Origin: a virus
Lineage: Duplodnaviria; Heunggongvirae; Uroviricota; Caudoviricetes; Straboviridae
DNA: 64,000 nt
Direction: 5' to 3' (one strand)
IMG/VR virus record: IMGVR_UViG_638275431_000001
Location: 83,196-147,195 of that record
Shown here: one piece after another, positions 1 through 64,000 of the stretch
Position numbering within the stretch: the stretch's first letter is position 1
Layout of the letters: every line of letters begins with the position of its first letter
Program-made: the position numbers and the translations under genes
Notes under the pieces: model-generated
Told to the model about the DNA's origin: nothing
The model's input: only the letters and a program-made list of their open reading frames with translations
Database searches by the model: none

Positions 1-2
1 GT

Positions 3-1106
3 GATACCGTAACAATTGTCACCTACATGGACGGAATCGCTTCTTATCGGAGTTCATATAACCTTAAGAATATTCAGATTTTTGATGCATCAACAACACA
101 GAAAACGTCATCGCCTGGTGAAATTTGGGTTGGAGATATTTTGGCAAAAACTGATTTCACTATTGACGAATTCGATATTCAGCCAAACAACAGAATAAAT
201 CCAAATTCGCTTGAAGTTCTTCTAAATGGGACGATGCTTAATCGAGCAGGGGCGGGCGATTTGCCGATGTTCATCTGTGAGAATGCAATTGGCGATACTC
301 AGCAAATGTGTTGGGATAATGGTGGCAACTGGATTCCGTCATCTATTGATTATTCTATCGTATTGGATGACGACGGTAATATTACCGATATTAAGTTCGG
401 AAGAACGTTTGAATCTGGCGATATGATCACCCTCAGATGGTTCAATAATGACATTGGTACTCTGTTGGATTGGGAAGGAACAAACGGCATTAAAGAAAAA
501 GCTGATTTGATTTATCTCAATACCGAACAAGAAATATCAATCCAAAACCAGATCGAATATACCGACTTCGACAATCCTAGTCAAAGCACGGCTCAAGTTA
601 TTCCCGGAATTTTCAATGGGAGAATCGAAAATATTCAGCAAATGTTTGATATTTTCTATCCGATCGGAACGATATACGAGAATGCTAATAACTCCGCTAA
701 TCCGCGTGATTACATGGGATTTGGTGTATGGAAAAGATATGCCGAAGGTCGTTTGGTTGCAGGATGGACGTCAAATCAAGCAGATGTTGAATTTGGTTTA
801 AACAATAATGATCTTGACAATCTCGGTAATCCCAGTCATACTGCAGGCGGAACATATGGTTCAAAATCTGTTGAATTAATTCCTCAGAATATACCCGAGC
901 TTGTTTCAGTTGATAAAGTTTTGGTAGCAAATGATGGTGGGAATATTATTATCGGCGGCTGTCAGGTCGACCCTGATGCATCTGGTCCTGGCTATACAAA
1001 ATACGTAGAATCAGTTCTTGCTGTAAATAAAGGAAATACATCGCCAGGAAACATTAATATTCTTCCTCCGATAATTACAGCATACAAATGGGTAAGGGTG
1101 GGATAA
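3..1106 (+). CDS. gp10: Baseplate wedge protein gp10 (5'-partial)
   Basis: Frame is open from the window edge. C-terminal IYPIGTIYENANNSANPRDYMGFGVW...AYKWVRVG is typical of gp10, and the gene precedes gp11/gp12. Confidence 0.9.
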   Translation, partial: DTVTIVTYMDGIASYRSSYNLKNIQIFDASTTQKTSSPGEIWVGDILAKTDFTIDEFDIQPNNRINPNSLEVLLNGTMLNRAGAGDLPMFICENAIGDTQQMCWDNGGNWIPSSIDYSIVLDDDGNITDIKFGRTFESGDMITLRWFNNDIGTLLDWEGTNGIKEKADLIYLNTEQEISIQNQIEYTDFDNPSQSTAQVIPGIFNGRIENIQQMFDIFYPIGTIYENANNSANPRDYMGFGVWKRYAEGRLVAGWTSNQADVEFGLNNNDLDNLGNPSHTAGGTYGSKSVELIPQNIPELVSVDKVLVANDGGNIIIGGCQVDPDASGPGYTKYVESVLAVNKGNTSPGNINILPPIITAYKWVRVG

Positions 1107-1768
1107 TGATTTCGAAAACATCAGAGAGTGCACACAACATCTTTAGAAAAGCAACTCATATCGAGTATCTGACTAAACCGGGCACCCAAGTAATGAGTGC
1201 CCGAAATATAGGTGGGCCGACGGTAGACTCATTTATCAGCGGTGTGAACTATCCAAACGTGCAATCAGCTATCGACGAACTCCAAACATTGACAATGTTG
1301 CCTATTAACGCGATATATGCTTCAGATGTTCAAGTTTCCCCAGAAGGTGTTCGTCAAGCCGAGATGCTTACATTTAGCGGAAGTGTTCTTCCTTCTGAAT
1401 TTAATAAATCAGTCATTACAGTTTATGGTATACCTTTCATTGTTGCCGCCGGAACTAATGCCGGCGCAGTATGTGACATAGTTTTGACAAAATTTGAAGA
1501 AATGCGAGATGCTGGCATTTTATTTTATTCTGTTCAAAGACAATCCGGCACAACAACTCCCATCATAGAAGTGCAATTCATTGATTCGGCTGAGCATGGG
1601 AATATTGAAAGTTTTAGCAGTTGGGGAATTGTTGTTCAACGTGAAATTACTGTTCCCGGAAAGCCTGGATATGGTAATTGGGAATATATGGGTAAAGAGT
1701 CAAAAACTCTTACTGGTGGATCAGTAACCGGTCCATTTGAGCTTTACTACTTCAAGAGGATTGGTTAA
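1106..1768 (+). CDS. gp11: Baseplate wedge subunit / tail pin gp11
   Basis: TAATG overlap with the gp10 stop, ~220 aa, C-terminal GYGNWEYMG...LYYFKRIG, synteny. Confidence 0.88.
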   Translation: MISKTSESAHNIFRKATHIEYLTKPGTQVMSARNIGGPTVDSFISGVNYPNVQSAIDELQTLTMLPINAIYASDVQVSPEGVRQAEMLTFSGSVLPSEFNKSVITVYGIPFIVAAGTNAGAVCDIVLTKFEEMRDAGILFYSVQRQSGTTTPIIEVQFIDSAEHGNIESFSSWGIVVQREITVPGKPGYGNWEYMGKESKTLTGGSVTGPFELYYFKRIG

Positions 1769-3165
1769 TGAATAACAATATCAAATATCATATTTCGGAT
1801 TCAGCAGATTCGGTATTTTTCTCTGGGCCAGATTGGCCCAGTTCAGTTGAAACCGTATCAGATGCATTGAATGAAATAGCGCCATGGGCATTAACTGTTA
1901 ATGGTCTGCCGATAGCAACTGAGGTTGTACCCGGCATCATTCGAATTGCTACTGAAGCTGAAGCATCAGCCGGCACGAGTAACAATACTGTTATCACCCC
2001 AAATCTTTTGCGAATTGCGATGCAGACGCCTCAGGCTACCGAGTCCATCGTTGGTAATACTCGTTACGCGACAAGTGCCGAAGCTTTGGCCTTATCTATT
2101 GACACCGCTGCAATAACACCTTCGAAACTGGGGCATGTCATTGCAAATAAAGGTTCTACCGAAGCGGCAAGAGGAACAATCCGTATATCGACCGCTGCCC
2201 AAGCGTTGTCTGGCACCGACGATACCACTGCTATGACTCCTCTTAAGACCAAGCAGGCTATTGCACATTTCTCAGAATCATGGGGAACTGCAACAGAAAG
2301 CTCAGACGGAGTTGTCCGTTTGGCCACATTGGCTCAAGCTTTAGCAGGAGTTCTTAGAGATGGCTATGCTGTTAGTCCATATACTTTATCAAGAATGGCA
2401 GGGACGGAAAGCTCAGCTGGATTGCTTAAAGTAGCAACAAATTCGCAAACATTAGCGTTAGCTGATAACACTGTCGTTATTACTCCAGCTAAACTTTCCA
2501 TATTGAATGCTACTAGCACTCAAAAAGGATTAGTTCGCCTTCTTAATACTGAAAGCTCACAAGCGAATACGGCTCTTTCTGCTAATGCCCAGGTGTTGTA
2601 TCGCTCGGGTGGCACAATGACTGGTAATATCAATTTCACAGAAAACAATCAAGGAATTTTGTGGAATAGAAATAGTGATTTGGCTGCTATAACATTCAAA
2701 AACGATAGTGATGCTGACACGAATTCGTATTTGCTTTTTGCTGTTGGAGACAATAACAACGAGTATTTTAGATGGACAACTCGCACCAATGGTGTAGATA
2801 CCACAATTGCTACGCTTAGGCCAGGTGGTCATTTATGGCTAGCCGGAAACATCGACATTAACGATATGTATGTTCGTTGCGATACCAGGTTAAAAACTGA
2901 TATTCAGCCTATCAAAGATGCACTCGTAAAAATAGATAGCCTTGACGCTGGGATTTACACAAAACATAAATCTTTGACTGACAATACTGTGATAGGCAAA
3001 GAGGCAGGTATTTTTGCTCAGCAATTGCAAAAAGTTTTACCAGAAGGCGTCAAAACACTTGACGACGGAACTCTTACTGTTTCTCCAATGTCTCTCATCG
3101 CATTACTGATTGAGGCTAATAAAGAGCTTAAATCCAGATTAGAAAAACTCGAGGAAAAAATATGA
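1768..3165 (+). CDS. gp12: Short tail fibre gp12 with a C-terminal peptidase-S74-like intramolecular chaperone domain
   Basis: N-terminal T4 fibre repeats (GIIRIATEAEA, GTIRISTAAQA, GVVRLATLAQA). C-terminal CDTRLKTDIQPI...GIFAQQLQKVLPEGV...LIEANKEL is chaperone-like. Confidence 0.88.
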   Translation: MNNNIKYHISDSADSVFFSGPDWPSSVETVSDALNEIAPWALTVNGLPIATEVVPGIIRIATEAEASAGTSNNTVITPNLLRIAMQTPQATESIVGNTRYATSAEALALSIDTAAITPSKLGHVIANKGSTEAARGTIRISTAAQALSGTDDTTAMTPLKTKQAIAHFSESWGTATESSDGVVRLATLAQALAGVLRDGYAVSPYTLSRMAGTESSAGLLKVATNSQTLALADNTVVITPAKLSILNATSTQKGLVRLLNTESSQANTALSANAQVLYRSGGTMTGNINFTENNQGILWNRNSDLAAITFKNDSDADTNSYLLFAVGDNNNEYFRWTTRTNGVDTTIATLRPGGHLWLAGNIDINDMYVRCDTRLKTDIQPIKDALVKIDSLDAGIYTKHKSLTDNTVIGKEAGIFAQQLQKVLPEGVKTLDDGTLTVSPMSLIALLIEANKELKSRLEKLEEKI

Positions 3166-4922
3166 TAGACAAAATCACGAAAGGAGTTATTCCTTATGTT
3201 GATACTACTCCAGGTGATGGTCAACTTCGAATTGGTTGGATTAAAAACGGAGAGCGGCTTTCGGCCGCTTCCACCCAAACATCTAACGATGGTGTTTACA
3301 ACAGGGCTCCACTTAATATTCAACAGAACGTTGTTCAGTTAGACGAAGACCAAGCCCAGTCATTCTTAAAAATCAATGAGATTGTCGATGCGGTAAATAT
3401 TATCCAAGATAACTTGGGCGTAATCGGTGATAATACGGTAATTGACCAAATCAATGCTAATTCTAATGATATTTTAGCTATCAAGCAAGATATTAGCAAG
3501 GTTGAAACTAATTTAGCAGGTGTTCTTTCTCTTTCAGAATCAACTTCGGAAAAGCTTGGCCATCGATATCTCGAAGACAACACAACTCGAACCGTATATG
3601 GCGATTTGTATTGGATAAAAACCGAATTAGGTGCATATCCAGGCTTCGACACAAACGGTAATTCTGTTCCTTCTTCGACAGGTTCGGGATTAAAGTATCG
3701 GTTTAGTCAAGTAAATCAAACAGTGTCTCTAAACACTCAGCGTATAACCGCGCTTGAAAATTCATGGGCGCAGTCAGATGTAGGTCAATTGACGTCTGAT
3801 TTATATGATTTGAGGATGGAAGTCGGCAATACTAACCTTGGGACAGGAATTCCGATTTACACCAGATTGAACGCTATCGAAAATACTTTAGGCGGTGGTG
3901 ATGATGACGTTGATCAAATCAAGATAAAAATCGATTTTTCCAACCCTGTGTCGATAGCGTCAAGGGTGGCGTTGAATGAAAGTGCAATGAGTTCTCTTGC
4001 GAACACGATGAATACCCCTGTGACGGGTGTGTTATCTCGTCTTGGAGCAGTAGAGCAGAAAATCGGTGATGTTAATACGCAAAATACAATTTTGCACGAC
4101 ATTAATCGAAATACCTCTAATATTGCAACAATTACGCAGATTTTAGGGGCAGACAGTTCCAGTGGAATTCAAGGGGATATTTCAGATCTCAATACTGTTA
4201 TTGGCTCTATCGGAGAACCATCATCTATAAATGGACGACTGTACATTTTACAGACAAATCACAACCAAATGTCTTTGTCGTTGAATGACGTTGTTTCACG
4301 TGTCGGTGATGAAAATTCAGGTCTTGTTTCTGCAAACATTCTGATGTCAACTGACTTGTATGGAAATGCGGCTGGAATTACACAACTTGAAAGAGATGGT
4401 ATCAAGAAAACTGTCAAAGAAAGCAGTGAAACTCTTCAACTTAAGTTAGATAAGCCACTTGCAGTAGGTCGCTGGTATTACGAAAACGGTGTTTGGGTTA
4501 AAGCAACTAACATCATGGTTGCTGTTGAAAAGAAAGATTTTCAAATAACTACAACTGAAACGCCGAGGATTATTCCATTTGTTGATTTTGATCAGACTGT
4601 GGCAAACGGTTGCATATTTGAATCCGGAAAAATCAAATTCACCGATGGCGGTTTAGTTAATGCAAGCATCGAAATTGAAACATCTGGTTTGTTAGAAACA
4701 GATAATCTGGAAATTTCAATAGCTCATACAAGCGGCGGAATTACATCATACACCAATTTGCAAGAATTTACCCTGAGATCAAACGGTAGACTCTATGTGC
4801 GTAACTGGCTGTACAATGTGATTTTGGATGATACTATCGCGATTTATGTTAAAGCACTTGACCCAAGTTCAGCTAAATCGATAACTATCGGAAAAATGTC
4901 TGCTGTTATTGTCCCAGCATAA
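3162..4922 (+). CDS. wac: Fibritin (neck whiskers) with an extra C-terminal domain
   Basis: N-terminus IPYVDTTPGDGQLRIGWIKNGERLSAAST, segmented coiled coil, foldon-like PLAVGRWYYENGVWVKA, position between gp12 and gp13. Confidence 0.88.
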   Translation: MIDKITKGVIPYVDTTPGDGQLRIGWIKNGERLSAASTQTSNDGVYNRAPLNIQQNVVQLDEDQAQSFLKINEIVDAVNIIQDNLGVIGDNTVIDQINANSNDILAIKQDISKVETNLAGVLSLSESTSEKLGHRYLEDNTTRTVYGDLYWIKTELGAYPGFDTNGNSVPSSTGSGLKYRFSQVNQTVSLNTQRITALENSWAQSDVGQLTSDLYDLRMEVGNTNLGTGIPIYTRLNAIENTLGGGDDDVDQIKIKIDFSNPVSIASRVALNESAMSSLANTMNTPVTGVLSRLGAVEQKIGDVNTQNTILHDINRNTSNIATITQILGADSSSGIQGDISDLNTVIGSIGEPSSINGRLYILQTNHNQMSLSLNDVVSRVGDENSGLVSANILMSTDLYGNAAGITQLERDGIKKTVKESSETLQLKLDKPLAVGRWYYENGVWVKATNIMVAVEKKDFQITTTETPRIIPFVDFDQTVANGCIFESGKIKFTDGGLVNASIEIETSGLLETDNLEISIAHTSGGITSYTNLQEFTLRSNGRLYVRNWLYNVILDDTIAIYVKALDPSSAKSITIGKMSAVIVPA

Positions 4923-4926
4923 TCTC

Positions 4927-4950
4927 AAGGCTCCTTCGGGAGCCTTTATT
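4927..4950 (+). terminator. Intrinsic terminator after wac (UUCG tetraloop)
   Basis: aaggctcc-ttcg-ggagcctt followed by tatt. Confidence 0.75.
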
Positions 4951-4957
4951 GTAAATA

Positions 4958-5006
4958 AAAACTTATCCTTTATGGCTTAATAGATATTATAACTAAAAGG
5001 ATAAAA
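4958..5006 (+). repeat. Intergenic 49-bp conserved repeat, copy 1
   Basis: AAAACTTATCCTTTATGGCTTAATAGATATTATAACTAAAAGGATAAAA, identical at 26780-26828 and 57917-57965. Confidence 0.97.
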
Positions 5007-5041
5007 TTTCGAGCTAGCTCGAAAGGCTCCGCCATAATTTG

Positions 5042-5049
5042 CTTAAATA
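5042..5049 (+). promoter_or_regulatory. Late promoter-like box (CTTAAATA) upstream of gp13
   Basis: Variant of T4 TATAAATA, followed by RBS AAGGAG and the ATG at 5067. Confidence 0.55.
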
Positions 5050-5066
5050 TCATAAAGGAGACACTT

Positions 5067-6011
5067 ATGTCATATACCACTAATAACCCGTTAGAATTAA
5101 AGGACGCTATACTTAGACGTCTAGGTGCACCTATCGTGCACGTTGAAGTAACAGAGCAACAAGTATTTGATTGCATATCTAGAGCTCTTGAATTGTACGG
5201 TGAATACCACTACGATGGATTTCACAAAACATATGCAACAGTAGTATTAACCGAAGAACAAGCTAAAACTGGTGTAATTAGTTTTGCAGGTGGCAATGTT
5301 TTTGCAGTTACTCAGGTAATTCGAACCAATATTGGGTCAATTATAACCATGGACGGCACGGCTGTTTATCCGTGGTTTACTGATTTTGTTATGGGTATGA
5401 CTGGAGCTTCAATTGGCGGCCAATGCCGATGGTATGGGCCTAATGCTTTTGGCGCGGATCTCGGATATTTCACTCAATTGATGTCATATCGAGACATGAT
5501 GGGAGATATGTTATCTCCTTTGCCAGATTTCTTTTTCAACAGCACGACTGAAATGATGAGAGTTGCTGGCAAATTGCAGAAAGGAGATTTGCTGGTATTT
5601 GAGGTTTACTGTAAATCATATGCGAATGTTGACTCGATGCTTTCAGGTGTTGACTCGACACTTTCAGGAACTTCCGCTGGGTATGGATTTGCTATGTCAG
5701 ACGATGATAGCGTGCCATCAGTTGCACAAAAATATGCAAATCCTAATATGTCTCACGGTCAAATTTATGCAGGTCAGTCCAATGGCATGTCGAAGGATAA
5801 TTCGTACAACAACCGCTGGGTAAAAGACATGGCGACAGCATTCGTAAAAGAATTGAATGGCCAAGTTTTAGCGAAACACCAGGGCATGCAGCTCCCGGGT
5901 GGTGTAACAATCGATGGAATACGCCTAATTGAAGAAGCTAGAATAGATATCGATAAGCTTAGACAAGAACTCGAATTGCTGGATGGGCCTCCTCCTATTA
6001 TCATGGGGTAA
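5067..6011 (+). CDS. gp13: Neck protein gp13
   Basis: NNPLELKDAILRRLGAPIVHVEVTEQQVFDCISRALELYGEYH; C-terminal KHQGMQLPGGVTIDG. Confidence 0.95.
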   Translation: MSYTTNNPLELKDAILRRLGAPIVHVEVTEQQVFDCISRALELYGEYHYDGFHKTYATVVLTEEQAKTGVISFAGGNVFAVTQVIRTNIGSIITMDGTAVYPWFTDFVMGMTGASIGGQCRWYGPNAFGADLGYFTQLMSYRDMMGDMLSPLPDFFFNSTTEMMRVAGKLQKGDLLVFEVYCKSYANVDSMLSGVDSTLSGTSAGYGFAMSDDDSVPSVAQKYANPNMSHGQIYAGQSNGMSKDNSYNNRWVKDMATAFVKELNGQVLAKHQGMQLPGGVTIDGIRLIEEARIDIDKLRQELELLDGPPPIIMG

Positions 6012-6014
6012 ATT

Positions 6015-6776
6015 ATGATGGATAAGTCACTATTCGCTACTTTAGAAAATAGAAGCGGATATCAACAAACAAATGAGCAAAATATTCTTAACCCGTATGT
6101 CAAATTCAATCGGTATGAGGGCTCTCAGGCCCTCCACGACACTCTAGTTGCAGAATCTATTCAAATGAGAGGCTTGGAATTTTATTATCTCGAAAGAGAA
6201 TATACAAATTTGGACCTTTTATTTGGAGAAGACCCAAATAGCAGATTTGAAAAAGCATGGAAATTTGCGGCATGGCTCAATAGCTTTGAGTCATATGAGG
6301 GACAACAGAGTTTCTTTTCTAAATTCGGTCATCAGCAAAATGATGAAGTCAGAATTTCTATCAACCCAGGCCTTTTCAAATATCAAGTAAACGGAAAAGA
6401 ACCTAAGCTGGGTGATCTGATTTATATGCCAATGGACAACAGTCTGTTTGAGATAACCTGGGTAGAACCGTATACACCATTTTATCAGATGGGAAAAAAT
6501 CCAATCAGAGTAATTGTTGCTCAGAAATTCATATACTCTGGTGAAAAATTGGCTCCTCAGTTCCAGGAAAAACCTGAAATTGAAGATCAGTATAACGGTT
6601 TAGACTTAGAGCCAATATTGAATTTAGACGGTTTTATCGATCAAAAAATCAATGAGTTTGGCGAAAATGTTCAAGCACAAAATGAAGCTAGACCATTTGT
6701 AGAGCCGTTTGATCCAATTAGCACGAACCCGGTGAATAGTTTTAATAGTCCATTTGGGCGGCATGAGGGACAATAA
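6015..6776 (+). CDS. gp14: Neck protein gp14
   Basis: [31 protein letters not shown]; synteny. Confidence 0.95.
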
Positions 6777-7593
6777 TGTTTGGCAATCATTTTTATAACA
6801 GCTCAATACGTCGATACGTATTGATGCTAATGGAACTTTTTGGTCATATTCAAGTTTCTCGTTTTCGGGATGGCCAGCATTATTTTCAAGATGTTCCTAT
6901 CACATACGCAAGCAAAGAAAAATTTGTAATGTCTATTGACGATATTACGATGCCAACTTCTGAATTCAATATTGCAAAAGTTGAAGCAATTCTTCCTAGA
7001 ATGAATTTGCATTTGATTGATATGCAATATAACCCAATGGTCAAAACTGGAAATACTCAACACAAATGGATAAATAAACCTAATGGGAAAGCATTGGCGC
7101 AATTTAACCCAGTGCCATACACGTTTATGTTTGAACTGGGAATATGGACTCGGCACGAAGATGATGTATTTCAAATAGTTGAACAAATTTTGCCATATTT
7201 TCAGCCGCATTTTTCATGCACAATAACTGAATTGTATGACAATGAAATAATTATTAAAGGACGCGATATCAATATAACTATCACGTCTATAACACCTGAT
7301 GAGCAACTAGATGGCCCCGGCGAACAAAGGCGCCGTATTGAATGGTCAATCATGTTTAGTTTCACTGGTTGGTTATATCCAAACACCAAAAATATTGCAG
7401 GTGAAATTAGAACGATTTATCTTGATTTCTTTGGCAATGAAAGAGAAATAAACAAAGATACTCATTTTGAATCAGTTGATCATCAAGTTGTTCCAAAAAC
7501 GGTGCCAGCTCAAGATTGGGACGGGAGTTCGATAGAAGTATGGACAATTAATACCGATCAGAATACACCGCCTCGACCACAAGGAAATACTCC

Positions 7594-7597
<4 letters not shown>
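6776..7597 (+). CDS. gp15: Tail sheath stabiliser / tail terminator gp15
   Basis: [22 protein letters not shown]...VPITYASKEKF...QIVEQILPYFQPHF. Confidence 0.95.
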
Positions 7598-9878
<2,281 letters not shown>

Positions 9879-9930
9879 ATATAAAGCAATAAATAAACAT
9901 GTGTTAAACTAACTTCCAAGGAACCAAAAT

Positions 9931-11922
9931 ATGGCACTTCTGAGCCCTGGCATTGAAATGAAGGAAACTTCCATCAATTCAACTGTCGTTCGGTCAGCTA
10001 CTGGCCGTGCCGCATTAGTCGGCAAATTCGCATGGGGTCCTGCCTATGAAATTCGTCAAGTAACAAATGAAGTCGAATTGGTTGATATGTTTGGTAGCCC
10101 AGACAATGTCACTGCTCCGTATTTCATGAGTGCTATGAACTTCTTGCAGTATGGTAATGATCTTCGTCTCGTGCGCGTAATTGACATGGAGCAAGCTAAA
10201 AACGCATCTCCACTGTTTAACCAAATCGAAGTAACAATTACTACCGAAGGACAAGGTTATACTGTAGGTGATACAGTTTCTATTAAGCATAACACTACAA
10301 CTGTTACAGAAGAAGGAAAAGTAACTAAAGTTGATGCTGACGGTAAAATTAAGGCTTTGTTTGTTCCTTCATCTGCAGTAATTGCAAAAGCCAAACAACT
10401 GGGAACATACCCTGTCCTCGGAGATAATTGGCGTGCAGAAGTATCAGGCGCGTCCGGTGGTTCTGCTGCAACTCTGACTCTGGGCGGTATTGTAGTTGAT
10501 TCTGGAGTTACCTTTGGTAATTCAGAAGAAGCTCCAGATGTTATGACTTCTACCAAAGTGCTGGCTAATTTTGCCAAATATGGAATGCCTCTGATTTCAG
10601 CAGTCTATCCTGGGGAAATCGGCTCAACTGTCGAAGTTGAAGTAATTTCTAAGACCGCATTCCAAAGTGGTGCAGCCCAACCAATTTACCCGTTCGGTGG
10701 TACTCGCGCAAGCAATGCTCGAAGCGTCATTCAATATGGTCCAATGACCGATGACCAATTTGCGATTATTGTTCGTCGAGATGGTATTGTAGTCGAATCT
10801 ACCGTGCTGTCCACTCGTCGTGGAGATCGAGATGTTTATGGAAATAACATTTTCATGGACGACTATTTCCGCAATGGTTCCAGTAATTTCATTTATGCTT
10901 CTAGTGTAAATTGGCCTGCTGGCTTTACCGGTATCATCCAGCTCGGTGGTGGAGCTTCGGCAAACAATGCTGTTGGTTCAGATGAATTGATTGCTGGTTG
11001 GGATCTGTTTGCTGACCGAGAAGCTCTGCATGTCAACCTGATGATCGCAGGAGCATGTAAATCTGACGGTGTTGCTGTTGCATCTACTGTTCAGAAACAT
11101 GTCGTTGCTCTCGCTGATGACCGCCAAGACTGCGTAGCATTCGTCAATCCTCCGTCAGAATTACTCGTCGGTGTTCCTACCACTCAAGCGGTTAAGAATA
11201 TTGTCGAATGGCGAAATGGTGTGACAACCGGTGGTGAAGTTGTCGACAATAACATGAATATTAGCTCAACATATGCTTTTATTTCAGGCAACTATAAATA
11301 TCAGTATGACAAATACAATGATATTAACCGGTGGGTTCCTCTTTCTGCCGATATTGCCGGATTGTGTGCCTACACCGATCAAGTAGGACATCCATGGATG
11401 TCTCCTGCTGGATATCGTCGCGGCCAACTTCGCAACACCATCAAACTGGCAATTGAACCTAAGCAATCGCTGCGCGATACCATGTATCAAGTGTCAATTA
11501 ACCCGGTTACAGGTTTTGCTGGTGGTGACGGATTTGTTCTCTTTGGAGACAAAATGGCAACTCAGGTTCCATCTCCATTTGACCGAATTAACGTTCGTCG
11601 CCTCTTCAACATGTTGAAGAAAAATATTGGTGATACTTCTAAATACGAATTGTTTGAAAATAACGATGCATTTACTCGCCAGAGTTTCCGTATGGAAGTT
11701 TCGCAATATCTCGACAACATCAGGTCACTGGGTGGTGTTTATGACTTCCGCGTTGTCTGTGATACAACAAACAACACTCCGCAAGTTATCGACAGTAATG
11801 AATTTGTAGCTACGATTTATATCAAGGCTCCTCGTTCAATTAACTACATCACTCTGAACTTTGTAGCGACATCAACTGGTGCTAACTTTGACGAGTTAAT
11901 TGGTCCTGCCCAATTAGCATAA
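9931..11922 (+). CDS. gp18: Tail sheath protein gp18
   Basis: MALLSPGIEMKETS...GKFAWGP; C-terminal FDRINVRRLF...RSINYITLNFVAT. Confidence 0.97.
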   Translation: MALLSPGIEMKETSINSTVVRSATGRAALVGKFAWGPAYEIRQVTNEVELVDMFGSPDNVTAPYFMSAMNFLQYGNDLRLVRVIDMEQAKNASPLFNQIEVTITTEGQGYTVGDTVSIKHNTTTVTEEGKVTKVDADGKIKALFVPSSAVIAKAKQLGTYPVLGDNWRAEVSGASGGSAATLTLGGIVVDSGVTFGNSEEAPDVMTSTKVLANFAKYGMPLISAVYPGEIGSTVEVEVISKTAFQSGAAQPIYPFGGTRASNARSVIQYGPMTDDQFAIIVRRDGIVVESTVLSTRRGDRDVYGNNIFMDDYFRNGSSNFIYASSVNWPAGFTGIIQLGGGASANNAVGSDELIAGWDLFADREALHVNLMIAGACKSDGVAVASTVQKHVVALADDRQDCVAFVNPPSELLVGVPTTQAVKNIVEWRNGVTTGGEVVDNNMNISSTYAFISGNYKYQYDKYNDINRWVPLSADIAGLCAYTDQVGHPWMSPAGYRRGQLRNTIKLAIEPKQSLRDTMYQVSINPVTGFAGGDGFVLFGDKMATQVPSPFDRINVRRLFNMLKKNIGDTSKYELFENNDAFTRQSFRMEVSQYLDNIRSLGGVYDFRVVCDTTNNTPQVIDSNEFVATIYIKAPRSINYITLNFVATSTGANFDELIGPAQLA

Positions 11923-11972
11923 TTCAGCGTTGGGCCCAAATATGGGCCCATAAATAAACATAGAGGTTGATA

Positions 11973-12464
11973 ATGGACGTAACTGATGTCCTCAGGGCTT
12001 TTGAGTCCGGTGATTTCGCCCGCCCTAACTTGTTTGAAATTGAAATCCCATATCTGGGCCAAAATTTCAAATTTAAAGCTAAAGCAGGTACAATGCCGGC
12101 AGCCACTGTTGAAAAAATCCCGGTTGGATACATGAACCGCAAACTTAATGTGGCAGGTGACCGTATTTTTGACGACTGGACGATTACGATTTATACCGAT
12201 TCGGCCCCCATAACACTCGACAGGCAATTGTCGGATTGGAATGCCATGACTCATGGAATGGGTAATGAAATCACTGGCGATATTCCAGAAGCATATAAAA
12301 AGCCTGGCATTGTTCGCCAAAAAGATCGTAATGGAAATACAACTAAAGAATATACCATTGTCGGTCTTTTCCCGACTAACGTTGGTGAAGTTACTCTCGA
12401 CTGGGATGATAACAACACAGTTTCAACATTTGAAACTACGTTTGCACTCGACTGGTGGGAATAA
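11973..12464 (+). CDS. gp19: Tail tube protein gp19
   Basis: RAFESGDFARPNLFEIEIP; C-terminal FETTFALDWWE. Preceded by CATAAATA (11949-11956). Apparent compensated frameshift at ~12205-12234. Confidence 0.97.
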   Translation: MDVTDVLRAFESGDFARPNLFEIEIPYLGQNFKFKAKAGTMPAATVEKIPVGYMNRKLNVAGDRIFDDWTITIYTDSAPITLDRQLSDWNAMTHGMGNEITGDIPEAYKKPGIVRQKDRNGNTTKEYTIVGLFPTNVGEVTLDWDDNNTVSTFETTFALDWWE

Positions 12465-12505
12465 TAAATACAGGCAGCAGTAATGCTGCCTGATTAGGAG
12501 TTTGT

Positions 12506-14056
12506 ATGAAGTTTTTAGATTTGTTTAAATTTTGGGATCGTGTCGATCAAAATGAATATGACGAGCGGCTCAAACAAGGCCACGAATCGATTGCGACTCC
12601 TAAAAAAGATGATGGTGCCACCGAGATTGAAGCTCGCGAGGGAGAATCATCATATAACGCTCTAATGCAACAATTTTTTGGTATCGATAACAACATTTCT
12701 GGTACCAAGGACCTCATAAACACATATCGTCAACTCACGAATAATCCTGAAGTTGAACGAGCTGTAGCAAATATCGTAAATGAAGCTGTTGTTTATGAAA
12801 AGGGTCACAAAGTAGTATCTCTTGATTTGGATGATACCGAATTTAGTTCATCTATCAAAGACAAAATTTTAGAAGAGTTTGATGAAATTTGCAGATTGTT
12901 AGATGCATCTCGCAAACTCGACACGTTATTCCGCAGATGGTATATTGACTCTCGTATATTCTTTCATAAAATAATGCCTAATCCTAAAGAAGGCATTGTT
13001 GAATTGCGTAGGTTAGACCCACGCCATGTTGAATATTATCGCGAAATTGTCACATCTGATGTTGGTGGTACTTCGGTAGTAAAAGGCTATCGTGAATTTT
13101 TTGTTTATACTACCGGCAATGAAGGTTATGCTTATAACGGCAGACTGTTTGAACCAAATACCCGCATTAAAATTCCGAGAAGTGCCATTGTATACGCGCA
13201 TTCAGGCCTTCAGGATTGTTCTGATCGTGGGATTGTCGGTTATTTGCATAATGCAGTTAAGCCTGCAAACCAATTAAAACTCTTAGAAGATGCTTTGGTA
13301 ATATATCGTATTACACGTGCTCCGGAAAGACGTGTTTTCTACATTGACGTAGGAAATATGCCTAATCGCAAAGCAACTGAATACGTGAATGGCATCATGC
13401 AGAGCCTGAAAAATCGTGTCGTGTACGATTCAAATACGGGTACTGTGAAAAATCAAAAACGCAATCTTTCAATGACTGAAGATTATTGGCTGATGCGTAG
13501 AGACGGTAAATCTGTTACCGAAGTTACTTCTCTTCCAGGCGCCCAAACAATGGGTGAAATGGATGATGTTCGCTGGTTCAATAAAAAGCTCTATGAAGCT
13601 CTGAGAATTCCTTTGTCTCGAATGCCTCGTGACGATGGCGGAATGGTAATTGGTGGCCAAGATATGGCTATCACCCGCGATGAATTAGATTTCAGAAAAT
13701 TTATTGTTCAGCTTCAACACAATTTTGAAGAAATTTTCCTTGACCCACTCAAAACCAATTTGATTTACAAGAAAATCATATTAGAAAGCGAATGGGAAGA
13801 GCAAATAAATAACATAAAGGTTAATTTCCATCAAGATTCCTATTATACCGAATTGAAAGATATTGAAACTCTTCGACAACGAGTTGACGCTCTTTCTCAA
13901 ATCGAGCCGTATGTAGGTAAATATGTCTCGCATGATTATGTCATGAAAAACATTTTGCAGATGACCGATGAGCAAATTGCTCAAGAGGAAAAGCAAATAG
14001 AAAAAGAGGCGAATGTCAAACGATTCCAAAACCCTGAAAACGAGGATGATTTCTAA
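12506..14056 (+). CDS. gp20: Portal protein gp20
   Basis: YLHNAVKPANQLKLLEDALVIYRITRAPERRVFYIDVGNMP; MTEDYWLMRRDG. Confidence 0.97.
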   Translation: MKFLDLFKFWDRVDQNEYDERLKQGHESIATPKKDDGATEIEAREGESSYNALMQQFFGIDNNISGTKDLINTYRQLTNNPEVERAVANIVNEAVVYEKGHKVVSLDLDDTEFSSSIKDKILEEFDEICRLLDASRKLDTLFRRWYIDSRIFFHKIMPNPKEGIVELRRLDPRHVEYYREIVTSDVGGTSVVKGYREFFVYTTGNEGYAYNGRLFEPNTRIKIPRSAIVYAHSGLQDCSDRGIVGYLHNAVKPANQLKLLEDALVIYRITRAPERRVFYIDVGNMPNRKATEYVNGIMQSLKNRVVYDSNTGTVKNQKRNLSMTEDYWLMRRDGKSVTEVTSLPGAQTMGEMDDVRWFNKKLYEALRIPLSRMPRDDGGMVIGGQDMAITRDELDFRKFIVQLQHNFEEIFLDPLKTNLIYKKIILESEWEEQINNIKVNFHQDSYYTELKDIETLRQRVDALSQIEPYVGKYVSHDYVMKNILQMTDEQIAQEEKQIEKEANVKRFQNPENEDDF

Positions 14057-14266
14057 ATGGAAAAATTGATCGATGCTATCAAATCAGGTGATTTGATTGA
14101 AGCAAAACGTGAATTTAATGCGAAAATGGCTCTTGTGAAAGAGTCAGTATACGCCGAAGAAAAACAAGCCATTGCTCGCGCAGTTGTTACCGAAGGTGAA
14201 AAACCCGAAGATGACGAAGATGATGAGAATGACGACGAAGACGATGAAGATGAAGAGGATGAATAA
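14057..14266 (+). CDS. gp67: Prohead core protein gp67
   Basis: MEKLIDAIKSGDLIEAKREF with an acidic D/E tail. Confidence 0.9.
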   Translation: MEKLIDAIKSGDLIEAKREFNAKMALVKESVYAEEKQAIARAVVTEGEKPEDDEDDENDDEDDEDEEDE

Positions 14267-14689
14267 ATGCTTATTCCATCCGGCTATTCAGCAAATCAAC
14301 AAGTCGTTGAATCTCATTTTGCGCAAGCAGTGATTCGTGTTAAATCCTTGGCAGAAGCCGGATTTAGCACCGATGAAATTATCGGTGTTATTTCCAAAAA
14401 TTCACTTGACGAAACAGATATGTCATTGGCAATGATTGCTGCAGTGGAAAATATTTCCATTTCAGAGGCAATTGTCAGACACGTTAATTCGAAAGGTGAA
14501 GTAACTCGTACCAAAGACCGAGAAACACGAAAGCGCAATGCATTTAAAAACTACTGGGCTAACTGCTGCTCTCACAGGCAAATTGCTCGTAAGGCGGCGA
14601 AAACTAAGCGCTCTCAACCAACCATTGGGATAAAGGCGCAGCGCAAAACAAAACGTGCTTTGAAACGCCGTAAAGCATTGGGGTTATAA
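14267..14689 (+). CDS. gp68: Prohead core protein gp68
   Basis: IVRHVNSKGEVTRTKDRETRKRNAF...RQIARKAAKTKR. Compensated frameshift at ~14546-14580. Confidence 0.9.
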   Translation: MLIPSGYSANQQVVESHFAQAVIRVKSLAEAGFSTDEIIGVISKNSLDETDMSLAMIAAVENISISEAIVRHVNSKGEVTRTKDRETRKRNAFKNYWANCCSHRQIARKAAKTKRSQPTIGIKAQRKTKRALKRRKALGL

Positions 14690-14690
14690 G

Positions 14691-15323
14691 ATGGAAGACG
14701 AGCTGCTAATTGAAGTATGGGGACTTCCCGGCGGCACCTGTTCTGAACTTGTAGTCGAATCAGTGGATGATGGTAAAGGTGCTTTGTACATTGAAGGCAT
14801 CTTTATGCAAGCTAACGTTAAGAATAGAAACGGGAGAATTTATCCTAAAGCTGTTCTTGCCAAAGCTGTCGACGACTATATTGCTACTCAAATAAATTCT
14901 AAACAATCACTCGGCGAAACCAATCATCCTGCAAGGCCGATGCCTGACCCCAATTTGGCTTCAATCATAGTAGAAAAACTGTGGTGGGAAGGCGATAATG
15001 TAATGGGTCGTGCCAGGGTAATTGAAGGCGATTTTGGTCCAGGTGATAAACTTGCTGCCAATATAAGAGCTGGTTGGATTCCGGGAGTATCATCACGTGG
15101 TCTCGGACAAGTTAAAGGTGGCTTTGTTCAGGAAGGTTATCGCCTCACTGTAGCGGTTGATGTTGTTTGGGGGCCATCTGCTCCACAAGCGTACGTTAAA
15201 CCACTAAGGGAGAGTAAAGAACAAGAATCTGAAGCTCCTACAGATGCTATAAATAACAATGTAAGCACACTTAATGAAGCATTCAGCCAATTGGCTAAAA
15301 ACATGGCTTCAATGTTGAACTAA
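14691..15323 (+). CDS. gp21: Prohead protease gp21
   Basis: LYIEGIFMQANVKNRNGRIYP, GETNHP, GWIPGVSSRGLG. Confidence 0.95.
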   Translation: MEDELLIEVWGLPGGTCSELVVESVDDGKGALYIEGIFMQANVKNRNGRIYPKAVLAKAVDDYIATQINSKQSLGETNHPARPMPDPNLASIIVEKLWWEGDNVMGRARVIEGDFGPGDKLAANIRAGWIPGVSSRGLGQVKGGFVQEGYRLTVAVDVVWGPSAPQAYVKPLRESKEQESEAPTDAINNNVSTLNEAFSQLAKNMASMLN

Positions 15324-15335
15324 AGGAAAAACCAA

Positions 15336-16166
15336 ATGTCCCTTAAAGATAAACTGCTGGCTGAATCCAGCGAGAAACTGGGCGCGGTAGCCGTTGAACT
15401 GGACAGTATTTTCGAGTCTGTTCAGCTGGACGAAGCCGTAAAAGAAAATGTCAGTACTGCGTTTGAGCAAGCTGTACGGTCTGCTGCAATCGCACTTGCT
15501 GAATCTCATATTAACGATATTGCCTCTTCAGCTGAAAATCAACTAGCCGAAGGAATTGAAACTGCTCGTGTAGAAGTTGAAACAAAACTTTACGAAGATG
15601 CTGATAAATTTTTAACTCATCTGGGCAAAGAATGGCTGAAAGAAAATGCTCTGCAAGTGAAGACAAATATCAAGTCTGAGCTGTTTGAATCATTTGCATC
15701 TGGTCTCAAAGAACTGTTCATTGAAAATAATGTCACTGTTCCAGAAGAACAAGTAGATGTTATCGATGAACTGAATGCTGAATTGGATGAATCTACAGCT
15801 GAAATTAAATCGCTGTTTGACAAAAATCTGGCACTGGAACAGCAAATTTCTTCACTGAAGAAAGAAAAAGCTATTTCAGAAGCTACTGCAGGTTTGACCG
15901 AGTCACAGAAAGAAAAAGTTCTGAGTCTTGTTGAAGGCCTGGAATATGGTGATAGTTATTCACCAAAACTGTCTGCGATTGTCGAAATGGTTGCTAATTC
16001 TGGTCAAAAGGAGCAAAAACCGATCCAGGAACAAGCATTAAATATTGATGAATCTGCAGCTGCGGTAAACTTCGAACCCGAAGTTATTGTTGAGCAAAAT
16101 GATAACAAGCAGACAAATAATTCCATGGCCGCCTATCTGGCCGCTGCTTCCCGTATGTCTTCTTAA
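15336..16166 (+). CDS. gp22: Prohead scaffold protein gp22
   Basis: Acidic helical protein between gp21 and gp23; KSELFESFASGLKELFIENNV. Confidence 0.92.
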   Translation: MSLKDKLLAESSEKLGAVAVELDSIFESVQLDEAVKENVSTAFEQAVRSAAIALAESHINDIASSAENQLAEGIETARVEVETKLYEDADKFLTHLGKEWLKENALQVKTNIKSELFESFASGLKELFIENNVTVPEEQVDVIDELNAELDESTAEIKSLFDKNLALEQQISSLKKEKAISEATAGLTESQKEKVLSLVEGLEYGDSYSPKLSAIVEMVANSGQKEQKPIQEQALNIDESAAAVNFEPEVIVEQNDNKQTNNSMAAYLAAASRMSS

Positions 16167-16185
16167 TTAAATAAAGGTTATAACA

Positions 16186-17775
16186 ATGTCTCTGAAAACC
16201 AAAGAAATTCTGAACAAATGGACTCCGCTGCTGGAAGGTGAAGGTCTGCCTGAAATTGCTGGTAAAAATAAGCAAGCTCTTGTAGCCCAAATTCTTGAAG
16301 CTCAGGAAAAAGATTCCAAAACCGATCCGGTGTATCGCGATGACAAACTGATTGAAGCATTTGGTCAGTCTCTGATGGAAGCCGAAGTTGCTGGTGATCA
16401 CGGTTACGATCCTACTAATATTGCTGCTGGCCAAAGTTCCGGAGCAATTACAAACATCGGCCCGGCTGTTATCGGCATGGTACGACGCGCAATTCCATCC
16501 CTGATCGCCTTCGATATCGCTGGTGTTCAGCCGATGACTGGTCCTACTGGCCAAGTATTTGCTCTGCGTTCCGTTTACGGCAAAGACCCTCTGGCTGCTG
16601 GTGCTAAGGAAGCTTTCCATCCGATGTATGCTCCTGATGCTTGGCATTCAGGTCTGGCTGCCAAGGGTGCTACCACTTCAAGCGATGGCACTCCGTTTGC
16701 TGCGCTGACTGCTGGTCAAGCTGTTGCTACCGGTGATATCGTTTATCACTTCTTCTACGAGTCTGGTTCAGCTTATCTGCAGAACGTGACTGGCGGAAAC
16801 GTGACTGTCGGTACCAACGAAACTGGTGCTGCTCTGGATGCCCTGGTTTCTGCCAAGATTGCTGCTGGTGAACTGGCTGAAATTGCTGAAGGTATGGCTA
16901 CCTCCATCGCCGAACTTCGTCAAGGATTTAACGGAACCACCGATAACCCTTGGAACGAAATGAGCTTCCGTATCGACAAGCAAACTGTTGAAGCGAAATC
17001 TCGTCAACTGAAAGCTCAATACTCTATCGAACTGGCCCAAGACCTGCGTGCTGTTCATGGTATGGATGCTGACAGTGAACTGAACGGTATCTTGGCTAAC
17101 GAAGTCATGCTGGAAATCAACCGTGAAGTTATCGATTGGATTAACTACACCGCTCAAGTTGGTAAATCTGGTTGGACTCAAACCGTAGGTTCTGCTGCTG
17201 GTGTGTTTGACTTCCAAGACCCGATCGATGTACGTGGTGCTCGTTGGGCCGGTGAAAGCTATAAAGCTCTGCTGATCCAAATCGACAAAGAAGCTAACGA
17301 AATTGCTCGTCAAACTGGTCGTGGTGCTGGTAACTTCATCATCGCTTCTCGTAACGTAGTTTCTGCTCTGGCTCTGGTTGATGCTGGTATCACCCCTGCT
17401 GCTCAAGGTATGGCTTCTGGCCTGAATGCTGATACTACCAAGGGTGTGTTCGCTGGTGTTCTGGGTGGTCGTTACAAGGTCTACATTGACCAATACGCCC
17501 GTCAAGATTACTTCACCATGGGTTACCGCGGTGCCAACAACCTGGATGCCGGTATCTACTACTGCCCATACGTTGCACTGACCCCGCTGCGTGGTTCTGA
17601 TCCGAAGAACTTCCAACCGGTCATGGGCTTCAAGACTCGTTACGCCATCGGTGTTAACCCGTTCGCTGAATCCCGCACCCAAGCTCCTACCAGTCGAATC
17701 AGTAATGGTATGCCTGGTGCTCACAGCGTTGGTAAGAATGCCTACTTCCGTCGTGTATGGGTTAAAGGTCTGTAA
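16186..17775 (+). CDS. gp23: Major capsid protein gp23
   Basis: KWTPLLEGEGLPEI, MVRRAIPSLIAFDIAGVQPM, KSRQLKAQYSIELAQDLRAVHGMDAD, YFRRVWVKGL; strong codon bias. Confidence 0.99.
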   Translation: MSLKTKEILNKWTPLLEGEGLPEIAGKNKQALVAQILEAQEKDSKTDPVYRDDKLIEAFGQSLMEAEVAGDHGYDPTNIAAGQSSGAITNIGPAVIGMVRRAIPSLIAFDIAGVQPMTGPTGQVFALRSVYGKDPLAAGAKEAFHPMYAPDAWHSGLAAKGATTSSDGTPFAALTAGQAVATGDIVYHFFYESGSAYLQNVTGGNVTVGTNETGAALDALVSAKIAAGELAEIAEGMATSIAELRQGFNGTTDNPWNEMSFRIDKQTVEAKSRQLKAQYSIELAQDLRAVHGMDADSELNGILANEVMLEINREVIDWINYTAQVGKSGWTQTVGSAAGVFDFQDPIDVRGARWAGESYKALLIQIDKEANEIARQTGRGAGNFIIASRNVVSALALVDAGITPAAQGMASGLNADTTKGVFAGVLGGRYKVYIDQYARQDYFTMGYRGANNLDAGIYYCPYVALTPLRGSDPKNFQPVMGFKTRYAIGVNPFAESRTQAPTSRISNGMPGAHSVGKNAYFRRVWVKGL

Positions 17776-17811
17776 TTCAAAAGGACTTGGTTCCACAACC
17801 AAGGAATGGTT

Positions 17812-17837
17812 AAGGGAGCCTTCGGGCTCCCTTTTTT
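17812..17837 (+). terminator. Intrinsic terminator after gp23
   Basis: aagggagcc-ttcg-ggctcccttttttt. Confidence 0.85.
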
Positions 17838-17853
17838 GCATAAGGAAAAATAT

Positions 17854-18273
17854 ATGCTGCTAATAAAATCAAATATTCCAGTTATGTCCTCTGTGCATGA
17901 ATCGTCCAAAATGAAATCAATGACATGCCAAATAGTTGTGAATGACACGTCAGCAAAAGCAGATATCGACGGCTCGCTGGATGGAAAAACGTGAATTAAT
18001 TTGGCCAAACTTGATGATAAAATAGCAATCACTGGCTCATTCAATGGTGCAGCACCTGCAAACTCGTTGGAACTCACCGTTAATGCAGGCGTAAATATTG
18101 ATACATTGACTGTCGTCAGAATATCTGGGCAGGCTTCGCAGACAATAAACTACAACTCATTCATAAGTGTTGATAAAAACGGAAATTTTGCCACGAATGG
18201 CGGTACTTTTCAATTGGTTTCATCAACGTCAAATTTCACGATTACACGAGTTCGTATAATCGCCGAACAATAA
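17854..18273 (+). CDS. Hypothetical beta-rich protein between gp23 and gp24, interrupted by one in-frame TGA (17992-17994)
   Basis: RBS AAGGA and ATG at 17854. The 17854-17994 and 18001-18273 ORFs are in the same frame, and the joined reading gives GSLDGKT*INLAKL. Confidence 0.55.
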
Positions 18274-18282
18274 GAGAAAAAT

Positions 18283-19515
18283 ATGAGCAGAATTAACGAT
18301 CTGATTTCTGAATCAACAACTACCGGGGCAAATAGTCAGAGCCGTCCTGCTCTTGTCGGCTTGACCCGGGCCGCAAACAACTTGATTTTTACCGAAATGG
18401 TAGCAATTCAAGAAACTAACATGCCAACCTCCACACTGTACGGTGTGAAATATTTGAACCCTGCTGGTAATCAGTCATTCGCCAGCGCTGCAACTTATAT
18501 GGGTTCAGTCGGATATCGAGATTCGATTCCTCTTGCACAGCTAGACACCCCTATGGTTAAGGGGTATGTTTTCAAAGATTCCAATGATGTAGTTTATTCA
18601 GTCACAAACCCACTGACTTTGACATCATCAACTGGAAACATTGCCGATGCAATCGGTGATGCGGTAATGCTCGGCAATCTGAGAATCAAGTCTGAAGCAG
18701 CATTAGCAGAAGAATTTGAAGGTGCATCATCATTTGTCGAAACTGATTTCAAGTTTGATCGGTGGACAGTTCCAGTTCGCACACGCAAGCTTAAGACAAA
18801 TATAAGTGTCGAGTTGATGCAGGATTTGGAAGCAAATAAAATGGATGGTGTTGGCGTAGTCGATGATGTCCTGTCAACTATGATATCTGAAGATATTAAC
18901 AAAGACATTATTCAGACTCTTATAACCGTTTCGCGCCGTTATAAAGTAGAAGAAATTTCGCCAAATGGAATTCTGGATTTAACCACTAGCACTGACGCCC
19001 CGGTTATTGGAAGAACTCTGTATCAACAAGCGTGTGAAATGAAAAATCAGATGCTGAGAAACACGTCGTATGAAGCGACTTATGTTCTCTGCCAAACTCG
19101 CGTTTCTGCTATGCTTGAAGCATCTGGATGGATGTATGCGAACGAAGATCCTCTTTCGGCAGGGACTCTGCGCAACGGACTAAAAGTGTATGTTGATACG
19201 GTATCGTCATTTGACTATCTGATCACTGGCTGTAAGCATTACGTCAATGATATTGAACATGTAGGTTCGTTGTTCTATTCACCATATATTGAAGCAGATG
19301 ATTTAGGTGCTTATAAAATTATCAATGACTCAACATCACTGCAACCATCTGTTGGCATTATGCTTCGGTATGGTTTATCCATTAACCCGTACACTACACG
19401 TATAGGTCAATCTGGCGAACGTAATGTAACCGGTGATGATTGGGATAACTTGGTAGGTCAATCTGATATGTCATATATGTTAGGTGTGAAATTACCCAGA
19501 ATCATTCCAGTGTAA
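18283..19515 (+). CDS. gp24: Capsid vertex protein gp24
   Basis: MSRINDLISESTTTGANSQSRPALVGLTRA...RTRKLKTNISVELMQDLEAN. Confidence 0.95.
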   Translation: MSRINDLISESTTTGANSQSRPALVGLTRAANNLIFTEMVAIQETNMPTSTLYGVKYLNPAGNQSFASAATYMGSVGYRDSIPLAQLDTPMVKGYVFKDSNDVVYSVTNPLTLTSSTGNIADAIGDAVMLGNLRIKSEAALAEEFEGASSFVETDFKFDRWTVPVRTRKLKTNISVELMQDLEANKMDGVGVVDDVLSTMISEDINKDIIQTLITVSRRYKVEEISPNGILDLTTSTDAPVIGRTLYQQACEMKNQMLRNTSYEATYVLCQTRVSAMLEASGWMYANEDPLSAGTLRNGLKVYVDTVSSFDYLITGCKHYVNDIEHVGSLFYSPYIEADDLGAYKIINDSTSLQPSVGIMLRYGLSINPYTTRIGQSGERNVTGDDWDNLVGQSDMSYMLGVKLPRIIPV

Positions 19516-19545
19516 TCTGGTCAATTTGTAAATTGCAAATACAAC

Positions 19546-19574
19546 AAAGCCCCGACTCGTCGGGGCTTTTCTTT
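19546..19574. terminator. Bidirectional intrinsic terminator between gp24 and the leftward early island
   Basis: aaagccccgac-tc-gtcggggcttttcttt. Confidence 0.8.
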
Positions 19575-19576
19575 TA

Positions 19577-19948
19577 TCAAAACAATTTGAATTTAAATCC
19601 TTTTTCGTATTTCATCATAAAGGACGTAGGAATTTTCGATTCAGGGCTGCCGAATACTTCGACAGTCAAAATTTCGCCAGGATTATCTTTACACCATTGA
19701 CGATAATCATGCGCCAGTTCCCATCCATAGCGTTTCAACATAAACAAGCGAGGCATATCGCTAAGATAACTTTTAGATGGCCAATTTTCCATTGGCTCAA
19801 CTGCCGGAGCACACCCACCGTGTTCAGTGTTTTCATTGAACATTTTGATGACTTTGACAGCAAAGTCACTTTGATTTATCCAGTTCTTGGAAAATACCAT
19901 ATACTCATCGTGTACTATAGCATTTTCAAAACGTTTAGTGCAATTCAT
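19577..19948 (-). CDS. Hypothetical protein (123 aa)
   Basis: Overlaps the stop of the upstream srd-like ORF (ATGA) and ends at the terminator. Confidence 0.7.
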   Translation of the reverse strand: MNCTKRFENAIVHDEYMVFSKNWINQSDFAVKVIKMFNENTEHGGCAPAVEPMENWPSKSYLSDMPRLFMLKRYGWELAHDYRQWCKDNPGEILTVEVFGSPESKIPTSFMMKYEKGFKFKLF

Positions 19949-20472
19949 TTTTTATTTTTCTCCAATTGATAAATTGCTTTGCGCAAAAGTTTGACTTTCA
20001 TATCAGCGGGGATATGCTCTTCGTGAACAAATTGGTCAAGATGAGCCTTTTGGCTGTTTGCACGAGCAGTGACGATTACCACATTTTCCAGCGTGTATCC
20101 GACTTTGGGGTTTATGCGCTCAATAGAACGGCCATGGTCTTTCGGGAAAACAGTACCAGTGTATGCGCATTTTTCGACTTGCATCAATTCAACAAATTGT
20201 TGAAAAGTTATACGCCACTCTAGACCTCGTTCTTCGCAACTTTTTACTTTAACTTGATACGGTTGCAAGTAACGCTTATTTGCACTAAAGAAAGTCATGT
20301 ATTCAATTTGACGAGCAACTTCATCTCGTTCAGCTTGAATTTTTTCTTCAATTTCAGTGTTGCGTTTCTCTCGGAGAATTTCAAAATGATGCTTTTTGAC
20401 AGGTTCAGGAGCTTTGACTGAGGCCGAAGCAATAGCATTGTAGCGTTTAAGCATATCCATTCTAGATGACAT
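19945..20472 (-). CDS. srd: Srd-like protein (T4 postulated sigma decoy; His-Me-finger-like motif)
   Basis: ITFQQFVELMQVEKCAYTG...SIERINPKVGYTLENVVIV matches the recalled T4 Srd pattern LDFNYIKNILDQKVCAYSG...SLERFDNNVGYIKGNVIAV. RBS GGAG precedes ATG 20472. Confidence 0.65.
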   Translation of the reverse strand: MSSRMDMLKRYNAIASASVKAPEPVKKHHFEILREKRNTEIEEKIQAERDEVARQIEYMTFFSANKRYLQPYQVKVKSCEERGLEWRITFQQFVELMQVEKCAYTGTVFPKDHGRSIERINPKVGYTLENVVIVTARANSQKAHLDQFVHEEHIPADMKVKLLRKAIYQLEKNKK

Positions 20473-20540
20473 TTTTAATACTCCGTGAGTTTGGTTTTTC
20501 ACTATGGGAGCATTTTAACCAAACTCACGGAGAATGTACA

Positions 20541-20942
20541 TCACTTTTTGTTGAATTTGTTTAGCAAAGCTTCAAGCTCTTCTCTTGTTGGCCTAGCGGG
20601 CATGTTAGCCGAGGCTCTAGAAATCTCAAGCGATTTCTCGGGAGTCAGTGTTGACGGCAAAGTCTCAAAAGTTTTGTCTTTAGCGCGATTCCGAGCTTTG
20701 AAGCGACCATCATTTTGATGCCGCTTAGGATTCACAAAGTGCTTCCGATACACTACCGGTTCTCGGGTAAGAGCTTCCAGATGATTGTCGCGCATTTCAT
20801 CAACTTCTTTAACGACATCGATGACATTTGTCGCACGAATGTCATACATTTTGGCGATTTGTACGAATCCGTGCTTCATTTCGCGAAACATGAAATGCAC
20901 TTGTACCTTTTCGGCTGACGAAAGCTCAGAAATATTACGCAT
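20541..20942 (-). CDS. Small protein resembling T4 gp24.3 (DUF2774-like)
   Basis: VHFMFREMKHGFVQIAKMY...REPVVYRK pattern; locus downstream of gp24. Confidence 0.45.
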   Translation of the reverse strand: MRNISELSSAEKVQVHFMFREMKHGFVQIAKMYDIRATNVIDVVKEVDEMRDNHLEALTREPVVYRKHFVNPKRHQNDGRFKARNRAKDKTFETLPSTLTPEKSLEISRASANMPARPTREELEALLNKFNKK

Positions 20943-21418
20943 TTTCTTCTTCCTTTTGCTCTTGAATCCAAATATTCAGTTTGGCATAAGCCGACTTGGT
21001 ATTTCAAAGTACGTTCTTGGCCTTTGACTGTAATACCTTTCAGCCGACGAACATCAGAATTGTGTCTAAGATCAAAGCACTTCACTTTCGCTGATCTGAC
21101 ATCCAATTTGACTCGATCGAGATATTCCTCGTATTTTTCACCAGCGCGCTTTGTCAGATTATCCACAAGTTGACGCATTTCGGCGCCAAAAGTGATCTCG
21201 ATCAAATCTAGTGTCTTTGCAACACCCAACGAACTATCCTCTGCACAATCGCGAAGCACGCACAGAATTTGAACATCAACGTCTTCGTTGGCATGTCTAG
21301 CCCAATGCATCAATTTCAATGGGTGCAAAATATACGGATTTCCGCCTTTGTCGAATTGATCAATGTGAACGCCCACGGCAAAACTAATGGCATCTGCGAG
21401 ATCCTTTTGAGATCTCAT
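20935..21418 (-). CDS. RelA/SpoT-type HD-domain small alarmone hydrolase (SAH/Mesh1-like); probable one-base frameshift near the 3' end
   Basis: AISFAVGVHIDQFDKGGNPYILHP, LRDCAED (canonical LHDxxED), LVDNLTK, KVKCFDLRHN. Removing one base near 20990 gives AYAKLNIWIQEQKEEENA* overlapping the next ATG. Confidence 0.8.
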
Positions 21419-21663
21419 TACGAATACCTCATAGTGACTTGAATTGGTCGCGAACGGAACGACTGTGGGAGTCTGGCGCCCTCTTCGATCTTGAGAGTGT
21501 CATTTCCGTTTTCATCGGTTCGATCTTCTGCCGGGCAAATAGAATCAACGTAAGCTTTAATGCCTTCGATAATTTCTTCTTTTGTCTTTGGCACTATCGC
21601 ACCGCTGATAATATGGTCCGGACGGTTTGTTTTGAAATTGAAGTAAGTTGTCGTGAATTTCAT
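21418..21663 (-). CDS. Hypothetical protein (81 aa)
   Basis: ATG at 21663 follows the stop of the upstream ORF (21668); its stop overlaps the SAH start. Confidence 0.6.
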   Translation of the reverse strand: MKFTTTYFNFKTNRPDHIISGAIVPKTKEEIIEGIKAYVDSICPAEDRTDENGNDTLKIEEGARLPQSFRSRPIQVTMRYS

Positions 21664-21667
21664 CTTT

Positions 21668-22006
21668 CTAGTCGCTCGATTTACCAAATGGAATCTGTTC
21701 AACAAAAGCCCAGGCAGCATGGTAAACCGTCGCGCCTGGCGTTTCAGACATAAAGACTGTGTCAACTGGTGCAATAACTCGAAATAGCGTTGGATCGCCA
21801 CCAATAGAACGAGCAGCACGTCTAGCATAAACCTTGGCTAGACCGCGGTCTTTGGTGAAAAACACGCGATCCAAGTTCTTTTTCCGGCCCTTCTCGGAAA
21901 TCGTGTCCGTTGCTTCAGGTGGAAGAAGCATATCACCTTTAAGGCCGAGTGTACAAGAGCCATGATAAAACTCGACATAATCGTCTCTGCAATGGATTGT
22001 TCTCAT
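21668..22006 (-). CDS. Putative Arr-like (H-type) ADP-ribosyltransferase
   Basis: RBS AAGGAG. FYHGS...GDMLLPP...RVFFT...GGDPTLFRV parallels Arr LHGT...GDRLVPG...HIYIT...GRGRIFIV. Confidence 0.55.
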   Translation of the reverse strand: MRTIHCRDDYVEFYHGSCTLGLKGDMLLPPEATDTISEKGRKKNLDRVFFTKDRGLAKVYARRAARSIGGDPTLFRVIAPVDTVFMSETPGATVYHAAWAFVEQIPFGKSSD

Positions 22007-22036
22007 GATATGCTCCTTGGTAGATTTGATGGGACT

Positions 22037-22065
22037 ATCATAACACATAGCCCATCATTGTACAA
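22037..22065 (-). promoter_or_regulatory. Early promoter (TTGTACA-N16-TATGAT)
   Basis: Matches a motif recurring at 22901, 37256, 42109, 44162 and 49793, each upstream of a leftward gene. Confidence 0.7.
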
Positions 22066-22067
22066 CA

Positions 22068-22826
22068 CTATTTTATGAATTGTTGACGCTGGTTTTTGAT
22101 CAACCGATCTTTGATTTTTTCCGTAAGCAGACGAACTCGATGCATTTTGCCCGGGTCAGCAATGTATCCGTGTTCAAAAATCACTATCTTTGAATATTTG
22201 TCGTTATGTTGTGTTTCAGAAAAAGTAATCGGTAATGCTGAAGCATAAACGAATGAATCGACTGAGGCATTGAGCAAAATTCCGCCAGATGAGATTATGG
22301 AAATTGCAGCTCGTTCATATTCGTTTTTTACAATTTTTACAAATTTTTCGATGTCGAATTCTCGGTCATCAGCAAATCGAGCATACATTAAACATAAAAT
22401 AGCTTTAGCGTACCACTGTGCTTTGTTGTAATCGATACCGTCATCTGGATAGTCACGCAGTTTTGCAAGATGCGCAAGAGCCATTTTCTTTTTGAATTCA
22501 CGTCTGAGTTCGAGCAGAGTATCGATTACGTCACGTAGATTATGGCCATTGAGGTTGAAATCGCCGAAATAGTTACGCAAAATCGTCGGATACATCAGGG
22601 AATACGACGATTCCCATATCGGGCCGTCAATTGCAACTGGATAAGTTGTTGCGGTGTACATCAAATCATGAAATTGGATTTGAAACCGCACATTACGGTT
22701 CTTGGATGTGTGACGAATTGGCGAATTTGGGTCAGTGAACATTTTCTTGGCATCAGCGACAAGCACTTTGCCTTCGATGGCTTGACTATTTTCCAAAATC
22801 GTATTTTCTAATGCCGATTTCAGCAT
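22068..22826 (-). CDS. Stand-alone degenerate family-B DNA polymerase palm/fingers-like protein
   Basis: SSYSLMYPTI (cf. DFxSLYPSI), GHNLRDVIDTLLELRREFKKKM (fingers helix), QWYAKAILCLMYA (cf. QxxxKxxxNSxYG), LNASVDSFVY (cf. YGDTDSIFV), in the correct order. Confidence 0.6.
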   Translation of the reverse strand: MLKSALENTILENSQAIEGKVLVADAKKMFTDPNSPIRHTSKNRNVRFQIQFHDLMYTATTYPVAIDGPIWESSYSLMYPTILRNYFGDFNLNGHNLRDVIDTLLELRREFKKKMALAHLAKLRDYPDDGIDYNKAQWYAKAILCLMYARFADDREFDIEKFVKIVKNEYERAAISIISSGGILLNASVDSFVYASALPITFSETQHNDKYSKIVIFEHGYIADPGKMHRVRLLTEKIKDRLIKNQRQQFIK

Positions 22827-22900
22827 AATTTCCTCACTTTCGATTAGGAAGATTCCTTAATTATTCGGAACCTTGTGAATTGTTCAAAGTTGGCAAAGCC

Positions 22901-22930
22901 ATCATAATACGTTTTTCTAGAAATGTAAAC
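22901..22930 (-). promoter_or_regulatory. Early promoter (GTTTACA-N17-TATGAT) driving the accessory island
   Basis: T4-type GTTTAC -35 element directly after the hoc terminator. Confidence 0.75.
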
Positions 22931-22956
22931 AAAAAAGGAGCCCGAAGGCTCCTTTT
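22931..22956 (-). terminator. Intrinsic terminator after hoc
   Basis: Minus strand ggagcc-ttcg-ggctcc-tttttt. Confidence 0.85.
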
Positions 22957-23488
22957 ACTTGGTATAAGCAGATGCTTTGTAAATGTACCCGTTACGGGAT
23001 TCTTGCATCAAGCATTCGCCGTATTCCTCCACCGCTCGGTCAATCGAGAAAGTAATGATTGGCCAAGGACTTTCTGCAGGTGTTTGACGCCATGTTGGAT
23101 TCGCTACCATCCAGTCATGCACCCAGTACGGAACGCAAGAGAAACTCGAGTTTTTGAAAGCCAAGGGGCGAACGAACCGGGGCTTTCCGTCAAGTGCGGG
23201 TACTTCTTCAACAGTCACGACACTCTCGGCCGCAAGAACAACTGGCTCAGCACCGTCGTCAGCAAGAGCATATGTCACATTGCATTTTACAGTAAACGAA
23301 CCGGCTGAATCAAAGGTTTTTCTAAAAGTAGTTGATGTTTCTCCGCTTTGAGCAACGTCGTCAACAAGCCATTCGTAACCAACAACTTCCTTTACCGTCT
23401 CATCCCCGCTAAAAGTAACGGTAAAGTCAACATTACTACCTTCCAAAACGGATGGATCAAGAGGAGAGATAGAAGCAGTAATTGCCAT
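22955..23488 (-). CDS. hoc: Head outer capsid protein Hoc (single Ig-like domain)
   Basis: N-terminal Ig/PKD-like strands (YEWLVDDVAQSGETSTTF...GSFTVKCNVT); C-terminal VPYWVHDWM...ESRNGYIYK capsid-binding motif. Confidence 0.88.
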   Translation of the reverse strand: MAITASISPLDPSVLEGSNVDFTVTFSGDETVKEVVGYEWLVDDVAQSGETSTTFRKTFDSAGSFTVKCNVTYALADDGAEPVVLAAESVVTVEEVPALDGKPRFVRPLAFKNSSFSCVPYWVHDWMVANPTWRQTPAESPWPIITFSIDRAVEEYGECLMQESRNGYIYKASAYTK

Positions 23489-23530
23489 ATTGTTTTTTCC
23501 TTAAACAAAAGAAGGGGTCTATGACCCCGT

Positions 23531-24232
23531 TTATGAAATAACGATAAATTTGCTATTTCGTGATTCACGAATGGCAACAGAACCATCTCGCTCAATGTAA
23601 AATGCCAATGACTTCAACAGCTCTTTGTCATATGGGCATTCTGCAATTTCAATTTTCCAATTTCTTCCCTGCATCCAATCGTGAATCCAATACGGAACAT
23701 TAATAAATGCACGACTTTCTGGCCCGATCAGTCGATATTTTGGCACATAGTCTTCAGGGAATGACAAAACAAAATCAGAAACCGGTTTTTCTTCTAGTTG
23801 AGTAGTTGTCTCAGTTGCTGTAGGGGCTTCAATTTTCAACTCGGAAAACGGAATGGCCGGTTTTTCTTCTACTTGGTCTTGATCGACAATTTCAACCGAC
23901 GGTTCAGCGGCAACATGCTGCTCTGTTGTTTCAGGCGTTTCATCTTCAATATCCATTTTATCAGGGTCAAGTTCAATCCCCTTCGATAGGTCAACTCGTT
24001 CTCCCATATCGATAGTTTCTTTAGCATCTCCAGCTTCCGCACGGGCAGCCTCGAATTTAGCATTAACTGCAGATTCAAAATCGTTCATCATATTTTCAAA
24101 CGATTTGTTTCTGACGAGTTTAATGTCATAATTCTTGAGAGCATAATCTGCTAGTTTTTTCTTGCCTTCTGTAGTAGAAAGAGAACCAAACTGAGATTCG
24201 ATATCAGAGCGACTAAAAAGTTTCTGTTTCAT
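23531..24232 (-). CDS. inh: Inhibitor of prohead protease Inh
   Basis: KKKLADYALKNYDIKLVRNKSFENMM; C-terminal VPYWIHDWM...IRESRN. Confidence 0.9.
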   Translation of the reverse strand: MKQKLFSRSDIESQFGSLSTTEGKKKLADYALKNYDIKLVRNKSFENMMNDFESAVNAKFEAARAEAGDAKETIDMGERVDLSKGIELDPDKMDIEDETPETTEQHVAAEPSVEIVDQDQVEEKPAIPFSELKIEAPTATETTTQLEEKPVSDFVLSFPEDYVPKYRLIGPESRAFINVPYWIHDWMQGRNWKIEIAECPYDKELLKSLAFYIERDGSVAIRESRNSKFIVIS

Positions 24233-24245
24233 GGTGATTCCTTTG

Positions 24246-24253
24246 TATAAATA
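24246..24253 (+). promoter_or_regulatory. T4 late promoter consensus TATAAATA upstream of uvsW
   Basis: Exact consensus. An opposite-strand CTTAAATA at 24267-24274 could drive inh. Confidence 0.75.
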
Positions 24254-24283
24254 AAACTATATGACTTATTTAAGAGACGTTTA

Positions 24284-25771
24284 ATGATAAATATTGTATT
24301 TGAAAACTACAGTTTTGCCAAGGTTGTTTGTGAAGACTCGATCTTCTATGAAATGCGGGAGTATTTTTCATTTAAAGCAGATGGCTATCAATTTTCTCCG
24401 CGTTTCAAGTGTGGAGGTTGGTCTGGTGACATATTCCTACTAGGATATGATCATTTGCTTCCTTATGGACTAGTCACTCAAGCAATAAAGTTTGCCGAGC
24501 AGAACGATTATAAAATAGTTGTTGACCCGTTAATCACGGAAAGACAAAATATTTCACGTTCTGAATTTGATGCATGGGTAAACAGCAAAGATATTTATTC
24601 TGGTAACAACAAAATCACTCCTCACTGGTATCAGGCTGATGCCGTATATGAGGGGATATGCTCAAAAAGAAAATTGCTAAATTTGCCTACGTCTGCTGGT
24701 AAATCGCTGATTCAAGCATTGCTGTCTCTGTGGTATTTGGAAAATTACAAAGGCAAAGTTCTTGTCATAGTTCCAACGACATCTCTTGTCAACCAGATGA
24801 TTGATGACTTTGTCGATTACCGTCTTTTCCCTCGAGAAGCCATGTTAGGGATAAAAAGTGGGACCGTAAAAGATTCGAATGCTTTGATATATGTTTCTAC
24901 TTGGCAATCTGCAATTAAGCAGAAAAAAGAATGGTTTGATCAATTCGGCTGTGTTATGAACGACGAGTGCCATCTATCAACCGGGACATCAATAAAGAAA
25001 ATCATCGAATCCGTCGATCATATACCGTTTAAATACGGTTTGTCTGGTTCTCTGCGAGATGGAAAAGCAAACATTTTGCAATATGTTGGAATGTTCGGGG
25101 ATATATTTAGACCAGTAACAACGAAACAGCTCATGGAAGAGGGCCAAGTGTGTGATTTGCAAGTTAAAGCAATCCAACTGGGTTATTCGAACGAAGATCG
25201 AACTTCTGCCAGAAAATTTTCTTACGATGAAGAAATAAAATTTATCACGAATCATACGAAAAGAAATAAAGTTGTATGTTCGATGGCTAAAAAAATTGCG
25301 GATAAAAATGAAAATGCATTTGTAATGTTTCGCCTGAAAGCACATGGGCAAGCTTTGTACAACGTACTTAAAAAGATTCATGACCCAGGTAAGGTGCATT
25401 TTATATCAGGAGATACAGACACCGAAATCCGCGATCAAATGAAAATCATCGCCGAAGGTGGAACTGGTCATGTTTTCGTAGCTTCGTACGGTGTTTTCTC
25501 AACTGGTGTATCAATCAAAAATTTGCATCATATCATTTTTGCACACCCTGTTAAATCAAAGGTAACTGTTCTCCAAACTATTGGACGAGTTCTGAGAAAG
25601 CACTCATCCAAGAGTATTGCTACAGTATGGGACATTATTGACGATATCGGGATAATCAATGCTCATGGGAAATACCCAAAGAAAAATTACGCCCTGACGC
25701 ACGCGATAGAACCCATTGAAAGATATGGGTCAGAAAAATTCAATTACACTTTGCACAAAATTTCTTTATAG
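24284..25771 (+). CDS. uvsW: UvsW SF2 helicase
   Basis: PHWYQ, LPTSAGKS, NDECH, ASYGVFSTGVSIKNLH, QTIGRVLR. Confidence 0.96.
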   Translation: MINIVFENYSFAKVVCEDSIFYEMREYFSFKADGYQFSPRFKCGGWSGDIFLLGYDHLLPYGLVTQAIKFAEQNDYKIVVDPLITERQNISRSEFDAWVNSKDIYSGNNKITPHWYQADAVYEGICSKRKLLNLPTSAGKSLIQALLSLWYLENYKGKVLVIVPTTSLVNQMIDDFVDYRLFPREAMLGIKSGTVKDSNALIYVSTWQSAIKQKKEWFDQFGCVMNDECHLSTGTSIKKIIESVDHIPFKYGLSGSLRDGKANILQYVGMFGDIFRPVTTKQLMEEGQVCDLQVKAIQLGYSNEDRTSARKFSYDEEIKFITNHTKRNKVVCSMAKKIADKNENAFVMFRLKAHGQALYNVLKKIHDPGKVHFISGDTDTEIRDQMKIIAEGGTGHVFVASYGVFSTGVSIKNLHHIIFAHPVKSKVTVLQTIGRVLRKHSSKSIATVWDIIDDIGIINAHGKYPKKNYALTHAIEPIERYGSEKFNYTLHKISL

Positions 25772-25781
25772 GAGGGATGCA

Positions 25782-26015
25782 ATGGGAATGTTTCAGCAAT
25801 TTATAGCAGAAGCAACAGTGGATTCATTTATGTCAAAAATTGCAGCATGCCAAACAGCAGAAGGACTAGATGAGCTAGAAAAATATTACAACAAGCGAGT
25901 TAAAGAAGTTGAATTAAAACCAACTGATGATATTTCGGTTCGCGACGCTATCGCAGGTCGTAGAAGCGAATTCGAAAATGCTAAAGAAGACAGTGAACCG
26001 CCTGAAGACTTTTAA
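25782..26015 (+). CDS. uvsW.1: UvsW.1
   Basis: FMSKIAACQTAEGLDELEKYYNKRVKEVELKPTDDISVRDAIAGRR; RBS GGAGG. Confidence 0.9.
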   Translation: MGMFQQFIAEATVDSFMSKIAACQTAEGLDELEKYYNKRVKEVELKPTDDISVRDAIAGRRSEFENAKEDSEPPEDF

Positions 26016-26050
26016 TACAACAAAGGGACTGCATTGCAGTCCCTTTGTAG

Positions 26051-26215
26051 TTATACCAGAAGTTCAGTTTCTTCAAGAATTCCGGTGGATTCCGAAAGAG
26101 GCAAATTTTCGGCGTAGTGCGCGCAAGGTCCAGGATGAGTAAGCCCATAACCGGTTTTAACTGCCAGTGCTTTAGCAACTGGTTGTTTACATACTACGCA
26201 AATTTCATCGTTCAT
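26051..26215 (-). CDS. uvsY.-2: UvsY.-2-like small protein (not in the supplied ORF track)
   Basis: Manual translation MNDEICVVCKQPVAKALAVKTGYGLTHPGPCAHYAENLPLSES..., matching T4 ICVVCKTPI...VHPGPC. Confidence 0.85.
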   Translation of the reverse strand: MNDEICVVCKQPVAKALAVKTGYGLTHPGPCAHYAENLPLSESTGILEETELLV

Positions 26216-26216
26216 T

Positions 26217-26690
26217 TTATTCTCCAATTACGTCCAAAGCGATAGGGATGTATACTTCGATCTGTTTTTTCAACGAAGCAGCGTCAGGGATAGACCATTT
26301 TCCATCTTTCACACCGGCTGACAGCTGTGCCATGAGTTTTCCGGTGATAAGATTGGTATTTGGGCCATGCACCCGGTAAAGGTCTAGCACAGCTTTACCA
26401 TTGACGACCGAGTTATATTGTTCGTCAGTAATGGCTTGAGGAATAAACTGGGAAAGAAGCGCTTCTTCTCGATATGCGTTGGCAAGGTCATATTGATTGT
26501 ATTTTTGAGCAATACGCTCGCGAATTCCCTTCAAAAGGGAATTGATTACTTTGATAACTGCAGCGTCGGAATTATCTCGAGTTTGCTGGACCTGGCCGAT
26601 TACTAGACCAAGAAGATTTGCAGCTTTAGCACCATCAGAGCCAAGCTTACGAAAAGACATACGGACTTCTTCAATTTTATCGATGATCAT
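26217..26690 (-). CDS. GatB/YqeY-domain protein
   Basis: Helical KAANLLGLVIGQVQQ...DAAVIKVINSLLKGIRE...REEALLSQFIPQAIT pattern. Confidence 0.65.
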   Translation of the reverse strand: MIIDKIEEVRMSFRKLGSDGAKAANLLGLVIGQVQQTRDNSDAAVIKVINSLLKGIRERIAQKYNQYDLANAYREEALLSQFIPQAITDEQYNSVVNGKAVLDLYRVHGPNTNLITGKLMAQLSAGVKDGKWSIPDAASLKKQIEVYIPIALDVIGE

Positions 26691-26779
26691 GTTTTACTCT
26701 CCTTTAGTGTTGAGGCTAGTATCACACTATAAATCGATAGTTTAACAGTAAAATCTGGCTTCCAGGTTTTGGCCTTGCC

Positions 26780-26828
26780 AAAACTTATCCTTTATGGCTT
26801 AATAGATATTATAACTAAAAGGATAAAA
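26780..26828 (+). repeat. Intergenic 49-bp conserved repeat, copy 2 (structured unit ~26752-26865)
   Basis: Identical core. It also shares CTGGCTTCCAGGTTTTGGCC(T/C)TGCC upstream with copy 3. Confidence 0.97.
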
Positions 26829-26972
26829 ATTAACGAGCAAGCTCGTTGGAGCCCATGGGCTCCAGTATTGTTTTTACATCCCGTTTCCTGGAGTATCTTA
26901 TTCTTTTCAGCAATTCAACTGACTTTTTATTTATGCTGTTTCCCAGGTGACTTTTTTCTTGTAATTTGATAC

Positions 26973-26995
26973 AAAAAAGCCCTCCGAAGAGGGCT
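26973..26995 (-). terminator. Intrinsic terminator after gp25
   Basis: Minus strand agccctc-ttcg-gagggct-tttttt. Confidence 0.8.
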
Positions 26996-26998
26996 AAA

Positions 26999-27382
26999 TT
27001 AATTTGAAAGCTTCATTTTTATTTCGTCTATCACTGCTGGATTATCGATAATCGAAAATCGAATTGTAACAATTAGTTCATTATTATCGTAATTTCCGGT
27101 TGAGTCGACTTGAAGGTTGTATACGCGTGGCTCAAAGTTTCGTATAGCCGTTTGAATATTTCGTCTAACCGTGTCTATCACCAACGGTGTAATGTTTTCA
27201 AATAGCTGATCTGGTAAGTCGCAACCAAAGTATGGGTTAAATGGTCTCGCACCAATGGGAGTAGAAACTATCCCTATGATAGAATTTTTTACAGCACGAG
27301 CTCCTCTTGTCATTAACACATCATTGTCCCATGATTTGTTGAAATCTGGGTCAAGATCTGTATAAAGCAGATTTATGTTCAT
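26999..27382 (-). CDS. gp25: Baseplate wedge subunit gp25
   Basis: LYTDLDPDF...AVKNSIIGIVSTPIGARPFNPYFG...AIRNFEPRV. Confidence 0.95.
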   Translation of the reverse strand: MNINLLYTDLDPDFNKSWDNDVLMTRGARAVKNSIIGIVSTPIGARPFNPYFGCDLPDQLFENITPLVIDTVRRNIQTAIRNFEPRVYNLQVDSTGNYDNNELIVTIRFSIIDNPAVIDEIKMKLSN

Positions 27383-27984
27383 TTTACCCCCAGTGAATCT
27401 AATAATTTACTAGCACCATTTATAACCGCTGGGTATTGATTTCCGCATTCGCATTCAATTGGAACTGCAGCATATACCTGTGGAGATTGAAGTTTTTCTA
27501 CGATAGCTTCGATATCTGAAAACGTCAAATGCTTAAATAAAATGTCTTTTTCGTTTTCTGTTGAATTTTCCCACTTGAATAGCTGATCTGCATATTCAAA
27601 TGACACGATACACCTGTCTATCATCTCAAACATATCCCGATCTTCAAACATCATCGGGTATCTCATATTGATAACCATTCCGCCGGCAACATGTGATAGC
27701 CCCAATCCGTCAGAAACACAGACATTGTCGGGATGCACTTCAAACTTATTTTCTTTGTGACATAACGTACACTCTGATTTCATTTTGATGACTTTTTTCT
27801 TTGAGATCGCTATCAATTTGATGAGAGCTTGCTCAGTTAGATGTTTCGGTAACGGCTGACCTATTTTATTGAAAATGATTTTCGGAATCATTTCATCTGT
27901 GTCATTTATGATAGACAGATATTCGCGCACCGACAACATAGTAGTTTCTACTTGCTTATTTCCAACTGTGATTTTAATGTCCAT
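27379..27984 (-). CDS. gp26: Baseplate hub assembly protein gp26
   Basis: RBS AGGAGG before ATG 27984; CxxC pairs (ECTLC, ECECG); divergent from gp51. Confidence 0.85.
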   Translation of the reverse strand: MDIKITVGNKQVETTMLSVREYLSIINDTDEMIPKIIFNKIGQPLPKHLTEQALIKLIAISKKKVIKMKSECTLCHKENKFEVHPDNVCVSDGLGLSHVAGGMVINMRYPMMFEDRDMFEMIDRCIVSFEYADQLFKWENSTENEKDILFKHLTFSDIEAIVEKLQSPQVYAAVPIECECGNQYPAVINGASKLLDSLGVK

Positions 27985-28000
27985 ACAGTCCTCCTGAATG

Positions 28001-28010
28001 TATTTAAATA
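28001..28010. promoter_or_regulatory. Palindromic late-promoter-like box TATTTAAATA between divergent gp26 and gp51
   Basis: Perfect palindrome that reads TTTAAATA on both strands. Confidence 0.5.
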
Positions 28011-28032
28011 ACCTAAAAGGAGTGTATCTATT

Positions 28033-28782
28033 ATGAATATAATCCGCATAAAGCTTCCGAGCGGCACGCACAGATTTAAACCGATAACAGTTTCAGAATA
28101 TCGTGATTTATTATTGATCAGAAATGAGATGAGAAGTAAACCTTTAGAGAAATCTGAGATATTTTCCGACTTGCTCGAAGAAATGTTTCCGGATTATACG
28201 CCGTTTGAACGTGAACATATTTTTCTGATAGTTTTTTCTGGAAGTTTGGGCAAATCGCTTGTAGATGCAACTTTCACTTGCCCACACTGTAAGTCAATGC
28301 ACAATCTTAGATTGAAGTTGACACAAGAGCCACTAAAAACTCCAGAGTTACAAGTAAACAATATAACGTTCAAATTTCGTATGCCTCGTAAATCAGGTTC
28401 ACCTGACGAACTCTTCTATGAGACTGTTGATAGGATATATGACGGGCACAACGAATACACCTGGGATGAACTGGGTGACGATGAGCGCAGTCAATTGGTT
28501 GATATGATTTCATACGAAGAATTTGTTGAACTATCGAAATCATTCAACCCGATTTTAGTAAATCAAAAAATCAGATGTTGTAAAGATTATGACATCAATT
28601 TTACTAATATGCTCGATTTGTTTGAGGTTTTGGTTAATCCTGATGAAATTTTTAATTTCTACAAGATAAACAGAGCGCTAGTAAGACATGACTATTCTCT
28701 GGCCGACATAATGAATATGCTACCAGTTGAAAGGTCCATTGTTCTCAGCCTGGTGGAAAAAGAATTAAAGGAGAAAAATTAA
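28033..28782 (+). CDS. gp51: Baseplate hub assembly catalyst gp51
   Basis: MNIIRIKLPSGTHRFKPITVSEY, CPHC, EIFNFYKINRAL...MLPVERSIVLSL. Confidence 0.9.
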   Translation: MNIIRIKLPSGTHRFKPITVSEYRDLLLIRNEMRSKPLEKSEIFSDLLEEMFPDYTPFEREHIFLIVFSGSLGKSLVDATFTCPHCKSMHNLRLKLTQEPLKTPELQVNNITFKFRMPRKSGSPDELFYETVDRIYDGHNEYTWDELGDDERSQLVDMISYEEFVELSKSFNPILVNQKIRCCKDYDINFTNMLDLFEVLVNPDEIFNFYKINRALVRHDYSLADIMNMLPVERSIVLSLVEKELKEKN

Positions 28783-29897
28783 TGTTACAACGCGCTGGTT
28801 ATCCCAATGTCTCCATAAAACTTTACCAGAACTATGATGCCTGGATGGAGAATAGGTTTATCGAATTGGCAGCAACTTTTATTACCATGACCATGAGAGA
28901 TGGCCTAACTAATGGTATAAATGAAGGGTTGCTGCAAATTTATGACTCAAACGGTTTACAGACACGTTTGACTGGTGATGAAATAATCCAAACATCTCTC
29001 AAAACAGCTAACACTGAAATAACTTATAACCGGTTGTATGGCATCAAACATCTTTCCGCAAACGTAGATATGAAAGGTGACAATATCATAACATTCCAGT
29101 TGGGTTCATTACATTCGGTGCGCAATCTCAAGTTTAGCAGAATGTTTACAAATGATGCTGTAGCATCCGTGAACGAGATGATTGGCTATTTGTATTCTGG
29201 AACTCCCAAACTCGCACCGACAATCGATTCGATTGGCACTAGAGTACCAATGACAAATTGGGTGTTGGACATAAATGCGTACTACAAGTTTGTTAGACGT
29301 CATGGCCAAACAACCGGATACGAAAGTGTTCCATTGATTTGGGAAGATATGCTAGGCATTCACATGTCAGATTTTGAATCTATTAGCAAAAATGATCCGA
29401 TACAATATGTCGTGACGGAGCCACGTTTGTTTGGTGAAACTATTGCGATGGTAGATAAAAAAATATGCTTTGATTTTGAATGGTTGACAAAAGCAAACGC
29501 GTATACCCGTAACCCATACGAGAATACCTCGTTTTATGCCCACTCGTTCATAGACAAAATGCAAACTCGGGTTGTTACTGGCGAAGGGCTAAATTCAGTT
29601 TGTATTAGTCGTTCTGGCGCATATTACGACCAAATAAGCCGGCCCGGTGCCGAAGAGTACAATAGGTCTCTTATATTTTCAGAATATGACGCATATTGCA
29701 CAGCAAAAACATATGGAGAATTTGGTCTCGTGCCAGGAATGCGTTTGGAATTCTACGATCAAAAGAATCAATTTAGAGGCGAGTATTTCGTTGACGAAGT
29801 TATACATGAAATAAGCAGAGAGCAATCTATAACAAATATGTATCTTTTCAACAACTCGAAAGCTCATACAGATTTTAACGAAAGGCAAATAACATGA
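28782..29897 (+). CDS. gp27: Baseplate hub subunit gp27
   Basis: MLQRAGYPNVSIKLYQNYDAWMENRFIELAATF. Confidence 0.93.
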   Translation: MLQRAGYPNVSIKLYQNYDAWMENRFIELAATFITMTMRDGLTNGINEGLLQIYDSNGLQTRLTGDEIIQTSLKTANTEITYNRLYGIKHLSANVDMKGDNIITFQLGSLHSVRNLKFSRMFTNDAVASVNEMIGYLYSGTPKLAPTIDSIGTRVPMTNWVLDINAYYKFVRRHGQTTGYESVPLIWEDMLGIHMSDFESISKNDPIQYVVTEPRLFGETIAMVDKKICFDFEWLTKANAYTRNPYENTSFYAHSFIDKMQTRVVTGEGLNSVCISRSGAYYDQISRPGAEEYNRSLIFSEYDAYCTAKTYGEFGLVPGMRLEFYDQKNQFRGEYFVDEVIHEISREQSITNMYLFNNSKAHTDFNERQIT

Positions 29898-30421
29898 AAC
29901 CAAAATTGAACATTATCCCTGCTGTTAAGAACATAAAAGTCAATGGAAAAGAGATCACTATTCCAAAACTTGGATTCAGACATATTAAATTGCTGAAAGA
30001 TATGCAGGGTGTAGACTCATGTATGATCGAATTGCTTGATTCTATTCGCCCGGGTTTGACTGCCGCTGAAGCGGACATGGTAATTTTGCATCTGTTGGCA
30101 TTCAACAAAAAGTTGCCGACTGTTCAAACCATTAACGGCTTTGACGTTGATATTGATAAAGCTTATATTAGCGCAAAATACGAATTCGAGCTAAACGGCA
30201 ATATTCTGTATTTCAAACCTCCCATGATAACTGATACGTTTGTATCGAAATTGGACATACTGACCAAGCAATATGATAAAGAAAAAAGCGGGTTTGACTT
30301 TAATTTCGAAGATGCGCCTGCATTTGTATTGGATTGGGCAGATTTTATAGTTTCTACTATTTCACTTGATACACCATTTGGCAAAATAAATGGTGGCTCA
30401 AACATTATTGGAATAATTTAA
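29894..30421 (+). CDS. gp28: Baseplate hub distal subunit gp28
   Basis: IPKLGFRHIKLLKD...AEADMVILHLLAFN; synteny. Confidence 0.9.
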   Translation: MKPKLNIIPAVKNIKVNGKEITIPKLGFRHIKLLKDMQGVDSCMIELLDSIRPGLTAAEADMVILHLLAFNKKLPTVQTINGFDVDIDKAYISAKYEFELNGNILYFKPPMITDTFVSKLDILTKQYDKEKSGFDFNFEDAPAFVLDWADFIVSTISLDTPFGKINGGSNIIGII

Positions 30422-32118
30422 TGGCTACTCAAAAGACACTAAGAGACTTGAGAAGAGATAGACACAGAGATTCTGAACAATCTAAAATCAAAACTGCTTT
30501 AGAAAATCCGCCAGACAACACTGGCGATCTTTTAGCTGCATCTGAGCTTATATCAGAAACAGTTGAGCAAGGTAATTCAGAACTTCGTAAAATAGTTAAC
30601 AACACTTCTGAAACCGAAAATATTGCTGCTGCAACAGAACTTTCCGCGGAAGCCACTGAAATTTCTAATCAGCACTTGAAGGAGATTTCAGATACTTCCA
30701 AGAAAACATTTAGCAAACTAAGTGAATTTGCCGAAAAGCTAAAAAACAATTTCTTAGCGGACGTTGAAAAAAATCCAATTACGGCAACAAACACTAGTGA
30801 CCAAACAGCTAAAAAGATAGTAGAGGAAGAAGAACAAACACCCAAAAATAACCCAGTTTTAGGGTATTTGAAAACTATTTCTGAAGATATCAAATTCCTG
30901 AAAAACGATAAGCCGAAGGAAGAAGAAAAAGAGGATAAAGTTAAACCAGACAAAGAAGAAAACGTTGAAAGTGCGATTGACCGAATCGGCGATCGTATCG
31001 TATCGTCAGTCGATAATGGTTTTAAGAAAACTATTAACATTGCCGATTCAATAAGTTCAATGTTGTTCAAATACACTTTGACTGCTGTTCTCAATTTTGC
31101 CAAAATGGCTGCACTCGTGCTTTCCTTGATTATGACATTTGACGTTTTATCTCGTCATTTTACTCATTGGACTAAAATGTTTGAAGAGAATTACGCCGAA
31201 TTTAAAAATCAATTGGGCTCTTTAGCAACACCGTTTGAAAATGTTCATGGAGTTATAACAGACCTGATGAATTATTTCAAGAGTGATGAATATACAAAAA
31301 TGTTTGTTCGTCTTGCTGAAGGTGCCTTTGACCAAATGAAATATATGGTCAATATGATGATGGTTGGTTTGGCCAAACTTGGCGCAACTATATTAAGAGC
31401 TCTCGGCGCAGATGAAAAAGCTGATTCGCTTGAAGCTTCTGCAATATCAGTTGCTGCATCAGAAGTCGGATACACTCCTTCAAAAGAAGAGGAAGAAGTA
31501 ATCGGCCGTGTTAGAAAACGCGAAGCTGAAGATGCAAATAACACTGAAGCTAATTGGTTTGAAAAGCAATGGCGTAAAGTGAATGGGGAAGATGAAGAGA
31601 CCCCTGATGAGAAAGAAAAGCGCGAAAAACGTATGGAAATTGCCAAAAATACTACAGCAGAGCAATTTGGCAGATATGACGTGTTAAGTGGAAAAATAAA
31701 CCATGTCGGTGTTACTGCTAAAAAGAATGAAACTTCTCCTGAATTATTGAACAAACATCGCGAGTTGCTCGATGATCGTTCGAATGAAGTTGAACAGTCT
31801 TATCAAGAAGGTAAGTTGACTAAGGAATCTTATGAACAACTTAGAGTGGAAATAGACAAACAGACTAAATTCTTGGCAGAGCACGAGAAAACATTGGTTG
31901 TGCCGACAGCTGCAATAAAACCTGCTCCTGAACCGGAGGTTTCGACTGTTAAATCTATCGATAAAGAAGAGAAAAGAGTTGAAAGCAAGAAGCAAGAGGC
32001 AGCCAGTCAAACCAACTATCACACGAAGGCTAACATTGTCAAAAATCAAAATCAAACAATTGTCCAGGCTCCAAGAACGTCTTCGCCTGGGCCTGGTATA
32101 GGAAATAACATCTTATGA
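30421..32118 (+). CDS. gp29: Baseplate hub / tape measure gp29
   Basis: SDLLAASELISETVEQGNSELR; SMLFKYTLTAVLNFAKMAA; synteny. Confidence 0.9.
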   Translation: MATQKTLRDLRRDRHRDSEQSKIKTALENPPDNTGDLLAASELISETVEQGNSELRKIVNNTSETENIAAATELSAEATEISNQHLKEISDTSKKTFSKLSEFAEKLKNNFLADVEKNPITATNTSDQTAKKIVEEEEQTPKNNPVLGYLKTISEDIKFLKNDKPKEEEKEDKVKPDKEENVESAIDRIGDRIVSSVDNGFKKTINIADSISSMLFKYTLTAVLNFAKMAALVLSLIMTFDVLSRHFTHWTKMFEENYAEFKNQLGSLATPFENVHGVITDLMNYFKSDEYTKMFVRLAEGAFDQMKYMVNMMMVGLAKLGATILRALGADEKADSLEASAISVAASEVGYTPSKEEEEVIGRVRKREAEDANNTEANWFEKQWRKVNGEDEETPDEKEKREKRMEIAKNTTAEQFGRYDVLSGKINHVGVTAKKNETSPELLNKHRELLDDRSNEVEQSYQEGKLTKESYEQLRVEIDKQTKFLAEHEKTLVVPTAAIKPAPEPEVSTVKSIDKEEKRVESKKQEAASQTNYHTKANIVKNQNQTIVQAPRTSSPGPGIGNNIL

Positions 32119-33143
32119 GAGTAACCGAACTTTTAGATGGCGGGATTCAGGATGTGGTAGGCGGAATATTGAAAGGAGAGAACCCGGCAACGGGTTCTTC
32201 ACCTCGCAGGCCTATTAGCAAAATTGCCATAGCCCAATTCCCTGCCGAGAGAAATTCAGCGAATGACTCTGCGCAAGATTTCAATGTTAATGATCTGTAT
32301 AAAAACGGTTTGATATTGTCAGCATTTAACTATGCCGGCAGACAGACTGGAGATTTGCGATCGTTTAGATCAGGTCAAAATAACATTGGCGATTATCGTA
32401 AGGGTGTTGTCAAGGAAGCTATAGCTAACATCCTGATGCCTCGGGGACAGACTGATGTAGATACTATTAGCCATAAATTCAATGATGTCCAGCAATCACT
32501 GGTTGAACGAGGTGACAGCTCTGTAACCGGAGCATTGAGCTCGATGGCTTCTCATGCTCTGTATGGAGGATTGGAGTCTATTACCCAAGGAGCATTTGCT
32601 GACCGAGGCGAACAAGTATATATCGCATCCAGGGCAATGTATGCTGGCGCAGAGAATCGTACAAAAACATATACTTGGCAATTGACACCACGTAATGTAT
32701 ACGATCTGATGCAAATTTTGACAATTTATGAGATGCTTTCGTATTATTCGTATGGTGCAGTCGAAAAGTCAAAAACAGCGAGTCAAATAAAAAGCACTCT
32801 TGACAACGCATACAAAGAAACATTCATTAACCCACTCACACCAGAAGCAACTCATGGACAAACTACGATGTTTGAAAGAATAACATCGTTTTTGAGTAAT
32901 GTCAACGTTGTCTCTAATCCAATTATTTGGACTATTAGAAATTTTGGTGAGACGAGTTCGTTTGATATGCGATCTGATATGTTTGGTCCGGCACAAATAC
33001 AAAGCATACGATTTGACAAGAGCCCTGATGGTCACTTTGGCGGTTTAGCCATAGCGCCCAATTTGCCTTCAAGTTTTGTGCTTGAAGTCACATTCAGAGA
33101 GATTCTTGCTCTTAATCGATCTGATCTATATGATGAGGAATAA
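32115..33143 (+). CDS. gp48: Baseplate tail tube cap gp48
   Basis: AQFPAERNSANDS, ANILMPR, FGPAQIQSIRFDKSPDGHF. Confidence 0.93.
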   Translation: MRVTELLDGGIQDVVGGILKGENPATGSSPRRPISKIAIAQFPAERNSANDSAQDFNVNDLYKNGLILSAFNYAGRQTGDLRSFRSGQNNIGDYRKGVVKEAIANILMPRGQTDVDTISHKFNDVQQSLVERGDSSVTGALSSMASHALYGGLESITQGAFADRGEQVYIASRAMYAGAENRTKTYTWQLTPRNVYDLMQILTIYEMLSYYSYGAVEKSKTASQIKSTLDNAYKETFINPLTPEATHGQTTMFERITSFLSNVNVVSNPIIWTIRNFGETSSFDMRSDMFGPAQIQSIRFDKSPDGHFGGLAIAPNLPSSFVLEVTFREILALNRSDLYDEE

Positions 33144-33145
33144 TC

Positions 33146-34003
33146 ATGTATAAGCTGGATGAATTTCAACAAGAATTAAATAAAGACTTTCAGAGAACGA
33201 ATATGTTCTCTGTTGTTTTTGCCACAACTCCATCATCTAAAACAACCGATTTACTTGACGGATTTGGTGCGTACCTCTACAACAATCTTCCGTTTGGGAA
33301 AGATTTCGCTGGGCTGACGCAAGGTATGCTTTCAAGTACCTTGAATAAAGTTATAGTTCAAGGTACGCAAAATATCATACGCAAATCAGGTGTTTCAAAA
33401 TATTTGATTGGTGCAATGACATCTCGAACTATACAGTCCCTACTTGGTCAATTTGAAGTTGGTACGTATTTGCTTGACTTTTTCAATGCGGGTAATACAC
33501 ATACTGGTTTAACTGTTTATTCTGTAAAAATGCCAGAAAACCGCTTGAATTATGAAATGGATAAATTTCACAATGCTCCAAACATCAAACTAATGGGACG
33601 CGAGTATGATCCTCTCATAATTAGCTTCAGAATGGACCATCAAGCGGCCAATTACCGGGCCATGCAGGATTGGGTAAATGCTGTCGAAGATCCTGTTACT
33701 GGGCTGCGCTCGTTGCCTGCTGATGTTGAAGCAGATATACAAGTGAATTTGCACGCTCGAGACGGTATGCCCCACACCGTGACAATGTTCAACGGATGCA
33801 TACCTGTTAGCGTATCAGCGCCTGAACTTAGCTACGAGGATAACAATGCTATTACAACGTTTGACGTTACGTTTGCATATCGAGTGATGAATACCGGCGC
33901 AGTTAATCAGGCAATGCTTGAAGACTGGCTTAAGGGTGATTTATTGCCTGAACTTGGTAAACAGGCTGGTGGATGGTTATCAAAATTTGGTTCATTTGGA
34001 TAA
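33146..34003 (+). CDS. gp54: Tail tube initiator gp54
   Basis: MYKLDEFQQELNKDFQRTNMFSVVFATTPS...MQDWVNAVEDPVTGLR. Confidence 0.95.
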   Translation: MYKLDEFQQELNKDFQRTNMFSVVFATTPSSKTTDLLDGFGAYLYNNLPFGKDFAGLTQGMLSSTLNKVIVQGTQNIIRKSGVSKYLIGAMTSRTIQSLLGQFEVGTYLLDFFNAGNTHTGLTVYSVKMPENRLNYEMDKFHNAPNIKLMGREYDPLIISFRMDHQAANYRAMQDWVNAVEDPVTGLRSLPADVEADIQVNLHARDGMPHTVTMFNGCIPVSVSAPELSYEDNNAITTFDVTFAYRVMNTGAVNQAMLEDWLKGDLLPELGKQAGGWLSKFGSFG

Positions 34004-34004
34004 C

Positions 34005-34033
34005 AAAAAGGGAGCCATACGGCTCCCTTTTTT
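34005..34033. terminator. Bidirectional terminator between gp54 and alt
   Basis: aaaaagggagcc-atac-ggctcccttttttt. Confidence 0.85.
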
Positions 34034-35993
34034 ATTCTATTACCTGGACAAATTTGCTTTCTCCACCTAAATCGATGAGAGTTGACAAATAATTGTCTCT
34101 TTGTATCTTTTCAGCTTTGAGTCTTTCTTTTTCTTCATCTTCACGCGATTTCATGAATCCGGAAAAACCTTCAATCAGTTTGACTTCACCTGTTTGCATT
34201 AGCAAATCACCGTCGTAAATCTCTGTTGATTCGTCGATTTGACTTTTGAAAACGGCAGAACAATCTATCAGATATTTCCTTTTTCCTTCAGCAAATTCAC
34301 CGACATTACTGACTTTTTTAAATTCGAAAATTGTTCCTCGTGGAAGAATAATTTCGCGTTCTTCCTGATATTTCGACATTCCGTTAACTATAAGAGCTGG
34401 GACCTGGACATTTTTGATAGCAAATGCAAACTGGGCCCCGCGTTTTTCGGCTGATTCAATACGCGCTTCGTCATTTTCGTTGGCATTGAGAATGTCAATT
34501 TCAAACGAGGAAATAGACCCACCTAAAAATACAATGGGAACAGCAGAACATGACACATAGGTTAAGAAAAATAAAACCATTTTTATTTTTCTAAAGCTAC
34601 TTTTAGCTGGATATTTTGCGCATGACATACCCCGCCAAAGTGTGAGATTCTCAGGAAGTTTAATACCCGCAATGTCAAAAGCTTGGTCGAGATTCTGTAT
34701 ATCCTTTTGGGTGTTAGCTGATGGTTTTCTGTTGGCGATGAAAACTTCGTTAATTTTCTTATAGTCGTTTGAAGTGTAATTTTGTATAGCAACAACGCAT
34801 TCAGGCGGCAATCTTTTTCTCATTTTCACACTGCCGACAGTATTATCGAATTTTTTCCCAAGATAACCCGCCCACCCCGCAATAGCGCGTCTCACATCCT
34901 GATAAACCATGAAATCGACTTTTCCTTCTTCACACCCCGGGTGTGCATCTGGAAGATTTTCATCTACCCATTCCTGTGCGGCTTTCTCTGACGTTTGACG
35001 AACTGTCTCCGCATAGAGAGCAAGCAATTCATGGCTTGACGCATCATATTTGTCAAAGTCAATTTTGTCAAGAGAATTAGCATCGATAAAATTAGAGAAT
35101 TTGTAATAATGCGATTCCCGTATTTGTTCTTTGGTTACCGTGTTATAAGCATTGATAACTGCTTCCTCAGCATCGCTAGTTGGCGGCTTTTTCTCGACTG
35201 GGCCAACACCGAAGTGGTCGTAGTAATTGTTTTCCTTGTCATAAGAGGCAATACTGGTCGTGAATGCCTTAATCAAATCTTCACGCGGAATTTTGAAGTT
35301 TGTCATTGACTTAGTAGAGCGTTTTTCTTCTCTCTTTTCAATTGACCCAGCAATAGCTTCTGCCTTTGTAACTTTTTCACCAGTTTTCACATCAATGACG
35401 ACATCACCCACACTGGTAGATGAAACCGTATAAAGCTCAGGATCAATTTCTAATCCTTTGACACTTGTGATTCCTGTTGATTTTCGATAAATCATAATGT
35501 ATGTATATTTTTTGCCTCTTTCCAGCAATTCTGGCAAAACAATAAACTTTCCACCTGATCGTTTTTGCAAAAGCCGGGCCGTAATTCGCGCAATATTTTT
35601 AGCTTGGCCTTTCAGCGCCTTTGTCGGAAACATCAGAAGCGTTGCATCCATTCTATAACTGACAAGCATATTAACGATTTCGTCAGTTATCATATTCATT
35701 GCGCCAATGGGGTCACTACCGAGACCATCTCTCAGAATCTGTGGTGTGCCTTTTTCTGAAATCTGGATGACCTGCGTTTGCATGAATTTATCGCCAGGTT
35801 TGACCTGCTTTGCGGAATCACCTTTTGAAGTAAAATTACAGAATCGCAAAGCCAGATTTTCTGAACCAGGAACTTGGATGTTTAATACATACGGAACTTT
35901 TGTTTTTGGCAAAAGATTGACCACTCGATATTTTCCAACCCCGCCATCAAATACCTCATCCAACTGTTCGTCTGTCATCTCAAATAACGTCAT
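34032..35993 (-). CDS. alt: Alt-like RNA polymerase ADP-ribosyltransferase (virion-packaged)
   Basis: N-terminus LDEVFD...VNLLPKTKVP; ART motifs LWRGM, YVSCS, EEREIILPRGT; position after gp54. Confidence 0.88.
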   Translation of the reverse strand: MTLFEMTDEQLDEVFDGGVGKYRVVNLLPKTKVPYVLNIQVPGSENLALRFCNFTSKGDSAKQVKPGDKFMQTQVIQISEKGTPQILRDGLGSDPIGAMNMITDEIVNMLVSYRMDATLLMFPTKALKGQAKNIARITARLLQKRSGGKFIVLPELLERGKKYTYIMIYRKSTGITSVKGLEIDPELYTVSSTSVGDVVIDVKTGEKVTKAEAIAGSIEKREEKRSTKSMTNFKIPREDLIKAFTTSIASYDKENNYYDHFGVGPVEKKPPTSDAEEAVINAYNTVTKEQIRESHYYKFSNFIDANSLDKIDFDKYDASSHELLALYAETVRQTSEKAAQEWVDENLPDAHPGCEEGKVDFMVYQDVRRAIAGWAGYLGKKFDNTVGSVKMRKRLPPECVVAIQNYTSNDYKKINEVFIANRKPSANTQKDIQNLDQAFDIAGIKLPENLTLWRGMSCAKYPAKSSFRKIKMVLFFLTYVSCSAVPIVFLGGSISSFEIDILNANENDEARIESAEKRGAQFAFAIKNVQVPALIVNGMSKYQEEREIILPRGTIFEFKKVSNVGEFAEGKRKYLIDCSAVFKSQIDESTEIYDGDLLMQTGEVKLIEGFSGFMKSREDEEKERLKAEKIQRDNYLSTLIDLGGESKFVQVIE

Positions 35994-36023
35994 TTTGTTT
36001 TCCTTATAAGTCTAAAATGTTAT

Positions 36024-36929
36024 TTACACTACTAATGTTGTTCCACCGAATTGGCTTAGTGGAACTGCTTTTGCTTTGACAAAACAAAAACTGTCGCCGT
36101 GAGACACATATTCTAAAATCTCATCTATTACGAGTACAGTGTTTTTGTCCAAAATTACCTCGCACTCCTCCATGTAGGGACTAATGCTTCCTGGAATCAG
36201 GTGTTTCACGTTATAGCAGTCAATATGCATGTTTATAGTGACAGCTCGATGTGGGTCGCCATCGATAACAATTTCTTGTGTGATTTCGTTAAAATCGAGA
36301 TGTCTGCATTGCGCAATGCCGTAATTGAAAAAAATCGGACAAAATGATGTTGATACGAAATTTTTAAAGAGAATAGACCCACTATCTTTAAATTTCATAT
36401 AATCTGCCTTATTGAGAGACATTCCTCTCCATACCGATTTATTAAAATTCTCAGATTCTGCCATATGTGAATCCATGCGTCGTATGCACTCAGTTACGAA
36501 TTTTTTATTTGCATCGTCGAATATTCCAGATCGCAAAGCGGCAGAAACGTTTGAAAATTCTTCATCACAATAACTAGACACGTAGTCGTCATATTTTTTT
36601 AAAGTGCATATAGAATGGCAACTGTCAACGTATCGTTGTTCGGCTATACGATTGCACATTCTAATTATATCTGGGGAGTTTTTACCATGAAAGTCAAAAA
36701 TCAGCCGCACTTGCTCATATGACCCCAATTCCAAATTCATCCATGGCATGTGTCCATGCCTGCTAACATCATGAGAATATTCTACGTTTTTACATGCCCA
36801 CTCTAATTCTTCAAAAGTTATTGGGGCATTTATTGTGTCCACCGTGTACCCGCTGAATGACGGATAACGCGATTTGAAAAATTTAAGCTGTTCAATATCT
36901 ACAGGTACAACAGTTGAAGGGTTTAGCAT
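36024..36929 (-). CDS. Second R-S-E class ADP-ribosyltransferase (Alt/Mod/VIP2-like domain with a novel N-terminus)
   Basis: VWRGMS, FKNFVSTSF, EECEVILDKNT; RBS GGAG. Confidence 0.8.
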   Translation of the reverse strand: MLNPSTVVPVDIEQLKFFKSRYPSFSGYTVDTINAPITFEELEWACKNVEYSHDVSRHGHMPWMNLELGSYEQVRLIFDFHGKNSPDIIRMCNRIAEQRYVDSCHSICTLKKYDDYVSSYCDEEFSNVSAALRSGIFDDANKKFVTECIRRMDSHMAESENFNKSVWRGMSLNKADYMKFKDSGSILFKNFVSTSFCPIFFNYGIAQCRHLDFNEITQEIVIDGDPHRAVTINMHIDCYNVKHLIPGSISPYMEECEVILDKNTVLVIDEILEYVSHGDSFCFVKAKAVPLSQFGGTTLVV

Positions 36930-36942
36930 AATTTTCTCCAAT

Positions 36943-36960
36943 AAGCTCCCGAAGGAGCTT
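36943..36960 (-). terminator. Hairpin terminator (UUCG) upstream of the second ART
   Basis: aagctcc-cgaa-ggagctt. Confidence 0.6.
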
Positions 36961-37225
36961 ATTCACATACTTTTACAAAGAACGGGAATTCGAAGTCATC
37001 CGCCCGAATAGCCATATCAGCAACACGAGTCATGCGAATAACTTTCATTGCTCGAATGCTATTGTTGCCAAAACGACTATCATTTGGAATAGTGGCATAA
37101 AACTCGTTTTCAGAGTTTTTGGGAAGTCGCGACAACAGAACCTTGGTTGCTTCCTCGAAAGCAGTTTGAGCGTCAGCACCTTCGCCGGTATGTTCTTCAA
37201 AGTCGTATCGAACTTTAACAATCAT
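36959..37225 (-). CDS. Hypothetical early protein (88 aa)
   Basis: Own promoter (37256-37285), RBS GGAG, flanked by terminators. Confidence 0.75.
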   Translation of the reverse strand: MIVKVRYDFEEHTGEGADAQTAFEEATKVLLSRLPKNSENEFYATIPNDSRFGNNSIRAMKVIRMTRVADMAIRADDFEFPFFVKVCE

Positions 37226-37255
37226 GTAAATTTCTCCAATGGTTTTTACATATCC

Positions 37256-37285
37256 ATTTTATCAAAGTCAAATCAATGTGTACAC
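37256..37285 (-). promoter_or_regulatory. Early promoter (GTGTACA-N17-TAAAAT)
   Basis: Recurrent motif, directly after the ligase terminator. Confidence 0.72.
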
Positions 37286-37295
37286 AACAAAAACG

Positions 37296-37318
37296 AAAAA
37301 AGGCCCGAAGGCCTTTTT
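37296..37318 (-). terminator. Intrinsic terminator after DNA ligase
   Basis: Minus strand aggcc-ttcg-ggcc-tttttt. Confidence 0.8.
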
Positions 37319-38832
37319 CAATCCAGAATAGCATCTGGGAAAACATCATGGATATGATTTGGTTTTGATTTATCACGTCGGATGAGTTGGAAAATAGGAA
37401 GAAACAGCTTGAATTTTGCTTCGTCTGGCTTGCGGCCTTTTCTCTCTTGCAACCCGTTGCATTTGCATTGAACAATCTGGCCGATCAACTCATTTTTTAT
37501 CAGCATAAGCGCTTGGCGGTCATATTCATGTCTTTCGCTGATAGGAATTTCGACTTTAGCGCCGTTTACCTTTTTATGCGTTGTGTCTTTTAAGCCGGAA
37601 CCGCATCGAACCCTGATTTGACCTGAAGAATCTTCCAGAACAAAGCCACCTACCTTCGACGCATCTTTTCGATGAGGATAAACTTCGACAATCTTCAAAT
37701 CAATTTCTACTTCTACCTTGAATTTGATTTGGTCAGTTGTTCTCGCGTTTGCCCACAGTCCATCTTTATTTTTAAGGATGATACCTTCTCGGTCTTGATC
37801 AACATACCGTTGATAAATTTTTATAGCTTGTTCATATGTCTCAACTTCTTCAGATTCGATGAGTTGAATGTTTTGATATTTTTGGGTACCATCGAAAGCT
37901 TCAGTCAGACAAGCAAGAGTACCAAATCGATTCTCGTAGTACAATTTGCTCTTTTCACGCTCATAATAAACTTCCTGTGGAATAATATCCCATACGTTAA
38001 AAATCATTTCTGATTGTTCAACGTCGCTAATTGTTCCATTTAGAGCTTTATTACTTAAACCATTGGACTTGTTTCGATCTGATTCGATTTCTTCTTCATT
38101 TGTCTCAGGAATTCCAAACAGATCATCCAACGTATGTTGTTTAGCTGTTTTAATGGATGCATGTGATGGCGCTCGATGAATCAGTTCACCGTCTATAACA
38201 AAATCACCATAGTGGGGCAAAGTCTCTCTGACAACCTGGGCGAGTTCCTTCAACTGCGATGTAATGTCATATAACTTCAGATATTCGTTACCATTCCGTG
38301 ACACCAGTGATACCTGTGAGCCATCTGCAGATACGAGAGCCATGCAACGGGCACCATCAGCTTTCAATTGAGCAATAGCAGGCCAACGGATTTTCTTCAA
38401 ATTCTTTTCACTGTATGGTGCTGCAAGAAACTGAGGTTGTTCAGGAATAATGCCAGGCCATGTTTTGTTTCCAAGAGCAACAGATGCTCCACAGTTGAGG
38501 TCCCTTGAAAGAATACGTCTGGCAACTTCACAACTAGAACTTGTCATACTGTCAAGTATCTGTTGCATATAGTGAATACCTGCGTTACCTGTCAAATTTC
38601 GCGTGGAATATTTTTTGACAAGTTCGTCACAGAAATTTTCCAAACTCATAGGTCCAACTGAACCGCCGAAATTCAAACCTTTTGGTGTAATGCCGTACGT
38701 TAACTGGCGGTTATATGCAAGGGTGAAAACGGTTTTAAGAAGTTTATTTTCTTTGTTGCGGTTCAGGATTTTTTCTTTTTCTTTTGATGAATCAGTTGAG
38801 GAAATTTCGTTCAGAATGTCTAAAATATGCAT
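37318..38832 (-). CDS. gp30: ATP-dependent DNA ligase gp30
   Basis: Motif I QLKADGARC, VIDGEL, EGIILKN, KFK, LFLPIF. Confidence 0.97.
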   Translation of the reverse strand: MHILDILNEISSTDSSKEKEKILNRNKENKLLKTVFTLAYNRQLTYGITPKGLNFGGSVGPMSLENFCDELVKKYSTRNLTGNAGIHYMQQILDSMTSSSCEVARRILSRDLNCGASVALGNKTWPGIIPEQPQFLAAPYSEKNLKKIRWPAIAQLKADGARCMALVSADGSQVSLVSRNGNEYLKLYDITSQLKELAQVVRETLPHYGDFVIDGELIHRAPSHASIKTAKQHTLDDLFGIPETNEEEIESDRNKSNGLSNKALNGTISDVEQSEMIFNVWDIIPQEVYYEREKSKLYYENRFGTLACLTEAFDGTQKYQNIQLIESEEVETYEQAIKIYQRYVDQDREGIILKNKDGLWANARTTDQIKFKVEVEIDLKIVEVYPHRKDASKVGGFVLEDSSGQIRVRCGSGLKDTTHKKVNGAKVEIPISERHEYDRQALMLIKNELIGQIVQCKCNGLQERKGRKPDEAKFKLFLPIFQLIRRDKSKPNHIHDVFPDAILD

Positions 38833-38833
38833 T

Positions 38834-39535
38834 TCATTTTACCTCAGAGGCGGTAGGTTTATCTTGCCAAGTCGAATGGTGTGACAAATCGATTGTATTT
38901 GGTTTTGGGTCAAGTTGAACTAATAGCTTTTCAATATCGTACCAATTTTTAGCAGTGTGATATTTGTTGATGTCATGTTTTACTTCGCGAGCGCCGTCAG
39001 TTCGAAGCATATGAATTTGGGGCAATTGCGACATTGCATCATGACAATCTTGGAGATTACTTACCAAATCATCAACAAAACAAACCAAACGATTTTTATA
39101 TTTTTGTTTTACGGAAATGTAATGCGGCATTTTGGTTTCGCCGATGTCAACACACAGAATGTCTTTGAACGCACCCGGGAAAAGTGTGTTCAGATTGCAA
39201 CACCGGTTGAGCAGAGCTTGGTTAGAATCACCTAATGCAGTAATGGCAATAAAGTCATACTGATCTTTCAACCGATTTACAACATCAATTGCATCGACAT
39301 ATCCAGCAAGATATTTGATGAAATCTGAGTTGTTATACTCACGCATCAAAATATTTGCAATTCGTCCATTGACACCGAACAATTCTTCACCAGTGCGGAA
39401 TCGTTCGTCGACCAGAGTTTTCAAAATTTCGTCGGTCCGAATGCCATTTTTCTGTGCGAAATACGGGAGACCGGATGTCCATTGAACCAAAACTCCGTCG
39501 ACATCAGTCAAAATAATCGGTTTTTCTTGTTGCAT
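38834..39535 (-). CDS. 30.2: gp30.2-like HAD-superfamily protein
   Basis: ILTDVDGVLVQWTSGLPYFAQK...CFVDDL. Confidence 0.88.
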   Translation of the reverse strand: MQQEKPIILTDVDGVLVQWTSGLPYFAQKNGIRTDEILKTLVDERFRTGEELFGVNGRIANILMREYNNSDFIKYLAGYVDAIDVVNRLKDQYDFIAITALGDSNQALLNRCCNLNTLFPGAFKDILCVDIGETKMPHYISVKQKYKNRLVCFVDDLVSNLQDCHDAMSQLPQIHMLRTDGAREVKHDINKYHTAKNWYDIEKLLVQLDPKPNTIDLSHHSTWQDKPTASEVK

Positions 39536-39565
39536 TATATTTCCTTTTCAAACCACTTTTGAAAT

Positions 39566-39590
39566 AAAAATGGGACCCGAAGGTCCCATT
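39566..39590 (-). terminator. Intrinsic terminator after 30.9
   Basis: Minus strand aatgggacc-ttcg-ggtcccattttt. Confidence 0.8.
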
Positions 39591-39592
39591 AA

Positions 39593-39784
39593 TCACTTTT
39601 GGCGCTTGCGACCTTCGTGCTTAGGCTGACCAAACATATCGATATGCTTGACTTGGCGCATAACGCGAGCTACCAGAGCATTGCCAGTTTGATCAACACG
39701 GCTATTGGATTTACGCTTGTAACCTTGGCGGCCGGTTTTCGGAGCTTCTACTTTTTTCTCAACTGCTTTCTTTTGCTTAGCCAT
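39593..39784 (-). CDS. 30.9: gp30.9-like basic protein
   Basis: MAKQKKAVEKKV...GYKRKSNSR, as in T4 30.9. Confidence 0.85.
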   Translation of the reverse strand: MAKQKKAVEKKVEAPKTGRQGYKRKSNSRVDQTGNALVARVMRQVKHIDMFGQPKHEGRKRQK

Positions 39785-39831
39785 TTTCATTTCCTTTTGT
39801 TTAATTTGTTTAATCTTATATTGACAATCAA

Positions 39832-40162
39832 TTAAGCATACACGACTTGAATATCTTTCCAGTGGGATGCTGACAGCTTTCGACTATTCTTCGCACTGAT
39901 TTCACCGGACAGATAGCGAGGATCGGGTACATTGTGCATACGGCCATTTTGGATCAAAACTTGCATACCTACTTTCAAATGGGCCGGGACGTCTTTACCG
40001 ACTTGAAGTGAGGTCAGCAGGGAGAGGAACTTCAGGGAAGATGGGCGTTTTTCCAAGAGCGAAATCCAGAATCTGGAAAGGATTTCATCACCAGCAGATG
40101 CCAAATTTTTTGATTCAAGAATAAGTCTTTTCAAATTGAGCAATAGGTGTTACGTTAGTCAT
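39832..40162 (-). CDS. Hypothetical protein with a probable 5' frameshift
   Basis: RBS-preceded ATG at 40162 (MTNVTPIAQFEK) is one base out of frame with the 39832-40143 ORF. Confidence 0.55.
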
Positions 40163-40363
40163 GATTTTCTCTTTAGCTGTTTTTGTGGATGGGATAATTA
40201 TAAGTTATCCCATCGTATGGCAAACTTCAGCACAAATTAAAAATTGGATTCATCTTTCTACGAGGAACCATGTATTGGTACCATGTTGGTCGGACAAAAG
40301 CTCAAATCGCGAAGAGTTTTCGACCATATCGGTCAATTCATCGGGGTTGACGGGATTTAAAAT

Positions 40364-40759
40364 TCACATAACCCATGCTTTCGGTAGAAACGGTAACGCT
40401 CTTCGACGTGACCCATTTCCAGTTGATTGCGATGGTACGCACCGATAAGGGATGCCAACGTGGGCCATACCAGTACCATTGATAGATACGAGTCGATCAA
40501 CTCGGAACGATCGCCAAGCTTTTGCTTCCAAATCGTAAACGACGACGTTCAAAATATTACTTTCTTTGCGTTCTTTCTTTTCTTCAGGTTCTGCTGCCGT
40601 AAAAGCTTTGTCACCTTTTTCAGCAACCTCAATCAGGACAGTGTCACGAGTAGCAAGCATTACCCGATGCGAATCGTCTGCTTTTCGGAAAATAAGTTCA
40701 TGTTCACCGTCAGCCAAAATAGAGAACAGCATCTGTTGAAGTACATATTGCTTAGACAT
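40364..40759 (-). CDS. 31.1: gp31.1-like SH3 beta-barrel protein (DUF2693-like)
   Basis: LIFRKADDSHRVMLATRD...VYDLEAKAWRSFRVDRLVSING, cf. T4 VFEKSDGTIRTMKGTRD...VFDVELGAWRGFSIDKLISVNG. Confidence 0.75.
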   Translation of the reverse strand: MSKQYVLQQMLFSILADGEHELIFRKADDSHRVMLATRDTVLIEVAEKGDKAFTAAEPEEKKERKESNILNVVVYDLEAKAWRSFRVDRLVSINGTGMAHVGIPYRCVPSQSTGNGSRRRALPFLPKAWVM

Positions 40760-40768
40760 TTTATTTCC

Positions 40769-40998
40769 TTACAGTGTATTTGGTTTGTTCAGCGTGTCAC
40801 GAACGATGGAATATAAATCCATCGAAACACCAGCCTCTTGAACAGCTATATGAATCTGATCGCGTGTCACATCGCCAAGATGCTTTTCTTGCATTTTCTT
40901 TGCGAAGTTGGCAATAACAGCATTTTGCATTTCTACACGAGCCTCCGAACCTTCGGGAAAAGTGATTCGAGTGCTTTAGTATCAAGTTGAATTTTCAT
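40769..40998 (-). CDS. Hypothetical protein (MKIQLDTKALESLFP...) with one missing base near 40957
   Basis: ATGA-coupled to the upstream ORF. Restoring one base gives a continuous ~76-aa ORF ending NKPNTL*. Confidence 0.55.
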
Positions 40999-41312
40999 TG
41001 AATTACCTCATAACGAGAATTGCGAGTGAAAACGATGGTACGTTCTTCGAACTCGCCACAAGTATGGATTACCATATCTACGGTAGAAGTGCGAATCACT
41101 TTACCATCCGCAAAATCCGGATGACCGGTGACAAAGCCGATAAGAAGTGGATAATAACCAAACAACTGCTCGTTTTTGTCAACTTTGATGACGGCTTTGA
41201 CATCGTCAAACCATTCAGGGTCGATTCCAAGAACAGCAGCTTCCGCGACGCTATTAACTTCAAAGAATTTGATTTCAAACTCTTTGGCGTTAGGAGATAC
41301 TTCAACGATCAT
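40995..41312 (-). CDS. Hypothetical protein (105 aa)
   Basis: RBS GAGG; tightly packed in the operon. Confidence 0.7.
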   Translation of the reverse strand: MIVEVSPNAKEFEIKFFEVNSVAEAAVLGIDPEWFDDVKAVIKVDKNEQLFGYYPLLIGFVTGHPDFADGKVIRTSTVDMVIHTCGEFEERTIVFTRNSRYEVIQ

Positions 41313-41322
41313 AATAAATTCC

Positions 41323-41841
41323 TCAATTTTGGTTGCTTGTGGTGTAAATTTTCTTGATAATGTTGAGAGGCTGTTCGTTTTTAACTACTTCTACTCCAGA
41401 CTTAATGAGTATGTCATCCCAGCCAGACGGGTTGCGATCATATAACTCATTGTAGACGACTCGTTTAATCCCCGACTGGGCTATGGCTTTTGCGCAATCT
41501 GGACAAGGAGAAACAGTAACGTGCATTTCAGCACCATCAATACTTTGTCCGGTTTTCGCAGCATACAGAATGGCGTTCAATTCTGCATGAATTTCATTTG
41601 CTTTTGACCATTCACTGTGGGCTTGCCGATACATTCCTCGCAACCTTACCGTAAGATCAAGCCAACCACTTTTCTTCGCATGGTCATCACAATTGGCATG
41701 GTTGCAACCAGCTGGAGTTCCGTTATAACCGGTCGAAATAATTCGACCATCTTTCGAAATGATAGCACCTACTTTCCACGAAACACAGTGAGATTCTTGT
41801 GCAACGATATAGGCATGCTGTAATACACTTGTATCTTTCAT
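41323..41841 (-). CDS. cd: dCMP deaminase
   Basis: SHCVSWKVGAII, TGYNGTP, HAELNAI, SPCPDCAKAIAQSGIK. Confidence 0.96.
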   Translation of the reverse strand: MKDTSVLQHAYIVAQESHCVSWKVGAIISKDGRIISTGYNGTPAGCNHANCDDHAKKSGWLDLTVRLRGMYRQAHSEWSKANEIHAELNAILYAAKTGQSIDGAEMHVTVSPCPDCAKAIAQSGIKRVVYNELYDRNPSGWDDILIKSGVEVVKNEQPLNIIKKIYTTSNQN

Positions 41842-42080
41842 GCGATTACCCGAGAGCAACTGATGATAAACTTCGGCACAGGAGGTTGGGCCAGCGAAAT
41901 TGCAAACAAATAATTGTCACGTCCACCTGCACCATTGGCGACGATCAACTCAAATTCGTTGATGCTTATTTGAGTTATTGAAACCATCGCATTTTTGTCG
42001 CGAGCTTTAACTTTGTTCTGGAATTCGCTGCAACGCTTTTCCAACTCTGCTAGTGCAGCTTCGTAGGTGTCAAAAAACAT
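41838..42080 (-). CDS. Hypothetical early protein (80 aa)
   Basis: RBS GGAG, own early promoter, ATGA coupling to cd. Confidence 0.7.
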   Translation of the reverse strand: MFFDTYEAALAELEKRCSEFQNKVKARDKNAMVSITQISINEFELIVANGAGGRDNYLFAISLAQPPVPKFIISCSRVIA

Positions 42081-42108
42081 TTTGTTACTCCGTTTTGGTC
42101 ATGTGACT

Positions 42109-42137
42109 ATATTATCACACTAAACCGACATGTACAC
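42109..42137 (-). promoter_or_regulatory. Early promoter (GTGTACA-N16-TAATAT)
   Basis: Recurrent motif with upstream AAAAGTA. Confidence 0.68.
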
Positions 42138-42157
42138 TACTTTTATTGATTTCTTAC

Positions 42158-42183
42158 AAAAATGCCCTCCGAAGAGGGCATTT
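42158..42183 (-). terminator. Intrinsic terminator after pseT
   Basis: Minus strand aaatgccctc-ttcg-gagggcattttt. Confidence 0.85.
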
Positions 42184-42186
42184 GAA

Positions 42187-43086
42187 TCAGAAATCACCAG
42201 GTTGAACTTGCCAGCATTCCAGTCCGATACGACGCCACATATCAACAACCTTTTGACGGTCATCGATTGCGCGCATAGCACACCAATTGGGCTCGATCTG
42301 TTGCCAGAAAATTTCTTCTTTTACGATATCGTCGGAGCGAGAATCGCCTGCGGCACGCTGGTAATGAGCCGCAGGGAAAAGACCAGCGTTATTCAGAGCC
42401 TTGATAGAATCTTCTTCAGAAACACCGTCGCGGCCAGAAACGGTAATGCAAGCATAACCACGATCGACGTACATTTTGAAAAGTTCTACGACAGAGTCAC
42501 GAGGAGTGTCATCCAGAACTTTTGACCAATCAAAGGCATGCCGTTGACTGTTATCAAACAAGGTTCCATCCAAGTCAAAAATGATTGCCCGAGGTTTTGC
42601 AAAGTCAGGAGTATAAACCCGTTGGCCTCCAAAATCAACCATATATTGGTCGTATTGACGCTTCACAACGAATTCAGGCAAAGCCCGATCACCCTTGTAG
42701 CGATTACGCTCCATGAGAGTAGACAGGAGACCAGGCGCAAAATATTTCAGCACAAACTCAACGTTATGAGTATCTGCGAAATTTTTCCAAGTTCCTTGAG
42801 TCGTCTTATTCAGATTGGTGTCGGAAATAATGATAGTCTTGCTCATGGCAATAGCTTCGATCGCTGCTTTTTGGATAGCATTCGTTACCAGTTGCTCATT
42901 ATGCTTATTGAACTTGTAGTCAGACCAGGTCCGGCAGCCAAAAAGGCTAAAACGAAAATCATCACGATTCAAATTAACGTATTTCGTAGGGTTTGCCCGA
43001 ACTTGCTCATTTGCCCAGGTGCTTTTTCCGGAACAAGTAGGACCAACAGTCAAAATAAGTTGTTGAGATGCGAAACGTTCAGTCAT
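42187..43086 (-). CDS. pseT: Polynucleotide 5'-kinase / 3'-phosphatase
   Basis: P-loop GPTCSGKST, NRDDFR, DLDGT phosphatase motif, DDRQKVVDMWR. Confidence 0.96.
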   Translation of the reverse strand: MTERFASQQLILTVGPTCSGKSTWANEQVRANPTKYVNLNRDDFRFSLFGCRTWSDYKFNKHNEQLVTNAIQKAAIEAIAMSKTIIISDTNLNKTTQGTWKNFADTHNVEFVLKYFAPGLLSTLMERNRYKGDRALPEFVVKRQYDQYMVDFGGQRVYTPDFAKPRAIIFDLDGTLFDNSQRHAFDWSKVLDDTPRDSVVELFKMYVDRGYACITVSGRDGVSEEDSIKALNNAGLFPAAHYQRAAGDSRSDDIVKEEIFWQQIEPNWCAMRAIDDRQKVVDMWRRIGLECWQVQPGDF

Positions 43087-43318
43087 TAATTGTATCCTCA
43101 CATATTTGAATTATTTGTTTTTGATCTTTGACATATCTGTTGACATCAGTTAACCATACACCTAACTTATTGTAATCCTCAAAACTTAGTAAAGCTCCAT
43201 TTTCGGTTGCTTTCCATGTTATATCGAGTTTATGTATCGGCGATGGTTTTGGCAACATGGGCTTAGATGCACAGGATGTGATCAGGAGACATCCGAGTAG
43301 AATGATGATATACCTCAT
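43079..43318 (-). CDS. pseT.2: Outer-membrane spanin (o-spanin, Rz1-like)
   Basis: Lipoprotein signal with lipobox LITSC followed by a Pro-rich linker. Confidence 0.88.
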   Translation of the reverse strand: MRYIIILLGCLLITSCASKPMLPKPSPIHKLDITWKATENGALLSFEDYNKLGVWLTDVNRYVKDQKQIIQICEDTIND

Positions 43319-43632
43319 TTCGTACTCTCCTGAAGTTGATCAGCTAACTTCTGGAAGCCCATATTCATTCGTTTTTCTAATAATTGCGGTTTCTTTTCCG
43401 CAATTTTTTCCATTTGCTTCGTGGCTTTTGGAGACTTTAACAGCGCCTCAGTGACGGGTTTTGCATTCTCATACGACTTAGTTTGGAATGATTTCATCGA
43501 TTCCAAACTAGTTTTTAGCGTAGAGATTTCGTCATGTTGATTTTTCATCATAATGGCCATTAAGACCATTATGATGATGTATAGCGCATTACTTTTTAGC
43601 CAACTGAGCAGCGAACTCAAAGTTAACAACAT
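43315..43632 (-). CDS. pseT.3: Inner-membrane spanin (i-spanin, Rz-like)
   Basis: N-terminal TM segment, coiled coil, C-terminal KPQLLEKRMNMGFQKLADQLQEST; adjacent to the o-spanin. Confidence 0.85.
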   Translation of the reverse strand: MLLTLSSLLSWLKSNALYIIIMVLMAIMMKNQHDEISTLKTSLESMKSFQTKSYENAKPVTEALLKSPKATKQMEKIAEKKPQLLEKRMNMGFQKLADQLQESTK

Positions 43633-44132
43633 TTTCGCAGAATCCTTTGACAAGAGCGATGCCTTCGCTGCGTGTCAAACCATCAATCAAGATGCTTTTT
43701 CCGCCTTGACGAATATCAAGTTTGGCATGTTTTGGGAAAACATACTTCATGCGGCATGCATCTTTATGAGTGATGTTTACACGAATTTTGTCGGTCAGTG
43801 GAGACAAGATAAAGTAGAACTTAGCTCCCATGAAATTGACATTCGGCATCGTTTCGTTAATAAACACCTTTGCGGGTGTGCCTGCAAAAACATTTTTCAA
43901 CTCGTTCACAACCTCATTGACCATTGGACCAATGTTAGTTTTAGCTTGTTGATAGTATTCCCGAGAGTACGATTTGGATTTTTCTTTCTTTTCGGCTGCA
44001 GAATGAGCAGCTTTGCGCAAATCGGTAATATATCCTACAACTTTACCGCTTTTGTCGAAAATTTGAATTCCATCCGAACTGCCGCCCGAGAGCGTACATA
44101 TTGATGAGAATTTCGACAGTGTAATGATTCAT
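43589..44132 (-). CDS. alc: Alc, inhibitor of transcription of cytosine-containing DNA (one-base frameshift at ~44086)
   Basis: KVFINETMPNVNF...ILSPLT matches Alc. Removing one base joins MNHYTVEILINMY to LGGSSDGIQIFDKSGKVVGYITDL (T4 YGDTTDGISVFKG...GYITGL). Confidence 0.85.
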
Positions 44133-44161
44133 TTGATTAACTCCATGTTGATTATGGATTT

Positions 44162-44191
44162 ATTCTAACCATTACACTGCCAAATGTACAC
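44162..44191 (-). promoter_or_regulatory. Early promoter for alc (GTGTACA-N17-TAGAAT)
   Basis: Recurrent motif; RBS GGAG downstream. Confidence 0.75.
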
Positions 44192-44208
44192 AGTTTTTGC
44201 AACTTTAT

Positions 44209-45360
44209 TTAACTGTATGCCATTGGAACGTATTTCGCGTATTCTTTGATAATGTGCTCTTCGATTTTCTCGACAGCGAGTTCGCCGTCCCAATCACGGC
44301 CGTATTGTTGCATAACTATGCTAAAAAGATACCGACAGTCTTTCATTCGCGCTTGCGCTTCGATAGCAAAACTTCGACGGTCAAAACCTCGCAAATCGTA
44401 AAATACGTCTGAACAGATTTTGTGGTATTTAGCAACGGTGTCAATATATGCGGATTCAAAAGCCTCGATTTTTGCCAAAGCGGCATTATCGTCGGAAAAC
44501 ATTCCACGAAGATCGTCGGAAGCACGTTCTTTGATGGATTGGAACAATGCCTTATTGTTATTGATCGAGTCTTTGGTACGGTGCAGAGAGGAGTACCAGT
44601 CGGTCTTCAGCTTGAACAGCTGACCATCTGGCATAATACCGATAACTCCTTCAATATCGGTCTCGGCACGAGTCGCAGCTTCCCATTCATCAGGAGTAAC
44701 TTTACTCCAATCCGGGCAAGGATAAACCCCGATCATGCGATGACGAATCAACGGGTCATCCAGTAGAGTAGAAAATTCTACATATTGACCTGTTTCATTG
44801 TGACGCACGTTGAGAACAATCAATTCTTCTTCCTCGTATGGGAGGACAATTCGATTGCTTGGCCCGATATATTCCATATTGAAAGTAAAATCGGAACCGG
44901 CTTGTACAATTGCATCGCGCAATTTTTCATAAGCAGGCGAATTCAACATCACCATTGCTTTATTGGCTTGATCGGAGAAAACCGCAGCTTTAGATTTCAG
45001 ATAAACGTAGCCTCGATCATGATAACTGCTAATCAGCGACCCATCCGCTTTTTCCATCAAACCGATCATCTTAGTTAAATCGAGCCCAATGGTCATGGGG
45101 TTTTCTTTCAGATTGAAGAACTTCTGCATTGGGCGAGCCATGATTCGAACTGGCTCGTTTTTATCATTTAGCTCAAACATAATGCCTCGACATTCCAAAG
45201 CATCATCTTGCAGCCAATCGGTATATGAAGCGATAAAATAGCTGAAAATTCGAGCTTTTGTCCCCATACTCGTAATGACGTCCTTGAAGTAGAAATTGCC
45301 TTTTTCGGATTTTTCTACAACAGACATCAAGTTATTAAAAAGTTCAATTGTTCTGCTCAT
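44209..45360 (-). CDS. rnlA: RNA ligase 1 and tail fibre attachment catalyst
   Basis: ALECRGIMFE, RPMQKFFNL, motif I EKADGSL, FNMEY, EGVI, FKLKTDWY. Confidence 0.96.
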   Translation of the reverse strand: MSRTIELFNNLMSVVEKSEKGNFYFKDVITSMGTKARIFSYFIASYTDWLQDDALECRGIMFELNDKNEPVRIMARPMQKFFNLKENPMTIGLDLTKMIGLMEKADGSLISSYHDRGYVYLKSKAAVFSDQANKAMVMLNSPAYEKLRDAIVQAGSDFTFNMEYIGPSNRIVLPYEEEELIVLNVRHNETGQYVEFSTLLDDPLIRHRMIGVYPCPDWSKVTPDEWEAATRAETDIEGVIGIMPDGQLFKLKTDWYSSLHRTKDSINNNKALFQSIKERASDDLRGMFSDDNAALAKIEAFESAYIDTVAKYHKICSDVFYDLRGFDRRSFAIEAQARMKDCRYLFSIVMQQYGRDWDGELAVEKIEEHIIKEYAKYVPMAYS

Positions 45361-45773
45361 AATTTAACCTTCAGTTTTGAATTTAGGACAGGATTAAAAA
45401 TCCCGATAAATTTTTTCTCTTCTGCATCGAGGTCAGCTATAACGTTTGACCCGGCCGGAGTGGTTATAACGATTTTGAAGCAATGCTTTATCCAAACACA
45501 AACTCTCTTACCTGAGTTTACTGCTTCTTCCAGAAACTTGGATTTTTGGATATGCGACTTGTTCGTATTTTTCCAATACTTGCCATTAGCATATGAGTCC
45601 ATTCGTTTGTGCAAATTCTTTGTTTGACCAATATACACAACTTCATCATCAATCGTAAACAAATAAATGATGTGTTTTAGTGATGGGTCTTTAGCAAAAT
45701 CTCTGGATATGCGTCCGTTTTTACCTATGGTCAATTCTGCTATCTGAATGAATCCGTGTTCTTTTAATGTCAT
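45357..45773 (-). CDS. denA: Endonuclease II (GIY-YIG)
   Basis: IIYLFTIDDEVVYIGQTKNLHKRMDSY...EEKKFIGIFNPVLN. Confidence 0.92.
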   Translation of the reverse strand: MTLKEHGFIQIAELTIGKNGRISRDFAKDPSLKHIIYLFTIDDEVVYIGQTKNLHKRMDSYANGKYWKNTNKSHIQKSKFLEEAVNSGKRVCVWIKHCFKIVITTPAGSNVIADLDAEEKKFIGIFNPVLNSKLKVKL

Positions 45774-46072
45774 ATGAAATCATCTACGTTTGGCACATCC
45801 TTAAACATGCGATTAACTAGATCAGCAAGAATATCTCCATGGCATGGCAATGGTTTGCAACCACACCCCAATTTCTTGCCTCGTAGTGATTCTAAATCGG
45901 CAAGAGTAATAACCCCAGTTTTTATTTGGTGTTTTAAATGCTTTTTGTAATTGTCAAGATAATCCTGCCGTTTCCAATGGGGTTCTCCGTATGGATTACC
46001 CCATATAGTGCCTCGCTGTATACGAACGTCACATCTTTCATGCTTGACGTTTACAACGGTGCATATAGTCAT
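45770..46072 (-). CDS. DUF4326-family protein
   Basis: VVNVKHERCDVRIQRGTIWGNPY...LRGKKLGCGCKPLPCHGDIL. Confidence 0.85.
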   Translation of the reverse strand: MTICTVVNVKHERCDVRIQRGTIWGNPYGEPHWKRQDYLDNYKKHLKHQIKTGVITLADLESLRGKKLGCGCKPLPCHGDILADLVNRMFKDVPNVDDFI

Positions 46073-46912
46073 TTACACAGCCATCGGCAGTTTAATTGTT
46101 GGGTGTGGGTCATACCCGTCCAGGCGGAAATCGGCTGCTTCCAGTAAACGCAGATCGCTCAAACTGCCGATATCAGGGAAACTCAGCGTAGGCAAAGGGC
46201 GTTCTTCACGAGAAAGCATACCACCGAGATGACTCAGGTGATTTTCGTAAATGTGGACATCTGCGCCAGAGAATACCAATTCGCCAACTTCCAAATTGCA
46301 AATTCGAGCTACAATATGAACAAGAAGCGCATAGGACGCAATATTGAATGGCAGACCAAGACCGACATCGACGGAACGTTGGCTCCACATCAAACTGAGT
46401 TTGCCTTCATATACTTCAAACTGGAATGCATAGTGGCATGGAGGCAAAGCCATTTTTTCGATATCTTCAGGATTCCATGCAACAACCAAAAGACGACGAC
46501 TGTCGGGGTTTGCTTTGATTTGATCGATCACATTTTGCAGTTGATCGACCGGGTTTTTATTACCGAACATACGCCATTGCTTGCCATAAACGGGACCAAG
46601 ATATCCGTCGGAATACCCAAGGTCAACTGCTTGCTTGTTATAGTTATCATCCCAGATGGTTTTACGATCAGAGTTTTCGCCATAGGTCAATTTGCGCAGA
46701 TGTTCGACATTGGTTGAACCTTGCATAAACCACAGCAATTCACCCACAACTGGAACAAATGCTAGACGTTTGCGTGTGGTGGCCGGGAAGCCTTTGCTGA
46801 GGTCAAAGCGAAGCATTCGACCGAATACCGAACGGGTGCCTACTCCAGTACGATCAGTCTTCTTTCGCCCATTGGTGATAATGTCGCATACTAAATCGGT
46901 GTATTGAATCAT
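46073..46912 (-). CDS. td: Thymidylate synthase (ThyA type, intronless)
   Basis: DRTGVGT, GPVYGKQWR, ALPPCH, QRSVDVGLGLPFNIASY, HIYENH. Confidence 0.97.
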   Translation of the reverse strand: MIQYTDLVCDIITNGRKKTDRTGVGTRSVFGRMLRFDLSKGFPATTRKRLAFVPVVGELLWFMQGSTNVEHLRKLTYGENSDRKTIWDDNYNKQAVDLGYSDGYLGPVYGKQWRMFGNKNPVDQLQNVIDQIKANPDSRRLLVVAWNPEDIEKMALPPCHYAFQFEVYEGKLSLMWSQRSVDVGLGLPFNIASYALLVHIVARICNLEVGELVFSGADVHIYENHLSHLGGMLSREERPLPTLSFPDIGSLSDLRLLEAADFRLDGYDPHPTIKLPMAV

Positions 46913-47460
46913 TTCCAAATTCCTGCTTTAATGTTGGTGCAATGTTCATGATCAACATGATATACGATAGTATTCATTTTCCGTTTACCAAGGAAAACTC
47001 CTAGTGCGGTATCAGTGATATAAACTGTTGGGTCAATTGTATCATAGTCAGAAGTAAGCATAAGAAAATTGATATGGAGTTCATCACACTTGTTGGCGAC
47101 TGACAGTATCAGGCCAAGGCCACCGATAATCGATATATCATTTTCTGGATATAGTTCTTTTACCACAGAAATCCAGTCAATATCGATATTGATGAAATTG
47201 TCAGGAAGTTCACCTGATTTGTTCCGGCACTCACGCTTAGGATCGCCAATAACAACCATTACCCTTCCTGGAAGATTCTTTGGGAGCGACTGGAATGTTT
47301 TTGCACCCATAACACAGATAGTCCCATCGGTTTTTTCCCTGAAAAGTTTAAAGTCTTCGGGAATCGACCGCCATGGTAAATCGCCGTCTTTACCAAATAC
47401 AAAAACTCCGTGCTTATGAAAATCCGACGGTACACCTAAAGCAAATACGGCTTTAATCAT
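46909..47460 (-). CDS. frd: Dihydrofolate reductase
   Basis: FGKDGDLPWRSIPEDFKLF, VMGAKTFQSLP...LPGR, IIGG. Confidence 0.93.
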   Translation of the reverse strand: MIKAVFALGVPSDFHKHGVFVFGKDGDLPWRSIPEDFKLFREKTDGTICVMGAKTFQSLPKNLPGRVMVVIGDPKRECRNKSGELPDNFINIDIDWISVVKELYPENDISIIGGLGLILSVANKCDELHINFLMLTSDYDTIDPTVYITDTALGVFLGKRKMNTIVYHVDHEHCTNIKAGIWK

Positions 47461-47588
47461 ACTGGACCTCCGTGGTGGATTTGGTTAATTGACTTGATAT
47501 CTGCTTTCATCTCTTCAAGAGAAAAGGGGCATTTCAGCCCCAGCGTATTAGACATAGAATTCTCAATAGCAGTTGCAATAATCTTCAT
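47457..47588 (-). CDS. Small hypothetical protein (43 aa; may be the 3' part of a frameshifted gene starting at 47643)
   Basis: Manual translation MKIIATAIENSMSNTLGLKCPFSLEEMKADIK...; ATGA-coupled to frd. Confidence 0.4.
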   Translation of the reverse strand: MKIIATAIENSMSNTLGLKCPFSLEEMKADIKSINQIHHGGPV

Positions 47589-47644
47589 TTATCCAGCATT
47601 TCGGACACAAGACTTGCAAAGGTTGTAATTTCTTAATTTTCATG

Positions 47645-48736
47645 TTAATCCTCACATTTCAGCAAGAATTTATTGTTGATTGCTTTGAAATGAATCATCT
47701 GGCCATTTACAAGGTCAACAGACTTATAAACGACACCTTCAGCAATCTTGTGGTTGATGGACGGAATATCTGCATCAGCCAACATTTCTTTGACAGTTTC
47801 AAATTGTTCAAACGGCTTGCAACGACCAAGCTGCGGTACCATTTCCATGCCGAGAGCACGGCACAGGTCGTGGAACTCTTCATCGGTAGCAAAACGTTGC
47901 TCTTCGATAAACCAGGCACGGAATGCGAAAATCCGGTACTTGTCGAAGTTTTCACGGTTTTTCTGGATACCAGGACCCATCAGTTCACCCTGAATTGCGA
48001 CAGATTTGCCCATCTTCTTCAGTTGTTCGATGATTTGGTAGTTTTCAACACCCATCCACCACTTGCTTTCAGGGTTATAGCGGAGAACCTGATTACGAGA
48101 AGCTAGGATAAATTGGGCGTCGTCGTAATCGTGAGCATATGGTTCATCTTCGGTGCCAAGTTCGAGGAACAGGTCAGGATCTGTTACCCATGCCATGGTG
48201 ATAGAACTACCATCCAGCTTCAGAGACTTTTGGAATACAACATCTTTGTAACAAGCACTGTATTTGGTGAAAATGTTTTGGCAGCGTTCTTCATCAGTTT
48301 TCGGAATGAAAACAGGGAAAGTACCGGCCGGGTTACAGCCAGAACCGTCTTGAGCCGGCTCATATTTGATAATACCGAGAATTTGGTCAAGACTTTGGTC
48401 CAGCAGTTCTCCGATGGTAAATGCGTTAATCGGCAAAGCAATACCTTGGGACAGTTGGCCGCGAAGTTTAATGGTCTTCACTCGAGCTCGCATTTTGCCT
48501 TCGTACATCCTGGCACGGGATTCCAAGAATTTGAAAGCAGGATTATCCATCGGCAGCATGGAATCAATTTCAAAATATACGCAATCATCACCAATTGTGA
48601 ATTCGCCTTTCTTCACAACTACTTCCCAGCCGTCGATGGTTGCGCATTCGATGGCATCAGCACCCGGGATCGGCTGAAGATCGGCAATTTTGCGAATAGA
48701 AGCCAGCTGACGTTCATTATTAATAATCATAATCAT
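47645..48736 (-). CDS. RNA ligase, DRB0094/Rnl5 family (N-terminal OB-like domain)
   Basis: RQLASIRKIADLQPIPGADAIECATIDGWEVVVKKGEF, CVYFEIDS, KTDEERCQN, motif I KLDGSS, QGELMGPGIQKN, EGVVYK, FKAINNKFLLK. Confidence 0.88.
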   Translation of the reverse strand: MIMIINNERQLASIRKIADLQPIPGADAIECATIDGWEVVVKKGEFTIGDDCVYFEIDSMLPMDNPAFKFLESRARMYEGKMRARVKTIKLRGQLSQGIALPINAFTIGELLDQSLDQILGIIKYEPAQDGSGCNPAGTFPVFIPKTDEERCQNIFTKYSACYKDVVFQKSLKLDGSSITMAWVTDPDLFLELGTEDEPYAHDYDDAQFILASRNQVLRYNPESKWWMGVENYQIIEQLKKMGKSVAIQGELMGPGIQKNRENFDKYRIFAFRAWFIEEQRFATDEEFHDLCRALGMEMVPQLGRCKPFEQFETVKEMLADADIPSINHKIAEGVVYKSVDLVNGQMIHFKAINNKFLLKCED

Positions 48737-48826
48737 TCCTTACTTAGTGAAACATTATAAGCCGGAGATTGTTTTATTTTTTGTGAGGTCATTTTATCAT
48801 GACCTCACTGGTTGCGAACTTATTCT

Positions 48827-49240
48827 TCAGTCTTTTTTGCTCATGTCTTCAAATTCAAGACGCGGGCAAATTTTAGACTTTTTGTTCTTGACAAAGGTGA
48901 TAATCAACGGTTCTTCTTTGTACGGTGGCTTGAAATTTTCTTTGGCCCAAACAAATCCGACTATTGCCGCGACAACCAACGCAACGACAGAAGTGACGGT
49001 GACAGTACCTACTACAGCAGCAAGGCTCCAGTACAATACCATATTATCGAGGGCAAAGCCAATTCCTTCGAAGATTCTGGCACCAATAGATGTGAAAAAA
49101 GCAATGAGCAGTAAAATCGAGCCGGTGATCCATGCGATCGTAAACACGACTTTCCAGAAATACGGGCATAAAGAATTCGGGATATTTGTGTTGAGAGAAT
49201 TCAGAAAACGATAGTGCCAAGATTTAGTGTTAATTTTCAT
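48827..49240 (-). CDS. Hypothetical membrane protein (two TM segments)
   Basis: Two hydrophobic stretches; C-terminal KSKICPRLEF; RBS AAGGA. Confidence 0.75.
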   Translation of the reverse strand: MKINTKSWHYRFLNSLNTNIPNSLCPYFWKVVFTIAWITGSILLLIAFFTSIGARIFEGIGFALDNMVLYWSLAAVVGTVTVTSVVALVVAAIVGFVWAKENFKPPYKEEPLIITFVKNKKSKICPRLEFEDMSKKD

Positions 49241-49268
49241 AATATTTCCTTTTGAACGATGTTTTGAG

Positions 49269-49511
49269 TTAAATCACTTCGATGTCAAAATATTGACGCT
49301 CTGACATAAAAATCGCGGGAGTCCAGTATCCCTCGAGCTCAAATTCTTCACCATCTTCGAGAATGACAATATCACCATTCTCTTTATTGACAGCAGTCAG
49401 CTCATAATGCTGCATATATTCAGCAATTGCGCTATTAGCTGCAGAGGAAGCTGCAAATTTAGCGCGATCTTCAGGAGATTTGAATTTGATGAAAACTTTG
49501 TTAGATGACAT
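49269..49511 (-). CDS. Hypothetical protein (80 aa)
   Basis: RBS AAGGA; packed in the operon. Confidence 0.7.
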   Translation of the reverse strand: MSSNKVFIKFKSPEDRAKFAASSAANSAIAEYMQHYELTAVNKENGDIVILEDGEEFELEGYWTPAIFMSERQYFDIEVI

Positions 49512-49522
49512 TTTAATTTTCC

Positions 49523-49760
49523 TTAGAGTTCGAATCTGATATTGCTGGGGAATTTGACACCATTTACTTCTTCGTAACTTGGCTTTGAAGTCTAAAAACC
49601 CAACCGCCCGCAGGCTTAGTATTGACCAATTCCGAAAAATTCATTCTGGACCACGGAATGCGTTGACCGTCTTTTACCCACGGCTTTCGTGCAAAGCGAG
49701 AATTTCTTGTGGCAAATCTGAACCTTTGGTACCGATAGGATAATCGAGAATGTCTTTCAT
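49523..49760 (-). pseudogene. Frameshifted small early gene (MKDILDYPIG...YEEVNGVKFPSNIRFEL*)
   Basis: Strong RBS AAGGAG and early promoter, but the reading frame breaks several times at homopolymer runs. Confidence 0.4.
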
Positions 49761-49792
49761 TTTTATTACTCCTTGGTGGATTTGATGGAGAC

Positions 49793-49821
49793 ATTCTACA
49801 CTGTAGGGCATAGTTGTACAC
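49793..49821 (-). promoter_or_regulatory. Early promoter (GTGTACA-N16-TAGAAT)
   Basis: Recurrent motif with AAAAAGTA upstream, after the gp32 terminator. Confidence 0.75.
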
Positions 49822-49844
49822 TACTTTTTGAAAGATTTTGATGC

Positions 49845-49871
49845 AAAAAAAGGAACCCGAAGGTTCCTTTT
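49845..49871 (-). terminator. Intrinsic terminator after gp32
   Basis: Minus strand aaaggaacc-ttcg-ggttcc-ttttttt. Confidence 0.85.
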
Positions 49872-49876
49872 CTATA

Positions 49877-50761
49877 TTAGCCGAGAAGAGCATCCAGATC
49901 GTCATCGAGATCAGAAGAAGCATCAGGCACAGATGGCTGAACTACATCAGTGTCGAACGAGGTAAGCTGTTCGTCGAAGTCATTCAGTTCGCTAGACAGA
50001 GAAGAAGCGGCAGAAGCGGCAGCACCAGCAGTGATGGAAGTACCCATTACTTGCTTGAATTTCTTCTCCAGTTCTTCAAGAGGCTTGAATTCGGAAGGAG
50101 CAACGATTTTGCTCAAATCTTCCATGCCATCATTGAGGAACTTTTGGAATTCGGGGTCGTTGATTTTTGCAATTTCTGATTGAGCCAAGAATTTGCAGTC
50201 ATCGTAGTTGGTAAAACCACCAACTTTCTTGGTTTTGTAAACGAAGTTTGCACCTTCGAAAACACAAGTTACGTCTACTGGAGTTTCGCCCATTTCCGGA
50301 TCGACGTTAATCATGGCGGTAATTTTTTCCATTACCTTTGCACCAATACGAATCTTCATCACCTTGCCTTCATTTTCAGGAGTGGCAGGGTCTTTGATTA
50401 CCAGAATATTTGCCCAATAGGAAGTCTTACGCTTCAGCAGCTTATATTCTTCAGCATTGGTGTTGTAAGAATCATTGCGGCTGAGATGTTGGCAAACCGG
50501 GCAGTTGTCAAAATCACCATGGGTAGAAGAACAATTTTCAATATACCATTTGTTATTTTTCTTAAAGCCGTGGTTAATCAGCTTAACAAACGGAAGACCT
50601 TCATCACCTTTACCCGGAAGGAAACGAATTACGGCTTGACCATTACCAGCTGCATCAGTTTTCAGTTTCCATTCATTCTTATCTCCACCAAAACCACCTG
50701 CATTACCTTTCAGAGCGGCCAGTTGAGCTTGAAGTTGAGAAGGATTGCTGCGCTTGAACAT
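49877..50761 (-). CDS. gp32: Single-stranded DNA-binding protein gp32
   Basis: [54 protein letters not shown], acidic tail. Confidence 0.98.
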
Positions 50762-50830
50762 ATTTTATTTTCCTATTTTATTTTGACAGTTGTTTTTGCG
50801 TTTTTACATTTTACATCAATTTTGATATAG

Positions 50831-51490
50831 CTAAACTTCAGCTTTAAACTCTTTTACGTGTTGAATAAACTTGGCTTTAGCTATGTCATTATTTATTACT
50901 ACCAATTTCCGGTAATTGACCAATTTGGTATGCCAGTTCTGCCAGATTATATCAGCTGACATTTTCTCATCGATTTTGTCGATTATACCAAGGAATGAAT
51001 CAATAACCAAAAATGTTTCTCTTTTAATCAGACCCGACTGGAGTAATTTGAAAATTGGGCTTGTTTGTTGTTTTTCATTATACTCCAATAGTTTACCTAT
51101 CGGAACATTAACTTTATTAGAAAAATACACCAGATTTTTCAGGTCTTCCCTGTATATTTCAGAGAATCTGATGTATCTTCCCAACAATTCTCGATGGGCT
51201 GTCATTGCATCTTCAGAAACAAGATCTCCAGCCCAACCACTTGAATTTTCCAAAAACGTTGCCAGAAATATCTCTGTCAAGTCTTTAAGGTGAAATTTAT
51301 CGCTCATCTTATCAAAGAAGTACTTATCTCTACGTTTATTAAACGCAGCATCAGTAACTTTCATATTCCAACTATATTTGATTATGTCATATTTTCCAGC
51401 CATATGTTGTTTCATCATCAAATAAAGCATAAATGCGCCTTTTGCACTAATAAATCTATCAGGTCTAGGCGGATATCGAAGAGCGATCAT
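50831..51490 (-). CDS. gp59: Helicase loader gp59
   Basis: LYLMMKQHMAGKYDIIKYSW...AAFNKRRDKYFFDK. Confidence 0.95.
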   Translation of the reverse strand: MIALRYPPRPDRFISAKGAFMLYLMMKQHMAGKYDIIKYSWNMKVTDAAFNKRRDKYFFDKMSDKFHLKDLTEIFLATFLENSSGWAGDLVSEDAMTAHRELLGRYIRFSEIYREDLKNLVYFSNKVNVPIGKLLEYNEKQQTSPIFKLLQSGLIKRETFLVIDSFLGIIDKIDEKMSADIIWQNWHTKLVNYRKLVVINNDIAKAKFIQHVKEFKAEV

Positions 51491-51497
51491 ATAAATC

Positions 51498-51755
51498 TCA
51501 CATCAAAAAGTCCAAACTATTTCGTGTCATCGATTTTGCAATGGAAGGTCTAAGCATGTCGGAATCGACACATTCTTTTGACAGTTTGTCAATTACCGCC
51601 CGCGGGATATATTTGTGGCACGAGTTAATTTCTAAAGAATTTTCTTCCAACCACTGAACACATGCTTCCAGATATGTCAATCCAGTTTTAACCAGATTTT
51701 CTATCTCTATCCCGTTTGCGGTTTTATCATTCAGATTGTTCGGATTTGACATCAT
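51498..51755 (-). CDS. gp33: Late transcription co-activator gp33
   Basis: NGIEIENLV...TYLEACVQWLEENS...DMLRPS. Confidence 0.92.
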   Translation of the reverse strand: MMSNPNNLNDKTANGIEIENLVKTGLTYLEACVQWLEENSLEINSCHKYIPRAVIDKLSKECVDSDMLRPSIAKSMTRNSLDFLM

Positions 51756-52036
51756 TTGCCTTTAAAGGTTTGGTCATACACTGAAGTAACTTCATCGGCA
51801 GCATCTTCAAACTGCTCACGTTCCTGCTTGTGGTAAATCCGGAACAGCTGATTGAACAGTTTGCCGTCAACACCACATTCAGTAATGGCAATATTGCGCT
51901 GCTCTTTTACCTTTTCAGCATAAGATTCTTGCATAGTGCGCAAATTTGATGCTTCGGTAATAATTTCTTGGAGACGTTCGCCATGAACAGACGGGTTGAA
52001 TTCGACTTTTTCTTTCTTTTTCTTCTGCTCTTTCAT
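51752..52036 (-). CDS. dsbA: Double-stranded DNA-binding protein DsbA
   Basis: VEFNPSVHGERLQEIITEAS...GVDGKLFNQLFRIYHKQEREQFE. Confidence 0.92.
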   Translation of the reverse strand: MKEQKKKKEKVEFNPSVHGERLQEIITEASNLRTMQESYAEKVKEQRNIAITECGVDGKLFNQLFRIYHKQEREQFEDAADEVTSVYDQTFKGK

Positions 52037-52045
52037 GTTATTTCC

Positions 52046-52960
52046 TTAGAATTGATTTACTTTATCGAGAAGTTTAACCAAGCCATTTTTAACAAAATAG
52101 CTGTACAATTTACCACGAGGATTGACTACTGAAGAATTATAAGCTTGAATGATTCGATCCGAAACATGTGCTGGAATTTTATCCAAATCAAGCAGCCGGA
52201 CATTCATATCCCAACGCTTTTGCCATTCTTCATTTTCCAACGCAGCTCGAGGGTCTTCAGATTCAACAATTGAATTAATCCACTTGGTAGAACAAGGTGG
52301 AGCACGTTCACCTTCGACACGGTCAAGGACAAATGTATCACGAACTTTTATTCCCGAAACACCATCTTTTGCATCACCCTTAATCAGTTTAACAAACAGG
52401 TCGTGCTTTGGACTACCATATTTTGGCTTTACTGCTTTCTTCTGAGCAGGTGAATATTGCTTGACACCCTTGTATTTGTGCAATTGAGTAAAGTCAGAGT
52501 CAGAAGAAGAAATCATAACACATCGGCCTTCTTCAGTGAACTTTTTGACCAAAACTGCAATAATATCGTCAGCCTCAGTTTTATCAAGTTTGATCATCTT
52601 AACACCTGGGTAGATATTAAGCATTTCGTTGACCACTTTATTGATAATACTAAAGAGAAGTTCCCAATCCCATGGAGATTCCTTTTTATTAGCCTTTCGG
52701 TTTAATTTGTAATACCAAGCAATGTCACGTCTCCAATAAACCATTGCAGAATCGTCAAATGCGATAATAGTTTCGGGATATTCGTTTTTGAACTTTTTGA
52801 CGTTGTTTCGAACCGTATCCAGAATTAAATGTCTGAGCATTCGCTCATTTACATCTTCAGGAGTAAAGTTAGCCATTATTGTCGCGATAATTAATTGAGA
52901 TGCGTCAATAATATTGACATCATCCTTTGTGGTTTCACCCATGAAATCATTTAAGTTCAT
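52046..52960 (-). CDS. rnh: RNase H (T4-type 5' exonuclease, FEN family)
   Basis: IIDASQLIIAT, YWRRDIAWYYK, TEADDIIAVL, ISSSDSDFTQLHKY, IKGDAKDGVSGI. Confidence 0.96.
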   Translation of the reverse strand: MNLNDFMGETTKDDVNIIDASQLIIATIMANFTPEDVNERMLRHLILDTVRNNVKKFKNEYPETIIAFDDSAMVYWRRDIAWYYKLNRKANKKESPWDWELLFSIINKVVNEMLNIYPGVKMIKLDKTEADDIIAVLVKKFTEEGRCVMISSSDSDFTQLHKYKGVKQYSPAQKKAVKPKYGSPKHDLFVKLIKGDAKDGVSGIKVRDTFVLDRVEGERAPPCSTKWINSIVESEDPRAALENEEWQKRWDMNVRLLDLDKIPAHVSDRIIQAYNSSVVNPRGKLYSYFVKNGLVKLLDKVNQF

Positions 52961-53032
52961 ATCAATTTCTCTTATTGAACACCTAGACATACTAACATAA
53001 ATAACTAAGTTAGTAACAGGAGAGCTTCAAAA

Positions 53033-56000
53033 ATGTTAGGACAAGCCTTTCGCGCCACAAGCGGCCTTGATGCAGCTGGCGAAAAACTGATCAACGTTGC
53101 AATGGCCGATAAGACAATTTTGTCCGATGGCGTTAGCGTTGGATTTTTCCACAAATATAACACAATTTACGAATATGACAGCACCCGTGGGTATGATGCA
53201 AAACATGCTGTAATTTTCGAGAGACGAATTTATTATGCGAAAGCAGATATTGCTTCCCCGGCAGGAGCTTTCGACGTCACAAAATGGACTGGTCTCCGTG
53301 TTGACCCAACATGGCAGTTCATTAACTCGACTGGGCCCGCACTTCAGCTGAGTTCTGGTCAATATATCACTGCTGACAATAGATTCAACAATCTGGTTTT
53401 CAACTTGCCAACATCACCAGTTGATGGCGATACTTTGGTAATAAAGGACGTAGGCGGTCAACCAGGTGTTAACGATCTGGAATTTGTATCTATAGGAACA
53501 GCAGTCATTGAATTCAAGGCAGCCAGTGTCGGCGCTCGCTTCCGTGCAACTGTCCCATTCTGCCAATATATGTTCGTCTATAAAGCAGCTGGAAACAGAT
53601 GGCAAGTAGATGTAGCAGCTACAGCAGTGAACAGTTATTTCGTTGAACCATCTATTCAAGGATTCCAGTTGCAGGCAGGGATGGTTACCTGGAGACGTAC
53701 TTCTGCAGGAACAATTCGCCTTATTCTGCCAAAACATGCCAGACATGGCGATGTAATTACAACCCATGATATTGATGGGATGAACCCGATTAACCACTCG
53801 ACTCTTGAGATTTACCCAGGTTCAGGTCACAATATTAATGAAATAGGTGTTACAAAAATTGAATCGCGCACATCAGGTTACGGTTCATTTGTATTCGATT
53901 TTCCTTCTTTGACTTGGAAAGTATGGGATGGAGACCAAAGGACACGTATTCGTGTTACCAAAACAGACACAGCACTGCTACCGTTTGAACACATTCTGGT
54001 GACTGGTAACAGTAATTTGCCAAGTCAGACCACCGTGCTGACTCTTCCAGAGGAAGTAGCCATAGGCGACCGTGTTCAAATCACTATGGATTATCTGAGA
54101 AAAGGTCAAACTTGTACGATCAGAGTAAGTCCAGATTCAAATGAGCTGATTGTTGGGTCGAAAGCTCAAATGCAGTTCCAGCGTCGTTCGGAATACCCGA
54201 TGACAAATGGATGGGAATTGGTTTCATCTATTTCTATAAGTGCTGACACAGATTACGTTCCATATGTCGAGCTAATGTACGCACAGTTAGACCCGTCCCT
54301 GGTGGGTGTTACTTCTTCTCAGTACGGTTGGATGATTGGTAATGTTCAGCCAAAAGTTGAACGTGTTGATGCAACTAAACGTGATCGTCTGGGTGTAGCT
54401 GCTCTCGCGGATCAAGCAGAAGTAAACAAAAATCACGAAGATAACCCGAATGATGAAACTATTGTCACACCGAAAACATTAGCTAATAAAACTGCTACTG
54501 CAACTCGTCGTGGTATTGCTCGTTTGGCAACAACAGCTGAAGTTAATCAGTTAAGCACTTCAACTTATTTGGATGATATCATCGTAACTCCAAAGAAGTT
54601 GAATGAAAGAACAGCTACTGAAACTCGCCGTGGTTTAGCGGAAATTGCTACTCAGGCCGAAACAAACGGATCAACTGACGACATAACAATTGTGACTCCC
54701 CAAAAGTTGCATAATCGTATTGCGTCAGAAACTCTGACTGGTATCTTAGCGGTGGTTTCTAAAAATGGAACAGCTGGAACTGCTCGCTCGACTGCTGGGA
54801 CTGGTGTGTATAACAAAGCCGATCAGTCGAAAGCTGTCACACCGTTAACCCTGGATGAATTCAAGGCTACCGAAACAGCTAAGGGTATAGGTTATATTGC
54901 CACACAGGCGGAAGTCGACGGGGGATCATCTGATCCACTTGGGCCGTTGTTTGTAACAGCCGAAAGATTGGGAGCTCGTCGAGCGACAGAATCAAATCAT
55001 GGTCTGATTGAGATTGCAACCCAGACTGAAACAAACGCTGGAACTGATGATACCCGTGCTATTACTCCCAAAAAGTTGAATGATCGCACTTCAACAGAAA
55101 CTCTCACCGGTATTGCCCGTATTGCCACGACATCTGAAATAGATACTGCGACAAACGATTTAACTATCGTCACTCCATTGAAATTGAAGAATCGTTTCAA
55201 CAATACGGCAAGAATTTCGGTAAACACGACTGATGGTTTGACCCAATCTGGAACCATTTGGAGCACTGTTTCTGTTGGAATAAGTCTTGCTACAGAAGCT
55301 CAACGCGGGACATTGCGTGTTTCGACTCAACTTGAGGCGAATGGATCTAGTTCGGACAATACTATCGTAACTCCAAAGAAACTTGATGGAAGAAAAGCGA
55401 CAAGAACTCTGGACGGTATTATCCGGGTTGCGACAACTGCTGAAGTTAGAACTGGGACAGCAACTAATTTGGCTGTTAGTCCAGAAGACTTTAAGTATAT
55501 AGCGCAAACTGAACCGACATGGTCAGGAAATGAAACACGCCGTGGGTTTGTCAAAGCAGCAACAGTAGAGTCAACTTTCGTTGGAAACAATAATGTTGGA
55601 TCCACTCAGGCATACACAAGCTACGAAAATGACGGTTTGGCTGTTAGCCCTCGTGGATTGAACTATGCACTGCAAAACTACTTGCCGCTGAATGCTACAG
55701 CGCAAAATTCATTGAATTTGGGTGGTGTAGTTTCCAGCGGGTGGGTTCGCAGAACAGTAGATCAAACCGTAACAGGTGGAATGACTTTTACCGCTGCGAT
55801 GATAGCTGCAGATATTACCAATACTACGACAACTAGTGCAAGAGTGATTATCGATAACACATCGACAAACTCTGTTCAAATAGGTAAAACTAGAGTTGCT
55901 GGTGGAGCCAATGGTATCACCATAATGGCTGGAAGTGATGCCGCAATAAACGATTGGGCATTTATTGCAGGCGGTGTTGGTGGTTCTGAAGTTACCGGTA

Positions 56001-56698
56001 GCGAAATTGCTATTGCAACTAAAGACGGTTCAACTTTCTCTAGTAAGCTGAAAGTTAATAGAGACGGCGATGTACGAATTGCACAACATATAAAATCAAC
56101 TGCTGGTTTCCTTGTTATGGAAAACACAGGTGCGAGAATTTATCTGGGTGGAACCGAATTAGCGGCGAATCAATTTGCGCAATCTGTTGCAGGTGGATTC
56201 ACAGTTGGTAATGCTAGTTCAACAATGGCTGTATTGGCAAGCTCTACTGATGCCTTCACAATTAATGGCTCACCGGTAATTAATACTGCCAACGCTCAGA
56301 CAAAGCTCAACCCAACATATCTTCGTCGTGATGGTACATCGACTATGACTGGAGCAATGCTTCTGTCAAACACCGGTGACAATGTTAAGTATTTGCAATT
56401 CAAAAACTCAAATCGTTACATTACCTCTCGTGGAAATGACTTCGTTTTCGGAAATACTGATACAACGAATGGCCGTGTGTGTCTTGATACGAATCAGAAT
56501 CCAATCGTAAAGATCGGAAACTTTGAGTACGAGATTTATCACAAGGGTAACAAACCTACCGCTCAAGACGTAGGTGCAGTTGATATTACAGGTTCATCTT
56601 CCAATAATATAACGATTAGAGATTGGATCAAAATTGGTAATGTGAAAATCGTTGCCAACAACTTGACCAAGACAGTTGAGTTTATCTGGGAAGAATAA
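53033..56698 (+). CDS. gp34: Long tail fibre proximal subunit gp34
   Basis: FRATSGLDAAGEKLINVA, multiple RRGIARLATTAEV/ETIVTPKTL repeats, C-terminal KIGNVKIVANNLTKTVEFIWEE. CATAAATA at 52996-53003. Confidence 0.96.
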   Translation: MLGQAFRATSGLDAAGEKLINVAMADKTILSDGVSVGFFHKYNTIYEYDSTRGYDAKHAVIFERRIYYAKADIASPAGAFDVTKWTGLRVDPTWQFINSTGPALQLSSGQYITADNRFNNLVFNLPTSPVDGDTLVIKDVGGQPGVNDLEFVSIGTAVIEFKAASVGARFRATVPFCQYMFVYKAAGNRWQVDVAATAVNSYFVEPSIQGFQLQAGMVTWRRTSAGTIRLILPKHARHGDVITTHDIDGMNPINHSTLEIYPGSGHNINEIGVTKIESRTSGYGSFVFDFPSLTWKVWDGDQRTRIRVTKTDTALLPFEHILVTGNSNLPSQTTVLTLPEEVAIGDRVQITMDYLRKGQTCTIRVSPDSNELIVGSKAQMQFQRRSEYPMTNGWELVSSISISADTDYVPYVELMYAQLDPSLVGVTSSQYGWMIGNVQPKVERVDATKRDRLGVAALADQAEVNKNHEDNPNDETIVTPKTLANKTATATRRGIARLATTAEVNQLSTSTYLDDIIVTPKKLNERTATETRRGLAEIATQAETNGSTDDITIVTPQKLHNRIASETLTGILAVVSKNGTAGTARSTAGTGVYNKADQSKAVTPLTLDEFKATETAKGIGYIATQAEVDGGSSDPLGPLFVTAERLGARRATESNHGLIEIATQTETNAGTDDTRAITPKKLNDRTSTETLTGIARIATTSEIDTATNDLTIVTPLKLKNRFNNTARISVNTTDGLTQSGTIWSTVSVGISLATEAQRGTLRVSTQLEANGSSSDNTIVTPKKLDGRKATRTLDGIIRVATTAEVRTGTATNLAVSPEDFKYIAQTEPTWSGNETRRGFVKAATVESTFVGNNNVGSTQAYTSYENDGLAVSPRGLNYALQNYLPLNATAQNSLNLGGVVSSGWVRRTVDQTVTGGMTFTAAMIAADITNTTTTSARVIIDNTSTNSVQIGKTRVAGGANGITIMAGSDAAINDWAFIAGGVGGSEVTGSEIAIATKDGSTFSSKLKVNRDGDVRIAQHIKSTAGFLVMENTGARIYLGGTELAANQFAQSVAGGFTVGNASSTMAVLASSTDAFTINGSPVINTANAQTKLNPTYLRRDGTSTMTGAMLLSNTGDNVKYLQFKNSNRYITSRGNDFVFGNTDTTNGRVCLDTNQNPIVKIGNFEYEIYHKGNKPTAQDVGAVDITGSSSNNITIRDWIKIGNVKIVANNLTKTVEFIWEE

Positions 56699-56707
56699 GG
56701 AATCGTT

Positions 56708-57850
56708 ATGGCAGAACAATTTATGGCCCATCTTGGGCCATCTTACGTTGAATCAAATCACTTAGGTGAAAATAACGCGATAAAGTACATGATACAGGCA
56801 CTTGGAGTCAATGCTGACTCCAGTGTCAGAGTGCCGTATGTCAAAATCAATGGTGTTTCGGTTTTGCCTTCGTATGGGAGGGGTTTGAACGCTATCACTA
56901 TTTCTCCAACCGGAGTAGCATCTAATTTTGCGACGTTTGACATATATGGTAGACCCGAGCATCTTGACACTCTAAGAACATATCTAATGTCTGCACCGTC
57001 TGACAATATAGTAGTATTAGTTTCGCATGATGCTATCAGATCGTCAGTGGATTTTGACACATTCATGAAACAATATGGATCTATGTCGTGGCCTGGTTCT
57101 AGTTATCTAAATCGACAATCCGATGCTCTTTTTACCCCGAGAGCATATAGAAGTTCATATGCTGCAATTTTCAATACGACGTTAAAGCGTTTTTGCTACG
57201 AGAATTTTGTTGGGAATAATCCTAACAGTTTCGCAGAAGACACAAATGCCTATTTGCAAGTTGTTTTTGACGACGTTGTCGATATTGGAGCATGCGGATT
57301 ACCATCAAGAAATGTCGATAACATAAATGAATATTTCTCAGTGGGGAATCAATACGAATTTAAGCGTTATTTGTCTGAAAATATAACAACACAATGGGAA
57401 TCAATATATTATATCCAATGCGAGCTGTACAGCGACCAGACACTAGTTACCGCCGGTGGAAGATGTCTTTTTTATGTATGGACTCAAGACTCTTCAGGCA
57501 TATGGAAAACCAGTAGATGGCTAGGAACACCAACACCGACTCCAGGCGTGTGGACAAAATTTGAAGGTTATTTCAAACTGCCAACGCAAAGCTCAGGGGC
57601 GACGATTTTTGCTTCTGTGGCATACCGATATCCGTCAAACGTCAGCGCTGGAACAGCAGGTGTGCGAAATGTCACTATAACGCGGGTCACAAGGGACGAT
57701 GATGATAAAGTGGCGGATGCGGCAATTGGTGTGAATGGTATTAGAGCTAATAGCATAAGCAATAACGACAATTACACAAATCCTGTATTACAGCTTTTGA
57801 ATCTTAAACCGAATAATATCATTACTTCAAACGATTTTAACGAAAGATAA
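56708..57850 (+). CDS. gp35: Long tail fibre hinge gp35
   Basis: FMAHLGPSYVESNHLGENNAIKY...AAIGVNGIRAN; synteny. Confidence 0.9.
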   Translation: MAEQFMAHLGPSYVESNHLGENNAIKYMIQALGVNADSSVRVPYVKINGVSVLPSYGRGLNAITISPTGVASNFATFDIYGRPEHLDTLRTYLMSAPSDNIVVLVSHDAIRSSVDFDTFMKQYGSMSWPGSSYLNRQSDALFTPRAYRSSYAAIFNTTLKRFCYENFVGNNPNSFAEDTNAYLQVVFDDVVDIGACGLPSRNVDNINEYFSVGNQYEFKRYLSENITTQWESIYYIQCELYSDQTLVTAGGRCLFYVWTQDSSGIWKTSRWLGTPTPTPGVWTKFEGYFKLPTQSSGATIFASVAYRYPSNVSAGTAGVRNVTITRVTRDDDDKVADAAIGVNGIRANSISNNDNYTNPVLQLLNLKPNNIITSNDFNER

Positions 57851-57871
57851 GGGCCTCTTGGCCCTTTGTTT
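57849..57871 (+). terminator. Intrinsic terminator after gp35
   Basis: aagggcc-tctt-ggccctttgttt. Confidence 0.7.
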
Positions 57872-57916
57872 GCTTTAAATAGAATAAAATCCTGGCTTCC
57901 AGGTTTTGGCCCTGCC

Positions 57917-57965
57917 AAAACTTATCCTTTATGGCTTAATAGATATTATAACTAAAAGGATAAAA
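57917..57965 (+). repeat. Intergenic 49-bp conserved repeat, copy 3 (structured unit ~57888-58003)
   Basis: Identical core enclosed by outer stem AATCCTGGCT(T)CCAGG / CCTGGAGCCAGGATT. Confidence 0.97.
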
Positions 57966-58070
57966 AGATAAGTTCAAGCAAGCTTGAACCTGGAGCCAGG
58001 ATTGCTTTTAATTCGAGTGCTTTAAATATAACAAGAAATCACCAATCATTGGTTAAACAAGGGAGCCCAT

Positions 58071-61000
58071 ATGGCAGATTTAAAAGTTGGAACCACGATC
58101 GGTGGTTCACCTGTTTGGCACCAAGGCAATCTTGCGCTGGTACCAAGCGGTAATGCTATCCTGTACAAGGGTGCAAGAATTTATTCGGAAAACGATAAAC
58201 CGAGTGCAAATGAACTTCAGGTAGTATCTCGTGCTGGCGATACTATGACTGGTATGCTGAACGTTGAAACTTCCACTGATTACCAATTAGTGCTTAAATC
58301 GAGTGTTAGTGGTTCTGCTTTATATTCGTTTTCAAAGGGAAATACGCTTCAGTCATATGTTGGAACTGATGCGGCTGGTGACTTTAAAGTCGCAATGACT
58401 GACGCCAACGGTTCATGGGCATTTGATGGGCTTAAAATCGCTAAATCTAACGGTGATGTTTCTCTGAAAGGAGCGTTGGTATCCACTAATACTGGAAACT
58501 TTGACATAAAATATGGAAGTATTCAGTTCATTCGTGCAAACTCGTCTAAAAACGTGTACATTGGTGCACCTGGTGGAACTGATTTGGTGCTCGGTTATGC
58601 TCAAGATGGCATGACCACTACAAAAATTCGAATGGATTCTGCGGTATACAATAGGGCAGGCGGACTGTTAATTAGTGATACTGGACTTATTCAGCGTTCT
58701 GCTATGGATAACCGGTATTACAATCAAACAGAGTCTGATGCGAGATTTATCAGACTGAACACCAATACTGCCACTAATGGTTACTTGCTGAGCAAATCGT
58801 CTGATATAGGAACACCTCATAACCTGTCAATGGGCTATTCCGGATTCTTCAGACATAACAGTCAGGGCGGATTCAGCGGATTGACTATTAACGTTTCTCA
58901 TCCATTGGCCAGTAACGGTGCGAATGCCCGTGGTATTACTTTCGATTACGGAAGTATCGGTTATGGAATGTACACATATGCATACGACTCGGCAGGCACT
59001 AAATTAGCCAACCGGAAAATCTATACCGAAGCTGATAAACCTACTCCTGCGGAAATTGGTGCATTAGCTGCCGGCGCAAATGCTGTATCTGCATCCAAGT
59101 TGCAAACCGCAAGAACTATCAGTTTGACTGGAGGCGCAACTGGCTCAGTATCGTTCGATGGTAGTGCAAATGCTTCTATAGCAGTGACCATAACAAATAA
59201 CAGTCATACTCACTCAGATTACGTCAAAAAAACCGGCGACACAATGTCGGGCAATTTGTCTACTCCGAAAGTTCTGCTGACTGATGCTCAGGGTGCTGAA
59301 GCTAATTCTGTGACACGTCGCGATTTTGTTGAATCGACTGTTACTGCTGCTGGTAAAGGTGTGAAAGATTTGACGATCACACTTCCTGCTGGAGCACCTG
59401 CAACTGGCTACATCCCGGTTATGTTTAGAACAAATGGTACATCCGACTCATTTGTCTTTATTGATACTTCATTTAACGTAGGGGAGCATCCTATGAACAA
59501 TTGTTCGTTCATAGGAAATGTTCGTGCCAGCGGATGGTCTGACGGTAGAAGTTATGCATATGGCAAGTTTACGATTTACTCTACATCGGAAAGAGCAATT
59601 CACTCAATCCACGCGCCATTTGAGGATAGTTTTGCGTATGTTGTTTACGTTGAAACACGTGCTTTCCCGATAACAGTTAGAGTCGATATCGGAACAACCG
59701 TCACTGCTCATGCGACTGATGTTACATATGGGACATCTGTCTTTAAGGTTAACGGCCAAGTAAGTGGAAATACAAAAACCATTGTTCTTGGGAATTTTGA
59801 TAAAGACTCTGGGACTTATAACGGAAGCAATCGCGTTTATGACACTGGATATAACCCAACTCCAGAAGCAGTAGGAGCTCTTCCAGTCAATGGAAATGCT
59901 GTAACTGCTTCTAGATTGCAGACAGCTAGGCTTATTGCTGGCGTTCCATTTGATGGTACATCGAATATTTCGATTTCTGCAACTAACGTAGGCGCGGTTA
60001 ATAAAACTGGCGATGCAATGACTGGGAACCTGAGCGTCGCAGCGGATTACCTTCTGGTAAAGAAGTCCTCCACTTTCTCTGGCATAAGACTTCGCAGTAC
60101 AGACGTCGAAGCAGTAGCTGAATTACTGAACGACGCTGGAGCTATCACTGGCGCGTACGGTGGAAATACAGAAACTGGCCGCTTGAATATTACTCGGAAC
60201 AACCCGGGTACAGGAGCGTACGCGTACACCTATATCTCCTGCGAGCCGAACGGGACCGTCTCCTCAGCAGACGCCATTGTAACCATCCTCAACCCTAGAA
60301 GTGGAACTTCCCAGGGAACTTCAGAAAACTCCCTGACCCGCAAAGACTACGTTGACGAGGAGTTGAGCAAGAAGCTTAACACTGCCGGCGGCACTGTAAC
60401 TGGCTTCCTAACCCTGACAAGCGCAACCAACGCGATGACTATCGAAGCTTCTGCCGGTAACTCGTCCTACATCCTTGGACGCACAGCGGGAGTGTCTAAT
60501 TGGTATGTCGGGCGCGGCGGTTCCAGCGACGACGTCACCTTGCACAGCTATATCCACAACAATTTCCTGGCGCTCAAATCTGACCATGTGCAACTTGCTA
60601 AGACGCTTCGAGCTCCAGGAGCAGTGTTCTCGGCAGAAGTAGAGGTTAATATTGGAAGTGGCCAGAGAGCCGCAATCATTGGAGGTGTGACCTCCGGGAT
60701 GATGCTACGGGACAGCGCAGGAGCTCTCAAGTGGTATGCTTATTACGAGCCTACCCTAAACCAGTATCGAATTGCAAGGTACGCAACAGGCACATATACC
60801 GACGCCCCGTTGATCATCACCGCCACTGGAGAAACTTTACTGCAGCGCCCGAGGACGCAATCTGGCCAAGAACTTGCAGTTAACGCGCTAACTCGGAAGG
60901 ACTATGTTGATGGTGAAATAGCTAAACAGGTATCCAAAACTGGTGATACAATGACAGGCACTCTCATTATCACCAAGGATGCTAATGCTATTACTTTGAA

Positions 61001-61988
61001 CCCAGCACCAAATACAGCTTCTTATATCCTTGGTCAACAAGGTGGTGTTGGTAGTTGGTATGTTGGTAAAGGCTCGCCAGCATCAAATGACGTAACACTC
61101 GAGAGTTATACACATTCGACGTATATATCTCTTTCATCAGATCGTATAAACGTAAATAAAAACATAGTAACTTCAGTAGCTCAAAGTGAATTAGCTAATT
61201 CATTAACAAGAAAAGATTATGTTGATGGTAAGTTGGACAAATCAGGTGGTGTTTTATCTGGGTCGGTAACAGTTGTTGGTGCAACCGCTTCCTCGGTAAC
61301 CCATAATGAAAACGGAATACACTATAAGAACAGTGGGCTGATGCGGTGGAATGCTTATCATGACATTAGTAACGATAGTTACTCTATTATAAAGTATAAT
61401 ACCAGTGGTGCTTACGTTGGTAGTGCAATGTCGATAGACTACTCTAGTTTAGCAACAACGTTTTCTGGTGCTCTGTATACCCCAACTCTTACGGTCGGCG
61501 GTGGTAATATAGATATAAACCACGGCGGAACAAACCAGATGCTACAATTCCATCACCCGGGTGTAGCTGCTGCGATGATATATCAATCTAGCAGTAACTT
61601 GTTATTCTGTCAAGGTAATGGGGCTTGGGATAATACAAACACATGGCTTGTGTTGAACAACAGCGGAGCGGCTTTTAACGGAATAGTAGCCGCTCCCGAT
61701 TTTAACGTTACATCAGATCGTAGATTGAAATCCAACTTCAAAGCTATAGATAATCCGCTATCTAAGGTTGAACAGTTGACCGGTCAAATATATGATAAAA
61801 AACTAAAGGATGGTGGAATAGTTAGTGAAGTGGGGCTTATTGCGCAGCATGTGCAAAAGGTTCAACCCATGTCCGTTAGAGAAGGTGACGATGGTATGCT
61901 GTCAATATCTCCTTCCGGCATCATTGCTCTTTTGGTTGAAGCAGTGAAGGAACTTTCTGAAAGGATAAAAGTTTTGGAAAGTAAATAA
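58071..61988 (+). CDS. Distal long tail fibre: gp36-type N-terminus fused to a gp37-like mosaic fibre with a C-terminal S74 chaperone
   Basis: MADLKVGTTIGGSPVWHQGN (T4 gp36 start); repeated SLTRKDYVD and KTGDTMTG motifs; C-terminal TSDRRLKSNF...GLIAQHVQKV...LLVEAVKEL. Confidence 0.9.
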   Translation: MADLKVGTTIGGSPVWHQGNLALVPSGNAILYKGARIYSENDKPSANELQVVSRAGDTMTGMLNVETSTDYQLVLKSSVSGSALYSFSKGNTLQSYVGTDAAGDFKVAMTDANGSWAFDGLKIAKSNGDVSLKGALVSTNTGNFDIKYGSIQFIRANSSKNVYIGAPGGTDLVLGYAQDGMTTTKIRMDSAVYNRAGGLLISDTGLIQRSAMDNRYYNQTESDARFIRLNTNTATNGYLLSKSSDIGTPHNLSMGYSGFFRHNSQGGFSGLTINVSHPLASNGANARGITFDYGSIGYGMYTYAYDSAGTKLANRKIYTEADKPTPAEIGALAAGANAVSASKLQTARTISLTGGATGSVSFDGSANASIAVTITNNSHTHSDYVKKTGDTMSGNLSTPKVLLTDAQGAEANSVTRRDFVESTVTAAGKGVKDLTITLPAGAPATGYIPVMFRTNGTSDSFVFIDTSFNVGEHPMNNCSFIGNVRASGWSDGRSYAYGKFTIYSTSERAIHSIHAPFEDSFAYVVYVETRAFPITVRVDIGTTVTAHATDVTYGTSVFKVNGQVSGNTKTIVLGNFDKDSGTYNGSNRVYDTGYNPTPEAVGALPVNGNAVTASRLQTARLIAGVPFDGTSNISISATNVGAVNKTGDAMTGNLSVAADYLLVKKSSTFSGIRLRSTDVEAVAELLNDAGAITGAYGGNTETGRLNITRNNPGTGAYAYTYISCEPNGTVSSADAIVTILNPRSGTSQGTSENSLTRKDYVDEELSKKLNTAGGTVTGFLTLTSATNAMTIEASAGNSSYILGRTAGVSNWYVGRGGSSDDVTLHSYIHNNFLALKSDHVQLAKTLRAPGAVFSAEVEVNIGSGQRAAIIGGVTSGMMLRDSAGALKWYAYYEPTLNQYRIARYATGTYTDAPLIITATGETLLQRPRTQSGQELAVNALTRKDYVDGEIAKQVSKTGDTMTGTLIITKDANAITLNPAPNTASYILGQQGGVGSWYVGKGSPASNDVTLESYTHSTYISLSSDRINVNKNIVTSVAQSELANSLTRKDYVDGKLDKSGGVLSGSVTVVGATASSVTHNENGIHYKNSGLMRWNAYHDISNDSYSIIKYNTSGAYVGSAMSIDYSSLATTFSGALYTPTLTVGGGNIDINHGGTNQMLQFHHPGVAAAMIYQSSSNLLFCQGNGAWDNTNTWLVLNNSGAAFNGIVAAPDFNVTSDRRLKSNFKAIDNPLSKVEQLTGQIYDKKLKDGGIVSEVGLIAQHVQKVQPMSVREGDDGMLSISPSGIIALLVEAVKELSERIKVLESK

Positions 61989-61994
61989 TAGCAT

Positions 61995-62017
61995 ATGGGG
62001 AGAAAATTTCTCCCCAT
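61995..62017 (+). terminator. Hairpin after the distal fibre gene
   Basis: atggggagaa-aat-ttctccccat followed by tatttt. Confidence 0.6.
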
Positions 62018-62034
62018 TATTTTAAGGATTAATC

Positions 62035-62514
62035 ATGCCCGTACCTAATATACCATTTTTACTTTCTCAAGCAGGTGCCGAGTTTGGCGGCACCTTCGCT
62101 TCCCAAATTATGTCTAATGCTGGTCTGGGTACTACTGGGTTAGTTTCAAGACTAGCAGGTATGGCCCGTCTTCAGAAGATTGCTTCTATACAATCCGTTG
62201 TCACTGGAAACAATACGGCACCATATGCGACGTTTAGCTATAATGCATCAACCAATCAGACAATCTACACTTATATAGATGGCACAACCGTTAAATCTTA
62301 CCCCATTTTCAATGGTAGGGCGTGGGTGCGTATACGAAATGGTGGAATCACATATGTCAACTGCACAGAGGCTCGGTGGTATCAAGTAGATGGGGTGCAA
62401 CGTGGCGTATTAAATCCAAACAAGGGAACAGTTCGATCTCAAACTTACGAGTTCGCTGCCACTGAAGGAGGAACAATAGTTTACTCTGCAACTGCTGCGT
62501 TGAACTTTATATAA
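62035..62514 (+). CDS. Putative tail fibre tip/adhesin protein (gp38 position), first of two
   Basis: Directly after the distal fibre. Short N-terminus (PFLLSQAGAEFGG...VSRLAG) resembles adhesin attachment domains, followed by a beta-rich aromatic body. Confidence 0.45.
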   Translation: MPVPNIPFLLSQAGAEFGGTFASQIMSNAGLGTTGLVSRLAGMARLQKIASIQSVVTGNNTAPYATFSYNASTNQTIYTYIDGTTVKSYPIFNGRAWVRIRNGGITYVNCTEARWYQVDGVQRGVLNPNKGTVRSQTYEFAATEGGTIVYSATAALNFI

Positions 62515-62528
62515 CATTAGGAGGCAAA

Positions 62529-63242
62529 ATGTCTCAACGACATGGGCGATTTTGGAGCATAGGGTATAACGCGATTGGTTATACCGGTGATATCAAAAAG
62601 CCAAATTGGTTTACTAACGTCCGGCGCTTTGCCGGACTATCAGCCGCAGGCAACGCGGCAGATCCCCAGCTGTCATCATTCTATTTTGGTCAAGGAGCAA
62701 GCCCTAACGGAAGATGGGCTTCTAGCTATTTCAATAAAAGCAGATCGCCTTCGCGGTGCTACATGTGGTCTGGCTCTAGATATCCATATAACCGCAATCA
62801 GAATTTCAGTTACTCTACAGAATTCACTCAAGTCCAGCGGGCAACTATAAAAATTGGATACATCGGCACCGGGGGGGCTTCCCATCGAGATGGAGAAAAT
62901 ACTAAAACCGCCGGGTATATTAATCTCCGATGGCGATGGGACAATCAGCCGTGGCAAGAAACACGAGTTTACACTACACCAACTCAGTATGTTTCCGATT
63001 GGTATGGCTCGCGTACTTTCAACTTTACGCACCCGACGGGTCGAGGCCGAATACAATTTGAAGTATTCGGAAACTATGGAGATTTTGATCAACATGACGT
63101 GGGTGATAGAGGTAAAGATTCGTCATGGTCGCCATATTTGAATATGGCTTTGCCAGGCGCTGGCCATCTTGCAGCGTATAACGGCGAGCTGTTTAAATCA
63201 TTTTCTGGCCACCAAACGCGAGAATATTCGGAAAATAATTAA
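62529..63242 (+). CDS. Putative tail fibre tip/adhesin protein (gp38 position), second of two
   Basis: RBS AGGAGG; Trp/Tyr/Gly-rich; N-terminus ends ...LSSFYFGQG. Confidence 0.4.
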   Translation: MSQRHGRFWSIGYNAIGYTGDIKKPNWFTNVRRFAGLSAAGNAADPQLSSFYFGQGASPNGRWASSYFNKSRSPSRCYMWSGSRYPYNRNQNFSYSTEFTQVQRATIKIGYIGTGGASHRDGENTKTAGYINLRWRWDNQPWQETRVYTTPTQYVSDWYGSRTFNFTHPTGRGRIQFEVFGNYGDFDQHDVGDRGKDSSWSPYLNMALPGAGHLAAYNGELFKSFSGHQTREYSENN

Positions 63243-63253
63243 GGAGAAAGCAT

Positions 63254-63748
63254 ATGACGTTAGAGGACATGCTCATCTACGATGAGGGAAGAGTTTTGAA
63301 AGTGTATTGGGACCATCTGGGGTACCCTACTATTGGGATAGGTCACCTGATTATACCCCAGAAGACAACCGATATGGCCTTAATAAACCATACATTGAGT
63401 AAACAGGTTGGCCGCCAGGTGAACGGGGTTATATCTGAGAGTGAATGTAGTGCACTGTTTAACTCTGATGTTCAAACAGTCAAAAGTGAAATCAAGAAAT
63501 ACCCTAATATCAAATTAGCATATGATGCTTGTGACCCTATTAGAAAAAATGCTATTTGTAACTTAATGTTCCAAATGGGAGGTCCTCGTCTATCTGGATT
63601 CAAAAAATCACTCGCATTCATAGCCAATAAGGACTGGTCTAAAGCATACTCTGAATTGCTTAATTCATCTTGGGCAAAGCAAACCCCCAACAGGGCAATG
63701 CGAGTTGCAAAAGTTGTACTAACTGGCACAATGGATTCTTATAAATGA
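63254..63748 (+). CDS. e: Endolysin, T4-lysozyme (GH24) family
   Basis: DEGRVLKVYWDHLGYPTIGIGHLI with the E-x8-D-x5-T triad; RKNAICNLMFQMG; WAKQTPNRAMRV. Confidence 0.93.
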   Translation: MTLEDMLIYDEGRVLKVYWDHLGYPTIGIGHLIIPQKTTDMALINHTLSKQVGRQVNGVISESECSALFNSDVQTVKSEIKKYPNIKLAYDACDPIRKNAICNLMFQMGGPRLSGFKKSLAFIANKDWSKAYSELLNSSWAKQTPNRAMRVAKVVLTGTMDSYK

Positions 63749-63750
63749 CA

Positions 63751-63784
63751 TTTCGGCGCCATTAGGCGTCGAAAGCATTAAATA
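63751..63784 (+). promoter_or_regulatory. Hairpin (63751-63774) plus late-promoter-like ATTAAATA (63777-63784) upstream of the holin
   Basis: tttcggcgcc-atta-ggcgtcgaaa, then attaaata. Confidence 0.45.
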
Positions 63785-63811
63785 GAGCTGTTATACAGGA
63801 GTAACAACTTT

Positions 63812-64000
63812 ATGAGTACAGAAAACCCAAACGCAGGGGAACTCAAACCCCTGGGCGTGCGGGGATTCTGATGGAAATTCTGGACCGATTGTTCAAAGAC
63901 GCTGTTACTGGGGAAGTTGTATTTTATCGGGCAATTTTGCTGATCCTTGTATTCATACTTGGTTTCAGTTGGTACAACAAGGACGAAATCTTCAATGTTT
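63812..64000 (+). CDS. t: Holin T (3'-partial)
   Basis: RBS AGGAG. Manual translation ...ILDRLFKDAVTGEVVFYRAILLILVFILGFSWYNKDEIF matches the T4 T N-terminus and TM helix. Confidence 0.9.

What the first reader, a model, noticed from the sequence alone, without database searches (positions are those of the whole stretch)
4927..58003. Three-copy, 100%-identical 49-bp intergenic element in a covarying multi-stem fold (candidate structured sRNA family or origin element)
Seen: AAAACTTATCCTTTATGGCTTAATAGATATTATAACTAAAAGGATAAAA occurs exactly at 4958-5006, 26780-26828 and 57917-57965, 22-31 kb apart. It is always on the + strand, although local genes run rightward at copies 1 and 3 and leftward at copy 2. 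The core is itself a stem (TTATCCTTT...AAAAGGATAA). Flanks differ in sequence but keep the same fold. 5' hairpin: TTTATT-gta-AATAAA, TTTTGGC-ctt-GCCAAAA, TTTTGGC-cct-GCCAAAA. 3' hairpin: TTTCGAGC-ta-GCTCGAAA, AACGAGC-aa-GCTCGTT, TTCAAGC-aa-GCTTGAA. An outer GGCT(T)CC/GGAGCC stem closes each, with arms swapped in copy 1. This gives a four-way junction with compensatory changes. Every copy lies between an intrinsic terminator and a promoter. Inference: selection acts on both the core sequence and the structure. It could be a late non-coding RNA with an invariant protein-binding arm, an R-loop/cruciform replication origin (T4 ori(uvsY) and ori(34) map near the loci of copies 2 and 3), or a miniature mobile element. 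I do not recognise it as a described family.
Basis: partly seen in the sequence, partly recalled or inferred. Interest (0 to 1): 0.88.

Follow-up and report, generated by a model that had tools for sequence, protein, structure and literature searches.

The report
Six-copy easily melted phage intergenic repeat
The three identical 49-bp sequences are real and belong to a six-copy repeat that Aeromonas T4-like phages keep at the same six evenly spaced gene junctions; it was annotated long ago in relatives but never explained, looks like a DNA site that opens easily (possibly where replication starts), and does not look like an RNA gene.

Summary
The 49-mer is exact at 4958, 26780 and 57917. The genome, an Aeromonas phage 25-type Tulanevirus, holds six copies, one of them on the minus strand.

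The family is not undescribed. GenBank annotates it in phages 44RR2.8t and 31 as a six-copy intergenic repeat ('repeatA'). This scan has also reported it before, on this genome and on another. I found no paper that assigns it a function.

- **Sites:** All six are syntenic between Tulanevirus and Biquartavirus. The element is sense to the flanking genes at three sites and antisense at three.
- **Arms:** The 10-bp inverted-repeat arms never vary.
- **Loop:** The 24-25 nt loop differs by lineage.
- **Flanking palindromes:** They covary freely.
- **Four-way junction:** The proposed closing stem forms fully only at copy 3, so it is not a conserved feature.
- **Duplex stability:** The cores are among the least stable 30-44 bp windows of three genomes. 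In AhFM11 all nine cores take ranks 1-9.
- **Spacing:** The sites are regularly spaced (P about 0.003).
- **Arm 9-mer:** It occurs almost nowhere else in these genomes.

Best reading (0.4): an insulated, sequence-specific DNA unwinding element, possibly an origin or helicase-loading site. Rivals are a transcription boundary module, another DNA-transaction site, a selfish repeat and an ncRNA. Interest is moderate.

The parts
4927..4946 (+). Copy 1, hairpin 1. This is the wac terminator hairpin: 8-bp stem, TTCG loop, T-rich tail.
   Evidence: Sequence; folds locally as RNA and as DNA.
4945..4959 (.). Copy 1, hairpin 2. An AT-only variant (TTTATT-gta-AATAAA) that contains a TAAATA late-box-like hexamer.
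4962..5004 (+). Copy 1 core: invariant inverted-repeat arms around a 24-nt AT-rich loop. The exact 49-mer spans 4958-5006.
5007..5024 (.). Copy 1, hairpin 3 (palindrome TTTCGAGC-ta-GCTCGAAA). Read on the minus strand it is followed by the T-rich arm, which is terminator-like.
5044..5049 (+). TAAATA late-promoter-like box for gene 13 (ATG at 5067), downstream of the element.
26755..26765 (.). Copy 2, hairpin 1 (CTGG-ctt-CCAG).
26766..26784 (.). Copy 2, hairpin 2 (GTTTTGGC-ctt-GCCAAAAC).
26784..26826 (+). Copy 2 core (49-mer 26780-26828). It lies between the uvsY-slot ORF (26217-26690, minus) and gene 25 (26999-27382, minus), antisense to both.
26832..26847 (.). Copy 2, hairpin 3 (AACGAGC-aa-GCTCGTT). 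Terminator-like on the minus strand.
26848..26863 (.). Copy 2, hairpin 4 (GGAGCCC-at-GGGCTCC). Terminator-like on the plus strand.
57849..57866 (+). gp35 intrinsic terminator, just upstream of copy 3. It is not part of the repeat.
57889..57903 (.). Copy 3, hairpin 1 (CCTGG-ctt-CCAGG). At this copy it can also pair with 57989-58003 to form an outer closing stem.
57903..57921 (.). Copy 3, hairpin 2 (GTTTTGGC-cct-GCCAAAAC).
57921..57963 (+). Copy 3 core (49-mer 57917-57965), between gp35 and gp36 and sense to both.
57972..57989 (.). Copy 3, hairpin 3 (GTTCAAGC-aa-GCTTGAAC). Terminator-like on the minus strand.
57989..58003 (.). Copy 3, hairpin 4 (CCTGG-ag-CCAGG), which is also the 3' half of the copy-specific outer stem.
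58023..58028 (+). TAAATA late-promoter-like box for gene 36 (ATG at 58071), downstream of the element.

Best explanation
The element is a cis-acting DNA site, not an RNA gene.

**Shown**
- Each copy has an invariant 10-bp inverted repeat (TTTATCCTTT / AAAGGATAAA) around a 24-25 bp TA-rich spacer. Together these are among the most easily melted 30-44 bp stretches of the genome.
- G+C-rich palindromes of variable sequence but conserved symmetry bracket the core. Several of them are followed by T-runs and read as transcription stops in both directions.
- The core is therefore a sharply bounded, transcription-insulated region prone to opening.
- Six such sites sit at fixed, evenly spaced gene junctions.

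**Inferred**
- A factor reads the arms by sequence.
- Negative supercoiling opens the spacer or extrudes it as a hairpin or cruciform.
- The opened structure serves as an entry point for the replication or recombination machinery. It could act as an origin-type unwinding element, a helicase-loading site or a cruciform-cleavage site.

My odds are about 0.6 that it acts at the DNA level, and about 0.25-0.3 that it is specifically a replication-initiation site. The 0.4 given for this entry is for the whole statement, including the inferred mechanism.
For: 1. **Orientation is uncoupled from transcription.** The element is sense to flanking genes at wac|13, 35|36 and 2|3. It is antisense at the rIIA-proximal, gene 55-upstream and uvsY-slot|25 sites. 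The same holds in both genera.
2. **The arms are read by sequence, not only as a stem.** Nine to ten arm pairs never vary in 23 distinct copies, whereas the flanking hairpin HP2 has changes on both sides in 5 of 6 pairs.
3. **The arm 9-mer is almost exclusive to the elements.** The counts are 12 of 13 occurrences here, 15 of 16 in 44RR and 17 of 19 in AhFM11.
4. **The cores are the easiest places to melt.** Among least stable duplex windows they rank 3-8 (30 bp) and 2-6 and 14 (44 bp) in this 161-kb genome. They do not stand out at 100 bp. In 44RR they rank 3-6, 9 and 18 at 30 bp. In AhFM11 all nine cores take ranks 1-9 at both 30 and 44 bp, although the loop sequences differ between lineages.
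5. **Spacing is regular.** The minimum gap is 17.8 kb, with P = 0.004 analytically and 0.003 against intergenic slots.
6. **The sites are ancient and fixed.** All six are syntenic between genera whose gp13 proteins are 82% identical, while the surrounding intergenic DNA is largely unalignable by eye.
7. **Terminator-like hairpins bracket the core** on both strands at all three window copies.
8. **T4 offers a loose precedent.** It uses at least five dispersed origins, and one (oriF) lies in the uvsY|25 slot where copy 2 sits (PMC3016281).
Against: - There is no experimental evidence of any kind.
- According to the review, T4 origins share no local motif, and oriF/oriG depend on a MotA middle promoter. 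The phage encodes MotA and AsiA homologues, but by inspection the core has no MotA box and -10 at T4 spacing, and the Biquartavirus loop lacks GCTT.
- Only one of six sites matches a mapped T4 origin slot exactly. T4 oriA (near soc) and oriC (near rI.-1) do not correspond to any site.
- No initiator or binding protein was identified. The neighbouring ORFs gave nothing telling.
- An AT-rich loop and palindromes are also what an RNA hairpin cluster or a terminator module would look like.
- The core hairpin is weak as single-stranded DNA (-4.7 kcal/mol).
- The spacing statistics in the three genomes are not independent, because the sites are syntenic.
- Palindromes can be kept symmetric by template switching without any selection.
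Confidence: 0.4

Rival explanations
1. It is a transcription-unit boundary module. The palindromes form RNA hairpins that terminate or attenuate transcription from both sides and protect 3' ends, so the element insulates neighbouring operons. The conserved core would be an accessory part, for example a U-tract or a factor-binding hairpin.
For: - Every copy lies between the end of one transcription unit and the promoter of the next. TAAATA late boxes precede genes 13, 36 and 55.
- HP3 read on the minus strand is followed by the T-rich arm and was flagged as terminator-like at all three window copies. HP2 and HP4 on the plus strand, and HP1 on the minus strand, are flagged at some copies.
- At the three antisense sites the minus-strand terminator faces the upstream gene.
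Against: - wac and gp35 already have their own canonical terminators upstream of the element.
- I found no TAAATA box between the element and gene 3, so transcription probably has to read through it there.
- A U-tract role does not explain the absolute invariance of the arms, including the internal CC. It also does not explain the lineage-specific but within-genome uniform loop, the extreme duplex instability or the regular spacing.
- The genome has 48 intergenic gaps of 100 bp or more, but only six carry the element.
Confidence: 0.22
2. It is a binding or action site for some other genome-wide DNA transaction, not replication initiation. Examples are strong sites for the phage type II topoisomerase, domain or condensation anchors, or recombination and packaging-related sites.
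For: The same DNA-level evidence applies as for the best explanation: orientation independence, invariant arms, exclusivity of the arm 9-mer and regular spacing. Biquartavirus copies carry a second direct copy of the right arm, and AhFM11-type phages carry tandem cores. Both suggest multiple binding units.
Against: No protein candidate was found. Sequence identity between this phage and AS-gz shows no step at the 35|36 element, so that copy is not a mosaic boundary in that comparison. Nothing tested here separates this reading from the origin reading.
Confidence: 0.15
3. It is a selfish or neutral palindromic repeat, REP- or MITE-like. It would be kept uniform by gene conversion and template switching and have no function for the phage.
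For: - It is a repeated, palindrome-rich, intergenic element.
- Whole flanks of 100 bp or more are identical between some sites (gene 55 and 35|36 here; 55, 2|3 and 35|36 in 44RR), which shows ectopic conversion.
- Hairpin loops flip between avDM7 and UP87 at one site (GCTTCGC versus GCGAAGC).
- The AhFM11 lineage has tandem duplications.
Against: - The same six sites and orientations occur in two genera, with no gains at new sites in the genomes examined.
- Spacing is regular rather than random.
- The arms are invariant while neighbouring intergenic DNA has diverged.
- Low duplex stability is preserved even though the loop sequence changes.
- No transposase or RAYT-type gene was noticed.
Confidence: 0.1
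4. It is a discrete structured non-coding RNA family. It would be transcribed from the core strand, and the invariant hairpin would be a protein-binding arm.
For: - The folds are much more stable than shuffled sequence (z -3 to -7).
- HP2 and HP3 covary.
- The 3-bp inner extension of the core stem shows AU to UA and GC to GU changes. The GU pairs work only on the plus strand. The 44RR rIIA-proximal copy also has one arm G-T wobble on that strand.
- TAAATA boxes precede copy 3 and lie inside hairpin 2 of copy 1.
Against: - Both strands fold equally well because the parts are palindromes.
- No promoter box is conserved upstream across sites or genera.
- The flanking stems contain no G-U pairs that would give a strand asymmetry.
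- There is no Rfam family. Only sub-threshold plant miRNA hairpin models match, and they match both strands.
- The four-way junction is not conserved.
- Regular spacing and extreme duplex instability are not expected of an RNA gene.
Confidence: 0.08

Closest known systems
GenBank 'repeat_region' of Aeromonas phages 44RR2.8t ('6 copies of repeated sequence detected in intergenic regions of genome') and 31 ('31repeatA_n')
   Same: It is the same family. The arms are identical, the loop is about 75% identical (18 of 24 positions), the hairpin layout is the same, and the six syntenic sites and orientations are the same.
   Different: The Tulanevirus version has its own loop sequence. It mostly lacks the spacer between hairpin 2 and the core, and the second copy of the right arm is degenerate. 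The GenBank note records only that a repeat exists. I found no function or analysis in the papers searched.
PeSL cassettes (promoter-early stem-loop) of RB49/phi1 T4-type phages, Arbiol et al. 2010 (PMC2839356)
   Same: Both are repeated intergenic motifs with stem-loops in T4-type genomes. That paper mentions PeSL-like sequences in Aeromonas phages 44RR2.8t and 25 at the gene 43 split.
   Different: The consensus scan calls no sigma70-type promoter inside any of the three window copies. The stems are not GGGG/CCCC. The copies sit at conserved core-gene junctions rather than around ORFans in hyperplastic regions, and they show no sign of gene shuffling. None of the six copies lies in gene 43.
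T4 replication origins oriF(uvsY) and oriG(34): R-loop origins made of a MotA middle promoter plus a DNA unwinding element; also oriE with 12-nt iterons (review PMC3016281)
   Same: Both systems have several dispersed sites per genome. Both have an easily unwound AT-rich segment next to promoters. One copy occupies the uvsY|25 slot, and most copies lie in late-gene regions.
   Different: T4 origins share no common motif. By inspection, no MotA-type promoter with T4 spacing lies inside the element. The inverted-repeat and clamp architecture is not described for T4. Origin activity is untested.
Bacterial REP/BIME palindromic elements
   Same: Both are clusters of short intergenic palindromes in either orientation, and both can act as terminators or as binding sites for DNA-handling proteins.
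   Different: There are six fixed copies rather than hundreds. An invariant AT-rich inverted-repeat core is present. No RAYT-type transposase was noticed, and there is no positional polymorphism.

Membership tests
44RR/31 'repeatA' intergenic repeat (GenBank annotation) | Sequence similarity to the annotated repeat_region | tested here: met
   blastn gives 79% identity over 96% of the 114-nt copy 3, and the hit falls on the annotated features. Arms are identical and the loop matches at 18 of 24 positions.
44RR/31 'repeatA' intergenic repeat (GenBank annotation) | Six intergenic copies per genome at the same loci | tested here: met
   There are six copies here and six in 44RR, including a slightly mutated rIIA-proximal one. 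The flanking genes match.
PeSL (promoter-early stem-loop) cassettes | Sigma70-type early promoter (-35, 17 bp, -10, AT-rich upstream region) within the motif | tested here: not met
   The consensus scan finds no such promoter inside any of the three window copies. A minus-strand TATAAT sits in the loop, but no -35 lies at 16-18 bp (inspection).
PeSL (promoter-early stem-loop) cassettes | Location around variable ORFan genes in hyperplastic regions, mediating gene shuffling | tested here: not met
   The copies flank conserved genes (wac|13, 35|36, 2|3, 55, 25) and are syntenic across genera. No identity step appears at the 35|36 copy.
T4-type R-loop origin (oriF/oriG) | MotA-dependent middle promoter directing transcription into the unwinding element | tested here: not met
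   MotA and AsiA homologues exist. No MotA box and -10 at T4 spacing lie in the core on either strand, and the Biquartavirus loop lacks GCTT (inspection). The MotA box of these phages is unknown.
T4-type R-loop origin (oriF/oriG) | DNA unwinding element of low duplex stability | tested here: met
   The cores rank among the least stable 30-44 bp windows in three genomes.
T4-type R-loop origin (oriF/oriG) | Supports origin-dependent replication during infection (plasmid assay, 2D gels) | not testable with these tools
   This needs an experiment.
Rfam RNA families | Match at or above a family's gathering score | tested here: not met
   No match at gathering score in the 64-kb window. The permissive search gives only sub-threshold miRNA-precursor models, on both strands.
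Intrinsic (Rho-independent) terminator | G+C-rich hairpin followed directly by a T-run | tested here: met
   HP3 on the minus strand is flagged at all three window copies. HP2 or HP4 on the plus strand and HP1 on the minus strand are flagged at some copies. These are consensus matches only, and termination was not measured.
REP/BIME or MITE-type mobile palindromic repeat | Variable insertion sites or copy number between related genomes, with a cognate transposase | tested here: not met
   Tulanevirus and 44RR-type Biquartavirus genomes share the same six sites. The only copy-number change seen is tandem duplication in place in AhFM11/Asfd_1. No systematic transposase search was done.

The most novel reading that the evidence does not exclude
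The six copies are the replication origins, or helicase-loading or cruciform entry sites, of these phages. This would be a multi-copy origin built on a shared sequence: an arm-specific inverted repeat around a clamped unwinding element. No T4-type phage is known to have such a thing, since T4's own origins share no motif.
Probability: 0.25. Interest if true: 0.8.

Novelty: new variant of a known kind. Interest (0 to 1): 0.5.

Why it matters
How T4-type phages choose where to start replication is still poorly understood. T4's five or more origins share no motif, and only two are understood mechanistically. This is a family of six identical, positionally fixed, evenly spaced sites that are also close to the easiest places in the genome to unwind. 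If they prove to be origins or loading sites, they would give a clean, sequence-defined system for studying initiation, and a first target for finding the factor that reads the arms. If they prove to be only boundary elements, they still show how a phage keeps a multi-copy cis element uniform across 160 kb by concerted evolution. In either case the repeat has sat in GenBank for about twenty years, and I found no published explanation for it.

Tried and rejected
- **Rfam.** The gathering-score search and the permissive search found no family.
- **Literature.** Searches for 44RR repeats, IC-UTS and Aeromonas T4-like stem-loop repeats gave only the PeSL paper and reviews. None describes this repeat.
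- **IMG/VR scan with the exact arms**. Only Aeromonas T4-like contigs are real hits. The other matches have unrelated loops and flanks.
- **Bacterial genome scan**. The pattern was too loose. It returned about the number of hits expected by chance, and no Aeromonas hit was among the rows listed.
- **Metagenome scan**. It found two Tulanevirus-type contigs and no new lineage.
- **Sigma70 or MotA-type promoter inside the core.** Rejected on spacing (and inspection).
- **Conserved late promoter upstream of the element.** I derived this phage's late box as TAAATA. Boxes precede some copies but not consistently across sites or genera.
- **G-T versus A-C asymmetry in flanking stems, to choose a strand.** The stems are perfect Watson-Crick, so this gave no information.
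- **Trans-factor hunt among ORFs next to two copies**. It found only a DprA-like protein and proteins of unknown function.
- **Mosaic or recombination boundary at the 35|36 copy, compared with AS-gz.** There is no identity step. The apparent truncation in AS-gz coincides with an N in the record, which is probably an assembly problem.
- **Arm 9-mer as a general promoter or regulator box.** Rejected, because it occurs only in the elements.
- **Small ORF in the core.** ATG-GCT-TAA exists in the Tulanevirus loop only, has no ribosome-binding site, and is absent from Biquartavirus. Rejected.

Full report
**1. Observation**

The 49-mer is present exactly at window 4958-5006, 26780-26828 and 57917-57965, all on the + strand. 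None of 100 dinucleotide shuffles produced a match.

The window is G000 83196-147195 of a 161,475-bp phage record. The 43-bp core occurs six times in that genome. Five copies are on the + strand and one is on the - strand, and two copies have a single change at the first base. 'Three copies, always on the + strand' is therefore true of the window only.

**2. Identity of the genome and of the repeat**

- The region is 97.5-100% identical to Aeromonas/'Stenotrophomonas' phages IME13, Aes012, Aes508, phiAS4 and relatives, which belong to genus Tulanevirus.
- A sensitive blastn with copy 3 finds the element in 42 phage records. All but two are Aeromonas phages, and those two are IME13 records.
- In phages 44RR2.8t and 31 (Biquartavirus) the hit falls on annotated features. 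The notes read 'repeat_region ... 6 copies of repeated sequence detected in intergenic regions of genome' and '31repeatA_2 similar to other 31repeatA and to 44RRrepeatA'. The family has thus been on record since those genomes were deposited.
- I found no paper that analyses it. The PeSL paper mentions only 'sequences similar to PeSLs' at the gene 43 split of 44RR and 25. The mobile-element review mentions the IC-UTS of gene 43. Other searches gave nothing.
- Earlier agents of this scan reached the same identification on this genome and on another.
- Rfam has no match.

**3. Where the copies sit**

Using the Aes012 annotation and my own Pfam/PHROG checks, the six sites are:

| Site | Flanking genes | Element strand |
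|---|---|---|
| rIIA-proximal small ORFs | - | + |
| upstream of gene 55 | - | + |
| gene 2 \| gene 3 | - | - |
| wac \| gene 13 | + | + |
| uvsY-slot ORF \| gene 25 | - | + |
| gene 35 \| gene 36 | + | + |

The same six junctions carry the element in the same relative orientation in 44RR, avDM7 and UP87. The element is sense to the local mRNA at three sites and antisense at three.

gp13 is 82% identical between the two genera and at most 57% identical to anything else. The element is therefore an old, fixed feature of this two-genus clade. Scans of IMG/VR, bacterial genomes and metagenomes found no further lineage.

**4. Anatomy**

- **Arms.** Each copy is centred on the inverted repeat TTTATCCTTT / AAAGGATAA(A). 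In 23 distinct copies from five genomes the nine inner arm pairs never vary. One 44RR copy, not in that alignment, has one arm change that leaves a G-T pair.
- **Loop.** It is lineage-specific. Tulanevirus has a 24-nt version. 44RR-type Biquartavirus has a different 24-nt version that matches at 18 of 24 positions. AhFM11/Asfd_1-type phages have a 25-nt version, mostly as tandem pairs about 115 bp apart and slightly heterogeneous. Within Tulanevirus and within the 44RR type, all six loops of a genome are identical, which means concerted evolution. A 3-bp inner extension of the stem shows AU to UA and GC to GU changes.
- **Flanking palindromes.** HP3 has a perfect stem of 6-8 bp in 29 of 29 copies, and HP2 has one of 5 bp or more in 28 of 29. 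Only 3.6% of random 30-nt genome windows reach 6 bp. Their sequences differ between sites within one genome, with changes on both sides. For HP3 the left arms seen are TTCGAGC, TTCAAGC, TTTGAGC, AACGAGC and TTCGGC. For HP2 they are TTTGGC, TTTGAC and TTCGAC. In the alignment, 5 of 6 HP2 pairs and 2 of 7 HP3 pairs change on both sides, and three rows are misaligned in HP3. The covariation score exceeded all 500 shuffles and all slid controls. What is maintained in the flanks is palindromy, not sequence.
- **Outer hairpins.** HP1 and HP4 are more variable. At copy 1, HP1 is simply the wac terminator.
- **Outer closing stem.** It forms fully at copy 3, and partly at the gene 55 copy and one 44RR copy, where HP1 and HP4 happen to be the same palindrome. 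Copies 1 and 2 and most others fold as strings of local hairpins, as RNA or as DNA. The four-way junction is therefore not a family feature.
- **Strand symmetry.** Both strands fold equally well (z about -3 to -7). The flanking stems contain no wobble pairs that would identify a functional strand.

**5. Tests bearing on function**

(a) *Promoters.* TATAAATA is rare in this genome (7 copies). The hexamer TAAATA is sevenfold enriched upstream of ORFs, so it is probably this phage's late box. Such boxes lie downstream of the element before genes 13, 36 and 55. Boxes lie upstream of copy 3 and inside HP2 of copy 1. No box is conserved upstream of the element across sites or genera. The consensus scan finds no sigma70 promoter in the element. 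MotA and AsiA homologues are encoded, but by inspection the core has no MotA box and -10 at T4 spacing, and the Biquartavirus loop lacks GCTT.

(b) *Terminators.* HP3 read on the minus strand is followed by the T-rich arm. It is called terminator-like at all three window copies. HP2 and HP4 on the plus strand, and HP1 on the minus strand, are called at some copies. The core is thus bracketed by stops in both directions. I found no TAAATA box between the element and gene 3, so read-through in the sense direction probably occurs there.

(c) *Arm exclusivity.* TTATCCTTT occurs 13 times in this genome. Twelve are in the elements, and none is elsewhere in intergenic DNA. The counts are 15 of 16 in 44RR and 17 of 19 in AhFM11.

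(d) *Duplex stability.* Using nearest-neighbour energies, the six cores rank 3-8 among the least stable 30-bp windows of the 161-kb genome. At 44 bp they rank 2-6 and 14. At 100 bp they no longer stand out, because the G+C-rich palindromes bound them. In 44RR they rank 3-6, 9 and 18 at 30 bp. In AhFM11 all nine cores are ranks 1-9 at both 30 and 44 bp. The loop sequence changes between lineages but the extreme ease of melting is kept, which points to DNA opening as the selected property.

(e) *Spacing.* The gaps are 27.5, 40.0, 17.8, 21.8, 31.1 and 23.2 kb. The chance that six random points on the circle have a minimum gap this large is 0.004. It is 0.003 when points are drawn from the 76 intergenic slots of 60 bp or more. 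For 44RR the value is 0.012, and for AhFM11 (five loci) it is 0.053. These are not independent tests, because the sites are syntenic.

(f) *Recombination boundary.* There is no identity step at the 35|36 copy in the comparison with AS-gz.

(g) *Neighbouring ORFs.* They gave no candidate binder.

**6. Interpretation**

An RNA acting in cis should keep its orientation relative to the genes. This element does not, and it has no conserved promoter of its own. A mobile element should show polymorphic sites. This one is fixed at six junctions in two genera and is evenly spaced. A plain terminator module explains the palindromes. It does not explain the invariant arms, the uniform lineage-specific loop, the exclusivity of the arm word or the extreme instability of the core.

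The most economical reading is a DNA site. Its arms are read by sequence, and its spacer is built to open. G+C-rich palindromes confine the opening and also keep transcription out.

What the site is for is inference. T4 uses at least five dispersed origins. Their R-loop mechanism needs an unwinding element, and oriF lies in the uvsY|25 slot where copy 2 sits (PMC3016281). From general knowledge of T4, the helicase loader gp59 prefers fork and cruciform DNA, and endonuclease VII cuts cruciforms. An extruded core could therefore start replication directly or through a break. This rests on my own knowledge and was not tested.

Against this, the same review says T4 origins share no motif. Only one site matches a T4 origin slot exactly, and there is no initiator candidate and no experiment.

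My odds are:
- DNA-level element: about 0.6.
- Best-explanation entry as a whole: 0.4.
- Origin or loading site specifically: about 0.25-0.3.
- Boundary or terminator module: 0.22.
- Other DNA transaction (topoisomerase, anchoring): 0.15.
- Selfish repeat: 0.10.
- ncRNA: 0.08.

**7. Novelty and score**

The repeat as such is already annotated in relatives, and this scan has reported it before. The Tulanevirus copies are new members of that family. The architecture does not fit PeSL, REP/BIME, T4 origins or any Rfam family. The new quantitative points are arm invariance against flank covariation, arm-word exclusivity, the genome-wide stability ranks in three lineages and the regular spacing. 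Together they make a concrete, testable case for a sequence-defined unwinding element. I rate it a new variant of a known kind (phage intergenic palindromic repeats).

Noticed in passing
window 26217-26690 (-); G000 C1:31997-32572 (-): The genome has no detectable UvsY-family gene (PF11056). The uvsY slot between uvsY.-2 (DUF2685) and gene 25 holds a 157-aa ORF with weak YqeY/GatB-like similarity. A DprA-like recombination-mediator gene lies two genes upstream of gene 55, next to another copy of the repeat. It might be a replacement mediator.
   Followed up: partly
whole genome G000; e.g. window 5044-5049, 58023-58028: The T4 late-promoter octamer TATAAATA is rare here (7 copies). The hexamer TAAATA is sevenfold enriched upstream of ORFs (25 ORFs against 3.5 expected) and precedes many structural genes. 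The late box of this phage therefore seems relaxed to nTAAATA.
   Followed up: partly
L106-L115 (AhFM11 ON042478, Asfd_1 MK577502): In the AhFM11/Asfd_1 lineage the cores occur mostly as tandem pairs about 115 bp apart. The spacer between them keeps short conserved blocks, namely a TAtAAT-TCT block after a palindrome and ATTTAATT before the second core. The loops are slightly heterogeneous within a genome.
   Followed up: partly
L095 (avDM7) versus L101 (UP87), gene 55-upstream copy: The hairpin 3 loop is inverted between two close relatives (GCTTCGC versus GCGAAGC). This is the signature of a palindrome-mediated loop flip, by template switching or cruciform resolution. GCGAAGC-type mini-hairpins recur in the 44RR copies.
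   Followed up: no
L239 (AS-gz NC_042019) 3080-3085: The AS-gz record has an N where hairpins 3 and 4 of the 35|36 copy should be. This is probably an assembly or sequencing failure at the palindromes and not a real deletion.
   Followed up: partly
G000 12733, 107441 (window 24246), 111196 (window 28001), 131911 (window 48716): Four other intergenic spots rival the repeat cores as the least stable 44-bp duplex windows of the genome. Two of them lie in divergent-promoter gaps (inh|uvsW and 26|51). None carries the arm motif.
   Followed up: no
own genome copies at gene 55 and 35|36 (L001, L004); 44RR copies at 55, 2|3 and 35|36: Whole elements including flanks (100 bp or more) are identical between sites 40-110 kb apart. 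This shows ectopic gene conversion well beyond the core.
   Followed up: partly

Follow-up and report, generated by a model that had tools for sequence, protein, structure and literature searches.

What does a small protein resembling the core of a family-B DNA polymerase (PolB) do in a phage that encodes its replicative polymerase elsewhere? The question is raised by a gene in a 64,000-nucleotide stretch of DNA (hereafter the window) from a T4-like phage of Aeromonas, a close relative of Tulanevirus with a genome of 161 kb. We confirmed that this gene (22068..22826, minus strand) is a real open reading frame encoding a 252-residue PolB-like mini-protein of palm and fingers, here called mini-PolB, which belongs to PHROG 7204, function unassigned. 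It is flanked by hoc and by a run of small genes that includes srd, with gene 24 beyond, and it lies far from the gp43 locus, as had been predicted (gene 43A is about 83 kb off). The protein is 92–94% identical to its counterparts in phages 60AhydR15PP, phiAS4, Aes012 and Aes508.

Homologues occur in Tulanevirus, Biquartavirus, Ishigurovirus and Ceceduovirus phages of Aeromonas and, beyond Aeromonas, in Pseudotevenvirus (RB16, RB43, Lw1), Slopekvirus (KP27) and Vibrio Ackermannviridae. The family extends over several hundred sequenced T4-like and Ackermannviridae genomes, Klebsiella KP27-like phages included; a few Klebsiella phage records annotate the product as DNA polymerase and most as hypothetical. 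The order uvsW, inh, hoc, mini-PolB, srd is common to the window, RB16 and KP27, and the gene order of the window recurs in 44RR. We did not find the mini-PolB gene in T2, RB69-like, JD18-like, CC31, RB49 or phi-ST2 phages, in searches that detected the positive controls.

Fold and active-site residues

An exhaustive HMMER search recovered 10 true relatives (23–94% identity) together with one spurious match, and neither mini-PolB nor its homologues produced a Pfam match; PF03104 was seen at gene 43A only and not in mini-PolB. A profile of 13 homologues compared with PDB sequences retrieved family-B polymerases only (three of three matches, E 0.02–0.12), and in the alignment motifs A, B and C and the first fingers helix fall in register with PolB. 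The four PolB segments quoted in the original prediction were all present in the order it gave, and because the homologue profile retrieves only PolB with the motifs in register, the motif A, B and C segments are not a chance likeness.

An AlphaFold2 model of mini-PolB built on the homologue alignment (mean pLDDT 88, pTM 0.80) yielded PolB for all of the best 50 Foldseek matches in the PDB, and a TM of 0.71 against a PolB from the Atlas. A wide VIA search ranked 16 PolB-fold chains first (best Z 10.7), and a second look gave Z 11.6 and an rmsd of 3.0 over 178 residues against residues 335–603 of Tgo, a range comprising the post-exonuclease linker, the palm and the fingers. Profile and structure searches thus both found the PolB fold that the original prediction had anticipated, with the palm/fingers fold recognized in the predicted structure. 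The thumb starts where the match ends, and with only 252 residues and a structural match stopping at about Tgo 603, mini-PolB has neither thumb nor exonuclease domain, as had been claimed from the sequence. Herpesvirus UL8 was also among the fold matches. Three unnamed viral proteins in BFVD with a similar fold (A0A514A7I6, A0A2I7SB81 and A0A7S5SJV7; 343, 266 and 245 aa, respectively) are possible further members of the family. An ESM Atlas feature search with mini-PolB gave no result, and word-based homologue and locus searches gained little. A weak single-sequence PDB match had suggested a retron RT (E 0.6, via YADD-like residues in motif B), a reading that was dropped because profile and fold both point to PolB.

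Residues were counted over 21 homologues spanning Aeromonas, RB16/RB43-like, KP27-like and Vibrio Ackermannviridae phages, with RB69 numbering transferred via an RB69-like gp43 of 903 aa. In motif A (residues 70–82; 22581..22619, minus strand), S74 stands in place of the catalytic aspartate (RB69 D411), the Asp-to-Ser change that had been noted earlier. Across the family this position holds Ser (11), Thr (3), Cys (2), Gly (2), Glu (1), Ala (1) or Gln (1), and Asp in 0 of 21; in known palm polymerases, this aspartate binds both metals. The steric gate, Y79 (Y416), is aromatic in all 21. On the first fingers helix (residues 104–112; 22491..22517, minus strand), R108 (R482) is invariant and K112 (K486) is always basic (21 of 21 for each). 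Motif B (residues 137–149; 22380..22418, minus strand) retains its Lys/Asn/Tyr set with Cys for Asn in the window protein: the K141 site (K560) is Lys or Arg and the Y148 site (Y567) Tyr or Phe in 21 of 21, and the C145 site (N564) is Asn in 15 and Cys in 6.

In motif C (residues 186–191; 22254..22271, minus strand), the second aspartate, D190, corresponds to catalytic D623 and is invariant (21 of 21), while the first is variable and present in 4 of 21. The change of DTDS to SVDS had been taken as a sign of a dead enzyme; the change is there, but what survives as D190 is the second, catalytic Asp. Enzymes that lack just the first motif C Asp can still be active (PMC7544198), and the argument for an inactive enzyme therefore depends on motif A. 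The last palm strands (22164..22208, minus strand) carry the family-specific H207 (in 18 of 21 homologues; the Vibrio clade lacks it) and Y221, which is the KKRY tyrosine. The KKRY lysines, which in polymerases grip DNA, are gone in the Straboviridae members, the window protein included; Vibrio members retain DTD and a KRY-like motif, and three of them partly keep the lysines. We assume that H207, placed by counting from the KKRY Tyr and not by coordinates, may sit near the metal site or near a conserved acidic residue after motif C.

Read from these residue counts, the site has kept the side that faces the incoming nucleotide and has lost one metal ligand and the grip on DNA. Mini-PolB is a stand-alone derivative of the PolB palm and fingers with a retained nucleotide pocket, probably unable to polymerize. 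Fold, motif A loss and the kept pocket support the earlier reading of a polymerase-derived, likely dead fragment, and the earlier interpretation taken as a whole is partly supported.

Promoter, neighboring genes and structured leader

An early-type promoter match (22901..22930, minus strand; GTTTAC, 17 nt, TATGAT consensus) stands ahead of mini-PolB, where an early promoter had been proposed; the genome contains 27 sites of this type in total, all of them on a single strand. In 44RR and UP87 a promoter match lies at the same position, and a sigma-70 promoter is annotated at the corresponding place in KP27. In Asfd_1 and phage 65 the gene lies behind other small genes, with no early-type promoter in the upstream DNA read. 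From the promoter we infer early expression of mini-PolB. Directly ahead of the promoter is an intrinsic terminator after hoc (22933..22956, minus strand), predicted to insulate the gene from late transcription.

Beside mini-PolB lies an Arr-like ADP-ribosyltransferase-type gene (21668..22006, minus strand; 112 aa) with its own promoter (22065-22037). Its product has HGS and VFFT motifs, its Atlas features match Arr-type ADP-ribosyltransferases at 0.96, and it is very conserved (67–96%). The gene adjoins or is near mini-PolB in Aeromonas, RB16/RB43 and KP27 phages and is 2.6 kb off in VAP7, making it the usual neighbor of mini-PolB, with an unproven link between the two. A longer call for this gene, from 22048, overlaps its promoter. 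Most of the 27 early promoters have an inverted repeat across the -10 box, formed by a half in the spacer and the sequence just downstream (for example 22065-22030), which is absent from the mini-PolB promoter.

Several observations concern genes around mini-PolB and its homologues. The 136-aa ORF call at 21418-21828 (minus strand) is too long; PHROG 7668 matches from residue 56 only, a start that fits the gp30.6-like gene of 44RR. The gene at 20876-21418 (minus strand) encodes a metal-dependent phosphohydrolase of the HD type, which the 44RR annotation likens to (p)ppGpp enzymes; its C-terminus in the window is altered relative to homologues of 155–161 aa, possibly by a frameshift or sequence error. 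In Vibrio Ackermannviridae a phage gene for a GroEL-type chaperonin precedes the mini-PolB homologue by one or two genes (loci L003 1517-3097, L026 845-2416 and L028 1-519), and in two metagenomic phages a Band 7 gene follows the homologue (L007 3672-4715 and L042 3879-4937), with NADAR and NAMPT genes following it as well in one of them.

What hints best at the control of the gene is a conserved structured leader that was absent from the original prediction. Each of the 19 homologue loci read has a hairpin some 30–45 nt ahead of its start codon. In the window, hairpin 1 (22851..22872, minus strand) has a covarying stem and a conserved 10-nt loop (22866-22857) and is a candidate translational operator, and hairpin 2 (22832..22848, minus strand) is a predicted weak stem with a GNRA-type loop over the ribosome-binding site. 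A stem over this site appeared in 19 of 19 predicted folds, each time weak (-1.3 to -5.1 kcal/mol).

We counted hairpin 1 pairing in ten loci of one group, whose proteins range down to 21% identity with that of the window, and found that 48 of 50 stem positions pair, compared to 15–25 of 50 in slid controls, under a loop with the consensus GARUMAUURA. Watson-Crick pairs numbered 44, versus 24 ± 4 when arms were swapped between sequences, and five of six stem pairs vary on both sides in an alignment of seven sequences. A covariance model made from these seven leaders returned three held-out loci as its top matches (E 1e-5 to 7e-4), each directly ahead of the start codon; the held-out loci are relatives of training members and not fully independent. 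Scans with the model found hairpin 1 as a single copy in the window genome, 44RR and Asfd_1, with no second site in the window phage genome, which fits self-control and not a regulon. The model misses the leaders in the clades of phage 65, RB16 and Vibrio. At the corresponding position, the phage 65, RB16/KP27 and Vibrio clades carry loop types of their own, identified by visual comparison and folding.

The leader also stands apart among the 27 early-type promoters: 23 are followed by leaders of 31–49 nt that fold more weakly than -5 kcal/mol and three showed no ribosome site and start, compared to 77 nt and -13 kcal/mol for mini-PolB. Rfam has no family for it. A DNA pattern scan of viral contigs gave mostly chance matches, and its three full-stem matches were close relatives with the gene behind each. 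Most simply, a single-copy hairpin with a constant loop before one gene family would be that gene's own operator.

There is a known precedent in the polymerase gene itself: T4 gp43 represses its own translation via a hairpin about 40 nt upstream, whose RNA crosslinks to the palm, and in some T4 relatives gp43 does not autoregulate (PMC3014915). The mini-PolB leader likewise has a hairpin at about that distance (30–45 nt) before the start codon of a PolB-fold protein, just behind a promoter and with a variable stem, and six of eight loop-core bases match the operators of T2, JD18-like and CC31 phages. However, its loop is 10 nt and closed by G-A, whereas that of the operator is 8 nt and closed by U-G or C-G; its core is UAAU and not UAAC (or UAAA); and it carries an extra stem over the ribosome site and precedes a non-replicative gene. 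A loose operator-like test was passed by three of 265 gene starts in the genome, among which mini-PolB has the longest stem, and the leader covariance model misses the gene 43 operators of T2, JD18-like, CC31, RB69-like and RB49 phages. Nine mini-PolB carriers have no T4-type operator at gene 43 (the VAP7 start was not found), and four operator-bearing phages lack the mini-PolB gene. This pattern is weak because the four operator phages all belong to one subfamily and phi-ST2 lacks both features. The mini-PolB leader and the gene 43 operator share the same architecture, a resemblance only, and their common descent is possible and unproven.

Proposed function and competing explanations

We tentatively propose, at somewhat less than even chances, that mini-PolB is a non-polymerizing protein that binds both a nucleotide and its own mRNA, its synthesis keeping pace with a ligand that it titrates. 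It would be a pseudo-polymerase whose family-B palm and fingers are retained as a binding module; lacking two-metal DNA synthesis and a hold on primer-template, it would still bind a nucleoside triphosphate. Made from a promoter read by the host polymerase early on, free mini-PolB would bind hairpin 1 of its own mRNA and, with the help of the stem over the ribosome site, halt its own translation, a self-repression modeled on that of T4 gp43, which acts through its palm. Output would thereby be matched to uptake by the true ligand, a nucleotide or a nucleic acid of host or phage, and such a self-limited supply would fit an accessory titrating protein of early infection. The fold, the residues, purifying selection, the intact gp43 of carriers and the gene-specific leader all count for this explanation. 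Against self-repression stands a leader loop that is near-constant though the proteins are about 21–25% identical, which may point to a more conserved binder, such as gp43, RegA or a host protein. The only mild positive charge of the homologues (net -4 to +13) and the failure of the covariance model on gene 43 operators and on the phage 65, RB16 and Vibrio leaders also weigh against the proposal.

A further reading, to which we give a small chance, is that a minimal, dead copy of a PolB gene assumed the role of RNA-operator binding and kept the dNTP pocket, becoming a nucleotide-responsive repressor or titrator. If true, this would also explain the lost autoregulation of gp43 in some T4 relatives.

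The proposal is not fully exclusive with three of its competitors, namely a decoy, an enzyme working with one aspartate, and control of the leader by another factor. As a decoy, mini-PolB would occupy a host sensor of phage polymerase early in infection, and gp43 would later bind the leader and shut the gene off; the early-type promoter, the accessory region between hoc and srd and the likeness of the leader to the gp43 operator would fit, and defenses that sense polymerases exist (PMC13581612, PMC13728456). We nonetheless consider a decoy unlikely. Avs19, a family A sensor, is triggered by a polymerase core domain with or without its catalytic Asp (PMC13581612), so a dead core could trigger a sensor as well as block it. 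A decoy should also look like the phage's own gp43, yet mini-PolB matches gp43 with weak scores (HHalign 2%, from an uninformative two-sequence gp43 alignment), and what is conserved is the inner nucleotide pocket, in a gene held in one place across distant genera.

Similarly doubtful is an altered active site, built from D190, H207 and the basic residues of the fingers, in which a nucleotide would be transferred or hydrolyzed, for example on an RNA end or a signaling nucleotide. The invariance of D190, the presence of H207 in 18 of 21 members and the whole triphosphate pocket speak for such an activity, as do the DTD and KRY-like motif of the Vibrio members, and a catalytic Asp retained for so long suggests metal binding. 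However, none of the 21 members has the motif A Asp, no acidic residue consistently replaces it, and the Vibrio clade lacks H207.

We think it rather improbable that the leader is independent of mini-PolB, damping translation, stabilizing the RNA or serving as a site for RegA or a host factor, with the protein a plain nucleotide binder. Hairpin 2 alone could damp translation, and the loop is AU-rich like RegA sites, but RegA sites are unstructured (PMC3014915), the pairing of a constant loop with a stem free to covary typically marks a specific binding site, and the motif occurs at no other gene in the genome. The chance that mini-PolB is a structural subunit of the replisome or another complex, comparable to herpesvirus UL8 or the C-terminal half of Pol epsilon, seems slim: precedent exists and UL8 is among the fold matches (PMC7544198, PMC4304020), but the gene is not part of the replication cluster, was not found in T2, RB69-like, JD18-like, CC31, RB49 and phi-ST2 phages and encodes no evident gp45-binding tail, and UL8-type proteins do not need an intact nucleotide pocket.

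Selection, gene 43 and comparison with known systems

Substitution rates indicate that the mini-PolB gene is under purifying selection, with a dN/dS of 0.08 between the window and 44RR (dS 0.99), 0.04–0.25 in most other pairs and 0.43 for RB16 versus RB43. Although gene 43 of the window phage is indeed split (43A and 43B), it is hardly credible that mini-PolB is a decaying relic or a piece of split gp43, a reading largely refuted by selection (dN/dS 0.08) and distribution, since 43A and 43B already hold intact motifs A, B and C, and RB16 and KP27 carry the mini-PolB gene alongside an unsplit gp43. We conclude that the gene is not a relic and does not supply a part missing from the replicase. 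Mini-PolB is too diverged for a tree, and in both sequence and structure it matches archaeal and alpha-type PolB more closely than gp43; nothing in the sequence or the model appears to link it to gp43 more than to other PolB.

Gene 43 has features of its own in these phages. A group I intron (RF00028, 64 bits) in gene 43B interrupts motif B (minus strand, genome ~20160-20490; L013 4160-4488), and a free-standing endonuclease-like ORF lies between 43A and 43B. Phage 25 presumably also has an intron in the gene 43 region. A split gene 43 with an endonuclease has been described for phage 25 (PMC2988022). In Vibrio phage 1.244.A, the replicative polymerase is seemingly in two frames about 3 kb apart (L164, L168).

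A literature search with subscription journals largely outside its coverage returned no description of the mini-PolB family or its leader. The observation is real: mini-PolB is a probably inactivated PolB of new form with a newly noticed conserved RNA leader, and these data suggest an undescribed, tightly regulated phage protein. The leader makes its function directly testable, offering a defined RNA site and a small soluble protein. If mini-PolB binds the leader, it would provide a 250-aa model for RNA recognition by a polymerase palm, for which a 2010 review lists no structure (PMC3014915).

Among known systems, mini-PolB shares with family B polymerases (RB69/T4 gp43, Tgo/KOD, Pol alpha and E. 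coli Pol II; PF00136) the palm/fingers fold, the order of motifs A, B and C, the steric gate, the equivalents of R482, K486 and K560 and the second motif C Asp. It differs in having 252 aa with no exonuclease or thumb, in lacking the motif A Asp family-wide and the KKRY lysines in most members, in lying below Pfam detection and in lacking the insertions of gp43. Terminator hairpins beside early promoters in the variable region near hoc recall the PeSL cassettes of T4-type phages, but PeSL stem-loops are repeated terminators (PMC2839356), whereas the mini-PolB leader hairpin lies downstream of its promoter, is single-copy and is tied to one gene family. Eukaryotic cells and viruses have inactivated PolB proteins that act as large structural subunits; herpesvirus UL8, chordopoxvirus F12 and the C-terminal half of Pol epsilon are, as mini-PolB probably is, non-polymerizing PolB folds that exist beside an active replicase. 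In contrast to these large subunits, mini-PolB is minimal and encoded by bacteriophages, keeps its nucleotide pocket and has a structured leader of its own.
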